A program made the translations under genes and the position numbers. Below are positions 1 to 64,000 of a stretch of DNA of 64,000 nucleotides, piece after piece. Location of the stretch: assembly GCA_001792115.1 (NCBI GenBank), contig MGFX01000001.1:122694-186693 (forward strand), given 5' to 3'. Numbering within the stretch: the stretch's first letter is position 1; each line of letters starts with the position of its first letter. The notes under the pieces were generated by a model. The model was not told where the DNA came from and did not search any database. It was given only the letters and a program-made list of their open reading frames with translations. Origin of the DNA: Candidatus Woesebacteria bacterium RBG_16_42_24 (GTDB taxonomy: Bacteria > Patescibacteriota > Microgenomatia > UBA8517).

Positions 1-65
1 TTTATATAAAGGGTCATTTTGGGCTGCGTCGGCAAAGCCAAAATAGGAAAGCTGTTTAATTATCC

Positions 66-728
66 TCATTTAATTGGATTTAGCTTGTGTGCCGCTTCCT
101 GAAACTTCTTTAAATTCTTTCCTATATCTCCTTCAAAAAGTCTTCTTCCAATTGCAATTTCGTCGGCTCCGGCAAAATGAGTATCGTCAACCGTTGTTAC
201 AGTCTCCCCACCGTCGACACATATTCTAAAAGGGGTAGCATCATTCTTCCTTATCTTGGTTAGTTCTTTAACCTTATCAATAGCCCTTACGTCAAACTCC
301 TGCCCGCCTCGACCGGCCTTGACGCTCATTACTAGAACCACATCCAGGCTAGTTAAAATTTCAGGTTCGATTTGGGAAACGGGCGTGTCAATATCAACAG
401 CCAATCCTACTGAAACTCCTGCTTCAGCAATCTTCCCGATAAAAGCTGCTTGGTTTGTCATTTGCTCAATTTGTCCAATAATCCTGTCTGCCCCACCCCT
501 GACGGCTCTTTCTACCCAATCCACGGGTTCCTTGGTCATTAGGTGAAAATCTAATTCCAAAATCGTATCGAGATCACTAAGTGCTGCCGGGTCTATTGTT
601 TTGCCCTCGGCAAATACCCCGTCGATAATGTCTATCTGGGCTCTGTCGCATACTCCCTCCAGTTTTAATAAAAGTTCCTTTGCCTCAACTGGGCTTGCAG
701 TCAAAATTGCAGGAATTATTTCGACCAT
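66..728 (-). CDS. rpe: ribulose-phosphate 3-epimerase
   Basis: 220 aa; TIM-barrel epimerase-like sequence (ILTASP..., GGADRI..., VLVMSV.PG.GGQ motif region). Confidence 0.75.
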   Translation of the reverse strand: MVEIIPAILTASPVEAKELLLKLEGVCDRAQIDIIDGVFAEGKTIDPAALSDLDTILELDFHLMTKEPVDWVERAVRGGADRIIGQIEQMTNQAAFIGKIAEAGVSVGLAVDIDTPVSQIEPEILTSLDVVLVMSVKAGRGGQEFDVRAIDKVKELTKIRKNDATPFRICVDGGETVTTVDDTHFAGADEIAIGRRLFEGDIGKNLKKFQEAAHKLNPIK

Positions 729-1180
729 TTCTTGTAGAATTGCTCTAAAGCCTGTTTCTGAACATCTTCTAGACGAACCCCCGGTCGCTGTGACGAAACA
801 AAGGAAATAGCTTCATCTACAACCATCCCCTTATACCTGATAAGGTAAGCCGCAACCATTGTCGGGCTTCTTCCGTGTCCCACCTTGCAATGTACGTAAA
901 TTGTTTTTCCTTTCCTGACAATGTGATCAATAAGATACGTGCCTGCCTCAAATTGATCCGGAGAGGGGGCTCTATGATCAACTATCGGCATCCATGCATA
1001 AAATTCTATCTCATCAGGGGGTGTTTCTTTGTGCTCCGCCGTAAGATTTAATTCTGCCCAAACCTTCAACTGTCGAAATTGCTCGGAGTGGACTGGGCAA
1101 ATATTTCCTTTACAGAGGTCGCTTCCTATATAGATATTGTCTGTAATTTTCGAATAGTCGAAAAGGTGATCGTCATTCAT
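716..1180 (-). CDS. dual-specificity / protein-tyrosine phosphatase family protein
   Basis: 154 aa; catalytic P-loop HCxxGxxRS (VHCKVGHGRSPT). Confidence 0.65.
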   Translation of the reverse strand: MNDDHLFDYSKITDNIYIGSDLCKGNICPVHSEQFRQLKVWAELNLTAEHKETPPDEIEFYAWMPIVDHRAPSPDQFEAGTYLIDHIVRKGKTIYVHCKVGHGRSPTMVAAYLIRYKGMVVDEAISFVSSQRPGVRLEDVQKQALEQFYKKWSK

Positions 1181-2283
1181 TGAGGGCTTTTAAATGAAAG
1201 GGTTATTGGGTCTGTTGGAATAGATTCTCCCCCTATTGTTCTGCCGACCCTAATTACCTGCTCAATCAAACGATTAGCATATCCCCATTCGTTGTCATAC
1301 CAGGCAAAAACTTTGACCAAGTTTCCGCTGACTACCTGGGTAAGGGCAAGGTCAACAATCGCCGATTCATCTCTCCCGATTATATCTGAAGAAACCAGTG
1401 GTTCTTTCGAAACTGCCAAAATTCCCTTATAGATTGCATTTTCGCTGGCCTTAACAAATGCTTCATTTACTTCCTCAACGGTCACTTTTTTGGTTAGTAG
1501 CAAGGTAAAATCGGTAATCGAACCCGTGGCAACTGGAACCCTTAGGGCCATTCCGTCAAAGCGGCCTTTCAAATCCGGAATTGTCTCTGTGGTAGAAATA
1601 GCGGCACCGGTAGTTGTGGGGATAATGTTTTCGGCAGCTGCCCTAGCCCGACGCAGGTCCGTGTGGGAATTGTCCTGAAGGTTTTGATCATCGGTGTAGC
1701 CATGGATTGTGGTCATTACGGCTTTCTCAATTCCAAAGGTTGAGTGAAGAACCGAGATAACCGGTGCAACGCAATTTGTAGTGCATGAAGAATTCGATAA
1801 GATTTCTGATTCGCCCTTGAATTCATTCACCCCGATTATATAAGTGCCTACATTTCCACCCTTCACTGGCGCCGAAATAACTACTCTTTTAGCCCCTCCC
1901 ACAGCGTGTTTTTTGGCGTCTTCCTCACTAACGAATTTTCCGGTCGATTCAATCACTACTTCGACGCCGTAGACGCCCCAGGGGATTTTGGTTGGATCTT
2001 TCTGTGCTAAAAGCGGGGTCTTTCTTCCTTCATAAAGTAAATAACCGATAAGCGGATCGGCGTCTACCGCCTCGGAAGCTTTTTTGACTTCTTCGAACTT
2101 AACCTCCTTGGCAAACTTCCGATACATGGTATCGTAGTTGACAAGGTGGGCCCAGCCGGAAACGTCCATACTCCCTGAAGTATTTATGGCGGCAAATTCT
2201 ATTTCGTTCGCGTGTTTTAGAAGACCTATCCTGAAAGCAATTCTGCCAATGCGGCCGAACCCGTTTATTCCAACTTTGAGCAT
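1177..2283 (-). CDS. gap: glyceraldehyde-3-phosphate dehydrogenase
   Basis: 368 aa; N-term GINGFGRIGR NAD-binding motif, catalytic SCTTNC. Confidence 0.9.
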   Translation of the reverse strand: MLKVGINGFGRIGRIAFRIGLLKHANEIEFAAINTSGSMDVSGWAHLVNYDTMYRKFAKEVKFEEVKKASEAVDADPLIGYLLYEGRKTPLLAQKDPTKIPWGVYGVEVVIESTGKFVSEEDAKKHAVGGAKRVVISAPVKGGNVGTYIIGVNEFKGESEILSNSSCTTNCVAPVISVLHSTFGIEKAVMTTIHGYTDDQNLQDNSHTDLRRARAAAENIIPTTTGAAISTTETIPDLKGRFDGMALRVPVATGSITDFTLLLTKKVTVEEVNEAFVKASENAIYKGILAVSKEPLVSSDIIGRDESAIVDLALTQVVSGNLVKVFAWYDNEWGYANRLIEQVIRVGRTIGGESIPTDPITLSFKSPQ

Positions 2284-2334
2284 TAGTTCATTCTAACAGC
2301 GCCTCTATCCCGGGTAAAGCTCCTTTCGCTCTTA

Positions 2335-2535
2335 TTACTTCTTTTTTGTAAGCATGGCGTAGGCTCCCCAAAGCCCGGCAAGCCCAACCAGTGCATAAAC
2401 GATCGTCACAAGCATAGGCCAGCTGCCCAGTATGCTTCCAACCAAATCAAACCTTAGAACACTCATGAAACCTACTTCCAAAGCTCCAAGTACTACTAGC
2501 CATTTTGAAAAGGTCTTTAATTTCATCTTTCTCAC
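2335..2535 (-). CDS. small hydrophobic membrane protein (hypothetical)
   Basis: 66 aa, two predicted TM helices; no motif. Confidence 0.3.
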   Translation of the reverse strand: MRKMKLKTFSKWLVVLGALEVGFMSVLRFDLVGSILGSWPMLVTIVYALVGLAGLWGAYAMLTKKK

Positions 2536-2579
2536 CCCCTCTCACCAAAGCCTTCCTATTTACATTAACACTTTTTACT

Positions 2580-3596
2580 TCAATGTATCAGGGCCTCAAT
2601 TCCGGGTAAAGTTCCTTTTGCCAAAAACTCCAAGGCCGCCCCGCCCCCGACGGAGAGCCAATTAAAGTATTTTTCTAGGCCAAACGTAGTAATTGCCTTA
2701 TGAGTTTCTCCTCCGCCAGCTACCTTAAATGCCCTTGTTTCTGCAATTTTTTTATACACTCTTTCTGTCCCCAGTTTGTGTCCCGGATCCTCAAATTTTC
2801 CTATCGGACCGGCTACAACTATGGTTTTCCCATTACCAATCTCGGCTTCAAACGCCTCAATTGAGTGAATAGTAATATCCTCTTTGTCCGGGTTTAATTT
2901 TGCATAGACTATTTTGGGGTCTTCATCCTTTTTTTCCTCTGGCACAAAATCGGGAAGTCTGCCTCCGACTAGAATCTTGTCGGCGAACTTTTTAAAATCC
3001 TCTATATAGGTAAGCTTATCCTCTTTAAGGCCAGAAATGATAACTACGACCGGACGGGCAGGACTAACAAAAACCTTGCTTAAATTCTCGACTTCTTGGA
3101 AAAATCTGGATCCCGCAACGTGGGGGAGAAACTTTGGAACTCCAGCAATTGAGGCGTGCTCCCTGTGACTTACCGCAAAAGCCTCATTTACATATAGATT
3201 CCCAAGTGCCGCCAGTTCTCTTGCAAAAACGTCACCATTCCCCTCCTCTTGCGGATCAAAGCGAAGATTTTCTAGAAGTAGAATTTGACCCTCGGTCATT
3301 CTATCAACCCTTTCTCTTGCAACAAACCCTGATACTTCGTGGATAAAATCTATCTCATGCTGAAGGAGTCTCCTCAACCTTTGGGCAACGTTTCCAAGAG
3401 ACAGGCTGCTCACGTGTTTACCATTAGGCCTGCCCATGTGCCCCATCAAGATAAGTTTTGCGTCGCTTGAGATTAAGTATTCTATTGTGGGCCTGGCGGC
3501 AATTATTCGAAAGTCTTCACTGCCAACGTCCAAGTCCAGTCTAACCAAGACTTTTTTGCCAAAAAGCTCCTGCGTTTCGAGTCTGGGGATAAGCAT
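2580..3596 (-). CDS. pgk: phosphoglycerate kinase (short form)
   Basis: 338 aa; LENLRF, NEAFAVSHR, AGGGA/GGGAALEFL motifs typical of PGK. Confidence 0.8.
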   Translation of the reverse strand: MLIPRLETQELFGKKVLVRLDLDVGSEDFRIIAARPTIEYLISSDAKLILMGHMGRPNGKHVSSLSLGNVAQRLRRLLQHEIDFIHEVSGFVARERVDRMTEGQILLLENLRFDPQEEGNGDVFARELAALGNLYVNEAFAVSHREHASIAGVPKFLPHVAGSRFFQEVENLSKVFVSPARPVVVIISGLKEDKLTYIEDFKKFADKILVGGRLPDFVPEEKKDEDPKIVYAKLNPDKEDITIHSIEAFEAEIGNGKTIVVAGPIGKFEDPGHKLGTERVYKKIAETRAFKVAGGGETHKAITTFGLEKYFNWLSVGGGAALEFLAKGTLPGIEALIH

Positions 3597-3617
3597 TAGT
3601 TTATTCTAGCAAGAAGT

Positions 3618-4082
3618 TTAATTGTTTGCCTCGAGTCTTTTGATATCTTCAAGTCTTTTTTTATGCCTCGCTTTTCCCGCAAAATTAGTTTCCAGAAAAA
3701 CCTTAACCATTTCTTTGGCTTCATTCTCTTTTGTATAGCCCGCCGCAATCACCAAAACATTCATATCGTCATCGTTTCTTCCGGCTTTTACTTGTGCTGG
3801 AGATTTGCCGATAGACGCTCTTACTCCGTCCATTTTATTTGCAACTACGTCAACGCCCACTCCAGACCCACAAAGAAGGATTCCCAATGAGCCTTTAGTC
3901 TCGGCAACAATCGAGGCAACGCGCTCGGCATAGACTGTATAGTCGTCTTTGGGATCAAGGTAACTTGCCCCCAAATCCGTAAACTCGTATCCCCATTCAA
4001 AAAGCCATCCGGCGATACTCTCTTTAAGCTCATATCCTCTATGGTCCGCCCCTAAATAAACTTTTAACTTTTGACTTTTCAC
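3618..4082 (-). CDS. rpiB: ribose-5-phosphate isomerase B (RpiB/LacAB family)
   Basis: 154 aa; GADHRG..., LLCGSGVG motif of RpiB. Confidence 0.8.
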   Translation of the reverse strand: MKSQKLKVYLGADHRGYELKESIAGWLFEWGYEFTDLGASYLDPKDDYTVYAERVASIVAETKGSLGILLCGSGVGVDVVANKMDGVRASIGKSPAQVKAGRNDDDMNVLVIAAGYTKENEAKEMVKVFLETNFAGKARHKKRLEDIKRLEANN

Positions 4083-4089
4083 TTTTAAC

Positions 4090-4749
4090 TTATTTAAATC
4101 CTTCCACCAATTCCAATAGCTCCGCCTTGGGGTCGACTGCGGTAACCACGTCGGTTGCTAAAGCCACCCCAACGGCCCCCAACTCTAAACTCATTTTTAC
4201 GTCGTCCCGAGAATGTATTCCGGCTCCGACTATAAGAGGGATACCTGCGTTTTTGCAGATTTCTGAGGCCTGGGAAATAATATCCGGGTGCGCCTGGGCA
4301 ACCGAAGTCTCGCGGCTTCCAATGAGTTCCTGGGGCTCGTAACTTGCAAACGTGGGTTTAAGGGTAACAATTTGGGCGAGCTCTCTTGCATCGGAGGCGA
4401 ACACCAAAGTTTTCAATCCTACATCGCTGGCCCTCTCTACCGAGGCTTTGAGTTTTTCAAAATCTCCTACCTTGGCTTCAGAGTGATTTAAAAATGTTCC
4501 GGAGGCTCCGTCCTCATATACTGCTTCCGGTAAAATACCCCCTGTATGGGCGCCAAAGGTTACAGGATCTATATTCTGAACCCATATTTCGAGTTTTGAG
4601 GCTAAAGTCGCTTCCTTTACGTCAGAGGCTTGTACAACTGGGATGATTTTGACTCCAGAGGTGAGGACTACACTTTCAATAGTTTTAATTAAAGCCAGCC
4701 CCTTTTCTCCGGTACCTCCTTCGAAGGTTTTGAAGTTTACAAAGATCAT
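4090..4749 (-). CDS. tpiA: triosephosphate isomerase, archaeal-type short form
   Basis: 219 aa; NHSE catalytic motif region (FLNHSEAKV), IVGAGIHSRDDV; length typical of archaeal TIMs. Confidence 0.65.
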   Translation of the reverse strand: MIFVNFKTFEGGTGEKGLALIKTIESVVLTSGVKIIPVVQASDVKEATLASKLEIWVQNIDPVTFGAHTGGILPEAVYEDGASGTFLNHSEAKVGDFEKLKASVERASDVGLKTLVFASDARELAQIVTLKPTFASYEPQELIGSRETSVAQAHPDIISQASEICKNAGIPLIVGAGIHSRDDVKMSLELGAVGVALATDVVTAVDPKAELLELVEGFK

Positions 4750-4797
4750 TGGATTAAAAGTAACACAGGTAGCAAAAGTATGACAAGTATAACAGGC

Positions 4798-5163
4798 TTA
4801 TCTACCTATTTTGCTTTTGTATCTAAAAAGTAAATAGCCAACCTTTGCTCTTTGACTGTCAAACCTCAAGTAATCATTCTCGTTCCAGTACTTTACTTCT
4901 CGCGCAACCTCCCCTTGGCTCTCCAATTCTAATAACGATCCTTCGGCAATTTCAAGATACCTAAGTTTATCTTTAGAAGACCTCCTCAACCAACCTTCGG
5001 CCATCTGGCTCATAATAGACACTGCGGCTCGCCTCATTTGTCCTTTAAGTGCGAAGTCTTCACTTCTGGGGAATTTTTCTGTTAGCTCATAAACCAATAC
5101 TGTAAGTTTTTTTGCTTCCTTCCAAACAATTAGGTTTCTATATCCGCTTACCAGTTTTTGCAT
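4798..5163 (-). CDS. four-helix-bundle protein (TIGR02436 / 23S rRNA-intervening-sequence protein family)
   Basis: 121 aa; family-typical YELTEKFP...R...QMRRAAVSI..NIAEG; flanked by inverted repeats (CAGGTAG/ CTACCTG, ACAAGTA/TACTTGT). Confidence 0.7.
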   Translation of the reverse strand: MQKLVSGYRNLIVWKEAKKLTVLVYELTEKFPRSEDFALKGQMRRAAVSIMSQMAEGWLRRSSKDKLRYLEIAEGSLLELESQGEVAREVKYWNENDYLRFDSQRAKVGYLLFRYKSKIGR

Positions 5164-5203
5164 TACCCTTTTCTACCTGCTCTACCTTTACTACTTGTAA
5201 TAC

Positions 5204-5458
5204 CTATCCTTGTATTCCCAATACTTGATTTATTTTCCCTTTATCGAATCCAACTATCGTCGATTTTGACCCATCGTCCTGGGCAATAACCGTAAAAGGT
5301 ACTCCTAAAAATCCGCCCGAGTCTTTCACCATCTCTTCCCTCGCCGCCTCATCCTGATCGACAAGTTTTTCGGTAAAAGGAATTGCCTTCCCACTCAAAT
5401 AATCCTTGAGCATTTTGCAGTAAGGACAAGTAGTTGTCGAAAAAACTGTAACAGTCAT
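5204..5458 (-). CDS. glutaredoxin-family (NrdH-like) redoxin
   Basis: 84 aa; CPYC active site near N-terminus. Confidence 0.7.
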   Translation of the reverse strand: MTVTVFSTTTCPYCKMLKDYLSGKAIPFTEKLVDQDEAAREEMVKDSGGFLGVPFTVIAQDDGSKSTIVGFDKGKINQVLGIQG

Positions 5459-5911
5459 TTATTCTGTCACCTCCAAGGTTCCTTCCAACCCAAGACCTCT
5501 GTGATTCCCAACGCTGCAATAAAAAGTGTAAGTTCCGGCCTCGTTAATTGTAAATTCGACAGAAACTGATTTACCGGGTCCTGCAAGCGAGGTAGATACA
5601 TTCATATCTTCAACGACAAAATCGTGGGGCATGTTGCCATTATTCACTAGAGTCAGTTTAATTTTCTCACCTTTTTTAACCGAGATCTCTTCGGTCGAGT
5701 AAGAAAATTCATCGGCTTCAATCGTAATTTCGCGAACGTCCTCTTCCCCCTCGCCTGGTATCACCTCTGGGGTCGGGGTGGGAGTAACAATCGGGGTAAT
5801 ATTCCCCGTGGGACTCTGGGTTTTCTCCCGACCTACTCCCAAAAAATATCCTGCAACAAGAAGTACAGCAACTAGGCTTCCAACCCCTAACCAAAGTCCC
5901 TTACCTTGCAT
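5459..5911 (-). CDS. membrane-anchored cupredoxin-domain protein
   Basis: 150 aa; N-term TM, C-term FYCSVGNHRG.. cupredoxin-like Cys/His ligands. Confidence 0.5.
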   Translation of the reverse strand: MQGKGLWLGVGSLVAVLLVAGYFLGVGREKTQSPTGNITPIVTPTPTPEVIPGEGEEDVREITIEADEFSYSTEEISVKKGEKIKLTLVNNGNMPHDFVVEDMNVSTSLAGPGKSVSVEFTINEAGTYTFYCSVGNHRGLGLEGTLEVTE

Positions 5912-6009
5912 AAATCTAGTCCAAGTATATCAGAACTTTTATTTTATTTGATACCTAAGTTTATATGCAAAACCAAAGAGTCAGGCGTAAGACAAATGCG
6001 ACAGGGAAA

Positions 6010-6759
6010 TTAACCGGTATGTGGAAGAATTGCCCTCATTAAAATGATCAAAATTACTCCCAAGATCAAAAATGAAACGTTTTTAACAGAAGACTTCTCC
6101 GATTCCATCTTGGTTTCGGGCAAAAAATCGGTTGCGGCAACATAGAGAAAAAGGCCCGCTGCAACGGACAGTAGCACGCCAACTGAACCTTCAATTTTTT
6201 GTGAGAAGAAAAAGGTTAGAAGTGCTCCTGGGAAAGTAGCAAGGGCCGAGTAAAAATTGGTTAAGAATGCTTTTGAAGGTTTAAATCCCGCTGAAAGAAG
6301 AATACCAAAGTCCGCTATCTCGTGGGGTGTTTCGTGCAAGAAAGTTGCAAGGGCAACAGTAAGTCCTAAAGGTGGGCTAACCATAAACGCCGCAGCGATG
6401 GCAACTCCGTCTAGAAAGTTGTGGATTGTGTCCCCAAATATTACAAGCGGGATGGCCGTTTTAGGTTCTACCTCGTCTTCAGTTGTATGGTGGTGGAGGT
6501 GAAATAAGAATCGCTCTATTAAAAAAAGAAGAATAAAAACTACAAGAACGACGCTAAAAGCGCCCGTATCTAACTGATCAACGGCTTCTGGTAGTAAATC
6601 TAAAAAGGAAACCGCCAGAAGTACCCCGGTAGCAAGTGGTAAAGCCATGCTTGAAAGTTTACGGCCCCAATCCGCTCTGAATAAAAAGATCGCTCCCCCT
6701 ATAAGTCCGGCTATACTTCCTAAAAACGCCAATGCAATAATATTTAGAAGATCTCCCAT
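6010..6759 (-). CDS. ZIP family metal (Zn/Fe) transporter
   Basis: 249 aa; His-rich loop HLHHHTTEDE, HNFLDGVAIA and HETPHEIADF motifs of ZupT/ZIP. Confidence 0.8.
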   Translation of the reverse strand: MGDLLNIIALAFLGSIAGLIGGAIFLFRADWGRKLSSMALPLATGVLLAVSFLDLLPEAVDQLDTGAFSVVLVVFILLFLIERFLFHLHHHTTEDEVEPKTAIPLVIFGDTIHNFLDGVAIAAAFMVSPPLGLTVALATFLHETPHEIADFGILLSAGFKPSKAFLTNFYSALATFPGALLTFFFSQKIEGSVGVLLSVAAGLFLYVAATDFLPETKMESEKSSVKNVSFLILGVILIILMRAILPHTG

Positions 6760-7485
6760 TTAAGAAAACAAAAAACCGAATACTCTCAACCAGGCTGGTT
6801 GTTCTACAAATAGAACTTCCCCGGTCATGGCCGAGATTGAAGTTGTAACCGGTATCTGGAATTTAAAAAGATTTACAATATTTATTGTCTTTTGTCCAAG
6901 AATTTCGTAGGTAAGTTCACCTCGTCCTCCTTCGGCCAACTCCATAGTATCTCCTTGTTTCATATTTGAAAATGTCTTTGCCCGAATCGCAACTTCTAAT
7001 GCTTCTTTTGGAAGAAATGGTAGAATTCTAATCCCGGAAGCAGTAACCACCGAAAGCTCCGCCCTGGCAGGGTCTATTTTTATGGGGTAGTCGGTTAGGG
7101 CAAGTGTTCCTTCCTCCTCAATCAAAAATCTACCAGCTAAAACTCCGATTTTGACCTTTCTTACCTGCGGTCTTTCCTCAATTTCTACAATTTCACCACC
7201 GATACTGGTTACGTCTAGACTTCTTTCTTGACCCCCTTCTTTAACGCTCAGTGTAAACTTGTCGCCTTCTTTTAGAAGCGAAACCAGCGAACTTTCGGCC
7301 GGTGAACCTCCGACGACATTTTTTACAACAATTTGAGATGCTTTTGGAATACCCAATGTGGCTTCGCTGGCAAGAACCTTCCAAACGACTTCGCCATTTT
7401 TGTCAATTACAATCAAGCTCGCAAAAGCATTTCTTGGGAAAAAAAAGGGTAAAATTAGTAGGAATAAAAGCAGGCTCCTTTTCAC
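6760..7485 (-). CDS. secreted hypothetical protein
   Basis: 241 aa with N-terminal signal peptide; no recognisable motif. Confidence 0.4.
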   Translation of the reverse strand: MKRSLLLFLLILPFFFPRNAFASLIVIDKNGEVVWKVLASEATLGIPKASQIVVKNVVGGSPAESSLVSLLKEGDKFTLSVKEGGQERSLDVTSIGGEIVEIEERPQVRKVKIGVLAGRFLIEEEGTLALTDYPIKIDPARAELSVVTASGIRILPFLPKEALEVAIRAKTFSNMKQGDTMELAEGGRGELTYEILGQKTINIVNLFKFQIPVTTSISAMTGEVLFVEQPAWLRVFGFLFS

Positions 7486-7533
7486 TACCTTAGAATACCC
7501 TTCTTAAATGGAGTCTGTCAACGAAGAATTTAC

Positions 7534-8061
7534 TTAAAAACTACCCTCTAGAATGTGCTTCTCGGGCTTTTTGTCGTCAACCGCTTCAAGCGTGACAACA
7601 ACTTCCGAGTATTCGGAGTAATCCCTTGAAGATTCAAATTCTAACATGTAGCCGCCTTTGGCAAGTGTTAGCCTTCCTGTTGAGATATAAGCAAAATTCT
7701 CATCCCCCTGCCTTCCGCGCACTAACCAGCCCTCGTAGAAATACCCGGCTGCGGGATCCGAAAGGTCGGCTAGAACCGCGTGGGTGAATTTACCCGATTC
7801 GAACTTTCTGGTTGCAAGGCCGCTAGCGTCTCCTCCTGAAACATCCCTAAGTTCCGCCTTATCGACATCTTCCGGAACTTGAATATTAAACCTGTCTTCA
7901 AATGTTTCTTCAAAAGTCGGTTGGGGTGCTGGAGGAAGCTCTGGGGTGCCCGCTTTACGATACCAGTAAACTATACCGGCGATAATTAGCAATACAATCA
8001 AACCTATAACTATATTTCTGCTCATTGGCCGAAGGTTAACACGACCTTTATATTTTGTCAA
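7534..8061 (-). CDS. membrane-anchored hypothetical protein
   Basis: 175 aa; single N-terminal TM, Pro-rich linker, C-terminal domain of unknown function. Confidence 0.4.
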   Translation of the reverse strand: MTKYKGRVNLRPMSRNIVIGLIVLLIIAGIVYWYRKAGTPELPPAPQPTFEETFEDRFNIQVPEDVDKAELRDVSGGDASGLATRKFESGKFTHAVLADLSDPAAGYFYEGWLVRGRQGDENFAYISTGRLTLAKGGYMLEFESSRDYSEYSEVVVTLEAVDDKKPEKHILEGSF

Positions 8062-8155
8062 ATTTTGGCGGGAGAACTCAAAATTTCCGCATATTTAACG
8101 CATTATTTCCGAAACGTACGAATTTATTAAAAGATTTTACGTTTCAAGCCTTACT

Positions 8156-8323
8156 TTAGATAGAGTCCAAAAAGGGCAAGAACCGCCGCCACCAAAAGCC
8201 ACTGTGTTGAGGCAAGCCAAATGTCCGTCCCCATATAGCCTACACCAGCTAAAATTACAGAAAAAACCGCCCCTGCAATCATTACTTGGGAAAATGTACT
8301 TCTCTCTTTCTTATCCATCTATT
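8156..8323 (-). CDS. small membrane protein (hypothetical, <60 aa, not in ORF track)
   Basis: ATG at 8323 (minus) gives ~55 aa with two hydrophobic segments (MDKKERSTFSQVMIAGAVFSV...). Confidence 0.25.
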
Positions 8324-8332
8324 CTCACCTCC

Positions 8333-8857
8333 TTAGACAACAAACTTATCTAATAAATAGCCTACTAAATAAGCAAGGGACGCTGCAAGACCCCCAATAA
8401 CAAGCATCTCAATTCCACTTTTAAACCAACTTTTTTTTGTGTAAAAACTCCGGAAACTTCCTATGCTAAAAAGCGAAATCCCTACAATTACCGCGGACTG
8501 AATAAATTCACCGCCCCATCTAAAGATAAACGGCAAAAGAGGTAAAAGTCCAGCGCCTACGAAAGCCGCATAAGTGATTACACCTGTTTTTACAGGTGAG
8601 GTATGTTTAGGTATGACTCTTTCTTCGGCTCTTTCATAATCAAGTTCACTTTTTACACCCAAGTATTTACCGGTAGCCATAGAAAGTCCGTCGGCTAAAA
8701 GATTTGCGAATCCCAAAATTAAAACAACCGTGGGGGAAAAAGAAGCACCTGCCGAGCCTGCCACAACTGCAAAAGTAGTAATCAGGCCGTCGTCAGCCGC
8801 AAAAACAGCCTCGCCAAAAAGCGAGGCCTTCTCATGAATTACTTCTCTTTCTCCCAT
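8333..8857 (-). CDS. VIT1/CCC1-family (DUF125) iron/manganese transporter
   Basis: 174 aa; GLITTFAVVAG..., GLSMATGKYLG, conserved Glu-rich loop; family-typical topology. Confidence 0.6.
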   Translation of the reverse strand: MGEREVIHEKASLFGEAVFAADDGLITTFAVVAGSAGASFSPTVVLILGFANLLADGLSMATGKYLGVKSELDYERAEERVIPKHTSPVKTGVITYAAFVGAGLLPLLPFIFRWGGEFIQSAVIVGISLFSIGSFRSFYTKKSWFKSGIEMLVIGGLAASLAYLVGYLLDKFVV

Positions 8858-8889
8858 TAATCCATATTACCACGACGAGGTGGGAAGAA

Positions 8890-9705
8890 TCATTCAACGA
8901 CAAAGGTCGATTCCTCGTAGAACCTCAAATTTAGATTTTTAAGAAAATTTTTGAAATAATTTTGCTTTTCTCTCTCTGTCACTCCTTTGCCGAGCATCGC
9001 GATTGGATAGTTGATTCTTAGAGCTCTCCCATTTATAACGTGCCTTGTTATTCCTGTAGGCAGCGTTATCCCTTTCTCCAGGAGACTATAAATTTCGTGG
9101 CTCGAAAATGATGGGAAGAAAAGAGCCACATTTTTATCCTTATGTTTGGTAAAGAATTCCGAAAGTTGGGCCATACTTTCTATGGTGACTTGCCTGTCGC
9201 GCTCAATAAGCTGCCCATAAAGCTTGACTACCGACCTCATGAGCTTTACCCGCCTTATTAGGTCGGAATTGGAGAAAATACTCAAGCCGTTTCCATCCCG
9301 GAAAATGATCGACGCTGCCGCCAGGGGATGACCGGTGAGTGTTACTCCGAGGCCAATCTTAAAGCTTTCCGTTTCTACTTTTGGGAGCATCTTCAGTTTT
9401 TTGAGAAATTCTTGTTTATTAACTTTGGAAACGTGGACCCAAGATTTAATTAGGACGGATGAGGTATCGTGGTAGTCAACCACCTGAACAACCACATGAC
9501 TACAGCCCAATTTTCTCAAGACATTGATTCTATTTGTACCGTCGAGCTGAATCAGCTTTTTACCCAGACCCGAAGCCACGATTGGAGGGTCTTTTAAAGT
9601 TTGCGATTTTCTGAATGCTTCGACCAAGTTCTTGAGGCGCTCACTTTCTGCTTCCTCCTGAAGTTCGATTGAAGAAAGCGGGACAAGTTTAAGTACCGGC
9701 TCCAT
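8890..9705 (-). CDS. ParB/sulfiredoxin-like nuclease-domain protein
   Basis: 271 aa; N-terminal ParB-like box (IQLDGTNRINVLRKLG). Confidence 0.45.
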   Translation of the reverse strand: MEPVLKLVPLSSIELQEEAESERLKNLVEAFRKSQTLKDPPIVASGLGKKLIQLDGTNRINVLRKLGCSHVVVQVVDYHDTSSVLIKSWVHVSKVNKQEFLKKLKMLPKVETESFKIGLGVTLTGHPLAAASIIFRDGNGLSIFSNSDLIRRVKLMRSVVKLYGQLIERDRQVTIESMAQLSEFFTKHKDKNVALFFPSFSSHEIYSLLEKGITLPTGITRHVINGRALRINYPIAMLGKGVTEREKQNYFKNFLKNLNLRFYEESTFVVE

Positions 9706-9773
9706 GCAAGGATTTTAACACTTTTTGAACATTCCTTAGAAACTGAAGTGCTCGCCAAGTGAAGTGACTAAAC

Positions 9774-9977
9774 TTATTCTTGCGGGGGTGGCTGAACTCC
9801 GCTCGGCGGTAGATTTTGCCCCCCACCCGGTTGTTGACCAGGAGGCTGTTGCTGGCCCGGTTGGGGCCCTTGTGGACTAGGGGCGGTGCGCCTTCCTAAA
9901 TAAAACCCGATAGCACCGGCAATTAACAATCCAATTCCCACCCAGGTTAAAATTAAAGCCTTCTTTTCGGGTGACAT
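9774..9977 (-). CDS. small Pro/Gln-rich membrane-anchored protein
   Basis: 67 aa; one TM then low-complexity PQG-rich tail. Confidence 0.3.
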   Translation of the reverse strand: MSPEKKALILTWVGIGLLIAGAIGFYLGRRTAPSPQGPQPGQQQPPGQQPGGGQNLPPSGVQPPPQE

Positions 9978-10089
9978 CTAATTACCTCCAGCATAACCAG
10001 ATTAGCAGAAATTCAAAACCCATGTCAAAAAACCTTCCTGCCCGCCCCTTTTTCTTAATTATGCTAAATCCAAAAACAGTTACATTTCA

Positions 10090-19039: not shown

Positions 19040-20509
19040 TTATTGCGGGTGTTGGTAGATTACCGCAACTTGATCCTCATATACTTTCTGCCAGCCGTCC
19101 TTCTCTAGTTCCTTGACTAAATTAAAAGGCTCACCCTTTTTGAATAACACCTGTTCTAATTTTTGCGAAAGGGTGTCAAAAAACTTTAATGGTTTATCTT
19201 TGGGCCAGAGAACCACGCTAACGCCATATTTCTCGAAGATTTCCTGATATGGGATACGCCCATTAAGTACGTCTGTGTAGTCCCGCATCGCGTAGCTACT
19301 CTCGCTAGTTGGATTTTCCCCATAGCGCCAAGACGGCATTCTTCCGTCTATAAAAACCTTCTTTTCCGGGAGTTTCCAAATCAGATACCCGCCCCATCCG
19401 TAAACCGAAAAGATCTCGCCTTGAGGAAGGTTTTGCTTAAGAAACAAGACGGCGCCTTTGGGATAAAAACCTTCCTCGTCCATAGAATTTGCTGCCCCAA
19501 GAATAATAAACGATTGTAAAAGGGCGATTACAACAGATAAATAAAGAGTCCATTTATAGACTAATTTGAAGCGTTTTTCCCCAAAGGCAATACCCTTGAC
19601 GCTCGCCAATAAAAATCCAAAGGCCCTAATCGTCATCGGTATCGAAAGAATCACCCATAAAGGTATATGGCGCGTAGAAGCTAAGCCTTGTAAAAGGAAG
19701 AAAAAATAAAGGCTAAGCTCGTAGATCCCATACCTTTTGCGACTCCTCCAAATTAAAAACACGCTAACTACCAGATAGAAAATGAGGGCGAGGTTAACTG
19801 AGAAAAATGCGGGTTGCCACTCTAATATACTCCATCTAAGTGAAGTGTCGGATATCGAAAGCCAAACTTCGTACCAAATACGCGGGCCGTAAGGGTTTAT
19901 AAAGGTGGCCAGGGTGCTCAGTAAAAACACTAAAATCAAATCGACTCTTCGCTTGCGCTTTTCCCAAAAACTAAAAATTCCAATAAGCGCCAGAGACACT
20001 ATTCCGATAGCAAAACTTGCGTGCAGGTTTACCCAAACTACAAAAAAGAATGGCAAGAAAAAACGCCATTTGTCCCATACTTTTTGGCTGAGAACGAGAG
20101 TTAAAAAAATTGCCCAAAAAAGCCAGGTCACCACCTGTGGCCGTACGCCAAAATATGGAAAAATAATTCCAAACCCCAGAACTAAAGAAACTTCCCAGAA
20201 AGTTCTCCTTCCATCACCGCCCCTTAATGCTGGGTAGAGCGCCAAAAATGCGATGGTCGTAAAAATTAAAGAGAGTCCGGTCATACCCAAACTCTCGTAT
20301 AAATTTTTTAAAAGTACGTCCACGAGCCACTCGTGACTTATAAAAGGAAAGGAGGGCATGGTGTAGGAGAATGGGTCTCTCGTCGGGATGCCTGCACGTG
20401 AGATTATTTCTCCCATCCTTATGTGCCAGCCAAAGTCCGGGTCTAGGAAAGTAGATGCTCTAAAGCAGAATGCCAAAAAGATAGAGATTATCGAAAGCAA
20501 TACTATCAT
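19040..20509 (-). CDS. large polytopic membrane protein, possibly GT-C-type glycosyltransferase
   Basis: 489 aa; ~10 TM helices followed by soluble C-terminal domain; architecture only, no motif confirmed. Confidence 0.35.
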   Translation of the reverse strand: MIVLLSIISIFLAFCFRASTFLDPDFGWHIRMGEIISRAGIPTRDPFSYTMPSFPFISHEWLVDVLLKNLYESLGMTGLSLIFTTIAFLALYPALRGGDGRRTFWEVSLVLGFGIIFPYFGVRPQVVTWLFWAIFLTLVLSQKVWDKWRFFLPFFFVVWVNLHASFAIGIVSLALIGIFSFWEKRKRRVDLILVFLLSTLATFINPYGPRIWYEVWLSISDTSLRWSILEWQPAFFSVNLALIFYLVVSVFLIWRSRKRYGIYELSLYFFFLLQGLASTRHIPLWVILSIPMTIRAFGFLLASVKGIAFGEKRFKLVYKWTLYLSVVIALLQSFIILGAANSMDEEGFYPKGAVLFLKQNLPQGEIFSVYGWGGYLIWKLPEKKVFIDGRMPSWRYGENPTSESSYAMRDYTDVLNGRIPYQEIFEKYGVSVVLWPKDKPLKFFDTLSQKLEQVLFKKGEPFNLVKELEKDGWQKVYEDQVAVIYQHPQ

Positions 20510-20551
20510 GAAATTCCTCGTTATCTTCGAATATACTAAAGGGAAATCAAA

Positions 20552-21736
20552 ATGTCCTCTACTAAAAAGTGGTTAAGCGTAACTAACGGCCTTATTTTAT
20601 TTTTTGCCTTAAATGCCCTCTTGTATTTATTTATTGTCCAATTTAACCAAAAGGTGGAATTTAACAAATATAATTATTTATATAACGCACACCACTTTTT
20701 AGAGGATCCAAGGGTAAACGGTGGGAAATTTAATCTGTTTAGAGCCCTCGGGCAGTATGACTCCCAATGGTACCTAAAGATTGCATCTTTCGGCTACCCA
20801 AAAAATCCTTCTCCTCCTGATATTAACAATAAAAGTGAAATGGGTGGAGCAACATTCGCCTTTTTCCCCCTCTACCCGATCTTTTTATCTTTAATAAATA
20901 TTTTAGTCAAGAATATCGAAGTAAGTGCTTTCTTATTAAGCAATATTTCTCTTATAGCTAATTTTATAAGTCTTACATACATCGTGGGCAAACTTTACAA
21001 ATTCTCACTTGCCTTAAAAACCGCCTTCTTACTTTTTCTCTTCCCTTTCGGTATTTTCTTTCGAAGCTACTATCCCGAAAGTCTTCTACTTCTCTTTCTT
21101 ACGTGGTTCAGCTTTTTTCTCATAAAGAAGAACTTTCTAGCCTCGTCTATCTTCCTTTCCCTTATGAATGTAACCAAAGGAAATCTCCTACTACTTAACT
21201 TTGTCTTTTTCTATTTTCTTTATCGGAATTTCAAGAAGCAGGGAGGGCTATATTCGAAATACCTAATAACAATATTAGTAGTAATTATTCCTTTTTCATC
21301 CTGGATCATTTTTAATTACTTAAAGACTGGTAATCCTATTTATTTCTATACTACCCAAGGGGTATGGTACGGCAATACATTCCCCGGTCCTCTTCTAACT
21401 ATCTATTCAGTATTTAATTTTCCCAGGCTACCTTTCCATTCATTTCACTTCTCACAGGTTGAAATCATTGTTATGCTTACCCTTTTAGTTTTATTGATAA
21501 AATCCAAAAAGTACCTGTTAAAGGAGCTCTGGTTTATAAGCTTCTTTATCTGGCTAGCCCCGCTTTTTTTAAGAGACACAATGTCTTTTACAAGATATCA
21601 AAGCATATCATTCCCACTATTTATCTATTTAGCTTATTCCCTAAAAGGGAAGGCCTATTGGATGGTGGCAGGTCTTTTTTTTGTAGGACTTTTTATTACC
21701 TCACTCTTTTTTGTCAATTGGTATTGGGTAGGATAG
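20552..21736 (+). CDS. polytopic membrane protein, possibly GT-C/ DUF2029-like glycosyltransferase
   Basis: 394 aa; multi-TM, Phe/Leu-rich; architecture only. Confidence 0.35.
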   Translation: MSSTKKWLSVTNGLILFFALNALLYLFIVQFNQKVEFNKYNYLYNAHHFLEDPRVNGGKFNLFRALGQYDSQWYLKIASFGYPKNPSPPDINNKSEMGGATFAFFPLYPIFLSLINILVKNIEVSAFLLSNISLIANFISLTYIVGKLYKFSLALKTAFLLFLFPFGIFFRSYYPESLLLLFLTWFSFFLIKKNFLASSIFLSLMNVTKGNLLLLNFVFFYFLYRNFKKQGGLYSKYLITILVVIIPFSSWIIFNYLKTGNPIYFYTTQGVWYGNTFPGPLLTIYSVFNFPRLPFHSFHFSQVEIIVMLTLLVLLIKSKKYLLKELWFISFFIWLAPLFLRDTMSFTRYQSISFPLFIYLAYSLKGKAYWMVAGLFFVGLFITSLFFVNWYWVG

Positions 21737-21811
21737 GAGCATTATCGAACACTGAACCCGACGCGAGGCTAGCAGGCGGTCCTCGACCGCCGTAGCTATG
21801 GCGAGCGAAGG

Positions 21812-21895
21812 CGGTGGGGACAGGATTCGAACCTGCGCGTGCTTTCGCACATACGATTTCCAATCGTACGCCTTGAACCGCTCGGCCACCCCACC
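21812..21895 (-). tRNA. tRNA-Ser (GGA)
   Basis: Minus-strand cloverleaf GGTGGGG...anticodon loop TTGGAAA, long variable arm, T-arm GCAGGTTCGAATCCTGT. Confidence 0.7.
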
Positions 21896-21906
21896 TTGGG
21901 GCCCAA

Positions 21907-22410
21907 TTATACCAAACTTCCTTGAACTGGCTGATTTAGTCTTTTATTTGCTTTAGAAAGAACGTCTTTTTCTCTTTTATAAGAAAGTTTTCTTTTCGCA
22001 TCTTCAAATTCTCGCCACGCGACCTCTTGGGTCTCCCAACCGAATCCCTCGGGTAAATCGCGCTCCCACTCCATCAAATAAAAGGTCACAAACTTAAGAA
22101 TCCTCTGGCCTTTAAAGTTCAAAAAATATTTCTCGGTACCAAGTTTGAATAGAATACTCGCTAGAACCCCTCCCTCTTCCCTGACCTCTTTTAAAGCAGC
22201 TTCTTTAATTTCTTCTTGGGTGGCCTTACGCAATCCTGAAGCAAGCGGCCCCGGGCTTCTCCCTTCATTTTTATCATCTAACCAGCCCTTGGGGAGCCTC
22301 CAAATATTATCGGGGAAATCTGGACCTGGAGTCCCTTTTGCCACTAACCAAAATATCTTTCCTTTTAATCTCTTAAAAACTACCCCTCCGGCGGAAAACT
22401 CACGATTCAT
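21907..22410 (-). CDS. NUDIX hydrolase
   Basis: 167 aa; Nudix box-like E(x7)REVREEGGV with insertion; C-terminus paralogous to next gene. Confidence 0.55.
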   Translation of the reverse strand: MNREFSAGGVVFKRLKGKIFWLVAKGTPGPDFPDNIWRLPKGWLDDKNEGRSPGPLASGLRKATQEEIKEAALKEVREEGGVLASILFKLGTEKYFLNFKGQRILKFVTFYLMEWERDLPEGFGWETQEVAWREFEDAKRKLSYKREKDVLSKANKRLNQPVQGSLV

Positions 22411-22461
22411 GACCCTCCACCTGTTTACCCTGAGCTGGTCGAAGGGAGGCGAATTCTCTAG

Positions 22462-22965
22462 CTAATAGGCTTTGCCGTGTAATCTTTCCCACGCTCTTAA
22501 TACTCCTTTTGCCTGTCTTATCATTTCCTTTTCTCTTTTAAGGCTAAGTTTTTTAACTGCTTTTCCATATTCAATCCATTCATAATCGGGGAAGCCCAAA
22601 ATTTCCCCGGCCGAGAATTTAAAAACTAAAAGATAGTAAAGAAATTTTTGGGGTAAAGACCTTCCATTGATAACGGCTGAAGCACTCGCCCGCCCCACTT
22701 CCTCCAAAACCCTCACGCTCATTCCGGCAAGCTCCCCCAAAACTCTTAAGATAGCTCTGACCGAGGACTCTCCTTTTCGAACCGTTGCCTTGGGAAGCTC
22801 CCAGCCAATCTCTTCAGCATTTTTGACAACCAACCAATAAGTTCTGCCCCTACTTTCCTTAAAAAGGCAGGCTCCTGAAATTAAAATAGATTGTTCTTTG
22901 TTCATAATAGCGAGACGTACAAATTGCCTTGGCAATTCTACGTCCCAGCCACGTTTAAATTTCAA
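22462..22965 (-). CDS. NUDIX hydrolase paralog
   Basis: 167 aa; GESSVRAILRVLGELAGM Nudix-box variant; shared C-terminal KKLSxKREKE motif with 21907..22410. Confidence 0.45.
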   Translation of the reverse strand: MKFKRGWDVELPRQFVRLAIMNKEQSILISGACLFKESRGRTYWLVVKNAEEIGWELPKATVRKGESSVRAILRVLGELAGMSVRVLEEVGRASASAVINGRSLPQKFLYYLLVFKFSAGEILGFPDYEWIEYGKAVKKLSLKREKEMIRQAKGVLRAWERLHGKAY

Positions 22966-22982
22966 CGCAATTTATTACGTGG

Positions 22983-23065
22983 CGGTGGGTACAGGATTTG
23001 AACCTGTGTAGGGATTTCTCCCTCGGGTTTTCGAAACCCGCGCATTTGGCCACTCTGCCAACCCA
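22983..23065 (-). tRNA. tRNA-Ser (CGA)
   Basis: Minus-strand cloverleaf GGTGGGTTGGCAGAGTGG..., anticodon loop TTCGAAA, long variable arm, T-arm ACAGGTTCAAATCCTGT. Confidence 0.7.
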
Positions 23066-23072
23066 CCTTGAG

Positions 23073-23144
23073 TGCGCCCACCCAGAGTCGAACTGGGATC
23101 AACGGCTCCGCAAGCCGCCACTTTATCCGTTAAGCTACGGGCGC
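23073..23144 (-). tRNA. tRNA-Arg (GCG)
   Basis: Minus-strand cloverleaf GCGCCCG..anticodon loop TTGCGGA, T-arm CCCAGTTCGACTCTGGG. Confidence 0.7.
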
Positions 23145-23151
23145 AAAAAGA

Positions 23152-23706
23152 TTATTGATTTCCAGGCAATTTCCTGGCAAACCAATTTGCCGCCTTGTCG
23201 AGGGCTGAAGGAGGTACCTCCTCTTCGGCAAGATACGTGGAGATAGCCTTTTTGACTTCGTCCTTAATCCCGTCTTTGAGGACAATCTCAAGCCTTCCAG
23301 GTAAGACCAAAGTTTCAAAAATCACTAGTTCGCTATCGAATCTCTTCATAAACCAGAATCTTGTCATTACACTCCACTCGGTCTTTCTCCCAGCAACTTT
23401 TACCCCTTTATTGGTAATTTTATATTCGACGTGCCCTGGTTCAACCGTGTTCATTACATAGAAAAGAAAAACCAAAGAAACGATTAGAACCACAGGCATA
23501 AAGCCCTCTACAAAGAAAAGAATCAGAGCAACAATCCCAGCGATGGCAAAGATAGTTACGTAAAATTGCCTGTCTCTTCTCTTAAAGGGTCTGGCTGGTG
23601 CTTCCCATGAAACCAACTCCTTTTCCGGCTCTGGTCTAAGAACGACCGGTTGGGGGATCTTACCCTCTTCTTTTAAAGTACCTTCTTTTTCGTCTTCGGC
23701 AGGCAT
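23152..23706 (-). CDS. hypothetical membrane protein
   Basis: 184 aa; two central TM helices; no motif. Confidence 0.4.
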   Translation of the reverse strand: MPAEDEKEGTLKEEGKIPQPVVLRPEPEKELVSWEAPARPFKRRDRQFYVTIFAIAGIVALILFFVEGFMPVVLIVSLVFLFYVMNTVEPGHVEYKITNKGVKVAGRKTEWSVMTRFWFMKRFDSELVIFETLVLPGRLEIVLKDGIKDEVKKAISTYLAEEEVPPSALDKAANWFARKLPGNQ

Positions 23707-23778
23707 ACTAATTGATATTATACCTTAAAGTTGAGTTTCGTTCCAAAGCTAAAGTCTGATATAATTGGAGGCTAGTTT

Positions 23779-23863
23779 GGAGGGTATGCCGAACGGCTAA
23801 GGCATCAGTTCGCTAAACTGAGGTCGCGAAAGCGGCCGGTGAGTTCGACTCTCACACCCTCCG
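23779..23863 (+). tRNA. tRNA-Ser (GCT)
   Basis: GGAGGGT...anticodon loop TCGCTAA, long variable arm GTCGCGAAAGCGGCC, T-arm GTGAGTTCGACTCTCAC. Confidence 0.75.
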
Positions 23864-23933
23864 CAACGTACAAATTCTCAAGGAATTTTACGTTGCTGAG
23901 ACGTAAAAATTTCCAATTTTGTACGTCTCGCGC

Positions 23934-24188
23934 ATGTATTACGTTTACGTTCTTTTAAGTCAAAAGAAGAAAAGTTTATACATTGGCTATACTACGGACT
24001 TGAAAAAACGCCTGATTAATCATAATTCTGGTAAAAGTAGGGCTACCAAACCCTTTATTCCATATAAGTTAATCTTTTACGAGGCCTTTTTAAGTCCTAA
24101 AGATGCCAAAGCAAGGGAAGTTTACCTGAAAAGCGGTTGGGGACTGAGAAGCCTGAAAAAAATTAATAGGAGTATTTCGTTTAGGTGA
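23934..24188 (+). CDS. GIY-YIG nuclease, YhbQ/UPF0213 family (copy 3)
   Basis: ATG 23934: MYYVYVLLSQKKKSLYIGYTTDLKKRLINHN...; stop codon overlaps 5' end of tRNA-Ser(TGA); preceded by nested ACGT-centred hairpins. Confidence 0.7.
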   Translation: MYYVYVLLSQKKKSLYIGYTTDLKKRLINHNSGKSRATKPFIPYKLIFYEAFLSPKDAKAREVYLKSGWGLRSLKKINRSISFR

Positions 24189-24272
24189 GGTGCTAGAGCG
24201 GCCGAATAGGTCGGTCTTGAAAACCGATGTGGGGATTTATCCTCACCGTGGGTTCGAATCCCACCCTCACCG
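24184..24272 (+). tRNA. tRNA-Ser (TGA)
   Basis: GGTGAGG..anticodon loop CTTGAAA, long variable arm, T-arm GTGGGTTCGAATCCCAC, acceptor CCTCACC. Confidence 0.75.
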
Positions 24273-24618
24273 CAGCGTAATAAATTGCTTTGCAATTTAA
24301 ACGCTGCTGGGACGTTTAAATTTTCCTAAAAATTATTACGTCTCCGCCAGTTAGCCAAAATATTCATATGCTTAGGAAGCTATTATTGTTATTATTTGTT
24401 CTTCTCGTCTTTGGAATATTACACTCAATTGTTTATTGGAAGTTATATAAAATCCCTTCCCCTCTTTCGAAACCGATTGATTGTAGTGGCGTGAGTATGC
24501 CAAGAATAACTTTTGGGTTCGAGAGATATGACTTACGGGAATATTTATTCGGGAGAAGATGTCTGGGTCATTAACAATATTGTTTCTAGTAGGCCCTAGA
24601 TAATCAGCTAGGCGACGC

Positions 24619-25368
24619 TTAAGAAATCCCTCTCGCTAGAGTTAATCCCCAAATTTTTTCAACGTGAGCTCGTTTTAGAACCTTCGCCGCTTCTTTGAGA
24701 GTTGAGCCCGTTGTCCAGACGTCGTCAAATAAAACTAGCGTATGGGGTATAGGGTTTAGTGCATAGGAGGAATTTAGGGCGAAAACGCCCCTTACATTTT
24801 GTAGTCTTTCCTTACGCTTGAGAGCGGTTTGGGGAACTTTAAGCTCATGTCTAACCAATAAATCTGGAATAAACTTCCAACCAACACCCTCTGCAACCAC
24901 TTTTCCAATCTCCTCTGTCTGATTAAAGCCCCGCCAGTTTTTCCTGTACCAATAAAGAGGAACGGGAACCAGGGAATAAGAATTAGGCCTGCCTGCCGGC
25001 GAGGCAGGAACTAAGAATGATGAATTGTAGGTTTTGATAGCTGCGAGAGCATAGTTAGAAAGTTCTTTGGCGACCTCGTCGGCATATTTATATTTGAGAG
25101 CTAAAATTGCTTTTCGGATAACCCCGTCGTAATTCCATAGAGCAGTAAGACCATCTAATCCCCAGGGTCGCAAACACTTTGAATGCGTCATTCCGTCAAT
25201 CGAGGATTTAAGGCACCCGGGGCAAACGGGCTTTGGGGTTTTTACTTTATCAATACAGTTTTCGCAAATATACCTGCCCTCTTTACCACAACCAAGACAG
25301 GTTTTAGGAAAAAGGAGGTCCAAAATTCCCATCGCGCTATAATATAACCAGACCATGAAAATTACCAA
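24619..25368 (-). CDS. comFC: ComF-family phosphoribosyltransferase-like competence protein
   Basis: 249 aa; N-terminal Cys4 zinc finger (CLGCG...CENC), C-terminal PRTase motif LVLFDDVWTTGSTL. Confidence 0.7.
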   Translation of the reverse strand: MVIFMVWLYYSAMGILDLLFPKTCLGCGKEGRYICENCIDKVKTPKPVCPGCLKSSIDGMTHSKCLRPWGLDGLTALWNYDGVIRKAILALKYKYADEVAKELSNYALAAIKTYNSSFLVPASPAGRPNSYSLVPVPLYWYRKNWRGFNQTEEIGKVVAEGVGWKFIPDLLVRHELKVPQTALKRKERLQNVRGVFALNSSYALNPIPHTLVLFDDVWTTGSTLKEAAKVLKRAHVEKIWGLTLARGIS

Positions 25369-25786
25369 TAAGCGAGCAAATTATGAATACAAACTCGAGG
25401 GTGATCGGGTTGAAGCCGGAATTTCTCTCTCTGGCGGGGAGGCAAAAGCCATAAGGACTGGACATGCGGATATTAACCAGTCAGTCGCAAGAGTTGTTAA
25501 TGACGAGATTTTCCTGATTAATGCCAACATTCCGATTCCAGAAGCCCAAAAGTATTCATCGACAAGGACAAGAAAGCTCCTTTTACATAGAGATGAAATA
25601 GTTTCATTAACCACAAAAATGAAGCAATTTAAATTGACTTTGGTGCCTACAAACCTATATAATAAGGGCCGCTTAATCAAGGTGACTCTTGCCTTGGGTA
25701 AACCCAAGCGTGAGTTTGAAAAGAAAGAAGCGATTAAGCGAAAAGATATCGAGCGCGAGCTCGAGAAAGAGTTCAAGTTACGTTAA
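25355..25786 (+). CDS. smpB: SsrA-binding protein SmpB
   Basis: 143 aa; canonical SmpB N-terminus (NKRANYEYKLE...GISLSGGE) and basic C-tail. Confidence 0.85.
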   Translation: MKITNKRANYEYKLEGDRVEAGISLSGGEAKAIRTGHADINQSVARVVNDEIFLINANIPIPEAQKYSSTRTRKLLLHRDEIVSLTTKMKQFKLTLVPTNLYNKGRLIKVTLALGKPKREFEKKEAIKRKDIERELEKEFKLR

Positions 25787-25822
25787 TTTCTTTGCCGAAC
25801 TTTCTTTCGCAAAGAAAGTTCG

Positions 25823-26186
25823 AGTAAGGTAATGGGGGCGTAAAGGTTTCGACGGGAAGTTCTTTTAAAAGACAGCAAGCAGACTTTGATTAAAAGTCTC
25901 AAAACATAATCAAAACTTAAGCGTCAATAAATATGATGCTCCAGCGTACGCTTATTTAGCTTAAACTGGTGTCTACTAGCTTGATTCTCGACCGAACTAG
26001 ATAGGCATAAACCAGTCGAGATTGACCAAAAGCTTTCGATTTAAAGTTTTCGGTTAAAAAATAAAAATCTTACTCTAATTCGTCCTGTTGGTTGGTAAGA
26101 ATTAGAGGAAATAAAATAAACCAAATAAGCTTGTAGAAGTCTTTTAGTTGACTTTTCGGACGCGGGTTCAATTCCCGCCGCCTCCA
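25823..26186 (+). ncRNA. ssrA: tmRNA (SsrA)
   Basis: 5' GGGGGCGTAAAGGTTTCGACGGG and 3' tRNA-like end GGACGCGGGTTCAATTCCCGCCGCCTCCA pairing with 5' acceptor; internal tag ORF ending ...YAYLA-TAA; immediately downstream of smpB. Confidence 0.8.
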
Positions 26187-26261
26187 CTCTTCGCTCTGTA
26201 CTAGACGTACAGAGCTACGAAGTGGCAAGCCATACTTTGTTATGATTAAAGCTATAAACTG

Positions 26262-26543
26262 ATGGCGAAGAGTGTCCCGCGAAGTTTTAACGAAGTGGGA
26301 CAAAATATGTACTACGTTTACCTTCTAAAATTAAATAACGGAAATTACTACACAGGCTATTCAGCTAATCTGGAAAAAAGGATAGTGGAACATAAGCGGG
26401 GCAAAATTTTGACTACTAAAAATGCCTTACCCCTAAAACTTGTTTATTATTCTGTTTTCTTTACAAGGAAAAGGGCTCTTGCTTTCGAAAAATATTTAAA
26501 ATCAAGCTCGGGATTTGCTTTCAGGAACAAACGCTTAATCTAA
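26262..26543 (+). CDS. GIY-YIG nuclease, YhbQ/UPF0213 family (copy 4)
   Basis: 93 aa; MYYVYLLKLNNGNYYTGYSANLEKRIVEHKRGK...; directly downstream of tmRNA and its hairpin terminator. Confidence 0.7.
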   Translation: MAKSVPRSFNEVGQNMYYVYLLKLNNGNYYTGYSANLEKRIVEHKRGKILTTKNALPLKLVYYSVFFTRKRALAFEKYLKSSSGFAFRNKRLI

Positions 26544-28502
26544 ATGTTTTATCTCTATCGAATAAAGTTTGCTCCCCGCAAGTAATATTATCTTTTTGGT
26601 ACTTTCCGAAACGGCTAAATCGACTGCTTCTGAAATCGAATCTCCCATGTATTGGGCCTTATATTCTCCATTTTTGTCGACCACAACCACCCTGCTCCCT
26701 ACTCTATCCAAGATGTAGATGTATTTAAGAGCCTCATTAGAATAAATCGAAGCCCCCGAGGAAAGTTCCGGGACAAGGCCGTTAATAGAAAAAGTGACTT
26801 TATTCCCCAGGGAAAATCTCGAAATTTCCCCGGAATTCGTTATAAGCCAAATGGAGCCGTCGACCGTAACTGCCGCCAAGTCGTTAAAGTTCAAGTTAAT
26901 CTCGCTCGTGTTCCATTTGGATCTATCCCCAAAGCCCTCAAGCGTGCCCGGATATCGCCAAATAGTTTTTGCGTTTTTGTCAACTAAGTACATATTTCCA
27001 GCATAAGAATAGGGAAGAGCCTCACCTTCCCAATCTTTCTCGATAACTTTTTTGGGAGTTTGGCCGACTTCGCTTATGCCGTCCCCGAGTACAAAAACTC
27101 TATTTTCATAGCTGGCTAAATAGTCAGCCGAAGAAATCGCATCTGGCCCGGCCACAACCTCCGTCTTTTTTGCATCAAATTCGACCCCAACTACTTTACG
27201 GCCTTCTCTATCCAGTACAAAAAATCTATCTTCGCTTCCCGCCAAATCGTCTCCGCTCAAGCCCGAGGAAAGAATTGAAAGGTCTATAAAAAGTTCGGGT
27301 GTCACCCTATATATTCCCAAAATTAATCCCTCTTTTTCATCAATCTGGCTTTTGGCTTCGGCAACCTCTTGGTCTTCCACTCCCTCACTCTCAATTTCTG
27401 AAATCAAACTTCTGGCCGAGGCAAATAGTTCGCGGGCGCGAGCAGCGTCCAGGGAGTAAAGTTTCTCCGCTTCTTCAAGGTCGTGTTTAGCTTGGTTCAG
27501 GCGGGTTTCATACTTTTCTTTTTTTACGTTGGCCGCTTTTTGTTTTATCCCAAAAGCAATGCTCACAACCAAAAGTATAAGAAGAATTAGGCCGACAGAT
27601 ATGGCTAGACGCCTATTGCCAACTCCCGTTAGTTCCGCCGGAGGGGATTTAACAAATATCCTCCTTTCCGGCAAGGTGCGCCCGATTGCGCCGGTTACCC
27701 AAGCTACAACTTTCTCAAAAAAAGGTCTAATCAAGCTAGCCGGGCTTGTCGGGGGAGGTGTCGCAGCTTTTTTTTCAATAGGAGCCGAGACCTCTTGGGC
27801 AGGGGAAGTTTCTTCCTCTGTTTCAATTTTGGGAACATAGCTCTCGCCCCTCTCAAACTTCATCACCACTACCCCCACATTACCTGTGTCCTCCCTTGAG
27901 TGTATAAAGGGCGCGAGTGCTTCCCCGGCTTCCGCGGGGCTGCCCCCCTCAAGTGCGGCCTTAATTACTCCGTGGGGCAAAATTTGAAAGAAAGATTTCG
28001 TTCCCAGAAGAAAAATGTCTCCGTCTTTTGGATACCCGGATGCTGAAATTACACCACTTTCTTGACCAGCGCTGGTTAAAATTTTAGCAAGCATCCCATC
28101 CCGAAAAACTGCTGCCTCTGCGCCCCCCCCGACCGCGGAATAAACAACATCCCCGATGAAGCTTGCGGCGGCAATTTGGACGTCGCCCCAGGCAGAGGAA
28201 AACTCGGACGTAACTTTCTCCACAGCCTCTTTTAGGGCATGAAAGGCTGGCTTTTCGGTTTTGCCAAAATACTCTTCATGAAGTCTCCCGAGAAGTTCGC
28301 GTCCAGCCACAACGCTATCTAAATTTCCTCCTGGCTGTACTGCACCAGGGGCTTTTCCTCCTTTTGAGGTTGCGATAACCGCAAAAAGCTCGCCCCGGGT
28401 CTTAAGTTTATCTTCTTCCTCGGGCCTAAATTCGTGAACTTGAGCCCAGCCCGATTCACCCGGGTTACCCGTAATTTTTGCGGTAGCAAGCGTTAACGTC
28501 AC
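26535..28502 (-). CDS. membrane-anchored multidomain protein (N-terminal domain weakly SpoIIE/PP2C-like, central TM + coiled coil, C-terminal beta-propeller-like repeats)
   Basis: 655 aa; GYPKDGDIFLLGTKSFFQ resembles PPM/SpoIIE motif; TM LAISVGLILLILLVVSIAFGI; repeated ...V.D..G.. blades at C-terminus; weak. Confidence 0.35.
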   Translation of the reverse strand: MTLTLATAKITGNPGESGWAQVHEFRPEEEDKLKTRGELFAVIATSKGGKAPGAVQPGGNLDSVVAGRELLGRLHEEYFGKTEKPAFHALKEAVEKVTSEFSSAWGDVQIAAASFIGDVVYSAVGGGAEAAVFRDGMLAKILTSAGQESGVISASGYPKDGDIFLLGTKSFFQILPHGVIKAALEGGSPAEAGEALAPFIHSREDTGNVGVVVMKFERGESYVPKIETEEETSPAQEVSAPIEKKAATPPPTSPASLIRPFFEKVVAWVTGAIGRTLPERRIFVKSPPAELTGVGNRRLAISVGLILLILLVVSIAFGIKQKAANVKKEKYETRLNQAKHDLEEAEKLYSLDAARARELFASARSLISEIESEGVEDQEVAEAKSQIDEKEGLILGIYRVTPELFIDLSILSSGLSGDDLAGSEDRFFVLDREGRKVVGVEFDAKKTEVVAGPDAISSADYLASYENRVFVLGDGISEVGQTPKKVIEKDWEGEALPYSYAGNMYLVDKNAKTIWRYPGTLEGFGDRSKWNTSEINLNFNDLAAVTVDGSIWLITNSGEISRFSLGNKVTFSINGLVPELSSGASIYSNEALKYIYILDRVGSRVVVVDKNGEYKAQYMGDSISEAVDLAVSESTKKIILLAGSKLYSIEIKHLD

Positions 28503-28507
28503 GCCGT

Positions 28508-28724
28508 TTAGAGTATGATAAGGGCAAAAATTAAAACTGCAAAAGCAAAGAGCAAATGCATCACAGCCAAAAACCTTAGCGGGCCCTCAAAACCAACTTC
28601 AAGAGTATCTGTCATTAACTGAACCTGGCGAACCACGACCAGGGCAAAGGCGATATAAAGCCCGAGAGCAATAATCACGGCGATTTTAACAATTGGCCAA
28701 ACTGATATACCAATAATAGGAATC
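28508..28724 (-). CDS. small two-TM membrane protein
   Basis: Likely ATG at 28724 (MIPIIGISVWPIV...); ORF-track N-terminus ([11 protein letters not shown]) is a TTG-start read-through of the heptamer repeat. Confidence 0.35.
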
Positions 28725-28732
28725 ATAGATAC

Positions 28733-28841
28733 AATTTCCAATTTCCAGTTTCCAGTTTCCAATTAGTTCGAAGATCTCGAAATTTGAATTTATTAATTTG
28801 ATAATTATTTGGTATTTGGAATTTGGTGATTGGAAATTTCA
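28733..28841. repeat. heptamer-iteron palindromic element (TTTCCAA/TTTCCAG x4 ... AATTTGATAATTATTTGG ... TTTGGAA/TTGGAAA)
   Basis: Inverted arms of phased 7-nt TTCCARN / NYTGGAA repeats around AATTATCAAA-like core; family also at 32729-33228, 34124-34210, 53249-53356, 54173-54265, and a TCAAA-type variant at 29612-29728. Confidence 0.7.
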
Positions 28842-29546
28842 TTAGCGCACTCTTCCTTCCAACTTTTCCTGCTCTTCTTCAATTCTTAAATCCTGAAGGA
28901 TCTTTGCCACCCTATCCGGATTGGGAACCGCCGCAAACTCGAAATTTGGAACCTCGCTGGCTGTTTGAATTTCGACGTCGCCATAATTAAAAAAGGTCCT
29001 GGCAACTCCTCCCATTTTGTAAGTTACGTCCTGGATTTTATCAATATTGGCATCCGATACTTCCTTATATATCAGATTGTAAAAGTCTATGTCTACTATT
29101 CTCTCGTCTGTGACGATATAGACATTAAAGTACCAGGAAAGGAAATTTTCCAAGATATAAGCCGTCGTTACCAAATACCAGCCGAGGATGGCTATGAATT
29201 GGAAATTGGAAGGCAAAAAGTCAAGAATTGGGAATGCTACCAAGAAGAGTGGGGCAAGGACTAAAACTAGGGTAATAGCTATCCAGCGCAGATTTGTGAT
29301 TGGGTGTTTCCGCAAGAAAAGGACTATTTTTTCTTGTCTTTCTCTTATTTCAAAATCGACGTTGTCGGGAAAATAGTCGTAAGAAGAAAGTGGATTGTGG
29401 GTATGTCCCGGGATGTGTTCTCGGGCGGCTGGTTTTTCAACCTTTTTTATGTCCTCTTCAATTTTCGTATGGTATTTTTCCGGCTCGGAGGCTGCTCTTG
29501 GGGCTTCTTTCACTCTATGTTTTTCGCCTACAAAAATATCGGACAT
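28842..29546 (-). CDS. membrane protein with bacterial PH (bPH_2 / YdbT-like) domain
   Basis: 234 aa; two TM helices followed by ...ERIVDIDFYNLIYKEVSDANIDKIQDVTYKMGGVARTFFNYGDVEIQTAS typical bPH_2. Confidence 0.5.
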   Translation of the reverse strand: MSDIFVGEKHRVKEAPRAASEPEKYHTKIEEDIKKVEKPAAREHIPGHTHNPLSSYDYFPDNVDFEIRERQEKIVLFLRKHPITNLRWIAITLVLVLAPLFLVAFPILDFLPSNFQFIAILGWYLVTTAYILENFLSWYFNVYIVTDERIVDIDFYNLIYKEVSDANIDKIQDVTYKMGGVARTFFNYGDVEIQTASEVPNFEFAAVPNPDRVAKILQDLRIEEEQEKLEGRVR

Positions 29547-29611
29547 TTTGCCCGATTATAACGCGCCCAGCGCGATATATCAAAATTCAGATTTTGCTAT
29601 AGCACGAAAAT

Positions 29612-29728
29612 AAAGTCAAAACTCAAAAGTCAAATGTCAAAGTTTAAACTTTAAAACTAAAAAGTTTGAGTCAACAACTTTTGAATTTTTAATTACAATT
29701 TTGAATTTTGAGTTCTAAATTTTAAGTT
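29612..29728. repeat. heptamer-iteron palindromic element, TCAAA-type variant
   Basis: GTCAAAA CTCAAAA GTCAAAT GTCAAAG ... TTAATTACAATTTTGA ATTTTGA GTTCTAA ATTTTAA. Confidence 0.6.
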
Positions 29729-29730
29729 GA

Positions 29731-31485
29731 TTACAGCTTCTCTATATTAAAAAGCGTGCTCTTGAGACCAATGTAGCCTGGGGCGCGAAGGTTAAAGGCG
29801 CGTTTTAACTCCTCGCCACTCACTGAAATACTTCCTTTATTGGTGCCGAAGGTAACCGATAGGGTGGAACCATTAGTTGAATAAATTACTGAAATTGAAG
29901 AAGCACTATTGTATCCTCCAATTCCCGCAAGTTCGCTTTTGGAGTAGGGGTTTCCGCCCCAACAAGCAGTATCTATGGGAGAAACCCTCGAAGCATCTCC
30001 CCCTCCTTGGTAGAGTACATGCCAAGCATTTAGAATGTCCGCCATCTCTTCCGAGGTTAGCCAAGGGTGGGAACGACCGCAGGTTGCACCTGACCTGGCT
30101 TTATACCAACCCTTATAAAACCAAGGCGAGGCCGAAACTTTCTCGTAAGCTGTACCCGGCCAATCGCCGGATGCGTCTTTTATTCCGCTCCAACCCCATT
30201 GGGAAATGGTAAATCCTCCGGAGGTTGAGGCATAGTAAGTCGTTGCAAAACTTCCCCCCCTCATCATCACCCAACCGCGAGTGGCTTGAACTGCTTCTCT
30301 CCACTTGCCGCTTTTTAACTGTGGCTTATACACCTGACAACTCTCGGTCGGACAAATTGTTCCCGACCCTCCATTTGTAACTGCCAAGGCATAAGAGCGT
30401 GCCGCGACTGCCTGGGCTTTCAAAGCCTCAAATCCGCCCGAGTTTCCCCAAGACTCTGGAACTTCGTAAATGCCTAAAAGGTAATTGTCTTCAAAGGGAA
30501 TGCTTCCATAACCCGAGACATTTATAGTTGCCGGTGAGGGATAATCTTTCCTAAGCTCTCCTCCTTGATAGTATGCAGAAAGAATCGTCTCCGCAGACTG
30601 CCCCGACTTACTCCTTCCATAGGCTCCGTACTGACTCATACCGGTTCTATGTGGAGCGCCAAATGAGAAAGCGGCGAATGCGGGTCGAAAGCCCGGGTCG
30701 CAGAAATTGGAAGAGCCGGGGGCACCGGAGCAGGGTTCTAAAGTTGCCGGCGTATCCCCAACAGAAGTTGAAAATCCTCCTGCCTTGAGTGCCAAGAGCT
30801 CATTTTGGCGTGAAGTTAGAGAGCTTAGATAGGATTCTGTTTTCGCGACTTCCCCTGCCAGAAAGTCCGCCTGTTTATCAACTTTTGCCTGGAGCGCGGA
30901 AAGGGCTGTTTTATTTTTTTCTAAAGATTCTTTGTCGGATTTCAGGTTTCCAAGATCCTGGGCATAAGCCTCCATTGTGCGTCTATCCTCGTCGGCCGCT
31001 TTTTGGCGAAAGTTAATCTCCCGAAATGCTTCCGATGCGTCAGTTGAGGAAAGAAAGGGCATAAGGGGATCATAAAGACGAATAAACTTATAATGATTTG
31101 CGGCTTTTTCCTCAAAAATTTCTTTTGTATACGCCAAGTCCTCTTCTCTTTGGGCGATATCCGACTCAACCCTGGTTAGTTGGGCGGAGACTCCTGTAAT
31201 TTGCTTGGAAATTGAGGCTAGCTGGGCTTTTAGCTTAGCCAGTTCCTGTTTATTTGTTTCTTGGGCCGGAGTTAGGGCGTCGAGCTGCTCCTGAATTTTT
31301 GCAAGGCAATAGTCAATGTCGCCAGGGCCGGGCGAGTCGCAGTTGGGCTCGGCGGAAATAGTGAATAGTGAATGGTAATTAGGGATTGGTCGGGGCAGGA
31401 TGGCCAATGCAAGAGAAATGCTTCCGAAAAATAAAATTATTAACTTTGTACTATGCACTATGCGCTTTGCTCTATACTTTCTCAC
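29731..31485 (-). CDS. secreted coiled-coil protein with C-terminal SpoIID/LytB domain (cell-wall amidase enhancer-like)
   Basis: 584 aa; signal peptide, ~200-aa coiled coil, then HRTGMSQYGA...AQAVAARSYALA SpoIID/LytB signature. Confidence 0.6.
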   Translation of the reverse strand: MRKYRAKRIVHSTKLIILFFGSISLALAILPRPIPNYHSLFTISAEPNCDSPGPGDIDYCLAKIQEQLDALTPAQETNKQELAKLKAQLASISKQITGVSAQLTRVESDIAQREEDLAYTKEIFEEKAANHYKFIRLYDPLMPFLSSTDASEAFREINFRQKAADEDRRTMEAYAQDLGNLKSDKESLEKNKTALSALQAKVDKQADFLAGEVAKTESYLSSLTSRQNELLALKAGGFSTSVGDTPATLEPCSGAPGSSNFCDPGFRPAFAAFSFGAPHRTGMSQYGAYGRSKSGQSAETILSAYYQGGELRKDYPSPATINVSGYGSIPFEDNYLLGIYEVPESWGNSGGFEALKAQAVAARSYALAVTNGGSGTICPTESCQVYKPQLKSGKWREAVQATRGWVMMRGGSFATTYYASTSGGFTISQWGWSGIKDASGDWPGTAYEKVSASPWFYKGWYKARSGATCGRSHPWLTSEEMADILNAWHVLYQGGGDASRVSPIDTACWGGNPYSKSELAGIGGYNSASSISVIYSTNGSTLSVTFGTNKGSISVSGEELKRAFNLRAPGYIGLKSTLFNIEKL

Positions 31486-31571
31486 CGCCTTTCATTATAC
31501 CAACTCCCATCCTCGCGTCGCCGCAAGGCGCGTTTTACTCCTCTTCATTTTTGTCCTAAAATGATTGTTAG

Positions 31572-32381
31572 ATGAAAAAATTATTTTTGATAAGCGCATT
31601 TCTTTTCCTCGTTTCTTTAGCTCTGCCAAGCAAAGTCTTTGCCGACTGCGCCTTGGCCGACTGGAACGAAAATACAAGGAATATGCAGGTTTGTGTCGGA
31701 GAATTCAGTTCCGTGGCCGAACTTAGAGATACCACTGTTGAGTTTCATTGCACGGGTAATTCAAACATACCATATGGCTCTTTCTGTCGAGACATTGTAA
31801 ACCCCACATTTTCCTTTGCTAGTACAACCGACCTCCCCGATAGCGAGATCAGGCAAGATCCAAACGGACTTTACTATGCCTGCATAACCGGGCAAGGACT
31901 CAATAGAGCCATCGGCTCATTAGATGTAATCTTTTGGAATGGCGGCTCTGAATACTGTCGAATAAATAATTTATATACCCGGCCACCCGACTGGAACCCT
32001 CTTACAGAAGGCGCTCCTTGGCAAAGGGGGACCAACAATCCTGCCCCAGTTCCAATTACGGTAGATATTGAGTTAATGTGTACGACGGGCGGGGATAGGG
32101 GAATTAATACCGCCATAGGCTGTATTCCGATTTATGATTCCACTGCCTTATTTGGTTTTATTCTTAAGTGGGCGATTGGAATCGGTGGGGGAATTGCATT
32201 CATCCTAATTCTTGTCGCCGGATTTCAAATAATAACCTCGCAAGGAGATCCGCAAAGACTCCAGGCCGGAAAAGAACTCTTAACGTCGGCCATTGTTGGG
32301 CTACTTCTTATAATTTTTTCGGTATTCATTCTGGAGGTAATAGGGGTGGACATATTGGGAATCCCGGGATTTAATCAATAA
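31572..32381 (+). CDS. secreted Cys-rich protein with C-terminal VirB2/TrbC-like pilin module
   Basis: 269 aa; signal peptide; C-terminal ~70 aa (AFILILVAGFQIITSQGDPQRLQAGKELLTSAIVGLLLIIFSVFILEVIG) matches the motif shared by the downstream small pilin-like genes. Confidence 0.5.
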   Translation: MKKLFLISAFLFLVSLALPSKVFADCALADWNENTRNMQVCVGEFSSVAELRDTTVEFHCTGNSNIPYGSFCRDIVNPTFSFASTTDLPDSEIRQDPNGLYYACITGQGLNRAIGSLDVIFWNGGSEYCRINNLYTRPPDWNPLTEGAPWQRGTNNPAPVPITVDIELMCTTGGDRGINTAIGCIPIYDSTALFGFILKWAIGIGGGIAFILILVAGFQIITSQGDPQRLQAGKELLTSAIVGLLLIIFSVFILEVIGVDILGIPGFNQ

Positions 32382-32382
32382 A

Positions 32383-32718
32383 ATGCAACTTGCGCAAATA
32401 GATTTCGGACAACTATATAGGGAGTTAAGGCAAGGAAATGCGGGTTTTGATTTTAATCAGAGCCTGACACTCGGACAAATTATTAGCTCTTTAATCCCGT
32501 ATATTTTTGTAATCGCGGGGCTACTTCTGCTTTTATATCTAGTTTTTGGCGGATTCGGACTTATGACTTCAAGAGGAGACCCAAAAGCAGTTGCCGCAGC
32601 CAAGGAAAAAATCACTTTTGCCGTTGCGGGGTTCGTCATCATTTTTGTATCATATTGGATAGTTCAGATTGTAGGGCAAATTTTGGGAATTCAGGATATC
32701 CTGGATATATTTGGCTAA
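32383..32718 (+). CDS. T4SS pilin-like protein (VirB2/TrbC-type two-TM hairpin), paralog 1
   Basis: 111 aa; TM1-GGFGLMTSRGDPKAVAAAKEKITFA-TM2-YWIVQI; motif hydrophobic-GG..ITSGGD(K/P)..AK..IT.A..G-hydrophobic-W.IIQ shared by 8 genes. Confidence 0.55.
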   Translation: MQLAQIDFGQLYRELRQGNAGFDFNQSLTLGQIISSLIPYIFVIAGLLLLLYLVFGGFGLMTSRGDPKAVAAAKEKITFAVAGFVIIFVSYWIVQIVGQILGIQDILDIFG

Positions 32719-32728
32719 AGCCTTAATA

Positions 32729-33228
32729 CAATTTCCAGTTTCCAGATTCCAATTTCCAGTTAATTTCTAATTATCAAAATTTCGAAATTAATAATTTTTC
32801 CTTTCTAAAGTAAGTATTGAAGTTGTCAAAATCTTTATAATTTCCCCACCCTCATTTATTAGCGTCTTACACTTTATAACAACTTCCTCATAAGAGGGAT
32901 TGGCCTCCAGGATTAATCGAAGCCAATAGATAGATTCTCTGGTCTCTTTCCTGCAGACCCTTAATCTATGAACAAAGTCTTTTCTTCCAAGTGCTTCGAG
33001 CGCTTCAATATAATTTGACCCGGGTGAAGCGGAAGATCGTATAAGCTGTTTTCCATATTCTCTGTTGTATTCGGATTTTGGAAGTTCGAATATTATTTTT
33101 TGACAATTTTGTGCAAAAACTACGAGTCTTTCATAAAAGGCTTCTGAATCGAATTTGGTTGCCATGGGGCGAATTCTATCATTTTATTTGGAAACTGGAA
33201 ATTGGAGATTGGAAATTATCAATTATAG
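32729..33228. mobile_element. split heptamer-iteron palindrome enclosing a four-helix-bundle gene
   Basis: Left arm CAATTTCCAGTTTCCAGATTCCAATTTCCAG..AATTATCAAAAT (32729-32800); right arm TTTGGAAACTGGAAATTGGAGATTGGAAATTATCAATTAT (33183-33228); the 4HB gene lies between the arms. Confidence 0.5.
32788..33165 (-). CDS. four-helix-bundle protein (TIGR02436 family)
   Basis: 125 aa; family-typical ...Y.RL..FAQNC..II.ELPKSEY..GKQLIRSSAS.GSNYIEA.... Confidence 0.7.
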   Translation of the reverse strand: MATKFDSEAFYERLVVFAQNCQKIIFELPKSEYNREYGKQLIRSSASPGSNYIEALEALGRKDFVHRLRVCRKETRESIYWLRLILEANPSYEEVVIKCKTLINEGGEIIKILTTSILTLERKNY

Positions 33229-33285
33229 TCTTGCATGGACACCATTTGCGGCGCTATGCTAAACTACACAAGCTAAAATAAAACG

Positions 33286-34032
33286 ATGGCTAATAAGCTT
33301 CACATTAAAGCACCCCAACACGTTGCAATTATCATGGACGGCAACCGTCGCTGGGCGGCCAAGCGTGGCTTAGGGGCGGTCGATGGTCATAGGGTTGCGG
33401 CAGAAAAAACCATTGAGCCAATTGTCGAGCGGGCAATTACCCTGGGCATTAAATATTTAACCTTTTGGGCTTTCTCATCTGAAAATAGAGATAGGGACAA
33501 GGTTGAGCTCTCCGGACTTTTTAAAATTTTTAGGGAAGCACTAAAAACCCAAGTCAGAAGACTTTCGAAAAAGGGTGTAAGGATAAGAATGATAGGAGAC
33601 GTGAGCTGGTTCCCACTCGACATCGTCAAAAGGGTAAGGGAGATGGTTACACTCACAAAAGATAATGACACAATAACGGTTTCCTTTGCCCTTAATTACG
33701 GCGGCCGCAACGAAATCCTAAGAGCCGTTAAAAAACTCATAAAAGAAGTTGAAGTTGGAAGAGTTTCGATAGAGCGCGTGGACGAAGCGGAATTTTCAAG
33801 ACACCTTGATACGATTGGTATTCCTGACCCCGATTTGATTATTCGAACCGGCGGGGAAATGAGACTTTCGGGATACCTACCTTGGCAGGCGGTTTATGCA
33901 GAACTTTACTTTACTGAAGTTCTTTTTCCTGATTTTTCTCCAAAAGAATTTGATAAGGCTTTAGAAGATTTTAGTAAGAGGGACCGGCGCTTCGGGAAGG
34001 GGAGTTTCAAAGACTATATAAAGACTATATGA
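33286..34032 (+). CDS. uppS: undecaprenyl-diphosphate synthase (cis-prenyltransferase)
   Basis: 248 aa; HVAIIMDGNRRWA, LTFWAFSSENRDR, IRTGGEMRLSGYLPWQ signatures. Confidence 0.9.
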   Translation: MANKLHIKAPQHVAIIMDGNRRWAAKRGLGAVDGHRVAAEKTIEPIVERAITLGIKYLTFWAFSSENRDRDKVELSGLFKIFREALKTQVRRLSKKGVRIRMIGDVSWFPLDIVKRVREMVTLTKDNDTITVSFALNYGGRNEILRAVKKLIKEVEVGRVSIERVDEAEFSRHLDTIGIPDPDLIIRTGGEMRLSGYLPWQAVYAELYFTEVLFPDFSPKEFDKALEDFSKRDRRFGKGSFKDYIKTI

Positions 34033-34123
34033 AGAAGACTTCGTCTTCACGAAATTCCAAATTCCCTGCCTCGCCGGCAGGCGGGCAATTACCCCGCCTA
34101 CGCCAAGGCTTCGGCGGGCAGGC

Positions 34124-34210
34124 AATCTCCAATTAAATTCCAAAATCCTAATTATTAATTTGATAATTCTAGATTATCTGGAAACTGGAATCTGGAAATT
34201 GGAAATTAGT
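34124..34210. repeat. heptamer-iteron palindromic element upstream of pilin gene
   Basis: TCTCCAATTAAATTCCAAAATCCTAATTATTAATTTGATAATTCTAGATTATCTGGAAACTGGAATCTGGAAATTGGAAATT. Confidence 0.65.
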
Positions 34211-34233
34211 ATATGTTTTGTTACACTTAAGTC

Positions 34234-34548
34234 GTGAGAGAGATTGCCCTGAATATCGGAACCTATTTTAATTCTCCCATCGGTAAAACCGTGGGTGCAG
34301 GGCAACTAGTTTCAATAATCCTTTCAAACGCATTACTTTTTGCCGGAGTTCTTATGGTCTTCTTCTTAGTTGTCGGGGGAATTGGGGTAATATCGGGTGC
34401 GGGAGAAGACAATCCCGAGAAAGCCGCTAAAGGAAAACAGGCCGTAACTTTTGCCCTCATAGGTTTTCTGGTAATTTTTGCATCTTATTGGATAATTCAG
34501 ATAATAGAGCAGATTACGGGAGTCAACATTTTTAACCCGGGATTTTAG
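34234..34548 (+). CDS. T4SS pilin-like protein, paralog 2
   Basis: 104 aa; LVVGGIGVISGAGEDNPEKAAKGKQAVTFALIGFLVIFASYWIIQIIEQI. Confidence 0.55.
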   Translation: MREIALNIGTYFNSPIGKTVGAGQLVSIILSNALLFAGVLMVFFLVVGGIGVISGAGEDNPEKAAKGKQAVTFALIGFLVIFASYWIIQIIEQITGVNIFNPGF

Positions 34549-34591
34549 GAAGTCTTTATTTAGTATCTGTTTTGGTATTTAATAATATTAG

Positions 34592-34939
34592 ATGCAAGAA
34601 GTAGCACAAGTTTTCGGAAACGTTAATGCGCCCCCTGGAGTTAGCCAATATGGAAACCTGACCGAGGGGGGGCCGACTTATTTCATAACCAATATTTTAA
34701 GGTTTCTAATTGTCATTGCGGGAGTATATGCGCTAATTAACATGGTTCTTGCAGGTTATGCTTTTTTGTCAGCGGGAGATGACCCGAAAAAGGTGGCTGG
34801 GGCTTGGGCCAAGATTTGGCAATCTATTTTGGGGGTTGTAATTTCGGCCGGGGCATTTGTTCTGGCTGCTCTTTTTGGAAGACTTTTGTTTGGGGATTAC
34901 TCGGCCTTCTTAAGGCTTAGAATTTTCGGTCCCAATTAA
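34592..34939 (+). CDS. T4SS pilin-like protein, paralog 3
   Basis: 115 aa; MVLAGYAFLSAGDDPKKVAGAWAKIWQSILGVVISAGAFVL. Confidence 0.5.
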   Translation: MQEVAQVFGNVNAPPGVSQYGNLTEGGPTYFITNILRFLIVIAGVYALINMVLAGYAFLSAGDDPKKVAGAWAKIWQSILGVVISAGAFVLAALFGRLLFGDYSAFLRLRIFGPN

Positions 34940-34940
34940 T

Positions 34941-35330
34941 ATGGAAAACTTTATCGCTCAAAGAGAAATACCAATAAACGGTACTATCGAAGGGTTTGGC
35001 CCACTGGGGTTGGAGGGTAGAAATCCCCAAGAGTCAACGAACATATTTAATTTCTTCCTCTCAAGCACGATTGGGCTACTGACTATTATTGCTGCTATTT
35101 GGTTTCTTTTTGTGCTTATCACGGGGGCAATTAGTATTATCTCTTCCGGAGGCGACAAGGCTAAAGTAGCAGAAGCCAGGGGGAGAATTACAACGGGGCT
35201 TATCGGGTTAATAGTAGTTATTGCCGGAATATTTATCTTAGAGCTTATCGGAACTTTAATCGGGTTTGATCTTATCTTAAATCCGGGGGAGTTTATTCAA
35301 AGAATCCCGCCCTGGATTGTTGGTCCATAA
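34941..35330 (+). CDS. T4SS pilin-like protein, paralog 4
   Basis: 129 aa; LITGAISIISSGGDKAKVAEARGRITTGLIGLIVVIAGIFILELIG. Confidence 0.55.
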   Translation: MENFIAQREIPINGTIEGFGPLGLEGRNPQESTNIFNFFLSSTIGLLTIIAAIWFLFVLITGAISIISSGGDKAKVAEARGRITTGLIGLIVVIAGIFILELIGTLIGFDLILNPGEFIQRIPPWIVGP

Positions 35331-35679
35331 AATGCTAGCCCAAGTTCCAGCTCCAAATAAGATAACTAACCCCGCCTTAGGGAATAATCTCCAAAACCTA
35401 ACGGGCGCTGAATTTTTTGAAAAATTTGTTCCCATGTTAATTAGTCTTGTACTTATCATCGGGGTTGTCATCTTTACTTTTGTTCTAGTCTTGGGGGCGA
35501 TAAGTTGGATTTCCTCCGGGGGAGACAAGGCTCAAGTCGAAAGCGCAAGGGGGAAAGTTACTACGGCTATTATCGGGCTAGTTCTTCTCTTTTCAGCCTG
35601 GGCAATTATTAATCTAATTGAGCTATTTTTCGGGATAAACATTTTAACACTTGACATTCTTAACTTAGCAATTCAATAA
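35317..35679 (+). CDS. T4SS pilin-like protein, paralog 5
   Basis: 120 aa; LVLGAISWISSGGDKAQVESARGKVTTAIIGLVLLFSAWAIINLIE. Confidence 0.55.
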   Translation: MLVHKMLAQVPAPNKITNPALGNNLQNLTGAEFFEKFVPMLISLVLIIGVVIFTFVLVLGAISWISSGGDKAQVESARGKVTTAIIGLVLLFSAWAIINLIELFFGINILTLDILNLAIQ

Positions 35680-35694
35680 TTAAGGAGTAGAGAT

Positions 35695-36021
35695 ATGTTA
35701 GCCCAAGTCAATCTATCACCTCAAGGCCAGTGGACCAATCTGGGTGGCCTTACAATCCCAGGAATCATAGCTGGTTTTATTACTGCTGTATTAATTATTG
35801 CCGCAGTTGTTTTCTTCTTCATTCTCGTAATTGGAGGGATAAGATGGATTACTTCTGGTGGAGATAAGGCCAATACGGAGGCTGCCAGGGGTCAAATTAC
35901 CGCCGCCCTGGTTGGGTTAGTAATTGTCTTTGCCGCCTGGGCAATAATTCAGCTACTTCAGACATTCTTTGGCATGAATATTCTCCAAAATCTTACTATA
36001 CCTACTGCAAACACTCCGTAA
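35695..36021 (+). CDS. T4SS pilin-like protein, paralog 6
   Basis: 108 aa; LVIGGIRWITSGGDKANTEAARGQITAALVGLVIVFAAWAIIQLLQ. Confidence 0.55.
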   Translation: MLAQVNLSPQGQWTNLGGLTIPGIIAGFITAVLIIAAVVFFFILVIGGIRWITSGGDKANTEAARGQITAALVGLVIVFAAWAIIQLLQTFFGMNILQNLTIPTANTP

Positions 36022-36033
36022 GACTTATCTAAG

Positions 36034-36061
36034 GCAGCGCCCGAAAGGGCGCTTTTTTGTT
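36034..36061 (+). terminator. rho-independent terminator
   Basis: GCAGCGCCCGAAAGGGCGCTTTTTTGTT: GC-rich hairpin followed by T-run, directly after pilin paralog 6. Confidence 0.7.
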
Positions 36062-36113
36062 GGCAAAGGGCAAAATTGCTTTTTTTGTATCTACGCCCTA
36101 AACTTTTAGTGAT

Positions 36114-36434
36114 ATGTTGCCGCCGCCATGGTCGGATCCAACCGGGAATACCCCCGCAACTTTTAGTGACATCGAGGTCGCCTTTGCCAGGATCGTATTG
36201 GTAATTTTGGGACTTGCCGCAATTGTTCTTTTCATCATGCTTCTTGTCGGAGGATTTAAATTTATTACGGCCGGGGGTGACCCCAAAGCCGTGGAGTCGG
36301 CTAAAAAAACTTTGACTTACGCAATTGCCGGAATGGTTTTGGTTGCCTCGGCCTATCTAATCCTTCGCTTCATTGGTGTATTTACCGGCATTGACGTGGT
36401 TAACTTTAGAGTATTTCAACCCCTTCAACCCTAA
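36114..36434 (+). CDS. T4SS pilin-like protein, paralog 7
   Basis: 106 aa; LLVGGFKFITAGGDPKAVESAKKTLTYAIAGMVLVASAYLILRFIG. Confidence 0.55.
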   Translation: MLPPPWSDPTGNTPATFSDIEVAFARIVLVILGLAAIVLFIMLLVGGFKFITAGGDPKAVESAKKTLTYAIAGMVLVASAYLILRFIGVFTGIDVVNFRVFQPLQP

Positions 36435-36440
36435 TGATAT

Positions 36441-38840
36441 ATGATTCAACTGCCCAAATTACCAAGATTTAGGAATTATGATTTACGATTTAAGATAGCA
36501 CCTATCCAGGGACTTACACTCATTACATTTTCCCTTCTACTAGCGTCTTCACTTTTTCTCTCGATAAAACTTGCCAGCGCCCAAGTCCCCCCACCAACTG
36601 TACCTTGCAATCAAACGAATGAAGACAGGGGTTATCCCGACGAATTCCATTCACTCCGTCCTTACCAGGCAAGTCCCTGTAGCGACGAAACAGAGCCCTC
36701 TGCTCTTTTTTGCGGGAATGACCTGACTTTGCAAGACAGCTTTACGGTAAGCAGAAGCCAAGCATCTCAGTGCGACCCCATAAGTCCGGATACGGAAGAG
36801 TGTATTTTTAAAATAACCCGAAATTTGGATATTGCGGTTGACGTTTCGGGTGCAGAGCTACCCATAATGGGAAGGACTGAGGATGACGTAATCAATTCCC
36901 AAAATCAAAACGAAACCAGAAACGATGCTGAAAAAGTCAACGAGTATGTAAGTTGGTATTTAAATGGTACAAATATTGCCGCCGAATATGGAGATTTAGA
37001 CGCAGGCAATGAAGACGATATCTCAAAACTCGTGAACTTCTCGGGTCCAATAAAAAAACTTCTTCCCGAACGAATAAAAAGAGATGAAATTAGAGAGACC
37101 ATAGAGGCAAGACGAGCAGACAGGCACGACCAGGTTGTTGGATGTATAAGAAGAGAAGGATTTCTCGGAATTTATGTGGGAATCGTCGAATGTTACTCGG
37201 GCGGTGGGGGAACGGAAATTCGCCTTTCCGACCTGGCTGATCATATGCCGCCACAGGAGGAAGATCCACGCTTTGCCAATTATCAAGAGTTCCTCTGGGC
37301 ATATTTTAGGTGGCGGGGCTACGAATGTCCGAATATCCCAATTGTCAATATTACCGTCTGCTTCGAGGCGCCCTGGCTGTTTAATTACTGGGCCGACCTT
37401 TATTACCTAACGCCCCTTTCTTCCACCGAAGACAGGCTGGGACAAATTCAAGTCGTCAATCCTTACGTGCAACCCGTGACTCCCGGAATGTTTATTTTTG
37501 TGAATAGTTTAGTTACAACTCCAGCAAAACTTTTTTTTGCCCACATGGAAGAATCGCAGGAGCTGGCCGATACTCTTCAAGATACTTTTGTTCCCAAGGG
37601 GAACCCCAAAAGCGGTCCGGTCTCAGGAGTAAGCCCGCCCGAATATTGCGACTTAACCGAAATTAGAACCAACCCGGGTGACGACCTTTTTGCAGGAGAG
37701 ATTGGGGTGGACCTAACTTATACTGCCGACTTTTCCTGCACCTTTGATATATTCGACCCGCCGGACCCGGTTGATAGATACCGATGCAGCGAACTCTATG
37801 GGGGTGTCTGTGTATCGGATGATTACGATTGCGACGAAATGGACGGACAACTCGATTGTCCTTCGGGGTGGAGATGCGGTAGACCCGAGGGTAGCTGTAA
37901 CGCCCAAAGACCTAACCCGTCTTGTCCGGCAACTGCGCAGGTGGTTCTGAATACAGTGACCAAAACTCCATTGGTAGACGATATTTGGTCTAGGCTTGTT
38001 GCCGGAGTTTCTGGGGTGTTCAAAAGAATTTTCCCCAAAGTAGCGCCGGGGGCACCCGTTGAGGGAATTCTTGACATTCCGGCGGCGACCGGAGTCACCT
38101 ATAGCGCTGAAATTAATAACGTCCCTGTCCCGGTTGCCGCCGGGAATCCGGGAAACCAGCGTGGCCCAGCCGCGGAGCTTTATTTTCCCCATATAGGAGG
38201 AATTGAGCAATACTTCTTACAATGCATCCAAACTGCCCTTAGGCCGCAGGGTTTTGGGGAAGTTTGCCCCTCGGGGGAACCTCCCGAAGTGGTTACAACC
38301 TGTCCGTCCGTACCCGACTCAGCAATCGACAGTAAATGGCTGGGTGTACCTAAACAAAATTACTTAAGGATGGCTAATCAGAGAATGGCTGCCTGTCCCG
38401 GACCTGAAAATAACCTTGCGGAAGAATGCTACAACTACGTAGTAAGTGAATCGCTAGATGAAGGAGTTAATCCTGCCTTTTCCCTGACAATGTGGTTTAA
38501 CGAAAGTGGTGCAAGCAATTACTGCACATCTCCTACTTTTGATTTTGGTATAAAAAATGGTGCACCTGCTGAAAACATCGTTGAACAACTCGACTTATTT
38601 TTGGTCCAACCATTCAGAATAACTGCTGCCTGCAGGAGCGACCCCGCCTGGATAGAACCAATGGAAGCGTTCTTGAGCGTTTTCCACGGAAACTACTACT
38701 GCGACACTTCGTATGATGACGGCGGCTATTATCAAAACACACTTAATAACAGCTGGATCCCGGTAACAGACGGGTGGGGCGGCTGCGGCGGAGGAACTTC
38801 TTTTGGCATCGACTGGCCGACGGATAGTAGCTGTCCATAA
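36441..38840 (+). CDS. large secreted Cys-rich surface protein (candidate pilus-associated adhesin)
   Basis: 799 aa; N-terminal TM/signal, >40 Cys in CxxC/CxxxxC clusters, no catalytic motif; position directly after pilin array. Confidence 0.4.
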   Translation: MIQLPKLPRFRNYDLRFKIAPIQGLTLITFSLLLASSLFLSIKLASAQVPPPTVPCNQTNEDRGYPDEFHSLRPYQASPCSDETEPSALFCGNDLTLQDSFTVSRSQASQCDPISPDTEECIFKITRNLDIAVDVSGAELPIMGRTEDDVINSQNQNETRNDAEKVNEYVSWYLNGTNIAAEYGDLDAGNEDDISKLVNFSGPIKKLLPERIKRDEIRETIEARRADRHDQVVGCIRREGFLGIYVGIVECYSGGGGTEIRLSDLADHMPPQEEDPRFANYQEFLWAYFRWRGYECPNIPIVNITVCFEAPWLFNYWADLYYLTPLSSTEDRLGQIQVVNPYVQPVTPGMFIFVNSLVTTPAKLFFAHMEESQELADTLQDTFVPKGNPKSGPVSGVSPPEYCDLTEIRTNPGDDLFAGEIGVDLTYTADFSCTFDIFDPPDPVDRYRCSELYGGVCVSDDYDCDEMDGQLDCPSGWRCGRPEGSCNAQRPNPSCPATAQVVLNTVTKTPLVDDIWSRLVAGVSGVFKRIFPKVAPGAPVEGILDIPAATGVTYSAEINNVPVPVAAGNPGNQRGPAAELYFPHIGGIEQYFLQCIQTALRPQGFGEVCPSGEPPEVVTTCPSVPDSAIDSKWLGVPKQNYLRMANQRMAACPGPENNLAEECYNYVVSESLDEGVNPAFSLTMWFNESGASNYCTSPTFDFGIKNGAPAENIVEQLDLFLVQPFRITAACRSDPAWIEPMEAFLSVFHGNYYCDTSYDDGGYYQNTLNNSWIPVTDGWGGCGGGTSFGIDWPTDSSCP

Positions 38841-38942
38841 AGAGAAGATATTACGATATTAAGATACAAAGATATAAAGTGCTTTTAACACTCAAGTGAT
38901 GTTTTTTATTTTAGAGGTCTGTAGTATTATGAAATAATCACC

Positions 38943-40679
38943 GTGATTAAAAAACTGCTCGCATCCCTGCTTTTGTCTATCTTCCTTTTGGTTTCTATCT
39001 TCCCCAAAGTTGCCTCTGCTCAGACCTGGTACAGCCAAGGACCCCTGGAGTGGTATACCAAGGTCTATGACGAAGCCCAATCTCCTCAAAATGAAATATT
39101 TGGGGAGCGCTATACTGCGGCTCAGGTAGAGTGGATCATCTATACAATCGTCACCTGGCCATTTACAAAAATCTTGGGTCCGGAGATCACTACCTGTGCC
39201 CTTAGTACCGATGTTGGTACGTGTATCACGGCTATTATTACAGACGCTAGCCCTCTCCCTAATCTCGCAGCCCTCCCGAAACCCAAAGAAGAAGGCCTAT
39301 TAAAAGTTATGTTTAAGGATAAAGAACTTTCCGGAGTTACTTATGTAAAAAACGTAATCAGAAAGTTTCACTTAGTACCCCAGGCAGAAGCACAAGCGGG
39401 TTTCGGCTTCACAGAAGCACTTCTGCCAATCCAGGCTATGTGGAGGGCTTCAAGAGACATTGCATATGGACTCTTTGTCGTAGTTGCTTTGATTCTGGCA
39501 TTCATGATTATGTTCAGAGTCAAAATCGCCCCACAGGTCGTTATAACCGCCCAGTCCGCCCTTCCCAAAATTCTCATTGCTGTCGTACTTGTAACTTTTT
39601 CCTACGCAATAGCCGGCTTTATTATCGACTTTATGTACGTCGTTATCGGGCTAATTAGTCTTCTGGCAGTTAACTACTTTCCCGACCTTCTCATAAAATC
39701 CATAGCCCCACCCCTCCCCCCCGTTATCACACCAACTGTGATATTTAATACCCTAACCCTAGGGCAGCCATTATCTCTAAACTTTCCTTCGCCATATGGG
39801 ATATTTGGACTTTTTGCCTTTTACTTATTGCTTTTTGCCTTGTCAGGTGCTTTGGTTATTGGCTCTTCTATTGGCCTCATAGGGATTGCTCTGACAGGGG
39901 CGGTTGGGGCAGCCTTACTATTAAGCGTGTTTCCAACTGCTGGGCTGACAGCAATGCTGCTCTTAGTTGGGTTTATCCTCTTTCTAATAGTATTTATCAT
40001 CCTTCTCTGGATGTTTTTCAAAACGTTATTTATGCTTTTTAAGGCCTACGCAGGGGTTATTCTATTGACTATATTTGCACCGTTTCAAATTTTGGTTGGA
40101 ACAGTAGTTCCGAGCCTGGGATTCGGCAGGTGGCTTCGGAGTTTTGTGGCCAATTTAGCTGTTTTCGTGGTAGTTGGGGTTCTATTCCTCCTTGCTTATA
40201 TTTTTGCCATTCAGGCAATGACTTTTGCCCTTCTTGCGAATGGTATTCAAGAAGACGTAATCCTTGGTATTCTAAACGGGATTTTCGGAACAAACATTAT
40301 CGGAACAGCCCAAAACCTCTTTCTCGGCACCAGCTCAGCCGGCTGGCCGCCTCTTTTGGGAACATTGGGGGGGTCGGGAGACGCGGCCGTCTCCTTCCTA
40401 TTTTTAGGAGTAAGCTTTGTCCTATTTACACTTATTCCCAAGGCCGCCGACATCATCCAGGGCCTCATCTCCGGCCGACCATTTGCATATGGAACGGCGA
40501 TAGGTGAAGCCTTCTCTCCTCTTGCCTATCCATTCGGTGTGGCGAAGGGCGCAGCTGAGAAAGGAGTAACGGGATACGTTGGTGAAGGCTACATTAAGCC
40601 CTGGCTTCAGCAAAGATTTGGGCACGGAACACCTGAGGTTGGACGCAGAGGGCTTGGTGGAAAACCTCTCGCTGAGTAA
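38943..40679 (+). CDS. polytopic membrane protein, candidate VirB6/PrgH-like T4SS channel component
   Basis: 578 aa; signal peptide, periplasmic domain then ≥8 TM helices; assignment by topology and gene order (upstream of PrgI/VirB4-like genes). Confidence 0.4.
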   Translation: MIKKLLASLLLSIFLLVSIFPKVASAQTWYSQGPLEWYTKVYDEAQSPQNEIFGERYTAAQVEWIIYTIVTWPFTKILGPEITTCALSTDVGTCITAIITDASPLPNLAALPKPKEEGLLKVMFKDKELSGVTYVKNVIRKFHLVPQAEAQAGFGFTEALLPIQAMWRASRDIAYGLFVVVALILAFMIMFRVKIAPQVVITAQSALPKILIAVVLVTFSYAIAGFIIDFMYVVIGLISLLAVNYFPDLLIKSIAPPLPPVITPTVIFNTLTLGQPLSLNFPSPYGIFGLFAFYLLLFALSGALVIGSSIGLIGIALTGAVGAALLLSVFPTAGLTAMLLLVGFILFLIVFIILLWMFFKTLFMLFKAYAGVILLTIFAPFQILVGTVVPSLGFGRWLRSFVANLAVFVVVGVLFLLAYIFAIQAMTFALLANGIQEDVILGILNGIFGTNIIGTAQNLFLGTSSAGWPPLLGTLGGSGDAAVSFLFLGVSFVLFTLIPKAADIIQGLISGRPFAYGTAIGEAFSPLAYPFGVAKGAAEKGVTGYVGEGYIKPWLQQRFGHGTPEVGRRGLGGKPLAE

Positions 40680-40697
40680 TTAAAAAGGAATTTATTT

Positions 40698-40850
40698 ATG
40701 GATGATAATAAAAATATACCTAAATTTTCAAAGAGTAAATCTAAAGACATAACTAGGGAAAAACAAGAATTAAATCCGGATGAAGATTCCGGGCCCCTAG
40801 AAGATGAAACTAAACCAGGAGTAATAAAAGCGGGAGAACTTCCAGAATAA
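40698..40850 (+). CDS. small hydrophilic hypothetical protein (50 aa; below ORF-track cutoff)
   Basis: AAAAGGA Shine-Dalgarno-like 8 nt upstream of ATG; MDDNKNIPKFSKSKSKDITREKQELNPDEDSGPLEDETKPGVIKAGELPE. Confidence 0.25.
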   Translation: MDDNKNIPKFSKSKSKDITREKQELNPDEDSGPLEDETKPGVIKAGELPE

Positions 40851-40853
40851 AAG

Positions 40854-43559
40854 TTAACCCCTAGTAGCCTTATCAAAAGCCGCACTCAAAGCCTTCTGTC
40901 CGGCAAGTTTTGCTAGTCTTCTATTAAAGTTAAGTCTACGCTTTATATCTTCCATAGTTATTTCTGTTAGAAATGTTCCTACCTCGGGAGAAAGCTCTTC
41001 CCGCGTTAATGTATTTATGAATTCCGCCAAAACTGTACCTATTGATTTACGCCCTATATCCAAGTCTTTATCGGCAAGGGCCATGTCTATTACACCGACT
41101 GCCCAAAGACCTCTTAGCTGCATAGGGCCCATTTTCTCGATTCTCAGATTTTCAGGTGCATCGGCAGTATTGAAATATACAACAGCTTCTTGCATAAAAG
41201 TCTTGTCCATTTCGGCAATCTTAGGCTTTCTATCTAAAAGAAGTCCACTTAGAAGCTTATATCTTGTCATAATAACGCTGCAATAAAACTGCCAATTGTC
41301 CTCTATTTGACTTATATCCAAATTGTCCACATTCATTTGGGTATCTACCCTAAAAGGAAGCCTTTCCCGCTGCCTCCCTTTAAATTTCTTTGTTTGTTTA
41401 TCCTCTTGGGTCCATCTTAACCACGACGTTCCAAACCCCCTAATTTCATCCTCGTGTACTTGCGGGCCCCTTATTCTACCCTTGCTTCTCCTGGCTTCCC
41501 TCCACTTTTTCAGACCAAATATTTCAGCTACCTGGTCGTTGCCTACAGTATCTCCTCTATTGAAAACAGAGTCTTCAAGGGTGGCCCGAGATAGTTTTTC
41601 TGCAAGCTGAAGCGACTTTTTAGCGTTTTCTCTTCTTTCTTCTGGAGTATTTCCATCAACACTCTCACTCCTCGCAATTTCCTCTATAAGAAGATTCCTA
41701 ACGGCTTCTTCTATTATTGGGTTTGTTTCTCTAAAAAAATTTACATTAGTGCGCGGCTTGAGTTTTCCTTCTTTGTTTCGTAAATCTTTATCATCTTTTG
41801 GAACCACCCTATCAACCCATTTCATATACTCCTGGTTATCGAAAACTGTATTGCCATCCTTATCTTCGCTTACATCAAAATGGTTTAGTTGCTGAAGTAA
41901 GTCCCACGCCCTGGGCACATCGAGCCCAGGCAATAACTCTCGTTTTAAAAACGTCTCTACTATCTCCCTATTTAACTGGTGCCCCCTTCTCTGAGCTTCT
42001 GCCGCCGCACTTCCAATTGCATATCCATGTCCCACTTTCTCTTCCTCCCTAAAAATCCACCCGTCAGCTTGTTTAATTAGCTCTGAACAGTCGTGTACGG
42101 CAAGCCTGGCTCTAGCTTCTCTCGCGATTCCTTTATCAATTTTTTCTATGGCCCCAAGTGATACCTCTAGCCCCCTTACAATATAGGTATTGCCAAAATC
42201 GAGAGTATCCCTGTTCGAATTCTCTATAGCATCTAATTTCTCTCGAACAAAAGCCCTAAGTTCTTCCACTTTTCCTTCGTATCTTTTAACGTCTATTTGA
42301 TACTCCCCCATAGTCATCCTAGATTGTGATTCGGCGGCACTCCTCATCGCCTCTGCGGCAGCAGTTAACACATCTGCCGATTCTTTAGTCCCTTGTTCCG
42401 ATTCGGGTCTAAATTTCTTCTTTGATAATGACGTCTTGACAAAATCGTGGGGTTCTACTCCCAGCTGGAAAAATGCTTCCCTCTGTACGCGCTTCTCTAG
42501 AAATTTCAAGCCTTCCTCTCCCTCTGATTCTCCGTGCATTTTTAACCACAAAATATCCTCCGGGGATCCCGCCACCATTGAAGGTCGCTTTTTAAATCGC
42601 TTTTCAAAACCGATTTTTCTAATTCTTAGCGCCTCCCCGGCGAATGCCGCACGCAGCATTCCTTCTTCTTCGGGTTTTAGGAAGCCCGTTGTACTTAAGG
42701 CTAAATTTTCTGCGTTAATCCCAAAGTTTTTAACATTGTCGTAAACCTCATCCCAAGTACTATCTCCAAGAATATTTAAATAAGTTTGTGTAATATCTTT
42801 AACAAATGCTTTGTGGTCCTGGTCTCGTTCGCTAAAGTTTTTCCACATCTCGTCCCTTTTTTCCATTGCTTTCTTTCTCGTCTCTTCTGATGTCTCATCG
42901 TCAATAATTATTTTTCGAAGGTCTTTAAAATTATCTGGTAATCTACCATCCTCTTTTGGGGGTTCCTCGGGCGGTTTTTCCGGAGGGCCTCCCTCTCCAC
43001 CAGGAGGAGTGCCTCTAGCTTCTTTTTCCCACCCCCTACTTTTTATCCATCGTGCAACCGCTCCCGGAAACCTTTCGACAAATTCATCTGCGGCATGAAC
43101 AGCTGCACCCCCCAGCGAAACCGGTAGGGCATTTAGCAAGCCTTCCCATGTTGACGCCTTTCCTTCCTTCTCAAGCTCCTCAATGTAGCGCATAAGGATT
43201 TTGCCCTGCCAGTGATGGCCCTCTGTCTCACTAATCTCATTTCTATTTACAAGCCCTTCTATAGTGTCGTAAGACCCTTGTAGAACTTCTTTGCTCACCA
43301 TGACATCTGGCCTTCTAGCGAGGCTATGAATTTCTACTTGAAGTGTCTCATTTTTAATATTATCGACCTCTTCTCGATTCTTAACTAACCATGGAGCCCA
43401 CTCTTCTCCCTCCGGTCCCTCAACCCGCCGATGGGGTAAAGATTGGTGTGGGTTGACAGGATTAGCCATAGCCCTTTTTCGAATCTCCCCAATTGAAGCA
43501 CCTTTTGATTCAATAATAATTTCGGGGCCTTTGCCCCCTCCGCCTTCTGCCATATCCAT
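40854..43559 (-). CDS. large acidic cytoplasmic hypothetical protein
   Basis: 901 aa single ORF, opposite strand within the T4SS-like locus; no recognisable motif. Confidence 0.4.
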   Translation of the reverse strand: MDMAEGGGGKGPEIIIESKGASIGEIRKRAMANPVNPHQSLPHRRVEGPEGEEWAPWLVKNREEVDNIKNETLQVEIHSLARRPDVMVSKEVLQGSYDTIEGLVNRNEISETEGHHWQGKILMRYIEELEKEGKASTWEGLLNALPVSLGGAAVHAADEFVERFPGAVARWIKSRGWEKEARGTPPGGEGGPPEKPPEEPPKEDGRLPDNFKDLRKIIIDDETSEETRKKAMEKRDEMWKNFSERDQDHKAFVKDITQTYLNILGDSTWDEVYDNVKNFGINAENLALSTTGFLKPEEEGMLRAAFAGEALRIRKIGFEKRFKKRPSMVAGSPEDILWLKMHGESEGEEGLKFLEKRVQREAFFQLGVEPHDFVKTSLSKKKFRPESEQGTKESADVLTAAAEAMRSAAESQSRMTMGEYQIDVKRYEGKVEELRAFVREKLDAIENSNRDTLDFGNTYIVRGLEVSLGAIEKIDKGIAREARARLAVHDCSELIKQADGWIFREEEKVGHGYAIGSAAAEAQRRGHQLNREIVETFLKRELLPGLDVPRAWDLLQQLNHFDVSEDKDGNTVFDNQEYMKWVDRVVPKDDKDLRNKEGKLKPRTNVNFFRETNPIIEEAVRNLLIEEIARSESVDGNTPEERRENAKKSLQLAEKLSRATLEDSVFNRGDTVGNDQVAEIFGLKKWREARRSKGRIRGPQVHEDEIRGFGTSWLRWTQEDKQTKKFKGRQRERLPFRVDTQMNVDNLDISQIEDNWQFYCSVIMTRYKLLSGLLLDRKPKIAEMDKTFMQEAVVYFNTADAPENLRIEKMGPMQLRGLWAVGVIDMALADKDLDIGRKSIGTVLAEFINTLTREELSPEVGTFLTEITMEDIKRRLNFNRRLAKLAGQKALSAAFDKATRG

Positions 43560-43624
43560 ATTTTCCCATTTTTAGGCTTTTTTTGCAAAAAATGACTTGT
43601 GAAAAAGCATAGTACTTGAATTGA

Positions 43625-43700
43625 AGTGTTCACGGGGTAAGCTAGAAACTAGTGCATAGTACATAGTTTATAGGCGATAGTACAAAGTACATAGTCCAAA
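43625..43700. repeat. AGTGCATAGTACATAG-family palindromic element, left arm
   Basis: CTAGTGCATAGTACATAGTTTATAGGCGATAGTACAAAGTACATAGTCC; inverted partner at 44100-44145 (TCTATGCACTTTGTTCTTTGCACTACGTACTA) on the other side of the 4HB gene; same family at 31375-31470 and 53133-53210. Confidence 0.6.
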
Positions 43701-43714
43701 GAAAAAATAAACCA

Positions 43715-44098
43715 ATGGCGGAACCTGTCCAAAAAACTAGCTATAAAAACTTAATAGTTTATCAGAAGGCAAAAGCTCTAACGACAGATGTCCTTAGTTA
43801 TTTCTCAGAACATAAGCTACCTTACACAAAAGAATTCTTAATAAGACAATTATTCCGATCCGTTAGTTCAGTTGGGGCAAATATTGCTGAAGGCTACGGA
43901 AGGCATTATCAAGGAAGCCTAAGGCAATTCTTCGCCATCGCACGAGGTTCGAGTTTTGAGTCAGATTACTGGCTAGAGATTCTTCAGGAAATGGGAGAAT
44001 TTGACGGGAAAATAATATCAGATTTTATTAACAGAAACACAGAGCTTTCAAAAATGTTGACAAGTTTGATGAAAAAGACAGACGTTTCGCGTCAATAG
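43715..44098 (+). CDS. four-helix-bundle protein (TIGR02436 family)
   Basis: 127 aa; YKNLIVYQKAKALT..V......LPYTKEFLIRQLFRSVSSVGANIAEGYGR. Confidence 0.7.
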   Translation: MAEPVQKTSYKNLIVYQKAKALTTDVLSYFSEHKLPYTKEFLIRQLFRSVSSVGANIAEGYGRHYQGSLRQFFAIARGSSFESDYWLEILQEMGEFDGKIISDFINRNTELSKMLTSLMKKTDVSRQ

Positions 44099-44149
44099 TC
44101 TATGCACTTTGTTCTTTGCACTACGTACTAATTACTATTTACTAAATTA

Positions 44150-45286
44150 ATGGAACAACAACACCCGATACCGCAACAAATCTCCTCTTACCAATTCCGA
44201 CTGGTGGGGGATATGACCCTCAAGCAATTCCTGCAAGTCGGCGGAGGCATGTTAATTGCCCTAATTATTTACTCAACTCCAATCATTGGACTTATTAAGT
44301 GGCCTCTTGTAATTATTTCTGCCTTAACAGGCGCGGCCCTTGCGTTCCTGCCTTTCCAAGAGAGGCCCCTAGAGAAATGGATTTTTGCTTTCCTTCGCTC
44401 AATCTATTCCCCAACCCTTTTTTATTGGAAACGTCTGCCCTCCGAAACCGCTTTTTTCCAAGAACAACCCACAACCCTACCCACCCCCTCGGTAGTTACC
44501 CCGCCGCCTCCCCCCGGGTATCCTGAACTGGCTATAGAAATCACTCCTCCTGTCGCCCCTGCTGCCCCTCTTCCAGCCGGAAGTCCTCAAGGTTTGACTG
44601 CCAAGCCACCCCTTATGGTGCCAACAATTGCCCCTCTGGGTTTTCCTTCATCGGGGCCGGTGTCCCAGGCCCCGAAAGCTCCAGTGGAGCTTGAACCGGG
44701 ATTAACAATCTTTCCTAACCTTGAGGAAGCAGAAAAAACTTTCTTGAGTAAAATCACGGGGCTATTTAGTCTTGCCCCAACCTTGCCTACCAATGAAGGT
44801 CCCGTTAGCGAGGAAGAGAAAAAAGGGCGCCTGAATGTCGTTCCATCAAAGCCAATCAAAATTGAGCCCATCCATGAGGAAAAAGAGGTCCCCGAAGAAC
44901 CCGCACTAGAACCTGTTTATGTTTCTGTTGCACCAACCTTAACTCCCACAAGGAAGTTAGCCGAGGAATTTGCGCAATTTAGTGAGGACGCCGCTCCTCC
45001 CTTTCCTCCCAGTCTTCCAAATGTGATTGTAGGTCAAGTTATGGACTCAAATAAAAAAATCGTAGAGGGAGCAATACTTGAAATTAAAGATTCTGCGGGA
45101 AGGCCCGTAAGAGCACTCAAAAGCAATAAACTAGGACATTTTATGATCGTCACTCCTCTAACTAACGGCCGCTATACAATAGAAATCGAAAAAAATGGGT
45201 TTATCTTTGATACTGTAAGTTTTGACGCGCTGGGAAACGTCATTCCGCCGATAGCGATCAAGGCCAAGGAGATAACCAATGCCTAA
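44150..45286 (+). CDS. PrgI-family (VirB3-like) T4SS membrane protein with Pro-rich linker and C-terminal CarboxypepD_reg-like beta-sandwich domain
   Basis: N-terminal ~100 aa: QFRLVGDMTLKQFLQVGGGMLIALIIY...LPFQERPLEKWIFAFLRSIYSPTLFYWKR matches the PrgI family pattern; followed by PPPPGYPELA... linker and GQVMDSNKKIVEGAILEIKDSAGRPV...GRYTIEIEKNGF domain; overlaps start of VirB4 gene. Confidence 0.55.
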   Translation: MEQQHPIPQQISSYQFRLVGDMTLKQFLQVGGGMLIALIIYSTPIIGLIKWPLVIISALTGAALAFLPFQERPLEKWIFAFLRSIYSPTLFYWKRLPSETAFFQEQPTTLPTPSVVTPPPPPGYPELAIEITPPVAPAAPLPAGSPQGLTAKPPLMVPTIAPLGFPSSGPVSQAPKAPVELEPGLTIFPNLEEAEKTFLSKITGLFSLAPTLPTNEGPVSEEEKKGRLNVVPSKPIKIEPIHEEKEVPEEPALEPVYVSVAPTLTPTRKLAEEFAQFSEDAAPPFPPSLPNVIVGQVMDSNKKIVEGAILEIKDSAGRPVRALKSNKLGHFMIVTPLTNGRYTIEIEKNGFIFDTVSFDALGNVIPPIAIKAKEITNA

Positions 45287-48023
45287 ACTATCTTTTCCTA
45301 CTCTCCCTATTGCGAACCCTTTCAAGGTACCTGATACTCCGATTATTGCCACCTCCCAGGACTTACTACCAATAGCAGACATTGACCAAGATGTTGTGGT
45401 TTACAAAGAAGGTGGCGCGGCATTGGTGGTTGAGACTACTTCTTTAAATTTTGGACTTCTTTCGGAGAAGGAGCAGTATGCCGTAATTGCGGCATATGCG
45501 GCACTCCTTAACTCCCTTTCTTTCCCAATTCAAATTCTGATCCGCTCCCAGAGAAAAGATATTAGCCACTATATGGAATATCTCGCTCAGGCAGCCAGGA
45601 AGGGTATGGATCCCAAACTTGCCAAGATAATGGAGGGGTATAAACTCTTCATCGTTGACGCCGTAAAAAAGAAAAATGTTCTGGGTAAAAAATTCTATAT
45701 AATAATCCCCTTTAGTCCTCTTGAGTTGGGTTTGGCTAAATCCATAAGCTCCCTTACCAGGTCCTCCGGCCCCCTTCCTTATCCCAAAGCATATGTAATT
45801 AAGAAGGCGAAAGACATCCTTTATCCCAGGCGCGACCACTTAATCAGACAGGGGGGGAGGCTGGGAATTAAACTAAGGCAACTTAGCACAAAGGAGCTTG
45901 TTGAGCTCTACTACAACATATTTAATCCCCCACCACCGGCTACTAAAAAGATGGAGGAATTTGCCCCGCGCGAGAGCGGTGGTTTGCCAGATTTTCTAAA
46001 AGCCGGCGCGGGTCTTCTTGGAGGCCATAAACCCCCTACCCAATCCCCACCCGAAGCACCAGTCCCGAGCGGACTTGGAGGATCACCGATCCCGAGTGGA
46101 AATGGAGGACCAACGGCCCCGAGCGGACTTGTCCTGAGTAAAATCGAAGGAGTCGAGGGACCAACGGCCCCGAGCAGAGTCGAGGGGCAGATTGGCCCAT
46201 GGGGTGAAAAGCCGAAGGTATTTTCTCCAACAATTTCTCTTGCCCAGAAAAATATGGGCCTTTTGGATGTCATTGCTCCTCAATCAATTGAGATTGATTT
46301 TGACTTTATTAAATTAAACGGCGTCTATATCCGCACTCTCTATACAGCCATTAGACGCAGGTACGCTTCCCCCGGGTGGATTGAGCAAATTATCAATTTT
46401 GATAGTTCTTTGGACATTTCATTTCATATCTATCCAGTCGAGGGTAAAAGCGTACTTGACGACCTCAGACGCAAAATTGCCGAAATGGAGGCGGAAATGG
46501 AAACGGACATTGAAAGAGGCAAAATTGTCAATCCGGTTACTCAGGCTCAGCTGGAGGATGCATTGGCTCTCCAGGAACAATTGGTTAAGGGAATTGAGCG
46601 GTTTTTTGACTTCTCCTTCTATATCAGTATTCCGGCGTCGGACTTAGAGGAGCTTAACCATCTAACTTCCCAAGTAAAATCGACCCTTCGTTCGCTACAG
46701 ATCGAGGGAATTCCGGGCGCCCTTGATTGTGCCGACGCTTTTATCTCAGCCGGGCCATTCGGGTTGGACAAGATGGCCGTAACCAGAAACATGGATACAA
46801 CCAGCCTGGCAACGACTTTCCCGCTAACGAGTGCGGAGTTATCTTCCGACAAAGGAGTACTTTACGGAATAAATTCACAAAACGAGTCTTTCATTATTTT
46901 TGATAGATTCTCCTTGGAAAACTCCAACATGACAATATTTGCCACATCAGGAGCCGGAAAAAGTTATTTTGTAAAGCTCGAGGCCTTAAGAACCTTAATG
47001 CTAGGAGCTGAGATTATCGTCATTGACCCGGAAAGTGAGTATAAGACTTTGGCCGAGGCCGTCGGAGGAGAATTTATTTCCTTCTCCTTCTCCTCCCCTT
47101 CAAAAATTAACCCATTTGATTTGTCAGCTGTATATGAAGAGGGTGAGAACTCGTTGGGACTTAAGATTCTGTCCCTCCACTCTCTTTTTAAGGTCATTAT
47201 GGGGGCACTCACCCCAACCCAGGAGGCGCTTTTGGATCGGGCCCTAATCATGGCCTATCGCGGAAAAGGAATTACCCAAGACCCAGCCACCCAAAAGAAA
47301 GAGCCCCCCCTAATGGAGGACCTTTATAAATCACTCGTGGGGATGGAAACGCCGGATGCGATGGACTTGGCCGCCAGAATCGAAAAGTTTGTAAAGGGAA
47401 GCTTTGTGGGAATATTTGACCAGCAGACAAATATCGATATTAAAAACTCCTTTACTGTGTTCTCCGTCAAGGACCTTGAGGAAAGCCTTCGGCCTATTGC
47501 TATGTTTATTATTCTTGATTTTATTTGGACCAGGGTTAAAAGGGACCTTAAAAAGAGGGTTTTAATAGTGGATGAGGCCTGGCACATGATGCGCTACCCC
47601 GACTCTGCCCAATTTTTGTGGTCTGTGGTTAAAAGGGCTAGAAAATACTTTCTAGGTTTGACCACCATTACGCAGGACGTGGAGGATTTTTTGGCCCAGG
47701 ATATCGGAAAAGCCATTGTTACAAACTCCGCCCTCCGCGTACTTCTCAAACAGTCCCCGGCCGCAATTGACAATATCGGCCAAGTATTTTACTTGTCTGA
47801 GGGAGAAAAACAGTTGCTTCTTGCCGCAAATATCGGAGAGGGGATCTTTTTCGCCGGTGCTCACCACGCTCCCATTAGGGTTGTAGCCTCGCCCGAAGAG
47901 CACGGCCTAATAACCACCAAGCCGCAAGAGCTTTTGCAAAAAGAGGCGGCGTCTGCCCAAGTCGCCCCTTCTGAAGCCGCATCTATCGCCCAAGCAACTG
48001 TCCAGGGGCTAGGAAACCTTTAA
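45279..48023 (+). CDS. VirB4/TrbE/PrgJ-family type IV secretion ATPase
   Basis: 914 aa; Walker A TIFATSGAGKSYFVK, Walker B VLIVDEAWHMM, CagE/TrbE/VirB4 C-terminal region; Pro/Gly-rich insertion (aa ~230-300). Confidence 0.8.
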   Translation: MPKLSFPTLPIANPFKVPDTPIIATSQDLLPIADIDQDVVVYKEGGAALVVETTSLNFGLLSEKEQYAVIAAYAALLNSLSFPIQILIRSQRKDISHYMEYLAQAARKGMDPKLAKIMEGYKLFIVDAVKKKNVLGKKFYIIIPFSPLELGLAKSISSLTRSSGPLPYPKAYVIKKAKDILYPRRDHLIRQGGRLGIKLRQLSTKELVELYYNIFNPPPPATKKMEEFAPRESGGLPDFLKAGAGLLGGHKPPTQSPPEAPVPSGLGGSPIPSGNGGPTAPSGLVLSKIEGVEGPTAPSRVEGQIGPWGEKPKVFSPTISLAQKNMGLLDVIAPQSIEIDFDFIKLNGVYIRTLYTAIRRRYASPGWIEQIINFDSSLDISFHIYPVEGKSVLDDLRRKIAEMEAEMETDIERGKIVNPVTQAQLEDALALQEQLVKGIERFFDFSFYISIPASDLEELNHLTSQVKSTLRSLQIEGIPGALDCADAFISAGPFGLDKMAVTRNMDTTSLATTFPLTSAELSSDKGVLYGINSQNESFIIFDRFSLENSNMTIFATSGAGKSYFVKLEALRTLMLGAEIIVIDPESEYKTLAEAVGGEFISFSFSSPSKINPFDLSAVYEEGENSLGLKILSLHSLFKVIMGALTPTQEALLDRALIMAYRGKGITQDPATQKKEPPLMEDLYKSLVGMETPDAMDLAARIEKFVKGSFVGIFDQQTNIDIKNSFTVFSVKDLEESLRPIAMFIILDFIWTRVKRDLKKRVLIVDEAWHMMRYPDSAQFLWSVVKRARKYFLGLTTITQDVEDFLAQDIGKAIVTNSALRVLLKQSPAAIDNIGQVFYLSEGEKQLLLAANIGEGIFFAGAHHAPIRVVASPEEHGLITTKPQELLQKEAASAQVAPSEAASIAQATVQGLGNL

Positions 48024-48027
48024 TTAA

Positions 48028-49836
48028 ATGGCAAAAGAAGTCTCTTTAAAAATAACCTACTCACAAGCTCCGGGGGTAAGAAAGCCTACAGTCGAAAAAC
48101 TTCATCAAGATATCAAAGAGGCGGGCTACGGCTTTTTCCAAAAAAACCCAGAATATGGGCCTTCTTTTTTACTCTTTTCCTCGGGTGTAAAAAGTAACCA
48201 ATTAGCAGGTGAGATAAAAAAAGCTCCCGAGAAGGGGCTTGATATTGAAAGCATTTCTCTTCTTGAAGACGTCAACTTAAAATTAAAAACTTTTGAGCAA
48301 GAAAACCCTGAGCTTTTTCGAGACCTGAGCGAAACTTACTACGAAGGCGTTTCTCAAATTGAAATCACCGAGGAGGTCGGGGGTCCAGGACAATATATCT
48401 CTCTTAAGCCTTCCGCTGACAACACATATTATGAATTTTCCCCGGGGCCATCCTTAGACCAAGCAGGAATCGATATTGGCCCCGCCAGAGAGGCCGCCTC
48501 CTTCGCCCTTAACAAAATTGCTGAACCGGTCAAAAAGAAAATTGTCGAAGCCGGAGTGAAAGTCGCTACAAAGGCCGTCACAAAAGCCGCTGTTGGGACC
48601 GCCACAAAAGTAGGGGTACAGGCTGCGGCTCAAGCCGTCGGTTCAACCGTTCCGATAATAGGAAATATCATCGCTTTTATTACCACAACTGTTATAGCTG
48701 GCATTATCGACCGGGCTTTAATCGCAGCCAAAAAAAGGGCAAGGGACGTTGAGGACGCCGTAGGGGGGGCTATTATAGCCTCCTTGCAGTTTTTGGGTCT
48801 TCTGGGGGGAATCCTTTCGGCAACTTTTTCAACAATTCTTGGAATGGTCATCGTCATAATCATCTCCATACCGTTCACCATCGCCTATATACTCTTCATC
48901 ATTAACTCCGGCGCCTACCTTGTACCACCCTCACAAATTTTAGCTCCTGGTGAAAATCCCTATATAGAGATAACAAAAGTGGCTAGCGAAACGGAATTCG
49001 AAAATTCAGATTTACCAATTAGCGTCACTTATACAATTACCGTCACTCCTTTAAGGGGGTCTTTAACAAACATCTCTATTTCCCACGTATGCGAAATCTT
49101 AAGCCGCAGGCCTACCGACGATTGTCCCGCCCCTACTGATCCAGCACCAGTTTTGATATCACCAGCGACTCCTTATGTATATACGTATACGGTAACTTAC
49201 ACTCAGGCGGATGCTGATTATCGCGATTCCTTGGTCCTCAATACTTTTTCTGTTACCGCAGACACCGACGAAGTTTCCCAAACTACAGCAACGGGGGCGG
49301 CCTCGGTCATTATCGGAAATCCTCCCACGGAGTGTTATACTTTTGATGGTAGCTGGGACGCCAGTTCTCAAGCACAAGGTTACAAAAACACGCTACTAGG
49401 TGCCATTACCACCCTCACTTCTAACTATACTCCTTTTGCCCAAAAGGTCTGTACAGGCGGACAGCTAGTACGGCTTGAATACACACAAAACTTAGGTTGT
49501 CCTGGCGCCTGGGCTTGTGCCTTCAGAAGCAGTGTAATAAGATTTAATGGAGGCGGACTGAATAATCCCAATAGTGCCTTGTATATTTTGACTCACGAAT
49601 CCGGTCATATTGTTAACTACAGACTGGACTCCCTTTACCAACAATATGAAGATTGGCCGGGGGTAGATCAGGAAAGACCGTCTATCTGTTCCTATGCTCC
49701 AGCAAGAACGGAGGCTGCGGAGGCGTTTGCCGAATCGGCTGCATTATATGTAGCGTCGACCCGCTGCACAACCCCGTCTACCTACCCCTCTCTTTACCCT
49801 GCACATTACTCATTTGCTGACCAAGTATTATTCTAG
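48028..49836 (+). CDS. membrane protein with C-terminal HExxH zinc-metallopeptidase-like domain (candidate T4SS cell-wall-remodelling component, PrgK/VirB1 functional analog)
   Basis: 602 aa; central TM bundle (aa ~180-300), C-terminal ...ALYILTHESGHIVNYRL...E... (HExxH + downstream Glu); position after VirB4. Confidence 0.4.
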   Translation: MAKEVSLKITYSQAPGVRKPTVEKLHQDIKEAGYGFFQKNPEYGPSFLLFSSGVKSNQLAGEIKKAPEKGLDIESISLLEDVNLKLKTFEQENPELFRDLSETYYEGVSQIEITEEVGGPGQYISLKPSADNTYYEFSPGPSLDQAGIDIGPAREAASFALNKIAEPVKKKIVEAGVKVATKAVTKAAVGTATKVGVQAAAQAVGSTVPIIGNIIAFITTTVIAGIIDRALIAAKKRARDVEDAVGGAIIASLQFLGLLGGILSATFSTILGMVIVIIISIPFTIAYILFIINSGAYLVPPSQILAPGENPYIEITKVASETEFENSDLPISVTYTITVTPLRGSLTNISISHVCEILSRRPTDDCPAPTDPAPVLISPATPYVYTYTVTYTQADADYRDSLVLNTFSVTADTDEVSQTTATGAASVIIGNPPTECYTFDGSWDASSQAQGYKNTLLGAITTLTSNYTPFAQKVCTGGQLVRLEYTQNLGCPGAWACAFRSSVIRFNGGGLNNPNSALYILTHESGHIVNYRLDSLYQQYEDWPGVDQERPSICSYAPARTEAAEAFAESAALYVASTRCTTPSTYPSLYPAHYSFADQVLF

Positions 49837-49855
49837 ATAAGATTGTAGGAGGTAA

Positions 49856-50428
49856 ATGAAAATCATAGAATTTATTAAAAAAAGAAAACTAATCCTGATT
49901 CTTGTTCTGGTTCTTACCGCATGGATAGCAAATTCTATTCTTTCAAGAATCCCTGAGCGGCCCCAGGGTCCGGGGGAGCCCGGTGTTAGCTACAGGAATC
50001 TAGTTCCCGGGGTAAGTAGCCGATCTGATGTTATCGAAAAAATGGGAAACCCTGTCGATCAAGCCGCCAAAGGAGAAGAAATTTTACTTAGTTTTAAGTC
50101 TACAAGTCCTACAAGAACCCATGAAGCGATAGTAGACAGCGGCAACACTCTTTCTTTCATAAAGGAGATTGTCTCTGTAAATGACGATAAACATATCGCT
50201 GATATCACCTCCCAACATGGAGAAGCCCCCCATACCCTTTACGGGCCGCACTCTATCAATGGTTTTGATCTGTTCGTCTATCCCGATAAGGGCCTTGCCT
50301 ATATCGGTAATCCTTATGGCACCCAAGGAACTATTCTGGAAATCTGGTATTTCCCACCAACGACAATTGAAAATTTTAAGTCGACTTGGGCACCGGGCTA
50401 TTCGAATACTTATCAACCGTCTCAATAA
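49856..50428 (+). CDS. membrane-anchored secreted hypothetical protein
   Basis: 190 aa; N-terminal TM; last gene of the + strand block. Confidence 0.35.
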   Translation: MKIIEFIKKRKLILILVLVLTAWIANSILSRIPERPQGPGEPGVSYRNLVPGVSSRSDVIEKMGNPVDQAAKGEEILLSFKSTSPTRTHEAIVDSGNTLSFIKEIVSVNDDKHIADITSQHGEAPHTLYGPHSINGFDLFVYPDKGLAYIGNPYGTQGTILEIWYFPPTTIENFKSTWAPGYSNTYQPSQ

Positions 50429-50432
50429 ATCT

Positions 50433-51545
50433 CTAAACCTGAACCCTTACGGGCATTATAAGATGAAGAAAATTGACGTCGGAGGGATCGGTAAAAACTC
50501 CGGGAGCATTCTCGTTGGAAAGCCCTATGTTAACATCACCACCGCTTACGGCGTGCAAGAATTCCTCTAAAAATCTATAGTTAAAAGAAATTTCAAACCC
50601 GCCCGTCGGTAACCCTTCAACTTTTGCCTCAACCTGACTTTCTTGCCTCCCCGCCATCTGGCTTTCAGCGGCAATTACTACTCCGTCCTTTTTAAGTGAA
50701 AACCTAACTATGTTGGCTGAATCCCTGGCAAAAACCGAGGCAAGCTTTACGGCTCTTAAAAGATCATCTTTATCAAGTGATACCTTGATATTTGTCTCTT
50801 TTGGAATTATTTTTTCGAACTCCGGAAAATCACCTTCTAAAATCCGCGTTGATAAAATCGTATCCCCTACTCCAAAAACCACCTGATTATCTTCTTCTCT
50901 GAAAGATAGTTTTAAATCTTGCTCCTCAATCCCTATTCTTGCAAGCTCCGACAAGGCGCTTTTAGGAAGTATTACTTTTTTTTCTTGATGAAAGCCTGCG
51001 TCTTGTAATTTTTTTTGAGAAAGCCTAAAACCATCAGTCGCCACAAGTGAGAGCCCCCCTTTTTTAAATAGAAAGAGAACTCCTGTCAAAATCGGTCGGG
51101 TTTCGTCAGTTGAGGCGGCAAAGACAACTTGAGAAAGAGCCTGTAAAAGCGCTTCTTTCGGGAAGGAATATGAAGTCTTGCCCAAAGATTGAGGGACTTC
51201 GGGAAAGTCTACTGCATTCATTCCGGAAACACTCGAGTTAGTGTTGGATGATGAAATTTCCAAAATTTCTTTTTCAGAATTGAGCATTATTGCACCGGGG
51301 GTAAAATTTACTACAAGTTCGCTAATTACTCGCGACGGGATAGTAATTTCTCCTTCGCTAGATACTTTTGCTCCAATAGAAATGGCCACAGAAACTTCGA
51401 GATTAGTCGAGCAGACTAGGAGTTTGTTTTTCTTGGCCGAGAGGTAGATATTTCCGAGAACAGGCAGTTGAGCCCGAGAACTTGCAAAGCGTGAAGCGGT
51501 TGAAAGTGCTCTTGAAAAATTTTCCTGAAGAACTTCTAATTTCAT
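50433..51545 (-). CDS. dnaN: DNA polymerase III beta sliding clamp
   Basis: 370 aa; three-domain clamp pattern, MKLEVLQENFSRAL N-terminus; downstream of dnaA. Confidence 0.85.
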   Translation of the reverse strand: MKLEVLQENFSRALSTASRFASSRAQLPVLGNIYLSAKKNKLLVCSTNLEVSVAISIGAKVSSEGEITIPSRVISELVVNFTPGAIMLNSEKEILEISSSNTNSSVSGMNAVDFPEVPQSLGKTSYSFPKEALLQALSQVVFAASTDETRPILTGVLFLFKKGGLSLVATDGFRLSQKKLQDAGFHQEKKVILPKSALSELARIGIEEQDLKLSFREEDNQVVFGVGDTILSTRILEGDFPEFEKIIPKETNIKVSLDKDDLLRAVKLASVFARDSANIVRFSLKKDGVVIAAESQMAGRQESQVEAKVEGLPTGGFEISFNYRFLEEFLHAVSGGDVNIGLSNENAPGVFTDPSDVNFLHLIMPVRVQV

Positions 51546-51744
51546 AAAAATAAGCTTTACCCTTTTATCATATATTAACTAGTAGTTCTAGTAGTAGGGG
51601 CGGTGGATATGTTGAAAACTAGCCCCCTTTTGGAACAGTCTTCGGTAGAAATTCGTGTGTACATTGAGCTAGTCGAAATGTTGATATATTTGTGGATAAA
51701 AGTAAGGCCAGTGTTGATAAGTTGATAAGCGGGCGGAGACTTCC
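51546..51744. promoter_or_regulatory. putative oriC segment (dnaA-dnaN intergenic) with DnaA boxes
   Basis: AT-rich 199 bp; perfect DnaA box TGTGGATAA (51691-51699, = TTATCCACA rc), near-boxes GGTGGATAT, GTTGATAAGTTGATAAG. Confidence 0.55.
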
Positions 51745-53130
51745 TCAAAGGCTATTTTTTATCCCCAATAAATCCTCACGAATTTGCACATCCTCGCTGG
51801 CCAAATGTGTGATTTTTTCAACAGCGTGCATAACGGTTGTGTGATCACGCCCTCCGACCAGGCGTCCAACCTCGGTGAGAGGGAGCCCGAGCTCTCTTCT
51901 TAGAAGATACATAAGTATTTGTCGTGGTCTGGCGATGGGGCGGACCCGCGACTCACCCAGCAAATATTTTTTACCCACAGAGAAGTGTTTAGCAACCGCC
52001 GAAATGACATCCAAGGGTTTTGCCCTTATTTTCAGGGCTATCGACTCCGCCCCTTTACCAATTAGGGAATTTACAAGATCTTCGGAAATTTCTGTTTTTC
52101 TAAGGCGCGCTTGACTTGCGAGTTTGACCAAAAACCCTTCAATAGGCCTGGCAGCGTCAATGTTTGCTGCGATAACTTGTACCAGATCCATGGGAAGCTC
52201 AATGCCCCTCTCTTTAGATTTAATTTGGGTAATAGCACAGCGCAGTTCAAAGTCGGGAGGCGCAATGTCTACAATTAGACCTGCCTCAAAGCGGCTTTTT
52301 AAGCGTTCCTCGAGTTTTGAAATATCTGACGGGGGCTTATCCGAAGTCATAATTACTTGTCCACCGGCGTTAGTTAAGGCGTTAAAAGTGTGGAAGAATT
52401 CTTCTTGGACCGCGTCTTTCCCTGCGATGAATTGAATGTCGTCTATAAGAAGCGCTTTAAGTCTTCTATATTTGTCGCGAAACGCTGTCGTTGTTTTGTT
52501 TCTGATTCCTTCGACGATGCCATTTGTAAATTCTTCCCCAGAAACAAAGAGAATTTTTGCCAAAGGATTCTCTGCAAGGAGGCAGTATCCGATTGCGAGC
52601 ATTAAATGTGTTTTGCCGACCCCTACTCCACCCCAAATAAAAAGCGGGTTATAAGCACTTCCAGGTGTATTTGAAACGGCTTCAGCCGCCGCGTGGGCCA
52701 TTTGATTAGATGAGGAGACGGCGAAATTCTCAAATGTAAAACCTGGCCTGATATGTGTTCGCAAGAAGGCCTCATTAATTTCCTCTTTGTCGTCTTTCTG
52801 AAAAAGTGGGGTGTCGAGGGTGTGCTCAAAAGTCTTTTTATCAGGGTTTTGCCTAACTACAAACGTTAAGTCGCAGGAGGCTTCTAAGGATTTGACAAGT
52901 GAATCTTGGAGCATTCCAAAATAACGACTTTCAATTGTTGTTTTTATAAAGGGGGAAGCGCAGCCGACCTCTATGACAAACCTAGTTCCCTGTTTCTCGA
53001 TTTTTGCAAGGAATGTCTGCGAGAACCACGTTGAGAAAATTGCGGGGGAAACTGAAACTTTAATACTTTCGAGTGTATCGCGCCAGAGTTTTTTAGTATC
53101 AAGCATGATAGTAGATAGTGCAGAGTACAT
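51745..53130 (-). CDS. dnaA: chromosomal replication initiator DnaA
   Basis: 461 aa; AAA+ Walker A GGVGVGKTHL, Walker B LLIDDIQF, C-terminal DNA-binding helix-turn-helix. Confidence 0.9.
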   Translation of the reverse strand: MYSALSTIMLDTKKLWRDTLESIKVSVSPAIFSTWFSQTFLAKIEKQGTRFVIEVGCASPFIKTTIESRYFGMLQDSLVKSLEASCDLTFVVRQNPDKKTFEHTLDTPLFQKDDKEEINEAFLRTHIRPGFTFENFAVSSSNQMAHAAAEAVSNTPGSAYNPLFIWGGVGVGKTHLMLAIGYCLLAENPLAKILFVSGEEFTNGIVEGIRNKTTTAFRDKYRRLKALLIDDIQFIAGKDAVQEEFFHTFNALTNAGGQVIMTSDKPPSDISKLEERLKSRFEAGLIVDIAPPDFELRCAITQIKSKERGIELPMDLVQVIAANIDAARPIEGFLVKLASQARLRKTEISEDLVNSLIGKGAESIALKIRAKPLDVISAVAKHFSVGKKYLLGESRVRPIARPRQILMYLLRRELGLPLTEVGRLVGGRDHTTVMHAVEKITHLASEDVQIREDLLGIKNSL

Positions 53131-53132
53131 AG

Positions 53133-53210
53133 TGCATAGAAGGATTTTTAGTAGGACAGGGGTTAATGTTTTTTACTTTGCACTATGCACTAATGACTAT
53201 GTACTATTTA
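53133..53210. repeat. AGTGCATAGTACATAG-family palindrome in dnaA-rpmH intergenic region
   Basis: GTAGATAGTGCAGAGTACATAGTGCATAG ... CTTTGCACTATGCACTAATGACTATGTACTAT inverted arms; followed by perfect DnaA box TTATCCACA at 53216-53224. Confidence 0.6.
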
Positions 53211-53248
53211 TTGAGTTATCCACAATTAGTCAACCCCCAAAATACACG

Positions 53249-53356
53249 AAATTCCAAATTCTAATTTCAAAATTCCAGTTAATTATCAAAATTCAAATTT
53301 GACAATTCGAAACTTTGCAACAAATTTGGAAACTGGAAACTGGAAATTGGAAACTA
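53249..53356. repeat. heptamer-iteron palindromic element upstream of rpmH
   Basis: AATTCCAAATTCTAATTTCAAAATTCCAGTTAATTATCAAAATTCAAATTTGACAATTCGAAACTTTGCAACAAATTTGGAAACTGGAAACTGGAAATTGGAAAC. Confidence 0.7.
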
Positions 53357-53368
53357 TATAATATCAAA

Positions 53369-53509
53369 GTGCCTAAAAGAACTTTTCAACCAAATAAGGC
53401 AAAGAGAGCCAAAACCCATGGTTTTAGAAATAGAATGGCCTCTCGTTCTGGCCGCGAAGTACTTGCTAGAAGAAGACAAAGGGGTCGGAAACTTCTTACC
53501 CCAAGCTGA
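53369..53509 (+). CDS. rpmH: 50S ribosomal protein L34
   Basis: GTG start gives (M)[45 protein letters not shown]; ORF-track N-terminal extension ([14 protein letters not shown]) is read-through of the heptamer repeat from a TTG. Confidence 0.8.
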
Positions 53510-53618
53510 AATTCTCCGTGGGTTTAAAACCCACGGTTTTTCACCTAAGTGAGAATTACATACGGGTTCAATTCATCCGTAAACTAAAGTTTACGGTTTT
53601 CTTGAATCCTTTAATAAA

Positions 53619-53948
53619 ATGCTTGCCAGAAAGTTCATCCTCACAGGGGAGACAGAATTCGCTAGAGTAAAGCAAGAAGGCAGAGTTATTCAGTCGGAAA
53701 GTTTTGGCACATCTTTTATTAAAAAAGAGGGTTTGTCGAAATTTGGATTTATAGTTTCGAATAAAATTAGTAATTCTGCGGTTGCCCGTAATAGAATAAA
53801 AAGGGCACTGAAGGAAGCGGTGAGACAAACGATTGATGAAAAGGGGAGGGGGCTTGCGGTGGTTTTCTTTGCAAAACCACAAGCATTGAGGCGATCAAAC
53901 GAAGAAATAGCCAATGAAGTAAAAAGGGTTCTAGCCAAAATTATCTAA
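53619..53948 (+). CDS. rnpA: ribonuclease P protein component
   Basis: 109 aa; basic, RNR motif region ([19 protein letters not shown]); rpmH-rnpA synteny. Confidence 0.8.
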
Positions 53949-53949
53949 A

Positions 53950-54174
53950 ATGGAAAAATCAGCAACATCTTTAATTTCTTTTTACAAAAAGGTTATCTCC
54001 CCTATTTTGGTGATTAATTTTGGCCACGCCTGTAGATATACACCAACCTGTAGTGAGTATTCCAAAGAAGCAATTAAGAGGTTCGGACTGGTCAAAGGGA
54101 TAACCCTTTCTTTAAAGAGAATTTCAAGGTGCAACCCATTTGGCAGATTTGGATACGACCCAGTACCTAGTTAA
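53950..54174 (+). CDS. yidD: membrane protein insertion efficiency factor YidD
   Basis: 74 aa; [10 protein letters not shown].....CR..PTCSEY...AI...G..KG..L...RI.RC.P canonical YidD. Confidence 0.8.
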
Positions 54175-54265
54175 AAATTCCAAATGCCAAATTCCAATTT
54201 CCAAATAATTATCAAATTAGCAAATTCGAATTTAACTGGAAACTGGAGACTGGAAACTGGAAATT
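54173..54265. repeat. heptamer-iteron palindromic element upstream of yidC
   Basis: TTCCAAATGCCAAATTCCAATTTCCAAATAATTATCAAATTAGCAAATTCGAATTTAACTGGAAACTGGAGACTGGAAACTGGAAATT. Confidence 0.7.
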
Positions 54266-54272
54266 ACCGAGT

Positions 54273-55085
54273 ATGAATATTTTTACCACCCTACTTACCC
54301 AACCACTGGCCAACGGATTGGTGCTTTTTTACAAAGTCTTGGGCGACAACATGGGCTTGGCCATAATAGGCTTCAGCCTTTTTTTAAGAGTGATCCTTAA
54401 CCCCCTAACTAAGCCATATATGCAGTCGATGAAAAGAATGAAAGACCTTGCCCCGCGACTCGAAAAATTGAAGGCAAAATATAAAGACGATAAGAAAGGA
54501 ATGGCTCTCGCGCAGGCCGATCTATATAAACAAGAGAAAATTAATCCAGGAGCGGGGTGCCTCCCCTACCTACTGCAGATAGTAGTTCTTATTGCCTTCT
54601 TTAATGTATTTACCAGAACACTTTCTCCGGATGGAGAAATTGCCGGTCGTTTTAACGAGCTACTTTATGGGCCGCTAAAATTTTCTGCCGACCAAATCGT
54701 TAACACGAGATTCCTCTATCTTGACATAACCAAACCAGATGCCTTCCCGGTCTCGGGTCTTCCATTTGCCATTCCAGGACCGATACTTATCTTGGCGGCT
54801 CTTATACAGTTCTTTTCAGCTAAAATGATGGTTCCCTACGTTGCGGCAGAAGAGAAGCTGGCAAAAAAGACTAAAGAGGGAGCCGACGATATCCAGGTGG
54901 CTATGCAAAAAAGTACGATTTATACTTTTCCCCTTTTTACGGTGATTTTTGGTCTTAGATTTCCCTCGGGACTGGCTCTTTATTGGCTTTTGTTCTCCGC
55001 TTCTCAAGCTTATCAGCAGTATAGGACTTCGGGTTGGGGCGGAACGACCCCTTGGCTAAAGAAGGTAGGTTTGCTAAAATCTTGA
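54273..55085 (+). CDS. yidC: membrane protein insertase YidC (short form)
   Basis: 270 aa; 5-TM core with conserved P..LLQ...L..F/ Y.LLFSASQ motifs; follows yidD. Confidence 0.8.
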   Translation: MNIFTTLLTQPLANGLVLFYKVLGDNMGLAIIGFSLFLRVILNPLTKPYMQSMKRMKDLAPRLEKLKAKYKDDKKGMALAQADLYKQEKINPGAGCLPYLLQIVVLIAFFNVFTRTLSPDGEIAGRFNELLYGPLKFSADQIVNTRFLYLDITKPDAFPVSGLPFAIPGPILILAALIQFFSAKMMVPYVAAEEKLAKKTKEGADDIQVAMQKSTIYTFPLFTVIFGLRFPSGLALYWLLFSASQAYQQYRTSGWGGTTPWLKKVGLLKS

Positions 55086-55088
55086 CCT

Positions 55089-55565
55089 ATGGTACAAAAG
55101 AAAAAAGAATCTAAGGGTGAGACGGCTAAGAAGTTAACCGAAGAGCTTTTAGAATTAATGGGAGTAGCGGCGAGTATCGAGGTTGCCGAGGGTGCTGAAA
55201 ATGATGCCCTTGTTGTTGACGTCTCCTCTGAAAATGAAACCGGTCTTTTAATAGGGAGACACGGGGTCACACTTCTTTCTTTACAGGCGGCAATTGGAAT
55301 GATGCTAAAGCAAAAGCTTGGGGAGTGGGTTCGTGTGATTGTCAATGTCGGCGACTGGAGGCAAAAAGAGGAGGAACACCTGGGGGGGTTGGCGGAGGCA
55401 GCAGCAGAAAGAGTAAAGACGACAGGGGAGCCCCAACCGATTTACAATCTTACACCGAGCCAAAGAAGAATTGTTCATTTGAAACTATCCACCGACCCGA
55501 GCATAGCAACAGAATCTCAAGGTGAAGGAGAAGAACGATATCTGGTTGTTAAGAAAAAAGGATAG
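55089..55565 (+). CDS. jag: Jag/SpoIIIJ-associated KH + R3H RNA-binding protein
   Basis: 158 aa; C-terminal R3H (LTPSQRRIVHLKLS); canonical yidC-jag synteny. Confidence 0.7.
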   Translation: MVQKKKESKGETAKKLTEELLELMGVAASIEVAEGAENDALVVDVSSENETGLLIGRHGVTLLSLQAAIGMMLKQKLGEWVRVIVNVGDWRQKEEEHLGGLAEAAAERVKTTGEPQPIYNLTPSQRRIVHLKLSTDPSIATESQGEGEERYLVVKKKG

Positions 55566-56826
55566 CAAGATGTCTAAGCTGGGAAGGCTCTATCTTGCCC
55601 AGCAAATAGTTTTTGCTATTCTCATCTTTTTAATCCCAACCCAGCTGGGTTACCACATTTGGCTCCCGAGTTCTTACTTTTTTGGAATAAGGGTTGACTA
55701 TTTTGTACCTACAATTTATCTGACCGACCTTGCCACACTGGCATTATTTGGGCTTTATCTTTTACAGAAAATTAGAAGCAAAGAACCCGTATTTAAAAAG
55801 CGCGACTTTATTTATCTCTTATTGTTTCTGGGCCTGGCGCTTTTAAATACATTCTTGGCTACGTCTTTCGAACCATCTTTAATAAAATGGATGAAATATA
55901 CAGAGCTTTTTTTGTTGGCGCTTTATATAAAAAACCAATACAAGCTAGAGGCAAATTCGTGGGTGTTATTGCCTTTACTGCTTTCTGGACTTTTCTTTTC
56001 CTCAATTGGAATCGCCCAATTTATTTCTCAGAAGACTCTCGGAGGCCCGTTTTATTTATTAGGGGAAAGGGCATTCAACGCGGGTACGCCGGGCATCGCT
56101 TTAGCCCGCTATTTTGGTTCTTATCTGCTTAGGGCATATTCCACCTTTTCTCATCCAAATTCCTTCGCTGCATTTTTAGGATTTCTGTTAATAGCTGGTT
56201 ATTTTTTTATACCCAAAGGACCTCTGGCCAAGATACTCCGATGGGTTTCATTAGGTTTGGGAATAACCGCGCTCTATCTGACTCTTTCAAAGTGGGTATA
56301 TATTTCTCTGCTTATGATTTTTTCGACGATATATTTAAACAAACAGAGAGTAATTGATATTAGAAAAATTATTCCTTGGATTTTGGGATCAGTTGTTGTC
56401 GCAAGCTTGCTACTAACTATTTTTTCAAACAAAATTTTAGAGGCGGATAGACCCTTTTCCGAGGCCTTTTTAGAAAGACTTTATCTTGCCAAAAGGGCAG
56501 GAGACATTGTAGTAAAAAATCCCCTCATTGGTGTTGGTTTAAATAATTACATACTTAATTTACCAAGGAGCGACGTTGTTGGCTTCTCATGGGAACTTCA
56601 ACCGGTACATAATATTTTCCTTTTAACGTTTTCTGAGGTAGGACTTATCGGACTTCTGGTGTTTACCCTGCTTCTTGCGAAGGGTTTGCAGAATTCAAAA
56701 GGGCTCGTGTTTTGGGCGCTTTTATTTATTGTTTTTTCAGGATTCGCCGACCATTATTGGTTGACTCTACAACAAAATCAGTTAATTTTCACTCTAGTCC
56801 TGGGCCTTGCCTTAAGAGAAACTTGA
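55522..56826 (+). CDS. O-antigen ligase/polymerase-like (Wzy_C family) polytopic membrane protein
   Basis: 434 aa; ≥10 TM; large periplasmic loop region with conserved H/R pattern (FSHPNSFAAFLG); assignment by architecture. Confidence 0.4.
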   Translation: MKEKNDIWLLRKKDSKMSKLGRLYLAQQIVFAILIFLIPTQLGYHIWLPSSYFFGIRVDYFVPTIYLTDLATLALFGLYLLQKIRSKEPVFKKRDFIYLLLFLGLALLNTFLATSFEPSLIKWMKYTELFLLALYIKNQYKLEANSWVLLPLLLSGLFFSSIGIAQFISQKTLGGPFYLLGERAFNAGTPGIALARYFGSYLLRAYSTFSHPNSFAAFLGFLLIAGYFFIPKGPLAKILRWVSLGLGITALYLTLSKWVYISLLMIFSTIYLNKQRVIDIRKIIPWILGSVVVASLLLTIFSNKILEADRPFSEAFLERLYLAKRAGDIVVKNPLIGVGLNNYILNLPRSDVVGFSWELQPVHNIFLLTFSEVGLIGLLVFTLLLAKGLQNSKGLVFWALLFIVFSGFADHYWLTLQQNQLIFTLVLGLALRET

Positions 56827-56863
56827 GTCTTTTTTGACCCACTACTTATGTTAAACTGACTCC

Positions 56864-57280
56864 GTGGAAAGCGCGATTTATATAAATTGCGATGGAGGAG
56901 CAAGAGGAAACCCTGGCCCGGCCGCCTCGGCCTTTGTTGTTAAAAAAGAAGGCAAAGGTATTTACAAGCAACAGAAATATTTAGGAAAAACGACAAACAA
57001 TGTCGCTGAATATCAGGCCGTGATCTCAGCCCTTAAATGGCTCACTGAAAATAAAAAAATAGCCGGTGGAGCCGACATAATTTTTCTCTTGGACTCGGAA
57101 CTAATTACAAAACAACTTATGGGAATTTATAAAACAAAAAATCCTACACTAAAAAAACTATTCACGTCGGCGAAGCTTTTAGAACAGGGATTGTCGAATA
57201 AAATTTATTACAAAAGAATCCCTCGGGAAAAAAATATGGACGCGGACTATTTGGTAAATACAGTTTTAAGAAACTATTGA
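56864..57280 (+). CDS. rnhA: ribonuclease H (type 1)
   Basis: 138 aa; IYINCDGGARGNPGPAA.., NNVAEYQAVISAL, DSELITKQL, C-terminal D..VN catalytic residues. Confidence 0.75.
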   Translation: MESAIYINCDGGARGNPGPAASAFVVKKEGKGIYKQQKYLGKTTNNVAEYQAVISALKWLTENKKIAGGADIIFLLDSELITKQLMGIYKTKNPTLKKLFTSAKLLEQGLSNKIYYKRIPREKNMDADYLVNTVLRNY

Positions 57281-57347
57281 ATTTCACGTCATCGAAAAAT
57301 AATAATCTTTTTTAACTTACTGTCACCTGAAAAAATAATTTTTTCTC

Positions 57348-59951
57348 GTGAACTTTAGCAATGAAATGCGAAAGCAATTTTCCTCCAACGGAAGACCCGT
57401 TGCTGTCTTTGTAACAGAATTAGACGACCTATCTTTTTCTCTTTGTAAAAATTTAATTAAAAAGTCGTGCAAAATATTTTTAATTACGAAAAAAAGAAAA
57501 AGGTGGAAAGAAATAATAAGAAAATTATGGGGACCGGGAAACATAGCGTTCCTCAATATAAATGAGATTTATAAACTTGAAAGGATAGATTATTTTCTTT
57601 ATCACTACAATCTTTTCAGAGCCCTATCTTCTAACCACCTGACGGCAAAAAAAGAAATTAAGAAGGAAATTTCAATACTCGCACAAAAAACCGCTTCTTT
57701 CAGGCCAAAAAACATACTTCTACTTCCAGTTGTTCACGGAATGTTAATAAATAGAGAATCGATTGTCGGTAGACTGGTTTATTTTTCAGAATCATTCGGA
57801 CCCCACATGATTTTAACAAAAAATCTTTTTATTTTTTCTGCGCTGGAGGCTTACGCGAAAGAAAAAAGACTTATGCTTCCTAAAGAAGATGAAACATTTA
57901 GACCTGTTTTTTCCGACACGCTTGCAGATAAAATTTTAAAGATATTGTTTTCTATAGCCTACCCTTACGAAATTACGTTGGTCGGTGAGACAATTTCTGC
58001 CCAAACATTTCTTACAAAATTGAACTTTGATCCAGAAAAAATAGAGACTAAAAAGAGAAGTTATAAAAACTACTACGAAAGGAGTATTGGGCAAAAGATT
58101 TCTTTGGGAGAGATTGCCGGGCTTAGCCAAACCACCCAGTTTTTAAAAGATGGTGGAAGACCCCCCGTGAGAGCTAGTAGGAAAGTTAAATATTCTTCAG
58201 GTATAGCAATATTCATTATTACGCTAGTATTATTACCCTTCTTTACCCTGCTTATTTCTGGGACGTTGCTCGCAACGTCATTTCTACTCGCAAAAAAGGG
58301 GCAATTCTTTCTATCAAAAACTGCTCTAATAACTTCAAGAGATGCGTCAAAAATTTCCGAATTAGGGTTTGGGATACTTTCCGGCATTCCGGGGGTCAAA
58401 AGACCCTTCGCTTTTTTTGCAACCATATCGGAAATATTTGCAAGAAGTGCAAACCTAGGAGAGAAAAGTCTATTACTTGTAGAAAACGCAAATTCGCTTT
58501 TTGCAAAGTTTATAGAGGGGAAGCCCTATAGCGTCTTGGAATATTCCCAGCGTTTATCAACAGAACTTGATTATGTATATAGAGAGTCTGGGTTTATCTT
58601 GGGTGAAATTTACTCTGATCCTTATCTAGCTAGCAACATTGAAAAGATTAGAGGTTTTACCGAACTATCCAAAAAAAGAGAATATCTTGTTTTTCTAGCG
58701 CAACTTAGCGAGGACCTACCTCAACTCTTTGGGGAAGCGCATCCCAGAAAGTATTTAATACTTTTACAAAACAACATGGAACTAAGACCAACGGGAGGTT
58801 TTATAGGTTCTTTTGCTTTGGTTTCGGTCGAGAGTGGAGCGCTTACAAATTTAGAAATTTGGGACGTATTTGAAGCGGACGGTCAGCTCAAGGGTCACGT
58901 CGAGCCCCCTCTCCCGATAAAGGCCTACTTAAACGAGGCAAACTGGTTTTTGAGAGACTCTAATTGGGATCCGGATTTTGGAATATCGGCCGCCCGTGCA
59001 GAATGGTTTTTAGATAAGGAAATTGACGAGAAGGTAGATGGAGTAGTTGCGGTCGATCTGGAATTTGTTAAGCGCATGCTTACGGTTACGGGGCCACTTA
59101 CTATTAGCGACTACGACGTTGTAGTTGATGAGAAAAATTTTTATGAAGTCACCCAAAAAGAAGTTGAGGAAGATTTCTTTCCCGGCTCGACCAAAAAGTC
59201 TGGTTTCCTCACGGCAGTCTACAAAGCTCTGTCTGAGGAAGCTAAGGAAATTGATGCGAAGAAGGGGATTGCCTTGGGTATAAACGTTTTAGAAAATCTA
59301 CAAGAGCGGCACGTCCAAATATTTGCCCACGAAAAATCAACTGCGAGGGCCATAAAAGAACTTGGTTGGGATGGAAGTATTTCAAAAATAGGTGCTTGCG
59401 GAGATAATTGCTATTCCGACATTTTGGGGATTGTTGAGGCAAACGTTGGAGTCAATAAAGCAAACATTAACGTTACAAGGTCATTTTCCGCTTCAATAAA
59501 TTTGTTAGAAGGAAAACTAAAAAGAGAATTTACTGTCCACCTAAATAATTCTAACGATAAGGGTTTGGGGGAAAAAGGAATATATAAAGCTTATATCAGG
59601 GCCATAGCATCCCAAAAGGCCTCTTTTAGAAGGGCAAAATTAGTGAGAGGGGGTGGGGGGATTGAGGTTACACCCGAACTTGAAGATGTGAGAGACCGCA
59701 AAGAAGCGGGGGTGATGGTCATTGTTGCTCCACAAGAGACGGTTTCTTTAACTTTTTCCTGGGAAGAACCTACGGGAGTAACCCCCCAAAAAGGAGGAGA
59801 ATATAGGTTTCTTATCCGTAAACAGGCTGGGACCTCGGCCGACCCCATTGCCGTAAGTATTACGGGTCTCGGGAATTCCTTGACCGGTCAGCCAAGCTTT
59901 GTATATAATACGCTACTAGCGAGAGATTTTGTCTCTCGCGTTTCTTGGTAA
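57348..59951 (+). CDS. DUF4012-domain large membrane-anchored protein
   Basis: 867 aa; C-terminal LLQNNMELRPTGGFIGSFALV... matches DUF4012 signature; central TM segments. Confidence 0.5.
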   Translation: MNFSNEMRKQFSSNGRPVAVFVTELDDLSFSLCKNLIKKSCKIFLITKKRKRWKEIIRKLWGPGNIAFLNINEIYKLERIDYFLYHYNLFRALSSNHLTAKKEIKKEISILAQKTASFRPKNILLLPVVHGMLINRESIVGRLVYFSESFGPHMILTKNLFIFSALEAYAKEKRLMLPKEDETFRPVFSDTLADKILKILFSIAYPYEITLVGETISAQTFLTKLNFDPEKIETKKRSYKNYYERSIGQKISLGEIAGLSQTTQFLKDGGRPPVRASRKVKYSSGIAIFIITLVLLPFFTLLISGTLLATSFLLAKKGQFFLSKTALITSRDASKISELGFGILSGIPGVKRPFAFFATISEIFARSANLGEKSLLLVENANSLFAKFIEGKPYSVLEYSQRLSTELDYVYRESGFILGEIYSDPYLASNIEKIRGFTELSKKREYLVFLAQLSEDLPQLFGEAHPRKYLILLQNNMELRPTGGFIGSFALVSVESGALTNLEIWDVFEADGQLKGHVEPPLPIKAYLNEANWFLRDSNWDPDFGISAARAEWFLDKEIDEKVDGVVAVDLEFVKRMLTVTGPLTISDYDVVVDEKNFYEVTQKEVEEDFFPGSTKKSGFLTAVYKALSEEAKEIDAKKGIALGINVLENLQERHVQIFAHEKSTARAIKELGWDGSISKIGACGDNCYSDILGIVEANVGVNKANINVTRSFSASINLLEGKLKREFTVHLNNSNDKGLGEKGIYKAYIRAIASQKASFRRAKLVRGGGGIEVTPELEDVRDRKEAGVMVIVAPQETVSLTFSWEEPTGVTPQKGGEYRFLIRKQAGTSADPIAVSITGLGNSLTGQPSFVYNTLLARDFVSRVSW

Positions 59952-59985
59952 ACCCCCATACCAAGATTTGGTGCTAGGGGTAAAC

Positions 59986-60705
59986 ATGGATATACACAAA
60001 CTTTCCGCTCAAAAAAGAGAAATTTTAGGAAGAAAAGTAAAGACTTTAAGAAAAGAAGGTCTTCTTCCTGCTAACCTCTATGGAAAGAAAATAAAATCTG
60101 AGTCACTGCAAGTCAAACTTACTGATTTTGTTCCGATATATAAGGAAGCGGGAGAGACTGGGGTTATCAGCTTGACAGTTTCCGGCAAGAGCAAGGGAAA
60201 GGGCGAGGAGGTTTCGGTTCTTGTTGCCAATCTGCAAAAAGATCCAATTAGCGATAGTCCAATCCACGTTGATTTTAGAAAGGTAGACCTCAAGGAGAAA
60301 ATTACCGCAGCCGTTCCTGTTGAATTCACCGGAGAAGCTCCTTGCGAAAAGACCGGGATTGGAACTGTTGTTCAGTATTTGGACGAGGTTGAGGTTGAAG
60401 CATTACCTACTGACCTCCCCGAAAAATTTGAAGTTGACGTTTCAGTTCTTACCGAGGTTGACCAGGCAATTTACTTGAAAGATCTTAAAATCGACAAGGC
60501 AAAAGTGACCCTCAAAGACGACATTCAAAAAATTATTGCTAAAGTCGAACCTCCTCAAAAGGTAGAAGAAGAAGCGCCACCAGCGGAAGAAGTTCCCGTA
60601 GAGGGAGAAGTTGCCGGAGCTCCGAGTGGGGAGGTTCCCTCTGAAGAAGCAACGGAAGCACCCGTGCCAGCCAGTAACGAAAAGCAAACTCCATCAGAAC
60701 CCTAG
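59986..60705 (+). CDS. rplY: 50S ribosomal protein L25 / general stress protein Ctc
   Basis: From ATG 59986: MDIHKLSAQKREILGRKVKTLRKEGLLPANLYG...; long acidic C-terminal tail as in Ctc forms. Confidence 0.8.
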   Translation: MDIHKLSAQKREILGRKVKTLRKEGLLPANLYGKKIKSESLQVKLTDFVPIYKEAGETGVISLTVSGKSKGKGEEVSVLVANLQKDPISDSPIHVDFRKVDLKEKITAAVPVEFTGEAPCEKTGIGTVVQYLDEVEVEALPTDLPEKFEVDVSVLTEVDQAIYLKDLKIDKAKVTLKDDIQKIIAKVEPPQKVEEEAPPAEEVPVEGEVAGAPSGEVPSEEATEAPVPASNEKQTPSEP

Positions 60706-61023
60706 GGATTTTTTTGCTTCATTAACGCTTTTGGAGTTTGGGCTTAAGTTATGGGCCGATAGCCAGTAAACTGCCGCTTTATTAGTATTTCCCCTTCTTG
60801 CTTCGAGAAGCGAGAGCCTGACAAGTCCATCTACATAGGTGGGATTTTTATTAATAAATTTTTCCCAAAAGAGAATTTCATCATCGGCATCATAGCTTGC
60901 TGAGAGTACCTGGGTCGTCGGAGTAGGGTGGGGTTTGAGAATAAAAAACCCTAGTGAGATAAGAATTAAAGAAAAAGACACAAAAGCTAAATTAACAGGA
61001 CCTCTTTTTTTATGCTTCAACAT
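60694..61023 (-). CDS. membrane-anchored hypothetical protein
   Basis: 109 aa; N-terminal TM; no motif. Confidence 0.35.
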   Translation of the reverse strand: MLKHKKRGPVNLAFVSFSLILISLGFFILKPHPTPTTQVLSASYDADDEILFWEKFINKNPTYVDGLVRLSLLEARRGNTNKAAVYWLSAHNLSPNSKSVNEAKKSLGF

Positions 61024-61057
61024 TTTATATTGACTTTCAAACTCACTACTAGCTACT

Positions 61058-61870
61058 ATGATTAGTATGGAAGAAAATAGCGGGGGGAATCAAGGAGCTT
61101 TCGGGGGGGAGGAGGTGGGCCCACTCACCTCTACTTCGCAAAACCCTCCACCGACAAACCTCCAAGTTTCTGGAGTGAGCCATATTCTAGAAACGAATGT
61201 AATGGGGACGGTAAATTCTGGCGGTAGAAACAGGTCGAAAATATTTATCTGGCTAATATTAGCTTTTATCTTGCTTCTTATAATGGCGTTAGCAGCCTAC
61301 TTTTTGGGTTCTGGCCAAACCCCAAAGCTTCCAATCCCCAATATTTCTAAAACACAAGATGGCTCCGGGCCTACCCCTTCGGACCAGAACGTAGTACCCA
61401 CTTCAACTCCGCAAGTTGTGGAAGGGATAGAGGGTTGGCTGGAGTATAAAAAAGGAGGACAATTTTCTTTTAAGTACCCTCCCGAGGCCGAAACTAAAGA
61501 GTATGATGATGGTTCCTTTGCAGTTACTCAATGGGGACCAACCCAAAAAGAAGGTACAGAGTTCTACGACGGAGTCTCTATGTCCTTTAGGGCCTTTGAC
61601 CCAGAGGGAAAAACCTTAAAAGAAACGGCTGATGTGCGCTATTTAGAACTAAAAGATGTTTTTGAAACTACCCAGCCGGTGGTTACATCTGTAGCCCAAG
61701 TGAGTGGTTATACTTTTCGCGTGAGGGGTTTCGTTGACGCAGATTATTATTACGTGGTGATTAACCCGACACTTTATTTGGAAGTTATTAATGCAACAAA
61801 AGATCCGACTGACGCGGGCTTTACCGAAACTGCCGGGAAAATTCTGATGACGCTAGTTCTTAACCCCTAA
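61058..61870 (+). CDS. secreted hypothetical protein
   Basis: 270 aa; Gly-rich N-terminus, TM, Pro/Thr linker, C-terminal globular domain. Confidence 0.35.
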   Translation: MISMEENSGGNQGAFGGEEVGPLTSTSQNPPPTNLQVSGVSHILETNVMGTVNSGGRNRSKIFIWLILAFILLLIMALAAYFLGSGQTPKLPIPNISKTQDGSGPTPSDQNVVPTSTPQVVEGIEGWLEYKKGGQFSFKYPPEAETKEYDDGSFAVTQWGPTQKEGTEFYDGVSMSFRAFDPEGKTLKETADVRYLELKDVFETTQPVVTSVAQVSGYTFRVRGFVDADYYYVVINPTLYLEVINATKDPTDAGFTETAGKILMTLVLNP

Positions 61871-63943
61871 CTATTTCGGCCAAGGGGCAGAAATTAGGAT
61901 GGGGGAGTCAAATCGCTCTTTGCCCTCCTGCCAAATTACTTCGGTCACAAATGGCATGAATGGATGTAGAAGTTTTAGGCTTTCTTGAAGAACAAGCTCC
62001 AATGTTTTTTGGGCTTCTTCTCGTCTTTCTTTTGTTTTTTCAATATAGACATCTGCAAATTTATGCCAGATAAAGTCATAAATTTCCTCGGCAGCTTCAC
62101 TCAGACGATATTTTTCAAGAAGTCTCGTGATATTACGGGAAGTGACCTTTAGGTGTTTAATTATTTCCAAGTCATCTGTGTTTTTCTTGGCCTTTTTTGC
62201 TGGGGATTGCATAAAAACAAAACGTGCAACGTTCCAAATTTTATTGGCAAAATTTCTCTGTCCTTTAATATTATCCTCGGAAACAGAATTGTCGTTTTCT
62301 ACAAGCGATCCCCAAATTAAAGCAACCCTTAAGGCGTCTGCGCCATATTTTTGAACCATTTCGATTGGATTAATTATGTTGCCTTTAGATTTGCTTATTT
62401 TTACTCCGTATTTGTCTCTGACCAATCCATGAAGCAGAACCTCTTTGAATGGAGGCTTGCCGGTTACATAAAGACCAAGCATAATCATTCTAATGACCCA
62501 AAATGGAAGTATGTCGTAGGCTGGATTCATGACGCTTGTTGGATAAAAGTATTCAAAGTCTCCCCGTTTTGTCGTCTGTAGGGTAGCAAACGGCCACTGG
62601 CCTGAAGAAAACCAAGTGTCAAACGTGTCAGGATCTTGAGTTAACTTAGTATGTGAACAGGATTCGCATTTTTCAGGTGGAGGGCCTTCTGTAATGGTCC
62701 ACTCGAGACACTTGTCACATCGAAAGGCCGGAATTCGAATTCCCCAAACAATTTGGCGGCTTATGTTCCAATCTCTCAAGTTTTTCAGCCAGTAGACTGC
62801 TATTTTTTCATACTTTTCGGCTGTGAACTTAACTTGACCGGCATGGATAGCCTTTAGAGCCGGTTTTGCTAGGGGAGAAATTTTGACAAACCACTGTTTC
62901 GAAAGCATTGGTTCGATTAATCCCTTATCGCGGTAGCAGACACCAACAACGTGTTTGATAGTCTCAACCTTTTTAATTAGGTGATTCGCGTTAAGGTCCT
63001 CTACCACCGCTGCCCTTGCTTCGGGGGCTTTCAATCCAATGTACTTTTCAGGAGTATTTACAATGCGACCGGAAGAGTCGATAACAGATACCGCCGAGAG
63101 GTTATGCTTCTGTCCAATTTCAAAGTCGACTGCGTCGTGTCCCGGGGTAATTTTTAAAGCACCCGTACCAAAACTTTTATCCACTAAGGAATCAGAAATT
63201 ATTGGAACCTTTCTTCCAATAAGCGGGAGGGTAGCGGTTTTACCTACGAGGTTTTTATATTTTTTGTCCTCCGGGTTAACCGCAACCGCAACGTCGGCAA
63301 AAATGGTTTCGGGCCTGGTTGTTGCGATACTAATTCCTCCATAGTCTAAATAATAAAGAGGATCTTCCCTCTCAACAGAGTCAACCTCAAGCTGTGAGAA
63401 AGCAGTACCACACCTAGGACAATAATTCACAATCCGCTCCCCACGGTATATAAGTCCATCATCGTAAAGTCTTTTAAAAGTTTTATAGACAACCTTAATT
63501 ATTTCTGGCCCTAGAGTGAAGCGGTTTCTACTCCAGTCGCAGGACGCACCCAGGGTCCGTAGCTGATTTTCCATTGTGGATTTATTTTCTTGGACATAAT
63601 CCCAAATCATTTTAAATAAAGTTTCGCGGTCGAAATCGAATCTGGATTTACCTTCTTTTTGGAGTTTTTTTTCGAATACAAATTGGGTTTCGATTCCAGC
63701 GTGATCGGCTCCTGGAAGCCACAATGTCGACTCTCCTCTCATTCTGTGATAGCGCGTAAGAATATCTTGAGTAGCGACTTCTCTAGCGTGACCAATATGT
63801 AAGGGGTCGTTGGCGTTTGGCGGAGGCATGATTATTGTAAAAGGTTTCTTTTTCTTGTCCACTTTGGCAGTAAATGCCCCAGAATTTTCCCACTGTCTAT
63901 AGATATCTGCCTCGAATTTTGTATGGTCGTAAACTTTGTCCAT
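61871..63943 (-). CDS. valS: valyl-tRNA synthetase (compact form)
   Basis: 690 aa; class I HIGH (PPPNANDPLHIGHA) and KMSKS (KISKSKGN); PPPN...HxGHA is ValS-like; Zn/editing regions reduced. Confidence 0.75.
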   Translation of the reverse strand: MDKVYDHTKFEADIYRQWENSGAFTAKVDKKKKPFTIIMPPPNANDPLHIGHAREVATQDILTRYHRMRGESTLWLPGADHAGIETQFVFEKKLQKEGKSRFDFDRETLFKMIWDYVQENKSTMENQLRTLGASCDWSRNRFTLGPEIIKVVYKTFKRLYDDGLIYRGERIVNYCPRCGTAFSQLEVDSVEREDPLYYLDYGGISIATTRPETIFADVAVAVNPEDKKYKNLVGKTATLPLIGRKVPIISDSLVDKSFGTGALKITPGHDAVDFEIGQKHNLSAVSVIDSSGRIVNTPEKYIGLKAPEARAAVVEDLNANHLIKKVETIKHVVGVCYRDKGLIEPMLSKQWFVKISPLAKPALKAIHAGQVKFTAEKYEKIAVYWLKNLRDWNISRQIVWGIRIPAFRCDKCLEWTITEGPPPEKCESCSHTKLTQDPDTFDTWFSSGQWPFATLQTTKRGDFEYFYPTSVMNPAYDILPFWVIRMIMLGLYVTGKPPFKEVLLHGLVRDKYGVKISKSKGNIINPIEMVQKYGADALRVALIWGSLVENDNSVSEDNIKGQRNFANKIWNVARFVFMQSPAKKAKKNTDDLEIIKHLKVTSRNITRLLEKYRLSEAAEEIYDFIWHKFADVYIEKTKERREEAQKTLELVLQESLKLLHPFMPFVTEVIWQEGKERFDSPILISAPWPK

Positions 63944-64000
63944 ACTTATGGTCGAATTATACCAACATTCGAGAAAACTCCAAAATTAGATTTTGGGGAT

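Follow-up and report, generated by a model that had tools for sequence, protein, structure and literature searches.

Small four-helix-bundle genes enclosed by inverted short-period arrays in a Woesebacteria genome look like free-living relatives of 23S rRNA intervening sequences

Introduction

The small proteins of PF05635/TIGR02436 constitute one of the commonest "hypothetical" families in bacteria, often with many copies per genome, and are encoded in operons, cas loci and rRNA genes. We know of no function for the family. A homopentameric toroid is known for three members, Xcc0516, BT_0352 and bAvd, the last being the Avd protein of diversity-generating retroelements (DGRs).

In Leptospira, Coxiella burnetii and Xanthomonas/Brucella, PF05635 ORFs are found in intervening sequences (IVSs) of the 23S rRNA gene, enclosed by stem-forming inverted repeats and sporadically distributed. 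The Coxiella IVS is reported to carry three to four tandem GACAGAT heptamers, variable in number, directly ahead of the S23p ORF, with an RNase III site at the first repeat, and ORF-bearing 23S IVSs have long been suspected to be mobile, with the ORF serving mobility (PMC4990558). Four-helix-bundle (4HB) genes have furthermore been reported as insertions within cas operons, and the family shares the conserved motif GxxRxxxSxxxNxxE (PMC3936711). The Avd pentamer binds an RNA stem-loop, which bAvd grips with all five protomers while flipped-out bases are held in crevices between them (10.1101/2023.10.23.563531).

Here, we describe three 4HB genes in a 64-kb stretch of DNA from Candidatus Woesebacteria bacterium RBG_16_42_24, hereafter called the window. 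Our main reading, to which we assign a probability of roughly 0.55, is that each gene and its two inverted short-period arrays constitute one discrete, IVS-like selfish module in intergenic DNA, with MITE-like derivatives.

Results and discussion

Three divergent members of one protein family

Among the ORFs of at least 70 aa, all of which were scanned with an iterative HMM, exactly three 4HB genes were found in the window (4HB#1, 4HB#2 and 4HB#3, the ORFs of units 1–3 in Table 1), encoding proteins of 121–127 aa. TIGR02436 matched them with E values of 3.6e-29, 3.1e-18 and 2.4e-24 (101, 66 and 86 bits; curated cut-off 24), and PF05635 with 110, 43 and 85 bits (cut-off 33.8). Pairwise identity among the three is only 18–30%. 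The family motif could be read from the translations of 4HB#2 and 4HB#3 as R..S..N..E within QLIRSSASPGSNYIEA and RSVSSVGANIAEG, respectively, and in 4HB#1 the N is replaced by Q (RRAAVSIMSQMAEG); overall, we score the motif as present. An AF2 model of 4HB#2, the one protein modelled, has four helices in an up-down bundle at a pLDDT of 95. Its Foldseek matches include 2RLD (TM 0.74–0.87) and 2GSC, with bAvd and the DGR RNP also among the best, and a profile comparison with 2RLD gave E = 2e-16. Both 2RLD and 2GSC are pentameric S23-family proteins, and the bundle resembles those of BT_0352 and Xcc0516.

The Avd profile NF033474 matched 4HB#1 alone, at 29.9 bits (cut-off 80), and PHROGs likewise returned a single match type, Avd, for 4HB#1 only; PADLOC returned no match. 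Profile searches with the 4HB ORFs found no transposase, recombinase or nuclease family, which counts against a mobile module. The called-gene tables list no reverse transcriptase, template or variable repeat near the three genes, in contrast to the setting of bAvd in DGRs. Viral contigs contained no relatives of 4HB#1 or 4HB#3 and one distant relative of the 4HB#2 subfamily, and thus no evidence for phage carriage. A HEPN-like (Rx4-6H) reading of the RKETRESxHW motif was tried and rejected, the spacing being a misfit and the His not being conserved in the window proteins.

Inverted arrays enclose each gene

Each 4HB gene is the sole ORF of a unit of approximately 0.45–0.52 kb that has inverted arrays of 7-nt repeats, or in one case 9-nt repeats, at its two ends (Table 1). 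The arrays belong to the TTTCCAR/YTGGAAA family in unit 2, to TAGTRCA in unit 3 and to a 9-mer AGGTAG family in unit 1, and the TRF period is 7 at loci 2 and 3 and 9 at locus 1. The initial annotation had placed all three genes between inverted palindrome arms, and this was borne out at every locus. The arms pair over 35 nt with 77% complementarity at locus 2 (32727-32761 / 33193-33227) and over 45 nt with 71% at locus 3 (43650-43694 / 44100-44144), while the arms of locus 1 (4753-4796 / 5169-5210) are weaker and contain several 20–26-nt pairs with 73–80% complementarity. When flanks were scored by local alignment of the upstream flank to the reverse complement of the downstream flank, the 4HB genes scored 35, 32 and 22 and ranked first, second and tied third among the 77 window ORFs (median 14), the value of 22 for locus 1 being barely above the 95th percentile of the window (21).

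Table 1 Units and gene-less palindromes in the window. Positions count from the first letter of the window.
Feature	Position	Strand	Details
Unit 1	4750..5203	-	3' arm 4750-4797 (9-nt units ..CTAC/TTAC); ORF 4798-5163; 5' arm 5164-5203 (AGGTAGNNN x4)
Unit 2	32719..33235	-	arm 32727-32761 (TTTCCAR x4); ORF 32788-33165; arm 33186-33227 (YTGGARA x4)
Unit 2 inner box	32762-32787		TTAATTTCTAATTATCAAAATTTCGAAA
Unit 2 promoter-like site	33201-33173		TTTCCA-17-TGaTAGAAT
Unit 3	43648..44149	+	arm 43650-43700 (TAGTRCA x6-7); ORF 43715-44098; arm 44099-44145
TTTCCAR-family palindrome	28727..28841	.	between two co-directional genes; ATGA either side; fold z = -4.7 / -3.7
Other-heptamer palindrome	29589..29728	.	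AAAGTCA / TTTTGAA-type arrays
TAGTRCA-related palindrome	31357..31475	.	AATAGTG... / ...CTATGCA
TTTCCAR-family palindrome	34051..34208	.	left arm interrupted by nested 59-nt GC-rich hairpin 34067-34125
TAGTRCA-family palindrome	53105..53212	.	abuts dnaA start, beside perfect DnaA box 53216-53224; fold z = -5.3 / -6.4
TTTCCAR-family palindrome	53246..53356	.	between DnaA box and rpmH -10 element
TTTCCAR-family palindrome	54172..54265	.	between yidD and yidC

In both MFE and centroid folds of all three units, the 5' arm pairs with the 3' arm around the ORF (z-scores across the three units −3.0, −1.7 and −1.6). The units thus share with ORF-bearing 23S IVSs an inverted-repeat stem enclosing the ORF, a likeness that had already been pointed out for this DNA. 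In contrast to the IVSs, the units are not in rRNA: Rfam found no rRNA in the window and, at gathering thresholds, no match at the palindromes; seven related loci likewise had no match at E <= 0.1. None of the units is inserted in 23S helix 25 or helix 45, and all three are situated between protein-coding genes. Unit 1, inside an operon and in the same orientation, fills the entire spacer from the grx stop codon (5204) to the tpiA start codon (4749). Unit 3 is in a 5' leader, flanked on one side by a conserved promoter-like block and on the other by the ATG of the PrgI-like/VirB4 operon. The remaining unit lies between convergent/divergent transcription units, with 4HB#2 antisense to both neighbours. 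The promoter-like site of unit 2, whose −35 region is overlapped by the array, ends 8 nt ahead of the 4HB#2 ATG, so near that the 5' arm would be outside the gene's own mRNA, which counts against the proposed module. A further difference is that the genome has several divergent copies together with gene-less palindromes of the same arm families. Excision of the stem by RNase III is a feature of the 23S IVSs.

Sister lineages lack both gene and arms

The sites were compared with sister lineages in which the neighbouring proteins are 75–87% identical. For each of the three 4HB sites, two to three independent sister lineages have neither the gene nor its arms. Unit 1 is missing from three, in which the grx-to-tpiA spacer is 16–37 nt. 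Unit 2 is missing from L091, L092, L093, L099 and L103, all of which keep the pilin-like gene, a 77–95-nt spacer and the conserved uppS promoter block, and at the site of unit 3, L163 has 23 unrelated nt while L164 and L165 are without arrays and gene. As the sister sites are without both, gene and arms act as a single insertion unit; the module is gained or lost whole, arms included. The same pattern is seen at larger scale, with 26.6 period-7 arrays per 100 kb and three 4HB genes in the 64-kb window compared to two arrays and no 4HB gene in 122 kb of syntenic sister DNA.

These comparisons bear on several proposals of the initial annotation. Its suggestion of a small selfish element agrees with the behaviour of the units as small insertions, and the copy number of 4HB genes, which it had proposed to compare between strains, does vary between lineages (0 vs 3). 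The palindrome-processing function that it offered as an alternative may still apply. Its picture of the genes as cargo placed in intergenic palindromes, with empty and filled versions of the same palindrome to be looked for in related genomes, finds no support in that form: the sister sites have neither palindrome nor gene at all three loci, and no sister lineage shows an empty palindrome at a filled site.

Some observations count against mobility. Unit 1 is identical and at the same site in a 99%-identical strain, as is unit 3 in a 98%-identical strain; no recent insertion event has thus been caught. No near-identical copies were seen at different sites, and since copies within a family are only about 70–80% alike, there is no sign of recent movement.

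The same layout in other bacteria

Related loci were gathered with a subfamily alignment of 4HB#2 relatives, the three window proteins being too divergent to serve as the search alignment. For 77 related loci from many phyla, the inverted flank score had a median of 31, whereas 119 control ORFs flanked by intergenic DNA had a median of 17 (p = 4e-21). The 4HB flanks themselves also had a median of 17 when scored for direct repeats (p = 4e-11 against the inverted scores). The best period was 7 or 14 in 54–55 of 80 flanks; period 7 accounted for 380 of approximately 1130 arrays, and the modal array length was 30–32 nt. Arrays were about 30–40 times denser beside 4HB genes (240 per 100 kb) than elsewhere (6–8 per 100 kb). 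That such arrays are a chance or low-complexity artefact might be suspected from the AT-rich intergenic DNA and from locus 1, which is weak when taken alone. The ranks of the three genes in the window, the intergenic-flanked controls, the inverted scores far above the direct ones and the clean indel of the entire arm-bearing segment lead us to regard this explanation as already refuted.

Across phyla, the order is an A/C-rich array, the ORF and a T/G-rich array, with heptamer sequences that differ greatly even between close protein relatives. Arm family and protein subfamily are inherited together in different genomic contexts: relatives of 4HB#2 at 65–68% identity retain TTTCCAG x4 arms and inner AATTATCAA/TTGATAATT boxes, and are found ahead of yceG/rpoB or behind a long prenyltransferase gene. 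Copies on cyanobacterial plasmids have the same layout with TCAGGAG or GGAGATA arrays, one of them between cmr2 and cmr3. Inverted repeats do flank family members in other genomes, and the palindromes are not kept at the window sites in relatives without the gene, the two points on which the initial annotation had staked its proposal. Inverted heptamer arrays also flank other genes, such as those for a GIY-YIG protein (L036) and rpmA (L131), which counts against gene and arms being one module. Probes for rRNA found no rRNA context in any of the fetched related loci, and the comparison with 23S IVSs thus rests on the literature.

Gene-less palindromes

Besides the three filled units, the window holds seven gene-less palindromes with adjacent arms, which are 95–160 bp long, intergenic and dispersed, and fold as strong hairpins on both strands. 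The adjacent-arm copies that had been reported for the family of unit 3 are real (31357-31475 and 53105-53212). Four adjacent-arm copies of the TTTCCAR family had been overlooked (28727-28841, 34051-34208, 53246-53356 and 54172-54265). TTTCCAR is thus shared by unit 2 and four gene-less copies, and TAGTRCA by unit 3 and two. Inverted arrays end filled and gene-less copies alike, and the loops of gene-less copies match non-coding parts of unit 2, as exemplified by TTAATTATCAAAATT and CGAAAC in the loop of 53246-53356.

The gene-less palindromes of the same families are themselves insertion/deletion polymorphisms. L091 has an overlapping ATGA start/stop in place of 28727-28841 and about 20 unrelated nt in place of 29589-29728; 53105-53212 is missing in L162 and L164 and 53246-53356 in L164, and 54172-54265 is lacking in L162 and L164, in which yidD directly abuts or overlaps yidC. 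At 31357, L091 and L099 do have a palindrome, with other heptamers (ACCAAAT/ACTGAAA), which counts against the proposed module. One possible target-site duplication, the 4-bp ATGA, was found at 28727-28841; no consistent duplication was found at the other unit and palindrome junctions, and this also speaks against a mobile module.

In size, palindromic structure, intergenic position, polymorphism and hairpins on both strands, the gene-less copies resemble MITEs and the REP/BIME, ERIC, Correia and RUP elements. Their arms differ in that they consist of four to five 7-nt units in tandem and not of unique terminal inverted repeats, and no cognate transposase is known for them. REPIN/RAYT systems are similar in that a single small gene stands between inverted copies of a repeat whose gene-less doublets are scattered through intergenic spacers and operons, expanded in one lineage and absent from close relatives. 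The gene in the window, however, encodes a non-catalytic four-helix bundle (PF05635 only) and not an HUH/Y1 (IS200/IS605-like) transposase, and the repeat is a heptamer array, not a REP hairpin, occurring in several families that each have their own divergent gene. Nor does a genome-wide dependence of repeat on gene stand out: the co-occurrence of stray arrays with 4HB genes at genome level was not significant (8.2 vs 6.3 arrays per 100 kb), and the difference was striking only between the window and its close relatives.

The order implied by the initial annotation, in which the palindromes are the primary, REP/MITE-like spreading repeat and the 4HB genes are passengers captured in their loops, would account for the excess of gene-less over filled copies, for the other genes found between such arms, for the palindrome retained at 31357 and for gene-less inverted arrays in CPR loci without a nearby 4HB gene. 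We consider it distinctly unlikely, given that no sister lineage shows an empty palindrome at any of the three filled sites and that arrays concentrate so strongly beside 4HB genes; gene and arms moreover occur together across phyla with very different heptamers, and in a 23S IVS, and repeated independent capture is hard to envisage. The simpler reading of the empty sister sites, together with an arm family that travels with its protein subfamily, is that gene and arms are primary and the adjacent-arm palindromes derived.

The arrays could also act like operators, as DNA sites at which a sequence-specific regulator or nucleoid protein (the 4HB protein itself) binds, with the flanking arrays serving autoregulation and the gene-less palindromes, three of them around oriC/dnaA-rpmH-yidC, being further regulated sites. 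Conserved 4-nt cores with variable spacers, the fixed 7-nt pitch and the sharp modal length of about 31 nt would suit such sites, as would the overlap with the −35 region of the 4HB#2 promoter-like site, the array just upstream of the rpmH −10 element and the clustering of palindromes around the DnaA box. Sister genomes, however, have the same genes and promoters without the sites, which are thus not needed for regulating those genes. The great differences in heptamer sequence between close protein relatives, and the fact that the only characterised homologue binds structured RNA and not duplex DNA, further make this explanation highly improbable.

Pairing of the arms

Mismatches between the two arms are spaced with a peak at lag 7 (ratio 1.54). 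The arms showed no strand bias of G-U over A-C (100 vs 102). Permuting the order of the repeat units, as a test of whether individual units match each other beyond what the shared motif provides, gave no significant result (n = 12, mean z = 0.55, p = 0.37). Neither measure thus demonstrates selection for an RNA stem, which counts against the proposed module.

These results bear on a reading in which the unit is an RNA cassette and not mobile DNA: the arms would form a transcript stem acting as an RNase III site, mRNA stabiliser or clamp on translation at the start codon, the 4HB protein would be a host factor with its expression governed by that stem, the gene-less copies would be REP-like hairpins in operon transcripts, and the differences between lineages would reflect ordinary gain and loss. 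The folds of the three units and the strong hairpins of the gene-less copies are in line with it, as are the co-orientation of units 1 and 3 within host transcription units, 5' arrays that often extend right to the ATG, and RNase III cleavage at the first heptamer of the Coxiella IVS. The missing wobble bias on the sense strand, the variable heptamer positions without significant co-variation between arms, and the position of 4HB#2, antisense to both neighbours and with a promoter-like site that leaves out the 5' arm, argue against it. It also leaves unexplained why the same arm family follows the gene into unrelated contexts, and why dispersed gene-less copies and genes appear jointly in this lineage only. 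We therefore judge it unlikely.

A possible mode of action

If gene and arms are indeed one selfish module, the two arms may pair, either in read-through RNA or in extruded single-stranded DNA, to give an imperfect stem some 30 bp long, in which unpaired bases recur at regular intervals. By analogy with bAvd, a homologous pentamer-forming four-helix bundle that binds a cis-encoded imperfect stem beside its own gene, the putative Avd-like pentamer encoded by the unit probably binds this stem. The stem in the window would differ from that of bAvd in its length of about 30 bp, its 7-nt periodic mismatches and its enclosing of the gene itself. Such binding could serve to keep the two ends in contact, to regulate or protect the transcript of the element, or to recruit host enzymes for movement. 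The unit encodes no catalytic activity, and any movement must therefore depend on functions of the host or on functions supplied in trans. The gene-less palindromes would then be miniature (MITE- or REPIN-like) derivatives.

A wider generalisation is offered tentatively and strikes us as doubtful, namely that free-standing PF05635 genes with inverted heptamer arrays constitute a widespread, hitherto unrecognised class of bacterial mobile element, in which a non-catalytic, Avd-like pentamer, the only product, recognises the periodic imperfect stem formed by the ends of the element, and host functions, or a trans-acting reverse transcriptase or nuclease, move it. ORF-bearing 23S IVSs would then be the special case that has landed in rRNA, and the heptamer palindromes of CPR, Bacteroidota and cyanobacteria would be non-autonomous offspring.

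Conclusions

The unit looks like a free-living relative of the ORF-carrying IVSs of 23S rRNA. The finding joins three subjects that have hitherto been separate, namely ORF-bearing 23S IVSs, the origin of which has been a question since 1993, free-standing 4HB genes, and the short heptamer palindromes of CPR and other bacteria. Recognising the arms would aid the annotation of small repeats, of operon structure in CPR genomes and of indels between MAGs. Should the module prove mobile, it would represent an element able to spread with no enzyme of its own. For the family, the conserved cis-architecture of fixed-length inverted heptamer arrays with a 7-nt mismatch pitch is the first testable mechanistic handle, and suggests that the pentamer has a defined nucleic-acid ligand.

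Three 4HB genes between inverted arrays

The window (43% G+C) holds a glycolytic/pentose operon, a type IV secretion-like cluster, tRNAs, a tmRNA and the dnaA-rpmH-rnpA-yidD-yidC origin region, together with three four-helix-bundle genes (4HB#1–4HB#3; see table); no fourth copy turned up in the window when all ORFs of at least 70 aa were scanned with an iterative HMM. The three proteins are old paralogues with 18–30% pairwise identity. 4HB#2 matches a protein from Candidatus Woesebacteria bacterium RBG_19FT_COMBO_42_9 at 100% identity, and the 4HB#2 locus was found again in aquifer metagenomes.

The initial annotation had placed these genes between inverted repeats, and inverted repeats were indeed found on both sides of all three, the arms being short-period tandem arrays in every case. 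When the upstream flank of each of the 77 non-overlapping window ORFs was scored against the reverse complement of its downstream flank, the 4HB genes ranked first, second and tied third. RNA folding of the flanks, proposed earlier as a check for an enclosing stem, gave one result for every unit (ORF plus both arms): MFE and centroid structures alike base-pair the 5' and 3' arms so that they enclose the ORF (z = -3.0, -1.7 and -1.6), and the stems are thermodynamically credible. Promoter-like blocks conserved with relatives mark the outer edges of unit 2 (TGGACA-18-TAAACT, 5' of uppS, 33236-33265) and unit 3 (TTGCAAAAAAnGACTTGTGAAAAAG...GTTCACG, before the PrgI-like operon, 43575-43647); the latter places unit 3 between promoter and first gene.

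Table. Coordinates of 4HB genes and gene-less palindromes; L plus a number denotes a locus from another genome, and unprefixed positions refer to the window.
Feature	Position	Strand	Arms (TRF)	Remarks
4HB#1 ORF	4798..5163	-	9-nt AGGTAGNNN units	TIGR02436 + PF05635, well over cut-offs
4HB#2 ORF	32788..33165	-	TTTCCAR x4 / YTGGARA x4	TIGR02436 + PF05635, well over cut-offs
4HB#3 ORF	43715..44098	+	TAGTRCA x6-7 and complement	TIGR02436 + PF05635, well over cut-offs
Gene-less TTTCCAR copy	28727-28841			Overlapping ATGA start/stop at exactly the same place in L091; ATGA on both sides in the window
Gene-less TTTCCAR copy	34051-34208			
Gene-less TTTCCAR copy	53246-53356			Between DnaA box region and rpmH -10 element; missing in L164
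Gene-less TTTCCAR copy	54172-54265			Between yidD and yidC, which overlap/abut in L162 and L164
Gene-less, further heptamer family	29589-29728			In place of about 20 nt
Palindrome upstream of SpoIID-domain gene	31357-31475			
Same site in relatives	L091 7810-7905			
Same site in relatives	L099 about 1100-1200			

Empty sites in sister lineages

Syntenic DNA of sister lineages was retrieved via the neighbouring proteins of each locus. At locus 2, five contigs (UppS 78–87% identical) kept the pilin-like gene, a 77–95-nt spacer and the uppS promoter block TGGACAcCATTT...TAAACT, with neither a 4HB gene nor a heptamer array at the site. At locus 1, the cupredoxin-grx-tpiA-rpiB-pgk-gap operon was kept in three distinct lineages (TpiA 79–82% identical) with a grx-tpiA spacing of 16–37 nt, and the window spacer consists of a 40-nt arm, the 4HB ORF and a 48-nt arm. 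At locus 3, a relative with 84% identical VirB4 matched the window's promoter-like block as far as ...GTAA(G/C)CTAGA; between there and the PrgI-like ATG lie 23 unrelated nt in that relative and the 502-nt unit 3 in the window. The unit was also missing in two further relatives. Gene and arms thus behave as one insertion unit, and because each site is empty in more than one independent relative, the parsimonious direction is a gain by the window's lineage. The units are identical in strains 98–99% identical to the window, so the insertions would not be very recent. In its 64 kb the window counts three 4HB genes and 17 period-7 arrays with 3.5 copies or more, against two arrays and no 4HB gene in 122 kb of close relatives.

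The initial annotation had proposed another order of events, with resident palindromes first and the 4HB genes captured later as cargo. Gene-less arrays do occur with no 4HB gene nearby, and other cargo is possible: AATTCAA x4 ... TTCGAAT inverted arrays surround two ORFs, including a 104-aa GIY-YIG nuclease, 0.8 kb upstream of the same genome's array-flanked 4HB gene (L036 3440-4210), and AGCTGAA-type inverted arrays surround rpmA (ribosomal protein L27) in another CPR genome (L131 13912-14228), so such arms are not exclusive to 4HB genes. However, none of the sister genomes carries a gene-less palindrome where the window has a filled one, and for this reason capture by resident palindromes is not favoured over joint insertion of gene and arms.

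The small GIY-YIG ORFs of the window (26307-26543 and 23934-24188, adjoining tmRNA and tRNA-Ser) lack such inverted arrays. The tpiA-rpiB junction (4059-4091) carries a single period-7 array, AACTTTT x4.7 (+ strand), overlapping the called rpiB start; this array, which lacks an inverted partner, is also conserved in a sister lineage (L155 9558-9585, AAAAGTC), and the palindromes differ from it on both counts. The VirB4-like ATPase (45279-48023) has 914 aa, most homologues having 580–650 aa and covering only about 63%; some carry intein/LAGLIDADG domains (proteins P0257 and P0334), and in L087 a heptamer array lies between two gene parts matching this ATPase.

Gene-less palindromes

The adjacent-arm palindromes listed in the initial annotation were present, along with further ones. 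Four gene-less copies in the window belong to the TTTCCAR family, and comparison with relatives indicates that gene-less palindromes behave the same way as the 4HB units in presence and absence. They fold into strong hairpins on both strands, and their loops have TTAATTATCAAAWTT and CGARAYYTT in common with the non-coding parts of unit 2, so that they look like unit 2 without its ORF. An exception lies upstream of the SpoIID-domain gene, where relatives too have a palindrome but the units differ (AATAGTG/CTATGCA in the window vs ACCAAAT, ACTGAAA, ATAGAAA / TTGAATT); either fast replacement of units in place or an insertion hot spot used more than once could account for this.

In the dnaA-rpmH spacer, a perfect DnaA box TTATCCACA (53216-53224, block 53213-53229) lies between the gene-less palindromes 53105-53212 and 53246-53356. 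L162 and L164 share the surrounding block gagTTATCCACAattagtcaaccccc and are free of these palindromes, so the likely oriC of the window genome has been invaded by two elements. The window has two copies of a GC-rich hairpin, CTGCCTCGCCGGCAGGCRGG (34066-34125 and 24988-25007; 0.01 expected by chance), one of them forming a 59-nt insertion (34067-34125) nested in a heptamer palindrome's left arm. A Saccharibacteria MAG has the identical 20-mer (L032 6123-6142), and a near-copy, CCTGCCTACCGGCAGGCAGG, lies within the upstream array of the 4HB gene in a Parcubacteria MAG (L036 about 4900); the hairpin is possibly another miniature repeat found in CPR genomes, unrelated to the heptamer palindromes.

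Conservation of the layout

In relatives of 4HB#2 (65–68% identity), both the TTTCCAG x4 arms and the inner AATTATCAA/TTGATAATT boxes recur in other contexts, either ahead of yceG/rpoB or following a long prenyltransferase gene; the arm family evidently travels with the protein subfamily.

We searched one genome per GTDB species with a 4HB#2 subfamily profile and obtained 80 loci from MAGs and isolates (Patescibacteria, Bacteroidota, Planctomycetota, Chloroflexota, delta-proteobacterial and other). The median inverted flank score was 31 at 4HB genes (n = 77) vs 17 at 119 control ORFs flanked on each side by 60 nt or more of intergenic DNA (Mann-Whitney p = 4e-21); 48% of the 4HB genes exceeded the control 95th percentile, or 74% with all ORFs as controls. 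The same 4HB flanks scored 31 inverted vs 17 direct (p = 4e-11). Period 7 or 14 was the best autocorrelation period in 54/80 upstream and 55/80 downstream flanks, and period 7 accounted for 380 of about 1130 TRF arrays, with a modal array length of 30–32 nt (four heptamers plus three bases). Arrays numbered 240 per 100 kb within 160 nt of a 4HB gene vs 6–8 elsewhere. Heptamers were highly diverse among loci (e.g. AAATTCC, GAACCAA, CACCAAG, CATTTAA, TCTCAAA), and the A/C-rich version was always the left arm (CAAA 220 vs 33) and the T/G-rich version the right (TTTG 39 vs 288), an order that is the palindrome's own property because such a palindrome reads identically on both strands.

A second 4HB subfamily was laid out alike in cultured cyanobacteria, with TCAGGAG x7 / CTCCTGA arrays at plasmid copies of Nostoc punctiforme and Nostoc C052 and GGAGATA / ATCTCCT arrays at a Picosynechococcus copy that separates cmr2 from cmr3; arrays also occur on either side of the gamma-plasmid copy of PCC 7120, yet these are not complementary. 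By these comparisons the layout is conserved across phyla. Two extreme array forms adjoin 4HB genes: a 276-nt TTTGGTA run of about 39 copies in a Nitrospiraceae MAG (L019 4541-4816) and five TTTGGAA arrays at 44-nt spacing in a Flavobacterium MAG (L047 5412-5619).

Arms as RNA or DNA

Arm mismatches showed no G-U bias on the sense strand (100 vs 102), and shuffling heptamer-unit order in one arm did not lower complementarity significantly in this small sample. Mismatch pairs were enriched at spacings of 1, 6–8 and 14 and depleted at 3–4 and 10–11; given this phasing, the arms have in common a paired core of about 4–5 nt per heptamer, with freely differing positions in between. 4HB#2 has a promoter-like TTTCCA-17-TGaTAGAAT ending 8 nt before the ATG. 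If used, it would give a nearly leaderless mRNA without the 5' arm, restricting the stem to read-through RNA or to DNA.

The 4HB#2 protein is confidently predicted to be a four-helix bundle, with BT_0352 (2RLD), the pentameric toroid Xcc0516 (2GSC) and bAvd, either alone or within the diversity-generating retroelement (DGR) ribonucleoprotein, as nearest structures. In that ribonucleoprotein, all five protomers of the Avd pentamer grip an 11-bp RNA stem-loop, with flipped-out bases inserted in crevices between protomers (10.1101/2023.10.23.563531). By analogy, a homologous pentamer could plausibly bind a stem of roughly 30 bp in which bases are unpaired every 7 nt.

Relation to known elements

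Stem-bounded, ORF-bearing intervening sequences (IVSs) of 23S rRNA, the Coxiella heptamers and the suggestion of IVS mobility are already published, and the 4HB family is described in the literature searched as functionally uncharacterised. In the Coxiella IVS, three to four GACAGAT heptamers of variable copy number lie directly 5' of the S23p ORF, with the RNase III site at the first of them (PMC4990558). The literature searched held no report of extra-ribosomal copies generally bracketed by fixed-length inverted heptamer arrays, nor of clean indel behaviour or gene-less derivatives of such units. Genome comparison here establishes unit-wise presence and absence and the co-inheritance of arms and gene; that the module forms a distinct class of enzyme-less mobile element is a realistic possibility, though less likely than not.

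The best-supported reading of these sequences is that arms and 4HB gene form an IVS-like selfish module. It would insert at 'safe' intergenic positions, such as stop-to-start junctions, 5' leaders and promoter-distal spacers, and would leave or spawn gene-less miniature copies, module and miniatures together recalling the arrangement of REPIN/RAYT systems and MITEs.

Follow-up and report, generated by a model that had tools for sequence, protein, structure and literature searches.

In Coxiella burnetii, the intervening sequence (IVS) of 23S rRNA carries an ORF of the PF05635 family with three to four GACAGAT heptamers just upstream, and its inverted repeats pair over about 28 bp (4 heptads) into a stem that RNase III cleaves; the copy number varies by strain, and the element, transcribed in sense with the host RNA, is regarded as selfish (PMC4990558). 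S23p-type IVSs are also found in Leptospira and as the Xanthomonas type, and the Xanthomonas S23p protein forms a homopentamer (PMC4990558). Avd is likewise a pentamer, all five protomers of which take part in binding an RNA stem-loop, with flipped-out bases sitting in the crevices between them; this stem, next to the avd gene, is imperfect and forms a single 11-bp stem-loop (bioRxiv 10.1101/2023.10.23.563531). PF05635/TIGR02436, the '23S rRNA intervening-sequence protein' (IVP) family, comprises four-helix bundles homologous to Avd.

Three further systems are similar in their repeats. In REPIN-RAYT, a single-copy gene lies between inverted copies of a short palindromic repeat, which is also dispersed gene-less between genes of the same genome, and each gene has its own repeat; RAYT is an IS200/IS605-type HUH transposase with known DNA-cleaving activity. 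Evenly spaced short units are also read by oligomeric proteins, namely omega, the RHH repressor of plasmid pSM19035 (7-bp spacing), and the ring-shaped RNA-binding proteins TRAP and HutP (the latter reads UAG repeats at 7 nt); their arrays, direct or inverted, are situated close to promoters or within leaders. Finally, the STRRs described in the cyanobacteria Nostoc, Anabaena and Calothrix are intergenic heptanucleotide tandem repeats.

Here, we analysed a stretch of 64,000 nucleotides (the window) from a Candidatus Woesebacteria genome, in which each of the three PF05635 genes has inverted short-repeat arrays on its two sides, forming three complete cassettes with one distinct unit each (TTCCARN, CATAGTN and a 9-mer). 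A TIGR02436/PF05635 gene bracketed by two inverted arrays, with about five tandem units per arm and a unit of usually 7 nt, rarely 8-9 nt, is a widespread and essentially undescribed class of cassette. At a probability of roughly 60%, we read the arrays and IVP genes as rRNA-IVS-like cassettes with gene-less derivatives, in which the arrays probably serve as the docking register of a pentameric protein. Such binding is suggested by co-occurrence, geometry and homology.

The initial annotation had listed six palindromic elements of one design (TTCCARN/NYTGGAA arms), and all six are present within a few nucleotides of where it placed them, the palindromes being real and of one family, with some corrections. 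The stretches 32729-32800 and 33183-33228, taken for two elements, are the arms of one 490-bp cassette enclosing a gene, and 29612-29728, taken for a TCAAA-type variant, belongs to a separate heptad family (AAAAGTN/TTGACTT). Two more array families, CATAGTN/ACTATGN and a 9-nt one, were not in that list. A motif search of the window gave 29 matches for TTCCARNTTCCA (at most one mismatch) against 4.35 +/- 2.1 in shuffled sequence, and 0 of 100 shuffles reached 29. When at least 18/21 self-matches were required, period 7 yielded eight arrays and periods 5, 6 and 8-12 yielded none in the window, 7 being the sole enriched short period; arrays were also reported independently by TRF. The arms are built of AT-rich units. 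Although the window is 84% coding, 19 of the 21 short-repeat arrays are intergenic, and the family-A elements strictly so. The spurious ORF extensions noted earlier at 28762, 33078 and 53315 were confirmed by translation. The family-A features are as follows.

32729..33218, minus strand: complete family-A cassette (elements 2a and 2b of the initial annotation), consisting of left arm, short 3' flank, IVP-A and right arm
32729..32761: cassette A arm, (TTTCCAG/ATTCCAA) x4, with 4 intact TTCCA cores
32762..32787: 3' flank of IVP-A with the TAATTATCAAA core common to the ORF-less copies, from alignment with the ORF-deleted cassette
32788..33165, minus strand: IVP-A gene, 125-aa four-helix-bundle protein (PF05635/TIGR02436)
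33173..33201, minus strand: inferred promoter-like site TTTCCA-17-TG-TAGAAT (TTTCCA-17-TGaTAGAAT), -35 within a heptad
33186..33218: cassette A arm, (TTGGAAA/CTGGAAA/TTGGAGA) x4, 67 nt upstream of uppS
28733..28840: ORF-less element 1, flanked by the stop of the bPH_2 gene (28842) and the start of the DUF5657 gene (28726)
34051..34209: ORF-less element 3, between uppS and the T4SS_pilin gene
53249..53358: ORF-less element 4, in the dnaA-rpmH spacer
54174..54266: ORF-less element 5, inserted between yidD and yidC

Element 2 is the master copy of family A. Its arms are inverted arrays of four heptads each, and IVP-A (PF05635 6.9e-11; TIGR02436 3.1e-18), unlike most cassette genes, is antisense to its neighbours; the promoter-like site ends 7 nt before its ATG. 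Judged by their sequences, elements 1, 3, 4 and 5 are ORF-less derivatives of this cassette: all four keep both arms and the 3' flank of IVP-A (AATTATCAAA), and they align with the ORF-deleted cassette, common core included. The gene-side arm has four intact cores in element 1 (28733-28764), element 3 (34176-34209) and element 4 (53322-53358), whereas the distal arm has one or two in these elements (two in element 1, 28806-28840); element 5 has three per side. The distal arm of element 3 (34051-34065 and 34124-34150) is interrupted by a GC-rich hairpin insert (34066-34122), its remnant at 34051-34065 being additional to the earlier description. Predicted hairpins have z-scores of -3.8 and -4.7 for element 1 and -5.0 for element 4. 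Within element 4, TGGAAA-17-TATAAT (53334-53362) ends 6 nt before the rpmH GTG (53369), while element 5 supplies the stop codon of yidD and ends 6 nt before the yidC ATG. Relative to host transcription, four of the five family-A elements are in antisense orientation. The ORF-less copies would have been gained in this lineage via insertion into very short gene junctions. The other families are represented by the following features.

43597..44150, plus strand: complete family-B cassette (IVP-B 43715-44098, PF05635 4.6e-24), then a PrgI-like gene
43597-43606 (TTGTGAAAAA), 43616-43621 (TTGAAT) and 43638-43643 (TAAGCT): conserved promoter-like block of family B
43640-43700: (CATAGTN)n array upstream of IVP-B
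44098-44150: (ACTATGN)n array downstream of IVP-B
53105..53210: ORF-less family-B palindrome (ATAGTGC.../...GCACTAT), adjoining the likely dnaA start codon (ATG 53106, minus strand)
31443..31475, minus strand: lone family-B array of about 5 heptads, overlapping the start region of a SpoIID-like gene
4752..5225, minus strand: complete family-C cassette (IVP-C 4798-5163, PF05635 5.8e-32)
29612..29723: ORF-less fourth-family palindrome (AAAGTCA.../...TTTTGAA), formerly the TCAAA variant
4056..4094: lone fourth-family array (NACTTTT x5) between rpiB and tpiA

The position of cassette B is syntenic in 11 of 11 relatives (50-77% identity); the polarity of family-B arrays relative to downstream genes is inconsistent. 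The family-C 9-nt arrays (4752-4795 and 5170-5225) have about five units each. The family-B palindrome is predicted to fold well (z -4.7 and -6.6) and that of the fourth family weakly (z -0.65 and -2.0); no cognate IVP gene for the latter was found in the window.

Among the known systems, the Coxiella IVS shares the PF05635 ORF, tandem heptamers, inverted repeats and sense transcription. The present cassettes, however, lie between protein-coding genes and not in helix 25/45 of 23S rRNA (no rRNA gene occurs in the window), a single genome holds several that differ in their unit, there are scattered miniature copies lacking the ORF, and cassette B, which has a conserved promoter-like block of its own, occupies a fixed place leading a T4SS-like operon. 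With Avd they share the homologous four-helix-bundle fold; Avd is a pentamer, and the A-clade profile matches the five-chain crystal entry PDB 2RLD, but two tandem-repeat arrays take the place of one 11-bp stem-loop; the NCBIfam Avd score was 29.9, below the cutoff of 80, and no reverse transcriptase, template repeat or variable repeat was found beside any of the three IVP genes. REPIN-RAYT resembles them in a gene between inverted repeats, dispersed gene-less copies and cognate families; nevertheless, IVP, a small helical bundle, shows neither nuclease nor recombinase motifs, and the arms are tandem heptad arrays instead of a single REP hairpin. Fixed spacing of short units and an oligomeric reader (here putative) recall omega, TRAP and HutP, whose folds are unrelated to IVP and whose arrays are not inverted pairs bracketing the gene of the putative binder. 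Like STRRs, the arrays are intergenic tandem heptamers, and heptad arrays bracket PF05635-family plasmid genes in Nostoc, Picosynechococcus and Stanieria. Arrays with other units were found at five of the six cyanobacterial plasmid genes examined, the sole Calothrix gene (L182) having no heptad arrays; the units CAGGAGT, GGCAGAR and GGAGATA presumably differ from the published STRR1-3 units.

The architecture was also surveyed at 80 IVP-A-clade loci from many phyla. The best period was 7 in 130 of 158 flanks (82%) as opposed to 274 of 2134 background windows (13%), and a score of at least 15 was reached by 91/158 and 60/2134, respectively. CATAGT-type heptads accompany 11 of 11 IVP-B relatives, and each of five extra IVP genes has its own arrays. 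The unit is TTCCAAA-type in clade A and CATAGTA-type in clade B; it differs between clades and is kept within a clade across phyla at only 45-60% protein identity. Arms have about five units, the median ungapped stem is 35 nt (5 heptads), and arm mismatches peak at spacings of 1, 7 and 14 nt. The two arms of a locus match each other better than arms taken from different loci (p = 1.5e-9). In 62 of 71 loci, the IVP gene points the same way as the genes on either side, with gaps of only 77 and 101 nt. Other genomes (L002, L010 and L067) also contain cognate ORF-less palindromes, and stray arrays carry the unit of the resident IVP in modest excess (23% vs 13% for units of other loci). Since the synteny of cassette B is fixed and the A-clade cassettes of Flavobacterium have a downstream gene in common, complete cassettes are not obviously mobile.

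Several of these observations could be explained if the elements were purely structural RNA hairpins, REP- or IVS-like, acting only as RNase III sites or mRNA stabilisers, with the heptads read by no protein and the four-helix-bundle gene as a passenger, which we consider unlikely though still deserving some weight. Long hairpins are predicted for most elements (z -3 to -6.6), RNase III cleavage of the heptad stem is demonstrated in Coxiella, cassettes lie in sense orientation inside operons, and pairing is better between arms of one locus than across loci. However, selection on structure alone predicts compensatory drift and not a unit retained within clades and different between them, nor does a simple stem explain the strict 7-nt tandem build and some five units per arm; the stems are imperfect, with interruptions phased at 7 nt. 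Arm mismatches on the sense strand showed no bias of G.U over A.C (107 vs 115) and were mostly transversions, thus selection for RNA pairing on one strand is not visible. Moreover, L168 has kept its upstream array and lost the downstream arm, and lone arrays persist in the window, so the stem is dispensable in some copies.

In the initial annotation, the elements were proposed as possible promoter/operator modules of core operons recognised by one protein. The corresponding model, in which the heptads are dsDNA operators of one dedicated transcription factor co-regulating rpmH, yidC, uppS, the pilin gene and their neighbours, appears to us clearly unlikely, even with the heptad operators of the pSM19035 omega repressor as a precedent. 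It would fit the intergenic placement near start codons, the nearly perfect gene-side arm of elements 1, 3 and 4 (4 cores, distal 1-2), the lack of G.U bias and the B-clade array, whose first heptad directly follows the conserved promoter-like block, the classical operator position. In two places, rpmH and IVP-A, a heptad also contributes a -35-like hexamer suitably spaced from a -10; nonetheless, promoter-like sites as a whole were not enriched (15 vs 10.8 +/- 3.3). Related Woesebacteria carry no element at about 70 orthologous loci, where yidD and yidC directly adjoin or overlap each other; TTCCA-type arrays occur only in L082 and L093 among 403 kb of relatives, and the yidD-yidC junction in L129 and L130 carries different heptad palindromes. 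As some 70 related genomes have no elements before the same genes, it can be concluded that this is not a conserved regulon, and the reading as conserved modules finds no support. The downstream genes are functionally unrelated, and the model leaves unexplained why a gene is bracketed by the same arrays, why ORF-less copies retain the 3' flank of IVP-A and why cassettes occur in sense within operons that leave no space for a promoter. The location upstream of genes itself stands, elements ending 6-24 nt from the downstream start codon (67 nt for uppS), but this closeness is explained by insertion into spacers originally 0-25 nt long. A single protein recognising the heptads is plausible as well, the candidate being the four-helix-bundle protein encoded inside element 2, while 'iteron-like' in the replication sense found no support.

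It is quite improbable that these are ordinary MITEs whose arms are terminal inverted repeats for a transposase encoded elsewhere, with the IVP gene as cargo. Small palindromic elements in several copies within 64 kb, presence/absence polymorphism between relatives and insertion at gene junctions would suit this model. Yet no transposase is linked to any of the roughly 100 cassettes examined, no target-site duplication was established, and cassette B is fixed across its relatives; furthermore, each IVP clade keeps its own unit, therefore the arms are tied to the IVP protein and not to an external enzyme. Functionless slippage-generated repeats in AT-rich spacers, unrelated to their neighbours, are very improbable and were rejected: AT-rich units and strain-variable copy number in Coxiella would agree with slippage, but it is contradicted by enrichment of period 7 only, the same TTCCA unit at five sites with a shared non-repeat core, the strong cross-phylum association with one gene family and the arrangement as inverted pairs.

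In the IVS-like cassette reading, the cassette is normally transcribed within a host operon, and its arms can pair into a stem of about 35 bp interrupted every 7 nt, which is the anatomy of the RNase III-cut Coxiella 23S rRNA IVS. The array may be the docking register of a homopentameric protein, roughly one unit serving each protomer, which would parallel the grip of the Avd pentamer on its imperfect RNA stem with all five protomers. Binding would then regulate how the cassette and the genes next to it are processed or expressed. ORF-less copies, as non-autonomous relics, would be targets of IVP-A in trans since they still present the array, and some may have been co-opted, e.g., to supply the -35 of the rpmH promoter. 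Several observations speak against this reading, namely the lack of G.U bias, the one-armed L168 and the lone arrays, the antisense orientation of IVP-A and of most family-A elements, the inconsistent polarity in family B, the limited signs of mobility of complete cassettes and the modest excess of resident units among stray arrays. The occurrence of this cassette architecture in many bacterial phyla points to what the uncharacterised PF05635/TIGR02436 family recognises.

The palindromic elements made of TTCCARN/NYTGGAA heptads (family A) are present in the sequence where the initial annotation had placed them. In the window, TTCCARNTTCCA with at most one mismatch has 29 matches, against 4.35 +/- 2.1 in dinucleotide shuffles. 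When 18 of 21 self-matches were required, eight arrays of period 7 and none of periods 5, 6 or 8-12 were found, and the TRF calls agree with these arrays. The placement between genes was also borne out (19 of 21 short-repeat arrays, in a window that is 84% coding), and the spurious ORF extensions at 28762, 33078 and 53315 proved real on translation. One description has to be changed: the arrays at 32729-32800 and 33183-33228 had been taken for separate pieces, and they are instead both arms of a single unit, 490 bp long, with a gene between them. This gene (IVP-A; 32788-33165, minus strand) encodes a PF05635/TIGR02436 "23S rRNA intervening-sequence protein", and two further PF05635 genes (IVP-B and IVP-C) were found among all ORFs of the window. 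All three lie between inverted tandem arrays, the unit of which differs from gene to gene; we call such a gene with its two arms a cassette. The further repeat families and the genes concerned are as follows.

Cassette genes, further repeat families and related features of the window
43715-44098: IVP-B gene
4798-5163: IVP-C gene
43640-43700 with 44098-44150; 53105-53210; 31443-31475: CATAGTN/ACTATGN family, of the same design as the TTCCA family
29612-29723; 4056-4094: AAAAGTN/TTGACTT family, of the same design
4752-4795 with 5170-5225: 9-nt family, of the same design
43597-43643: conserved promoter-like block before the IVP-B heptads (compared in loci L168-L178)
44150-45286 and 45279-48023: PrgI-like and TraG-like genes of the T4SS-like cluster headed by IVP-B
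25834-26189; 15652-15723; 21812-21895; 22983-23144; 24184-24272: tmRNA gene and five tRNA genes (Rfam)

The tmRNA and the five tRNAs are the only known RNA families in the window at the Rfam gathering threshold, at which the elements gave no match. Several arrays depart from the paired design. The CATAGTN array at 31443-31475 consists of about 5 units without an inverted partner and lies over the start region of a SpoIID-like gene, just downstream of a -10-like sequence, TGGTATAAT; the start of this gene is disputed between gene callers (584 vs 575 aa, L161-L163). Direct, not inverted, repeats of AAGATTT (four copies, period 7, 36464-36496) and AAGATATT (four copies, period 8, 38845-38879) mark both ends of an ORF of 799 aa (36441-38840) without a Pfam match.

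Four-helix-bundle "23S rRNA IVS proteins" are among the commonest uncharacterised small proteins of bacteria. All three IVP proteins exceed the curated cutoffs of both family models: IVP-A scores 42.8 bits with PF05635 (cutoff 33.8) and 66 bits with TIGR02436 (cutoff 24), IVP-B 85.1 and 85.6 bits, and IVP-C 110.5 and 101.2 bits, respectively. The profile of the A clade, to which IVP-A belongs, matches PDB 2RLD, a single entry with five chains. A search with PADLOC gave no defence-system match. No A-clade IVP turned up in the viral contigs searched, so nothing points to a phage vector.

The association of gene and arrays is not confined to the window. We compared 80 A-clade loci from a species-representative genome collection, retrieved with an alignment of that clade (A2), since the mixed three-clade alignment (A1) was too diverged for this use; they come from Patescibacteria, Bacteroidota, Planctomycetota, Desulfobacterota-type lineages, Nitrospirota, Chloroflexota, Calditrichota and others. 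An initial strict array caller overlooked degenerate arrays (both arms recovered at just 22 of 78 loci) and was superseded by period scoring and arm alignment. With 250-nt flanks, the best short period was 7 in 130 of 158 A-clade flanks in comparison to 274 of 2134 background windows, and strong arrays (score of at least 15) were found in 91 of 158 flanks and 60 of 2134 background windows. In most A-clade loci the upstream flank, set against the reverse complement of the downstream one, matched better than in shuffles. Read directly, the flanks show the same anatomy everywhere, namely 4-6 units of the N-C-A-A-A-T/W-W type (TTCCAAA, TCGAAAT, CTAAATT and similar), 8-40 nt, the ORF from ATG to stop and, after a short spacer, units complementary to the first.

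The units are clade-specific and, within a clade, conserved across phyla. All 11 relatives of IVP-B (50-77% identity) carry heptads of the CATAGTA/CAAAGTG/CAAACAA type, and in all 11 the gene stands, as in the window, directly upstream of PrgI-like and TraC/TraG-like genes. The TraG-like ORF of the window also contains a 27-nt tandem repeat (2.6 copies, 46063-46131). Five additional IVP genes met by chance in the retrieved loci each come with arrays of their own (period 7 or 8), and five of the six family genes examined on cyanobacterial plasmids are bracketed by (CAGGAGT)n, (GGAGATA)n or (GGCAGAR)n and their complements. Among them, the gene on Picosynechococcus sp. PCC 7003 plasmid NZ_CP016476.1 (126115-127387) has arms of (GGAGATA)n/(TATCTCC)n and separates cas10/cmr2 from cmr3 in a type III-B operon; this position may be the reason why "23S rRNA IVP" has been counted among CRISPR-linked proteins (PMC10910872). 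CRISPR arrays were considered as an identity for the repeats and rejected. Some heptad arrays are exceptionally long, at about 14 copies, namely AAGAATW in L025 (8231-8333) and AAATAAC downstream of the IVP gene in L012; the former, a Saccharibacteria locus, holds at least six different heptad families in 12 kb.

The arms have a characteristic length of five units, and their mismatches are phased at 7 nt. Ungapped alignments of arm with arm have a median length of 35 nt, which is exactly five heptads (IQR 31-41), and mismatches are most often spaced 1, 7 and 14 nt apart, so the arms pair as helices of roughly 5 bp, about five times over, with interruptions of 1-2 nt between them. Long interrupted hairpins are predicted for the window elements on either strand (z -3 to -6.6), and a weak fold for the AAAAGTN element. 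Within a locus the two arms match better than arms taken from different loci do (36.4 vs 28.0 in the A clade, p = 1.5e-9; p = 0.026 in the B clade). Two thirds of the arm mismatches are transversions, and on the IVP sense strand they show no asymmetry between G.U and A.C (107 vs 115, p = 0.64). As wobble bias is missing, the downstream arm has been lost at one locus (L168) and some arrays stand alone, unit sequence and phasing are conserved more than strict pairing.

To our knowledge, the sole published clue to the context of the four-helix-bundle protein is the rRNA intervening sequence (IVS), where heptamers have been mentioned once, in passing. The 428-nt IVS in the 23S rRNA of Coxiella burnetii contains an S23p ORF, three to four GACAGAT heptamers in tandem directly before it, in a number that varies between strains, and a 28-bp terminal inverted-repeat stem cleaved by RNase III (PMC4990558). 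The Xanthomonas S23p is a homopentameric toroid (PMC4990558). The elements described here are closest to this class, though not in its defining location: the three complete cassettes enclose an S23p/PF05635 ORF (elements 1, 3, 4 and 5 of family A do not), and they share the terminal inverted repeats able to form a long stem and the tandem heptamers beside the ORF. They differ in that they are not in helix 25 or 45 of a 23S rRNA gene, as no rRNA is found in the window by Rfam and all elements lie between protein-coding genes, and in that they add ORF-less dispersal and multiple cognate families. Our literature search, in which subscription journals were thinly covered, found no description of a general link between the PF05635 family and flanking heptad arrays, nor of ORF-less derivatives outside rRNA.

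PF05635 is also the family of Avd, the accessory protein of diversity-generating retroelements (DGRs) (PMC10053308). In the DGR ribonucleoprotein the Avd pentamer grips an imperfect RNA stem-loop with all five protomers, and flipped-out bases are held in crevices between protomers (bioRxiv 10.1101/2023.10.23.563531). The elements themselves are not DGRs: only IVP-C matches the Avd model NF033474, with 29.9 bits against a cutoff of 80, and there is no reverse transcriptase near the three IVP genes, whose neighbours are pilin, uppS, PrgI-like, TraG-like and tpiA genes.

The ORF-less copies derive from the cassette and have been gained lineage-specifically. The four ORF-less TTCCA elements (93-159 bp) align end to end with cassette A from which the ORF is deleted, and the AATTATCAAA core common to them is what separates the IVP-A stop codon from the arm, a short flank; they are thus gene-less derivatives of this cassette. 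Their small size, terminal inverted repeats, copy number and presence/absence polymorphism between relatives are MITE-like traits. Their full-length relative encodes a four-helix-bundle protein and not a recognised transposase. REPIN-RAYT was rejected, as the flanked genes are PF05635 only and not IS200/IS605-type (Y1 HUH) transposases. Among 80 related Woesebacteria whose orthologous yidC loci were compared (57-84% identity), the usual state is that yidD and yidC touch or overlap (e.g., ATGA in L081), and therefore element 5, which provides the yidD stop codon, is an insertion. The orthologous site is without an element in about 70 relatives, and a target-site duplication is unreadable, the nearest empty sites being too diverged. 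Two other relatives (L129/L130) have an unrelated AACTAAN/NTTAGTT palindrome at the junction. In these relatives, 403 kb contain 15 heptad arrays and not one IVP gene; the 64-kb window, by comparison, has three IVP genes and about 20 arrays.

ORF-less palindromes cognate to a nearby IVP gene also occur in L002, L010 and L067. Stray arrays match the unit of the resident IVP only moderately more often than they match units from elsewhere (23% vs 13%), since in many loci several families coexist and each has an IVP to itself. In elements 1, 3 and 4 the gene side is better preserved, with 4 intact cores in the gene-side arm and 1-2 in the distal one; element 5 has 3 on each side. Complete cassettes, in turn, can be old and positionally stable, as in the B clade and in Flavobacterium, whose A-clade copies have a common downstream gene. 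No variation in heptad copy number between strains was seen at 7 places compared in 23 contigs with identical IVP-A, which represent the same clone. The distal arm of element 3 is split by an inserted GC-rich 57-nt hairpin (34066-34122; -35 kcal/mol, z -3), whose motif GGCGGGCAGG forms no repeated family in the window; other, different GC-rich inserts lie within heptad arms of two CPR loci (L057, about 6395-6441; L082, about 660-730).

The initial annotation had proposed that the elements are promoter/operator modules of core operons, read by one DNA-binding protein. The second part is plausible, and a candidate protein is encoded inside one of the elements; the first is not upheld. The yidD/yidC junction is mostly element-free in relatives, with TTCCA-type arrays only in L082 and L093, and promoter-like sites are not enriched (15 vs 10.8 +/- 3.3 and 3 vs 3.5 +/- 1.9). 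The cassettes are embedded in operons in the sense orientation: in 62 of 71 A-clade loci both neighbours point in the direction of the IVP gene, and the gaps to them (medians 77 and 101 nt) hold the arms and little else, so that a cassette is normally read through within an operon, like an IVS within rRNA. IVP-A itself is an exception, being antisense to its neighbours, and upstream of it lies an extended -10 promoter-like site with the -35 inside a heptad. Of the 12 B loci, about 9-10 share a conserved promoter-like block, TTGTGAAAAA ... TTGAAt - 16/17 nt - TAAcCT, whose end lies directly before the heptad array; with transcription from it, the array would be a 5' leader.

Intrinsic terminators were rejected, as the stems are AT-rich and interrupted and no terminator-like site in our scan coincides with any element. 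Replication iterons or oriC were rejected too, since DnaA boxes lie beside the elements and not inside them. A perfect box, TTATCCACA (53216-53224), is found in the dnaA-rpmH spacer between two palindromes, and another, TGTGGATAA (51691-51699), with GTTGATAAGTTGATAAG (51713-51729), in the spacer downstream of dnaA (51546-51744), which is probably the replication origin. A near-consensus promoter, TTGATA-17-TATAAT (29555-29583, minus strand), ends 8 nt before the bPH_2 ATG; together with the rpmH and IVP-A sites it suggests leaderless or very short-leader mRNAs, and Shine-Dalgarno-like motifs are few upstream of the window genes.

The pentamer probably docks on its own arrays, with about one unit per protomer, which would control processing or expression of the cassette and of adjacent genes; gene-less copies would stay targets in trans, and some may have been co-opted, e.g., TGGAAA-17-TATAAT six nt before the rpmH GTG. 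As for the form recognised, operon embedding and the rRNA precedent favour RNA, while the lack of wobble bias and, in the B clade, a position typical of operators leave room for DNA, single-stranded or duplex. A bolder reading, to which we would give a probability of roughly 0.3, goes further. TIGR02436/PF05635 proteins in general would be sequence-specific readers of short tandem repeats, a homopentamer docking on about five 7-nt units, one per protomer, offered either unpaired or in a stem with a break at every seventh nucleotide, in the arrays on both sides of its own gene. The whole would form a self-contained, heritable and occasionally mobile (ribo)nucleoprotein module, found from CPR to cyanobacteria and in rRNA IVSs, and the gene-less copies a network acting in trans over neighbouring genes.

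If it holds, IVP genes bracketed almost everywhere by about five inverted heptads of a clade-specific unit would offer a concrete, testable ligand, the five-unit count matching the known pentamer and the use of all five protomers by the homologue Avd in RNA binding. Ribosomal IVSs, and perhaps the cyanobacterial heptanucleotide repeats, would find an explanation, in one picture with the Avd of DGRs and the dispersed heptad palindromes of CPR bacteria, and the role of the Avd ancestor before its recruitment by reverse transcriptases would become visible. In practice, the cassettes account for spurious peptide ORF calls and apparent "CRISPR-linked" IVP genes, and they warn against taking the palindromes described here, which are lineage-specific insertions, for regulatory sites conserved in core operons. 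With the bolder reading, a very large "hypothetical" family would acquire a function; as it stands, this very common uncharacterised family gains a concrete candidate nucleic-acid partner that can be tested.

Follow-up and report, generated by a model that had tools for sequence, protein, structure and literature searches.

A probably non-conjugative type IV secretion locus with eight VirB2-like pilin modules beside dnaN and dnaA in a Candidatus Woesebacteria chromosome

Type IV secretion systems (T4SSs) have been described across the Patescibacteria (CPR bacteria) as loci that lie near dnaA, lack a relaxase and combine an MPF_FATA-derived VirB4 with 2-11 VirB2-like pilins (Wang 2023 Cell; Quinonero-Coronel 2025 Microb Genom). 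The patescibacterial VirB4 clade is reported to nest within MPF_FATA, in work that also counted 441 arrays, each of 2-11 VirB2-like pilins, found them to be abundant in Microgenomatia and noted the proximity of the loci to dnaA/dnaN (PMC12102498); these systems have also been reviewed (PMC12857230). The locus analysed here, at positions 31572-50428 of a 64,000-nt stretch of a Candidatus Woesebacteria (Microgenomatia) chromosome, hereafter the window, is a typical example of this T4SS and of its pilin array. Its pilin modules, which belong to PF18895 (T4SS_pilin), number eight, and it further encodes a PrgI/VirB3-like protein, a VirB4 ATPase of the CD1110 type and a membrane protein whose HExxH domain is conserved. 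We put at about 80% the probability that it is a chromosomal, non-conjugative T4SS of the Patescibacteria clade, of MPF_FATA (monoderm) descent and fixed beside dnaN/dnaA and the replication origin. The initial annotation of the window had read the locus as T4SS-like, its pilin paralogs as VirB2/TrbC-type and its core as Gram-positive in type; the coordinates and open reading frames that it gave proved correct, and the matches to PF18895, PrgI and the CD1110-type VirB4 bear this reading out. What the present analysis adds is detail on several previously unannotated parts of the Woesebacteria block.

The relatives compared were 86 fetched loci, none of which extends more than 10 kb from virB4 in either direction. 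The block that recurs among them consists of pilins A-H, a 799-aa protein, a 578-aa protein, PrgI, VirB4, a 602-aa protein, (a 190-aa protein), dnaN and dnaA, in an order that is syntenic in ~60 Woesebacteria/Microgenomatia loci; the 578-aa gene lies upstream of PrgI-VirB4 in 67 loci and the 190-aa gene is kept in 26.

All eight proposed pilin modules, encoded on the plus strand, match PF18895 in a Pfam search. Six exceed the gathering score of 26.6 bits, namely pilin A (269 aa, 31572..32381, 32.9 bits at residues 197-257), pilin B (111 aa, 32383..32718, 38.5 bits), pilin C (34234-34548, 27.5 bits), pilin F (35317-35679, 32.3 bits), pilin G (35695-36021, 37.2 bits) and pilin H (36114-36434, 43.8 bits), while pilins D (34592-34939, 20.6 bits, E 4.7e-4) and E (34941-35330, 22.3 bits, E 1.4e-4) fall under it with low E-values. 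When all window ORFs of at least 60 aa are searched with a local HMM trained on the eight modules, these eight and no ninth are recovered. The earlier count of at least eight modules stands, composed of one, one and six consecutive genes (34234-36434) instead of the seven consecutive ones then listed; "expanded", the term first used for the array, is too strong, since Woesebacteria normally carry eight pilins in a fixed order and published arrays range from 2 to 11 pilins.

Each module has two predicted hydrophobic segments and carries the loop motif [ST]xGGD.......A[KR]. PF18895 membership and this VirB2-like hairpin with its conserved basic loop fit true pilins, and argue against the somewhat unlikely alternative that the small two-TM proteins are integral-membrane translocon subunits, or a short wall-spanning conduit, with no extracellular pilus. 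That alternative draws on the general absence of pili from monoderm T4SSs and on an NCBIfam precedent by name, a "pilin-like conjugal transfer protein" family of Mycoplasma ICEs; pilin H weakly matches NF045849, the Mbov_0395 pilin-like ICE protein (23.8 bits vs a cut-off of 40). Because a Patescibacteria T4SS pilus has never been imaged (PMC12857230 treats it as a possibility only), these proteins could function within the bilayer. Pilin A, however, consists of a signal peptide, a ~165-aa Cys-rich extracytoplasmic domain (8 Cys) and the C-terminal two-TM T4SS_pilin module (predicted TM segments 1-25, 192-226 and 240-267), and so large a Cys-rich head is easier to explain on a structure that is exposed. 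Pilin A is a candidate tip or adhesin pilin.

The array paralogs are highly divergent (17-50% identity), as might be expected of a variation cassette, in which interchangeable paralogs serve antigenic variation or adaptation to host strains. This idea has been floated for Patescibacteria (PMC12102498) and finds a parallel in the VirB2 arrays of Bartonella and Anaplasma, for which such roles have been suggested. Comparison with the relatives renders it quite improbable here: pilin order and orthology are kept in all 18 related loci having at least four pilins, each paralog possessing a clear one-to-one ortholog at the same position in other species (in bits, the best match usually outscores the runner-up by a factor of 1.3 to 3). 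In addition, no recombination-type repeats flank the pilin genes, and the essentiality of the pilins in Southlakia epibionticum (PMC10633639) runs contrary to redundancy. From the collinearity of 18/18 loci it follows that the pilin duplications are ancient and that each copy has been kept. A-type orthologs head the array in loci L048 and L070, position-specific orthologs of pilin B occur in the same two and in L020, L030, L035 and L038, and pilin G, a candidate major subunit, is the best conserved across species (orthologs 52-75% identical). Between pilins G and H lies a terminator-like GC hairpin with a T-run (36036..36063, plus strand; 7-pair stem with 6 GC pairs, TTTTTTG tail), the significance of which is uncertain because a comparable hairpin is found in only some relatives.

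The gene order first given for the locus was right for the genes listed, all on one strand, but omitted several that interrupt the block. Two genes assigned by Pfam lie in an insertion (32726..34208) that separates pilins B and C: on the minus strand a 23S_rRNA_IVP gene (32788-33165), on the plus strand uppS (33286-34032). On either side of the pair stands a (TGGAAAY)x4 repeat element, the two being inverted relative to each other (32730-32778 / 34159-34207, 88% complementary). In L048 and L070 pilins A-B-C are contiguous, and uppS has no match in any of the 86 loci within the span fetched; the stretch is a lineage-specific insertion outside the apparatus. Between the 578-aa gene and PrgI, a minus-strand gene (40854-43559) encodes a 901-aa soluble protein with no predicted TM and no Pfam, NCBIfam, PADLOC or PDB match. 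Its family is an orphan one, with no more than 106 representative clusters among 1.84 billion proteins, ten more distant homologs likewise have no Pfam match, and the gene is present at its site in only ~12/86 loci; it is a variable, lineage-specific insertion and probably not a core part. A second 23S_rRNA_IVP (four-helix-bundle) gene upstream of PrgI (43715-44098, plus strand; PF05635, 85 bits), which most related loci lack, is another such insertion.

The PrgI/VirB3-like protein (378 aa, 44150..45286, plus strand) scores 28.8 bits against PF12666, over the gathering score of 27, and the C-terminal domain noticed earlier is present: a PrgI domain (6-85) is followed by a Pro-rich linker and a CarboxypepD_reg-like beta-sandwich (293-351), with 14% Pro overall. 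PrgI matches were obtained for 53/53 orthologs tested and CarboxypepD_reg matches for 51/53. The end of the gene overlaps by 8 nt the start of virB4 (914 aa, 45279..48023, plus strand), whose product is the VirB4 ATPase named in the initial annotation and belongs to the CD1110 / MPF_FATA type (NF045971, 379 bits vs a cut-off of 325). It also matches P-loop_TraG (100 bits, Pfam) and the solved VirB4 structure 4AG5 (E 2.8e-48), its N-terminus is weakly TrsD-like, and it contains Walker A (ATSGAGKS) and Walker B (LIVDE) motifs and a Pro/Gly-rich repeat insertion at ~residues 230-320 (21-nt repeats at 46053-46178). An unlikely alternative is that the apparatus serves import, and not export or contact, taking up DNA, nucleotides or other host molecules like ComB of Helicobacter or Ced of archaea. 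VirB4 does weakly match CedB, with which archaea import DNA, at 49.5 bits against a cut-off of 700. Patescibacteria are unable to synthesise nucleotides, and uptake through the T4SS has been suggested (PMC11665869; PMC12857230); the lack of a nearby coupling protein (T4CP) would also suit import. The CedB match, however, covers the shared P-loop region only, pilins and wall hydrolases suit either direction equally, and direct evidence for import is absent.

The 799-aa protein (36441..38840, plus strand) is Cys-rich (28 Cys) and secreted or anchored, with one predicted N-terminal hydrophobic segment, as had been recognised; what had escaped notice is its C-terminal lysozyme-like domain (~residues 630-785), in which E688-S689 and D701 are conserved. 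This domain probably has lysozyme-type (VirB1-like) activity, making the protein a candidate VirB1-type glycosidase. Its large beta-rich body has no known fold relative. The adjacent 578-aa polytopic membrane protein (38943..40679, plus strand) is predicted to comprise a signal peptide, a ~140-aa extracytoplasmic domain and ~6-8 TM segments. Its proposed likeness to VirB6/PrgH holds for topology and position but finds no Pfam or PDB-profile match and an hhalign probability of 0.3% against PrgH, and the protein may be called a VirB6/PrgH analogue in these two respects only.

Downstream of virB4, the 602-aa membrane protein (48028..49836, plus strand) comprises an N-terminal cytoplasmic part, predicted TM segments at ~205-296, an Ig-like beta-sandwich (~310-430) and a C-terminal M34-like zinc-peptidase domain (436-602). 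The modelled domain (AF2 pLDDT 89.7) resembles the M34 peptidase PPEP-1/Zmp1 in a Foldseek comparison (5a0x_B, target-normalised TM-score 0.63, probability 1.0, E 2.3e-4) and also matches anthrax lethal factor, although at 14-16% identity and E ~2e-4 the resemblance in fold is a moderate one. Its HESGH (residues 523-527, nt 49594-49608) is accompanied by conserved Y556, E565 and E569, and HExxH is invariant in 46/46 distinct homologs. Orthologs at this position carry Peptidase_M23 (20/51), CHAP (4), Amidase_2 (1) or NlpC/P60 (1), those without the HExxH domain having M23 in its stead, so that the domains alternate; this supports the earlier assignment of the protein to the PrgK slot, as does the gene order, since PrgH-PrgI-PrgJ-PrgK-PrgL of pCF10 is paralleled by tm578-PrgI-VirB4-602aa-190aa. 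The bitopic 190-aa protein (49856..50428, plus strand), with an N-terminal TM and a conserved ~150-aa domain bearing an LEIWYF motif, occupies the PrgL (VirB8-like) place by position only; it has no PDB or PrgL similarity.

In the secretion apparatus proposed here, PrgI would be the membrane dock for VirB4, which would extract membrane-inserted pilins from the bilayer and polymerise them into a surface filament, and the 578-aa protein would form the channel in the fashion of VirB6. The eight ancient, position-specific pilins would probably have distinct, non-redundant roles, with G as major subunit and the Cys-rich-headed A as tip or adhesin. Room for the apparatus in the cell's own wall, and possibly in that of the host, would be made by the lysozyme-like domain acting on glycan strands and by the peptidase acting on peptide stems or surface proteins. 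Because the homologous T4SS, including all pilins, is essential in co-culture in S. epibionticum (PMC10633639), the apparatus would by analogy most likely serve host contact, effector delivery or uptake, and not DNA conjugation; the analogy draws on a different class (Saccharimonadia).

Neither a relaxase nor a T4CP domain was found in the scanned ORFs across the 64-kb window, in agreement with the initial annotation, nor was an integrase or recombinase domain. The missing VirD4 says little, because T4CP homologs are reported to lie elsewhere in the genome in most Patescibacteria, and a T4CP could be encoded outside the window in this genome too. There is a very remote chance that the locus is the transfer module, or a remnant, of an integrated conjugative element: the VirB4 and PrgI families were defined on Firmicutes conjugative elements and the gene order is pCF10-like, but no such mobility function was found among the ORFs scanned in the 64 kb, the GC content is unremarkable, and relaxases are rare in Patescibacteria (PMC12102498). 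Moreover, the locus sits between housekeeping genes, in the same dnaN/dnaA-adjacent place in ~60 species, a constancy that fits vertical inheritance and not a mobile island. The chromosomal core placement claimed at the outset is upheld by this adjacency: dnaN (50433-51545, minus strand) and dnaA (51745-53130, minus strand), annotated by Pfam, come directly after the T4SS block and bound it on the right, this boundary is conserved by synteny in ~65 loci, and a perfect DnaA box, TTATCCACA, is found at 53217-53225.

[quoted passage not shown] In the ORF listing, genes for a 269-aa (31572) and a 111-aa protein (32383) are followed, after a first gap, by six small genes (34234, 34592, 34941, 35317, 35695 and 36114; seven consecutive ones had been counted), and then by those for a 799-aa (36441) and a 578-aa protein (38943). 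After a second gap come the genes for a 378-aa (44150), a 914-aa (45279), a 602-aa (48028) and a 190-aa protein (49856), directly behind which dnaN and dnaA are annotated on the reverse strand. By Pfam, the first gap holds a reverse-strand 23S_rRNA_IVP gene and uppS, and the second a reverse-strand gene for a 901-aa protein and another 23S_rRNA_IVP gene. The gene order initially proposed is thus present, with the 901-aa and IVP genes left unmentioned. Directly upstream of the block, the 584-aa product of a divergent gene (29731-31485, reverse strand) combines an N-terminal coiled coil with a SpoIID domain.

Proteins identical to those of the window are found on Candidatus Woesebacteria MAG contigs from the Rifle aquifer (RBG_16_42_24, GCA_001792155.1 and GCA_001793175.1). 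From 185,579 species genomes scanned, 80 related loci were kept (VirB4 best-segment identity 60-86%), and a Patescibacteria-type locus is common to all 80 of these closest genomic relatives. For many, the label is Woesebacteria, Microgenomates or Patescibacteria; the others carry different ones. Public TPA MAG records that carry the Woesebacteria-type locus (L010, L012, L018, L020-L024 and many others of the related loci) are often titled 'uncultured Gammaproteobacteria bacterium', a title that almost certainly misassigns the taxonomy of Patescibacteria bins. Mapping of the window proteins onto the related loci reveals a recurring block, composed of the pilins, the 799-aa and 578-aa proteins, PrgI, VirB4, the 602-aa protein, sometimes the 190-aa protein, and dnaN and dnaA on the opposite strand. 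This block is kept at a fixed chromosomal site beside dnaN/dnaA in about 60 loci.

The genes in the two gaps do not share this conservation. Only about 12 loci have the 901-aa gene, and several of these are from one species; a minority have the IVP genes and none has uppS. Because of this scarcity or absence, all are regarded as insertions into the block. The housekeeping gene uppS (33286-34032), which interrupts the pilin array, is absent from 86 of 86 fetched loci, reaching up to 10 kb on either side of virB4; its position suggests a recent rearrangement. The 901-aa product (40854-43559, reverse strand) is a soluble, charged orphan, for which 1.84 billion proteins yield no more than 106 representative clusters. 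It has no match in Pfam, NCBIfam, PADLOC or the PDB, and ten more distant homologs likewise have no Pfam match. In a few other species (L010, L049, L059, L066 and L070), its gene is again found between the 578-aa and PrgI genes, likewise on the opposite strand. Since only a minority of loci have one, the protein was rejected as a T4SS component. As for the IVP genes, the accessory Avd proteins of diversity-generating retroelements presumably fall in the same 23S_rRNA_IVP family. Such a retroelement is not supported here, as the ORFs scanned by Pfam contain no reverse transcriptase domain, and the window has no long direct repeats of the template/variable kind beyond short intergenic and tRNA-fragment-like elements.

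The initial annotation was right in its main reading of a T4SS-like locus, yet what it rediscovers is known biology (PMC10633639, PMC12102498, PMC12857230). Wang et al. 2023 (PMC10633639) described in Southlakia epibionticum a T4SS resembling Gram-positive conjugative systems, in which a series of pilin subunits is essential and neither a coupling protein nor a relaxase is recognisable. A survey of 3,035 Patescibacteria genomes (Quinonero-Coronel et al. 2025; PMC12102498) found VirB4 in 2,417, mostly in one clade nested in MPF_FATA, together with PrgI/VirB3 and VirB6 homologs and few relaxases, and placed the Microgenomatia and Paceibacteria locus near dnaA/dnaN. VirB6 homologs were scarce in Microgenomatia, and only 22.6% of the VirB3 homologs adjoined VirB4 (PMC12102498). 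These systems are listed as the one exception to the pilin-less T4SSs of monoderms (2025 review; PMC12857230), and are the only monoderm T4SSs with VirB2-like pilins. They are of current interest, being essential for epibiotic growth in the single species tested, and their role has been described as completely unknown (PMC11665869).

The T4SS of this clade, as known from S. epibionticum (SEML1_0006-0019) and the survey, combines an MPF_FATA-type VirB4, PrgI/VirB3, a PF18895 pilin array and wall-hydrolase genes around virB4 in a chromosomal locus near dnaA/dnaN with no relaxase or coupling protein (T4CP) nearby (PMC12102498, PMC10633639). The window likewise has PrgI with virB4, VirB2-like pilins and a chromosomal position near dnaA/dnaN without an adjacent relaxase or T4CP. 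Unlike S. epibionticum, its organism belongs to the class Microgenomatia rather than Saccharimonadia, and its locus encodes eight pilins instead of six and an M34-like peptidase. Compared with the survey, it adds a Woesebacteria fusion of PrgI to a CarboxypepD_reg-like domain directly upstream of virB4, and a conserved 578-aa polytopic protein in the VirB6 position.

The 914-aa protein is a VirB4 ATPase, as initially claimed, and is of the CD1110 type: the monoderm CD1110 family is its best NCBIfam model (equivalog NF045971; cut-off 325 bits, score 379), and it also matches PF19044 (100 bits), TrwK (E 7.5e-5) and the solved Thermoanaerobacter VirB4 (4AG5; E 2.8e-48). Walker A (ATSGAGKS) and Walker B (LIVDE) are both intact. 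Between its N-terminal and ATPase parts lies a Pro/Gly-rich insertion (..PSGLGGSPIPSGNGGPTAPSG..) encoded by 21-nt direct repeats, present in four copies at 46053-46178 with spacings of 27, 27 and 51 nt; the Pro-rich linker of the PrgI-like protein is similar to it. The gene for the 378-aa protein overlaps the start of virB4, and its product passes PF12666 narrowly (28.8 bits; gathering score 27). PrgI is matched in 53 of 53 orthologs tested, and 51 of these carry the C-terminal CarboxypepD_reg-like domain. Given this agreement, the PrgI assignment is sound and the fusion, which immediately precedes virB4 in 83 of 86 loci, is a lineage trait.

The succession of polytopic protein, PrgI, VirB4, wall hydrolase and small bitopic protein parallels PrgH-PrgI-PrgJ-PrgK-PrgL of the Enterococcus faecalis pCF10 Prg/Pcf system, the MPF_FATA prototype, with which the VirB4 (CD1110) and PrgI families are shared. 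In contrast, pCF10 is devoid of pilins and possesses the T4CP PcfC, the relaxase PcfG and LPXTG adhesins. Moreover, its PrgK unites LytM, SLT and CHAP domains, whereas the window splits glycosidase-like and peptidase domains over two proteins, and the counterparts of PrgH and PrgL show no detectable sequence similarity. In the 578-aa protein, an extracytoplasmic domain lies between a signal peptide and about 6-8 TM segments; the protein is located where PrgH/VirB6 would be. It has no match in Pfam or NCBIfam nor to PDB profiles, its hhalign probability with pCF10 PrgH is 0.3%, and only one of about 59 orthologs has a Pfam match, to an unrelated Hint_2 domain. The VirB6/PrgH-like label it had been given therefore holds for polytopic topology and gene position and fails for sequence or profile similarity. 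Homology to VirB6 is not claimed, and position and topology make the protein a candidate VirB6 analogue. Similarly, the 190-aa protein has one N-terminal TM segment and sits at the position of the VirB8-like PrgL, with no sequence similarity to PDB chains or PrgL.

Two proteins carry the domains likely to act on the wall. The 799-aa protein has no Pfam match itself and belongs to a large family (533 matches), several members of which bear a C-terminal PF18896 SLT_3 domain. Its C-terminus has a lysozyme-like fold with a conserved catalytic Glu, in connection with which FlgJ, Slt and the T3SS enzyme EtgA are named. Conservation extends to E688, with S689 next to it, and to D701; the 13-residue spacing of E688 and D701 is taken here to match that of Glu73/Asp86 in goose-type lysozyme. 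This domain probably provides the VirB1-type activity of the system. For the beta-rich body that precedes it (about 550 residues with conserved cysteines), no relative was detected.

Orthologs of the 602-aa protein have a TM region and a beta-sandwich in common and differ in their C-termini: among 51, Peptidase_M23 is found in 20, CHAP in four, Amidase_2 and NlpC/P60 in one each, and an HExxH domain in about 22. HExxH and M23 never occur together, either in nine orthologs scanned individually or in the precomputed Pfam annotations of database homologs. In 46 distinct homologs (24-53% identity), H523, E524 and H527 are invariant, and E565, E569 and Y556 are conserved in 45, 44 and 43, respectively. 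When the predicted fold was compared with known HExxH peptidases (AF2 model of residues 300-602, pLDDT 89.7), the best Foldseek match of residues 436-602 was the Pro-Pro endopeptidase PPEP-1/Zmp1 (target-normalised TM-score 0.63, probability 1.0), and anthrax lethal factor was also retrieved; both represent MEROPS M34. As in PPEP-1, the HExxH motif is followed by a conserved Tyr about 33 residues and a conserved Glu about 42-46 residues downstream, a spacing that we take to be the same as that of Y178 and E185. Identity to PPEP-1 and lethal factor is 14-16%, and unlike them the window domain is membrane-tethered via TM helices and the beta-sandwich. Pfam gives no M34 match. No homolog was retrieved when the C-terminal 183 residues alone served as the query; the full-length protein did retrieve homologs. 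On its HExxH motif, downstream Glu and predicted fold, the domain is classified as a zincin metallopeptidase, an M34-like gluzincin, with no claim of membership in M34 itself. Its proposed placement in the PrgK slot agrees with the pCF10 gene-order parallel and with the M23, CHAP, amidase or NlpC/P60 domains that orthologs carry there, which supports the view of a conserved scaffold that bears an alternative peptidase 'warhead'. The M23, CHAP or amidase domains that replace it in orthologs are directed at peptidoglycan, which suggests a substrate in the wall or on the surface.

The small proteins had been proposed to be T4SS pilins, and PF18895 (T4SS_pilin) matches all eight modules, six of them above the gathering score. 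These are pilins A (the C-terminus of the 269-aa protein), B (32383) and C to H (the six-gene run), encoded 9-14 kb upstream of virB4; an HMM built from the eight found no further copy among window ORFs of at least 60 aa. Each module consists of two hydrophobic segments around a conserved loop, [ST]xGGD......A[KR], with pairwise paralog identities of 17-50% (within a genome mostly 17-35%). Like the VirB2/TrbC/TraA pilins of diderms, they are small two-TM hairpins with a short, conserved, basic inter-helix loop and are encoded beside VirB4. Unlike these, they have no long cleavable signal peptide, comprise eight distinct conserved paralogs instead of one, and belong to a monoderm host with no VirB7/9/10 outer-membrane core. 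In pilin A, a signal peptide and an eight-Cys domain precede the hairpin; should this domain be exported by way of the signal peptide, the hairpin would run N-out, loop-in, C-out, which is the topology of VirB2. The motif M-x(1-3)-[NK]-L-L-A-Q lies within the first 10 residues in 65 of 127 Woesebacteria T4SS pilins, about half, against 12.5 expected from shuffling and a maximum of 24 in 500 shuffles. N-termini of window pilins B to G include MLAQV (35695) and MQLAQI (32383). The motif could represent a short leader or a recognition/processing motif; the pilin genes abut, which leaves no room for a classical signal peptide.

When each pilin from 18 related loci with at least four pilins was assigned to its best match among A to H of the window, the order A-B-C-D-E-F-G-H was recovered in 18 of 18, shortened only where the fetched DNA ends. 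Best-match scores were well above the second-best (for instance, 141 versus 50 bits for pilin D), and orthologs are 38-75% identical, most highly for G (52-75%). Fixed order and clear orthologs imply that the duplications predate the divergence of these species and that each copy was retained in place. The array had been called expanded, yet eight pilins are the standard complement in this lineage. It has been put forward that pilin arrays provide variation for different hosts, an antigenic-variation idea (PMC12102498); ancient duplications, each copy kept in place, and strict order in all 18 loci speak against it. They favour distinct structural roles for the paralogs in a multi-subunit filament, which agrees with the reported essentiality of pilins in S. 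epibionticum.

With a probability of roughly 0.3, and hence tentatively, we propose that the eight VirB2-like proteins are fixed, ordered, specialised and non-redundant subunits and that, much as major and minor pilins do in type IV pili or type II pseudopili, they assemble into a heteromeric T4SS filament of a monoderm. G would form the shaft and A a Cys-rich head at the tip, and the peptidase 'warhead' borne by the post-VirB4 protein (M34-like or M23/CHAP/amidase) would be interchangeable and suited to the chemistry of a particular host's wall or surface. To our knowledge, no heteromeric VirB2 filament has been described for any T4SS. The largest gap within the array follows pilin G and in this genome contains a strong terminator-like hairpin, which was found in only some of the relatives searched for a conserved terminator; a scan of the locus for sigma-70 promoters and terminators performed no better than on shuffled sequence, and an operon map is therefore not put forward.

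The best-supported view of the locus is that of a vertically inherited, origin-proximal, non-conjugative T4SS. In this view, VirB4, with PrgI and the polytopic channel protein, would assemble the VirB2-like subunits, helped by the glycosidase-like and peptidase domains. Family assignments, synteny, folds and the conservation of catalytic residues are shown, and the pilus, the part played by each pilin and the substrates are inferred. An integrated conjugative element was rejected: synteny is fixed in relatives, and the ORFs of the 64-kb window that were scanned with Pfam lack relaxase, T4CP and integrase domains. These ORFs instead include glycolysis genes, dnaG, rpoD, leuS, ribosomal protein genes, a comF-like gene and several without Pfam match. 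Both the absence of relaxase and coupling protein and the chromosomal, non-plasmid setting beside dnaN/dnaA (the site fixed in about 60 loci) bear out the initial annotation. By analogy with S. epibionticum, a member of a different class, the locus may function in host interaction. The system itself is published and was not revealed by the window, and the organism is uncultivated; what is added is detail on the Microgenomatia version, of which the window is a well-resolved example that fills gaps of the published HMM survey. These concern the candidate VirB6 analogue, the PrgI-beta-sandwich fusion directly upstream of virB4, the terminal lysozyme-like domain of the 799-aa protein, the M34-like/M23 peptidase swap, and the strict pilin order and orthology that argue against antigenic variation and for a multi-subunit filament.

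Several repeats are scattered over the window. The tandem heptamer (TGGAAAY)x4, for which no chance occurrence is expected, is present at six sites: 28735-28761 and 32732-32758 on the reverse strand, and 33189-33215, 34179-34205, 53327-53353 and 54237-54263 on the forward strand. Just downstream of four of these sites come uppS, the leading gene of the six-pilin run (29 nt away), the rpmH region and yidC. An inverted pair flanks the IVP and uppS segment that interrupts the array of pilins. With a shorter query of three repeats, matches were confined to the same-species loci L001/L002; the element, which could be regulatory or recombinational, thus appears lineage-specific. Tandem ACTATGYACTATG heptamers form only three clusters (8 matches versus 0.02 expected): one at 31443-31462 (forward), about 110 nt upstream of the pilin A gene, the first of the T4SS; an intergenic one at 43655-43695 (reverse), upstream of IVP-PrgI-VirB4; and one at 53121-53208 (both strands) in the dnaA upstream/oriC region, beside a perfect DnaA box, TTATCCACA (53217-53225). 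They may be sites of a shared regulator linking the T4SS genes with dnaA/oriC. Finally, the stretch 10080-14525 has low GC (about 0.38-0.39) and small cassette-like genes, which from their translations include GNAT-like, RelE/ParE-like toxin and antitoxin, and HicB-like proteins. ARAGORN called no tRNA there; repeated 48-71-nt elements look like tRNA 3' ends in reverse complement (..GGTGGGTGGAATCGAACCAC..), and another repeat, of 32 nt, returns every ~1.75 kb. The stretch may be a hotspot of serial integrations.

Follow-up and report, generated by a model that had tools for sequence, protein, structure and literature searches.

A cysteine-rich protein of a Woesebacteria T4SS locus joins a scaffold family to exchangeable, predicted lysozyme-like domains

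What is the product of the large gene that stands between the pilins and the VirB6-like gene in the T4SS cluster of Ca. Woesebacteria RBG_16_42_24, an ultra-small bacterium that is uncultured? Patescibacteria (CPR) account for a substantial part of bacterial diversity. The one cultured Patescibacteria model cannot grow as an epibiont without its T4SS, which has a VirB2-like pilin array and whose function was reported as unknown (PMC10633639, PMC11665869). A 2025 survey of Patescibacteria T4SSs recorded no VirB4-associated VirB1 in Microgenomatia, no adhesin, and few VirB6 homologues (PMC12102498). We analyzed the cluster within a stretch of 64,000 nucleotides (hereafter, the window), for which a preliminary description had suggested that the gene encodes a pilus-tip adhesin or host-binding surface protein.

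The ORF of 799 aa claimed in that description proved to be real (Table 1). Its single N-terminal TM or signal segment was recovered as well: we found one hydrophobic segment, at residues 22–40, and the structure model placed a helix at residues 20–42. A signal-peptidase-like site, (A/V)-x-A followed by Q, lay after A47 and was conserved across the family, with Ala at position −1 in 89/92 members, Gln at +1 in 77/92, and V, A, T, I or S at −3 in 87/92. The hydrophobic segment and the conserved AxA-Q site together formed the basis of our export call; by these sequence features, the protein is exported or anchored outside the cytoplasmic membrane. The reported Cys-richness was also evident. The protein contains 28 Cys (3.5%, vs. 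0–1.4% in 20 other large ORFs of the window), and both of the Cys clusters quoted earlier are present. Most Cys columns of the family alignment were >90% conserved. Variable Cys columns were gained and lost pairwise (296/307 and 595/609, Jaccard 1.0; 56/80 and 731/754, Jaccard 0.96), which is the pattern expected of disulfide partners.

Table 1. Positions of the gene, its parts and its T4SS neighbors, numbered from the first nucleotide of the window.
Feature	Position	Strand	Remarks
Whole ORF	36441..38840	+	ATG start, 799 aa, TAA stop; database entry hypothetical protein A2V97_03470, Ca. Woesebacteria bacterium RBG_16_42_24
Probable cleavable Sec signal peptide, residues 1-47	36441..36581	+	basic N-region, hydrophobic helix 22-40, then ASA followed by Q
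Body, residues 48-611	36582..38273	+	conserved, beta-rich, Cys-rich; family-specific
Optional six-Cys insert CSELYGGVCVSDDYDCDEMDGQLDCPSGWRCGRPEGSC, residues 449-486	37785..37898	+	occurs as a block in ~60% of family members
Junction motif LRPQGFGE, residues 600-607	38238..38261	+	final conserved body element; recombination breakpoint
Pro/Gly/Cys linker, residues 608-624	38262..38312	+	lower model confidence, pLDDT ~72 (blocks 601-620)
Window-type head, residues 625-799	38313..38837	+	all-helical, lysozyme-like (predicted); no Pfam/PDB sequence match
E688 codon, candidate catalytic Glu	38502..38504	+	motif WFNESGASNY, C-terminal end of helix 678-689; invariant 71/71
D701 codon, candidate second acid	38541-38543		invariant 71/71
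VirB2-like pilin array, 8 ORFs	31572..36434	+	4 scanned, 4 pass PF18895; broken by 23S_rRNA_IVP gene (-) and uppS
Last T4SS_pilin ORF (PF18895)	36114-36434		stop 6 nt before start of 799-aa gene
578-aa protein, signal sequence + ~8 TM helices	38943..40679	+	VirB6-like by position/topology only; 102 nt past 799-aa gene
PrgI/VirB3-like gene	44150-45286	+
VirB4 ATPase	45279-48023	+	CD1110 family, 379 bits

The body (~560 aa) had no relative in Pfam, NCBIfam, PHROGs or PDB; as far as sequence comparison reaches, it is a new scaffold without a recognized relative. Its family comprised 601 clusters at 50% identity and was found only in genomes of one T4SS-bearing lineage. The location of the gene between the last pilin and a VirB6-like gene was as described, where ‘VirB6-like’ denotes position and topology, the 578-aa protein having no Pfam or NCBIfam match. 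We then compared 80 species-level loci. Pilins were upstream in 62/64, a VirB6-like gene was immediately downstream in 65/69, and VirB4 was in reach in 50/62, the misses being accounted for by flanks that were cut or by an insertion of 5 kb. Rearrangement had not moved the gene out of the T4SS cluster in loci L045 and L062, and in all three rearranged loci (these two and L068) it was within the cluster or at its edge. Homologues in genomes lacking T4SS or pilin genes, which the preliminary description had named as evidence against its proposal, were absent among the evaluable loci of this set, because every one of them contained T4SS genes. These data support an exported, disulfide-rich protein linked to the pilins and T4SS. 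Also encoded in the cluster are a conserved protein with a SpoIID domain and, after VirB4, an HExxH (peptidase-like) protein. Two other products of the locus, the post-VirB4 protein of 602 aa and the first, Cys-rich pilin, showed no similarity to the 799-aa protein, and a local likeness (NPxxxLxxxxxESG) was rejected (E 12).

One claim of the preliminary description, the absence of enzymatic motifs, was not borne out. For the last ~175 residues, the predicted fold was that of a lysozyme-like glycosidase, and an invariant Glu lay within it. AF2 models reached pLDDT 88 for the full-length protein and 92.4 for the domain alone. Foldseek gave the same enzyme families in its top ranks with either model; neither model had a significant match in the PDB (best E 0.6, TM ≤0.53), and we used these results solely as a consistent ranking. 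Residues W685, E688, S692, D701 and Q716 were invariant in 71/71 members. From this sequence conservation we infer a catalytic role for E688. Its distance from D701, 13 residues, equals the spacing of E73 and D86 in goose lysozyme. Judging from the predicted fold, it is highly probable that the tail is an enzyme of lysozyme-like type that cuts cell walls; the protein would not be a plain adhesin. The lysozyme-like or SLT-fold domain that marks T4SS-associated peptidoglycan hydrolases is likewise what the models predict for this tail.

Sequence searches placed this domain in no known family. The whole protein and its three parts matched nothing in Pfam, NCBIfam or PHROGs, and neither the full-family nor the C-terminal profile drew a meaningful match from the PDB sequences. 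When 18 diverse C-terminal domains were compared singly with Pfam at E up to 10, only scattered noise was obtained. At the same limit, neither the whole protein nor its C-terminal 199 aa matched SLT_3 (PF18896) or SLT (PF01464). The GH73 model (Glucosaminidase PF01832) had no sequence match in the window protein or in the 18 diverse members, the likeness to GH73 being structural only. An hhalign comparison of the window-type tail with five other tail groups gave no significant result (best E 0.014, for 18 columns surrounding the Glu motif), so that homology among head types was not demonstrated by sequence. The tail defines a family of predicted lysozyme-like domains without a Pfam or PDB sequence match, and in P0137 it was fused to Peptidase_M23.

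Orthologues in the same slot did include recognized enzymes. Near-identical bodies (up to 93% identity) carried SLT_3, SLT or other tails, with Pfam scores of 27.8–42.6 bits for SLT_3 (cut-off 27) and 23.1 bits for SLT (cut-off 21.3); those above threshold were P0044, P0057, P0059, P0090, P0118 and P0146, together with the P0033 type. The family-1 lytic transglycosylases and g-type lysozymes (GH23: Slt70, MltC/D/E/F, VirB1, EtgA; Pfam SLT, SLT_3) share with the window’s domain a catalytic-type Glu followed by Ser, and the same-slot orthologues are true SLT_3 or SLT members. The window’s domain itself, however, fails both Pfam models and has DFG in place of the GLMQ/GLFQ motif. An ‘ESG’ motif after a helix is common to the window’s domain, FlgJ (a flagellar rod cap joined to a GH73 glucosaminidase) and the GH73 enzymes Ecd09610, LytB, Auto and AtlA. 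The design of FlgJ, with a machine-docking part and a wall-cutting domain, is the architecture that we propose for the window protein; but PF01832 did not match even at E up to 10, TM values were 0.45–0.53, and the docking parts are unrelated.

The protein also resembles the hydrolases of Gram-positive T4SSs, namely PrgK (pCF10), TraG (pIP501), CwlT (ICEBs1), TcpG and CD630_03720 (Tn916-like Orf17). In common with these it has an MPF-FATA-type T4SS operon, an N-terminal export or anchor sequence, and a large multidomain chain. It differs from them in lacking detectable sequence similarity and any CHAP, NlpC/P60 or LytM peptidase domain in its chain, in placing the enzyme C-terminally behind the Cys-rich, beta-rich body of ~560 aa, in having a probably cleaved signal peptide instead of a TM anchor, and in the swapping of its head among close relatives.

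The best reading of the locus is that it encodes the secretion system’s cell-wall hydrolase on a new scaffold, with the cell’s own wall and a host’s wall both in play as targets. In its specific form, which we favor tentatively, this protein serves the Woesebacteria T4SS, or VirB2-pilus machine, as the subunit that cuts the cell wall, and we propose it as a functional analogue of VirB1 and of PrgK, TraG and CwlT. The operon layout suggests a single transcript for the last pilin, this gene and the VirB6-like gene. The product of the gene would be exported by Sec, the signal peptide probably being cleaved after A47, and would fold outside the membrane into the disulfide-stabilized, beta-rich body. 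The body may dock the protein to a conserved part of the apparatus, a suggestion prompted by the contrast between a conserved body and exchangeable heads. The predicted head, through E688 with D701, would then cleave peptidoglycan glycan strands at the points where a wall has to be crossed by the pilus or channel. For the window’s variant, the default target would be the cell’s own wall, because there is no immunity-like partner gene and no other recognizable VirB1 in the cluster. The subunit reading draws on the conservation of the slot, the predicted fold, the SLT and SLT_3 orthologues in the same slot, the invariant residues, and the company of Peptidase_M23, NAGPA and SLT_3 domains. Counting against it, the window’s C-terminal domain lacks sequence-level support, its fold resting on predicted structure. 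If this reading is correct, the family would account for the VirB1 that seemed to be missing from Woesebacteria, in a form invisible to sequence profiles.

The history of the heads bears on which wall is cut. At least 18 switches of head type were needed on the body tree (92 members), and pairs with 86–93% identical bodies bore unrelated heads. The breakpoint was sharp after LRPKGFGEQILSG; per 40-column window, identity fell from 90–100% to 0–35% just past the junction motif. Across the family this motif reads LRPxGFGE, with L600, R601, P602, G604 and G606 invariant or nearly so. All 14 loci with SLT_3 heads (14/14) had a homologous ORF of ~140–173 aa with an N-terminal TM helix directly downstream, which neither the other loci nor the window possessed. 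One further head type (L020, L065) had a partner ORF of its own. Long family members added NAGPA (above threshold) and SLT_3, as well as weak GDSL and BNR matches. This frequent, recent exchange on near-identical bodies, with partner ORFs traveling with some heads, argues against an enzyme that serves only the producer’s own wall, and the SpoIID-domain and post-VirB4 HExxH proteins could serve that wall instead. Head swapping by recombination and the partner genes offer a testable lead on the role of the T4SS in these bacteria.

A polymorphic lysin directed at a host or competitor is accordingly a possible alternative, though one that we would not expect to prevail. The body would be mounted on the T4SS pilus or apparatus, and the swappable head would cut the wall of the attached bacterium, creating an opening for the pilus or channel or giving access to nutrients. 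Swaps would match the wall chemistry of the host or evade its lysozyme inhibitors, and some heads would need a co-inherited, membrane-anchored protector. The head switches, the SLT_3-linked and second partner ORFs, the added envelope-glycan enzymes, and the availability of other proteins for the producer’s wall all favor a lysin, as does the requirement for the T4SS in epibiotic growth of a cultured relative (PMC10633639, PMC11665869). Against it, the commonest head type, that of the window, had no partner ORF in 15/18 loci or in the window, where only a gap of 21–336 nt follows the gene (102 nt in the window, with no ORF). The SLT_3 partner ORF matched no known family, including inhibitor and immunity families, a host is recorded for no Woesebacterium, and export is via Sec, not the T4SS. 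Orphan cassettes were also lacking, in that no locus had a second junction or tail region. An apparent second tail on the minus strand was rejected; it reflected the odd C-terminus of P0015, probably a chimera, matching the C-terminus of the SpoIID-like protein.

Known polymorphic toxin and effector-immunity systems (CdiA-CT, Rhs, LXG; T6SS Tge/Tse3 with Tgi/Tsi3; Xanthomonas X-T4SS peptidoglycan-hydrolase effectors with X-Tfi) likewise combine a constant N-terminal part with a variable C-terminal enzyme. The present family resembles them in its conserved junction motif, its sharp breakpoint, its predicted peptidoglycan-hydrolase payloads, and the co-varying, membrane-anchored downstream ORF of some cassettes (SLT_3, 14/14, and one other type, not the window’s). 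It differs in that all examined cassettes belong to one functional class (lysozyme-like), in the lack of orphan cassettes, and in Sec export. We consider it rather unlikely that a Sec-exported, disulfide-braced scaffold on the T4SS pilus machine carries a recombining lysozyme-like warhead that breaches the wall of a host or prey, some cassettes including a co-swapped, membrane-anchored self-protector. If true, this would add a new type to the polymorphic effector systems and, for the first time, give a concrete indication of the mechanism by which the T4SS of Patescibacteria acts.

The adhesin or pilus-tip protein of the preliminary description now appears improbable. Here the body would bind a partner’s surface, and the lysozyme-like domain would be a non-catalytic glycan-binding module. 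The gene comes straight after the pilins, which mirrors the virB2–virB5 order of Gram-negative systems (PMC12857230), its product is exported and disulfide-rich, and no adhesin has so far been found for Patescibacteria T4SSs (PMC12102498). VirB5, the pilus-tip protein of Gram-negative T4SSs, is also exported and encoded next to pilins, but it is helical and ~220 aa long, unlike the window protein, in which we found neither a VirB5-like helical fold nor a family match. The Glu/Asp pair and the ‘ES’ motif, invariant in 71/71, argue for catalysis, and the heads of orthologues are SLT and SLT_3 enzymes of the canonical kind. In addition, the body is conserved, whereas host-binding surfaces are usually variable, and the beta-sandwich matches were generic.

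Lastly, a general autolysin for growth or division, near the T4SS through mere near-oriC synteny in one lineage, is very improbable: all loci came from one order-level group (Woesebacteria/Microgenomates), so shared ancestry alone could preserve gene order, and the T4SS cluster adjoins dnaN/dnaA, with uppS and the SpoIID-domain gene nearby, but the gene shares its direction with the pilins and the VirB6-like gene that enclose it, 6 nt and 102 nt away, it kept to the T4SS cluster or its edge in all three rearranged loci, and its body family was found only in genomes of the T4SS-bearing lineage.

The gene at 36441–38840 (+) runs from an ATG start to a TAA stop and encodes 799 amino acids with a single hydrophobic segment (residues 22–40), exactly as the preliminary description had it; the product has the same sequence as hypothetical protein A2V97_03470 from Candidatus Woesebacteria bacterium RBG_16_42_24. 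Its reported cysteine richness was confirmed as well: both quoted clusters were found in the protein, and its 28 cysteines make up 3.5% of residues, versus 0–1.4% in 20 other large ORFs of the window. Most cysteine columns were more than 90% conserved across the family, and the variable cysteines co-occurred pairwise (296/307 and 595/609 always, 56/80 and 731/754 nearly always). Because disulfide partners are expected to appear and vanish in pairs, we infer that the protein contains disulfides. Residues 449–486 form a six-cysteine insert that occurred as a block in ~60% of members. The family-conserved N-terminal pattern (A/V)-x-A↓Q (Ala at −1 in 89/92, V/A/T/I/S at −3 in 87/92, Gln at +1 in 77/92) suggests cleavage by signal peptidase I.

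The start codon of the gene lies 6 nt beyond the last pilin stop, with no obvious Shine-Dalgarno sequence upstream, and 102 nt separate its end from the gene for a 578-aa protein with a signal sequence and ~8 TM helices (VirB6-like by position and topology). The proposed order of last pilin, 799-aa gene and VirB6-like gene was confirmed. All four small upstream ORFs scanned were T4SS_pilin (PF18895). Farther 3′ lie PrgI (VirB3-like), VirB4 (CD1110 family, 379 bits) and then dnaN and dnaA, a location in line with published work that puts the T4SS clusters of Patescibacteria close to oriC (PMC12102498).

This linkage was near-universal. Whole-protein searches matched 533 clusters at 90% identity, body-only searches (residues ~48–611) matched 601 clusters at 50% identity, with E-values no higher than 1e-30 for 371, and a relative was encoded in 112 species-level genomes. 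All informatively named genomes were Woesebacteria, Microgenomates or Patescibacteria; many MAGs with a Woesebacteria-type cluster were titled ‘uncultured Gammaproteobacteria bacterium’ (TPA assemblies), a title that seems to be a placeholder or a mislabel. We fetched 80 loci. Pilin genes lay within 6 kb upstream in 62 of the 64 with enough flank, a VirB6-like protein downstream in 65/69, and VirB4 within the locus in 50/62; where VirB4 was missed, the flank was cut or VirB4 had been put beyond range by a ~5-kb insertion. Among the evaluable loci, no homologue came from a genome without T4SS genes. The apparent exceptions are still T4SS-linked: in L045 and L062 the family gene follows PrgI, VirB4 and the post-VirB4 gene, and in L068 two minus-strand ORFs of dnaN/dnaA size follow it, at the would-be cluster edge. 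In a subset of genomes, the ~5-kb block separates the family member from the VirB6-like gene (L013:12430–17375, L050:12542–16890; also L044, L048, L067, L079). Its contents are DprA, a UPF0102 gene and a ComM-like Mg-chelatase ATPase (competence/DNA-processing), together with either an HTH or a PRTase gene and either an IVP or a PemK gene.

An AlphaFold2 model of the full-length protein from 92 sequences (mean pLDDT 88.2, pTM 0.73) comprised a helix (20–42), the beta-rich body, a low-confidence Pro/Gly linker and an all-helical C-terminal domain (~625–780), the head. Residues 612–799 modelled separately reached pLDDT 92.4 and pTM 0.90. Foldseek with this model again ranked GH73, g-type lysozymes and MltE at the top, at non-significant scores (best E 0.6, TM ≤0.53). 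Lysozyme-like proteins listed for the domain were Slt70, MltC/D/E and phiKZ gp144, together with T6SS peptidoglycan effectors, the T3SS enzyme EtgA and phage tail-tip lysins. Residues W685, E688, S692, D701 and Q716 were invariant among 71 domains of the window’s own type (the query type). E688 ends helix 678–689 at its C-terminus and is followed by Ser, which would be the position where lysozyme-fold enzymes have their catalytic Glu; E688 and D701 would be the catalytic residues. Pfam, PDB-sequence and PHROGs searches gave no match to the query-type domain, and hhalign comparisons with the other tails were not significant. Outside the family, the domain was fused to Peptidase_M23 (P0137) or stood behind other N-terminal modules (P0131, P0124). 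A lysozyme-like fold is predicted for the window head, which on the combined evidence is very probably a lysozyme-like glycan hydrolase or lytic transglycosylase.

Comparison of all tails showed that the body is common to the family up to the junction LRPxGFGE, beyond which several unrelated C-terminal types occur: the query type (GVNPAF.LTIWL.ESGASNY...QDFGI), an SLT_3 type (CN.ESGG...YS.GLFQINL; Pfam PF18896, ‘lysozyme like domain’, in several members), a classical SLT type (LLRAIFEIEG...AAGLMQIT; passing PF01464 with 23.1 bits, cut-off 21.3) and several others, some of which matched SLT weakly. Unrelated heads were found on bodies 93% (P0033, SLT, and P0019, query type), 89% (P0015 and P0014), 88% (P0032 and P0019) and 86% identical (P0086, SLT_3, and P0068, query type). 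Pairwise identity was 90–100% through LRPKG(F/Y)GEQI(L/I)SG and 0–35% per 40-column window thereafter, and parsimony on the body NJ tree (92 members) required at least 18 head-type switches. The family is modular and its head is a recombining cassette that has been exchanged; no orphan cassettes were found in the related loci. Long members (P0118, P0218, P0146, P0252, P0183; 1145–1460 aa) add envelope-glycan enzyme domains, with SLT_3 and NAGPA above threshold, the latter a phosphodiester-glycosidase domain in large N-terminal extensions, and GDSL/SGNH or BNR below it in others; therefore, the scaffold can bear enzymes at both ends. The C-terminal ~135 aa of P0015 shared 68% identity with the C-terminal end of the SpoIID-like protein (window 29734–30141, −), either a real fusion/recombination or an assembly chimera.

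Directly after SLT_3 heads, a homologous ORF of ~140–173 aa was found in 14/14 loci (L002, for example at 12091–12573, L003, L011, L016, L032, L034, L036, L037, L043, L053, L056, L075, L076, L077), one more locus being masked by N’s. A TM helix at its N-terminus is followed by a conserved C-terminal domain with two Cys (...ACKL.V.ITTP...NP..AG..Y.LSFC). The ORF belongs to no known family, without a Pfam or PDB match, and may encode an inhibitor or a self-protection protein. Neither the window nor loci with other heads had it, except L066, which has it though no SLT_3 motif was recognised. L020 and L065, with another head type (GVPC.VLAG.H..EGSNN), have their own homologous TM-anchored ORF (190–202 aa) directly after the family member. 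Query-type heads mostly had no partner (15/18 loci), and neither did the window, with its 102-nt gap.

Precedents exist both for peptidoglycan hydrolases associated with T4SSs and for polymorphic effector architectures. Our favoured, tentative reading is that the 799-aa protein would serve as the wall-cutting subunit of the T4SS: it would match VirB1 and PrgK in function but be built on a new scaffold, and its body, we infer, docks to the apparatus. In Microgenomatia, a published survey was unable to identify a component of this kind (PMC12102498). As the main rival, somewhat less likely, the head may instead be aimed at a foreign (host) wall: cassette exchange, the partner ORFs and the cluster’s other conserved wall enzymes (the SpoIID-domain protein and the HExxH protein after VirB4) fit that target better, although the window’s own variant has no partner gene. 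The preliminary description had proposed a secreted Cys-rich pilus-tip adhesin or host-binding protein; a pure adhesin seems unlikely, and an unrelated autolysin is very improbable. What is new is the scaffold, a predicted lysozyme-like domain family without a sequence-level match, and their combination in a Patescibacteria T4SS pilin operon; the literature searched gave no description of the protein family.

Features in and around the T4SS cluster of the window
Feature	Position	Strand	Remarks
SpoIID-domain protein, 584 aa	29731–31485	−	divergent from pilin array; long coiled-coil-like N-terminal half
First ‘pilin’, 269 aa	31572–32381	+	signal peptide; C-terminal PF18895
23S_rRNA_IVP four-helix-bundle gene	32788–33165	−	breaks up pilin array
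uppS (undecaprenyl-diphosphate synthase)	33286–34032	+	breaks up pilin array
Strong terminator-like hairpin	36036–36053	+	AGCGCCCGAAAGGGCGCT, then T run; between seventh and last pilin ORFs
901-aa ORF	40854–43559	−	charged, non-membrane; between VirB6-like gene and PrgI
Second IVP gene	43715–44098	+	just before PrgI
602-aa ORF	48028–49836	+	directly after VirB4; 3 TM segments; C-terminal HExxH (ILTHESGH)
dnaN and dnaA	50433–53130		

The hairpin may keep the genes that follow it (last pilin, 799-aa gene, VirB6-like gene) at a lower expression level than the pilins before it. The SpoIID-domain protein kept its position in nearly all related loci, and a 655-aa protein, a DUF5657 protein and a bPH_2 protein upstream were conserved along with it. 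The HExxH motif was retained in 4/6 complete counterparts of the post-VirB4 ORF, a slot occupied in L002 by a Peptidase_M23 protein; the product of this ORF might be another wall hydrolase of the cluster, a variable one with peptidase activity. The 901-aa ORF had no family match and was recognised by tblastn in few related loci, an ORF of similar size (746–774 aa) filling the slot in L001 and L002; by this comparison it appears to evolve fast. Elsewhere, IVP genes followed the family member and preceded the VirB6-like gene (L018, L046) or lay within the L013 insertion. The sole other Cys-rich ORF of the window was the first ‘pilin’, whose ~170-aa extracellular domain (3.0% Cys) precedes PF18895, and it could be a pilin bearing a head domain.
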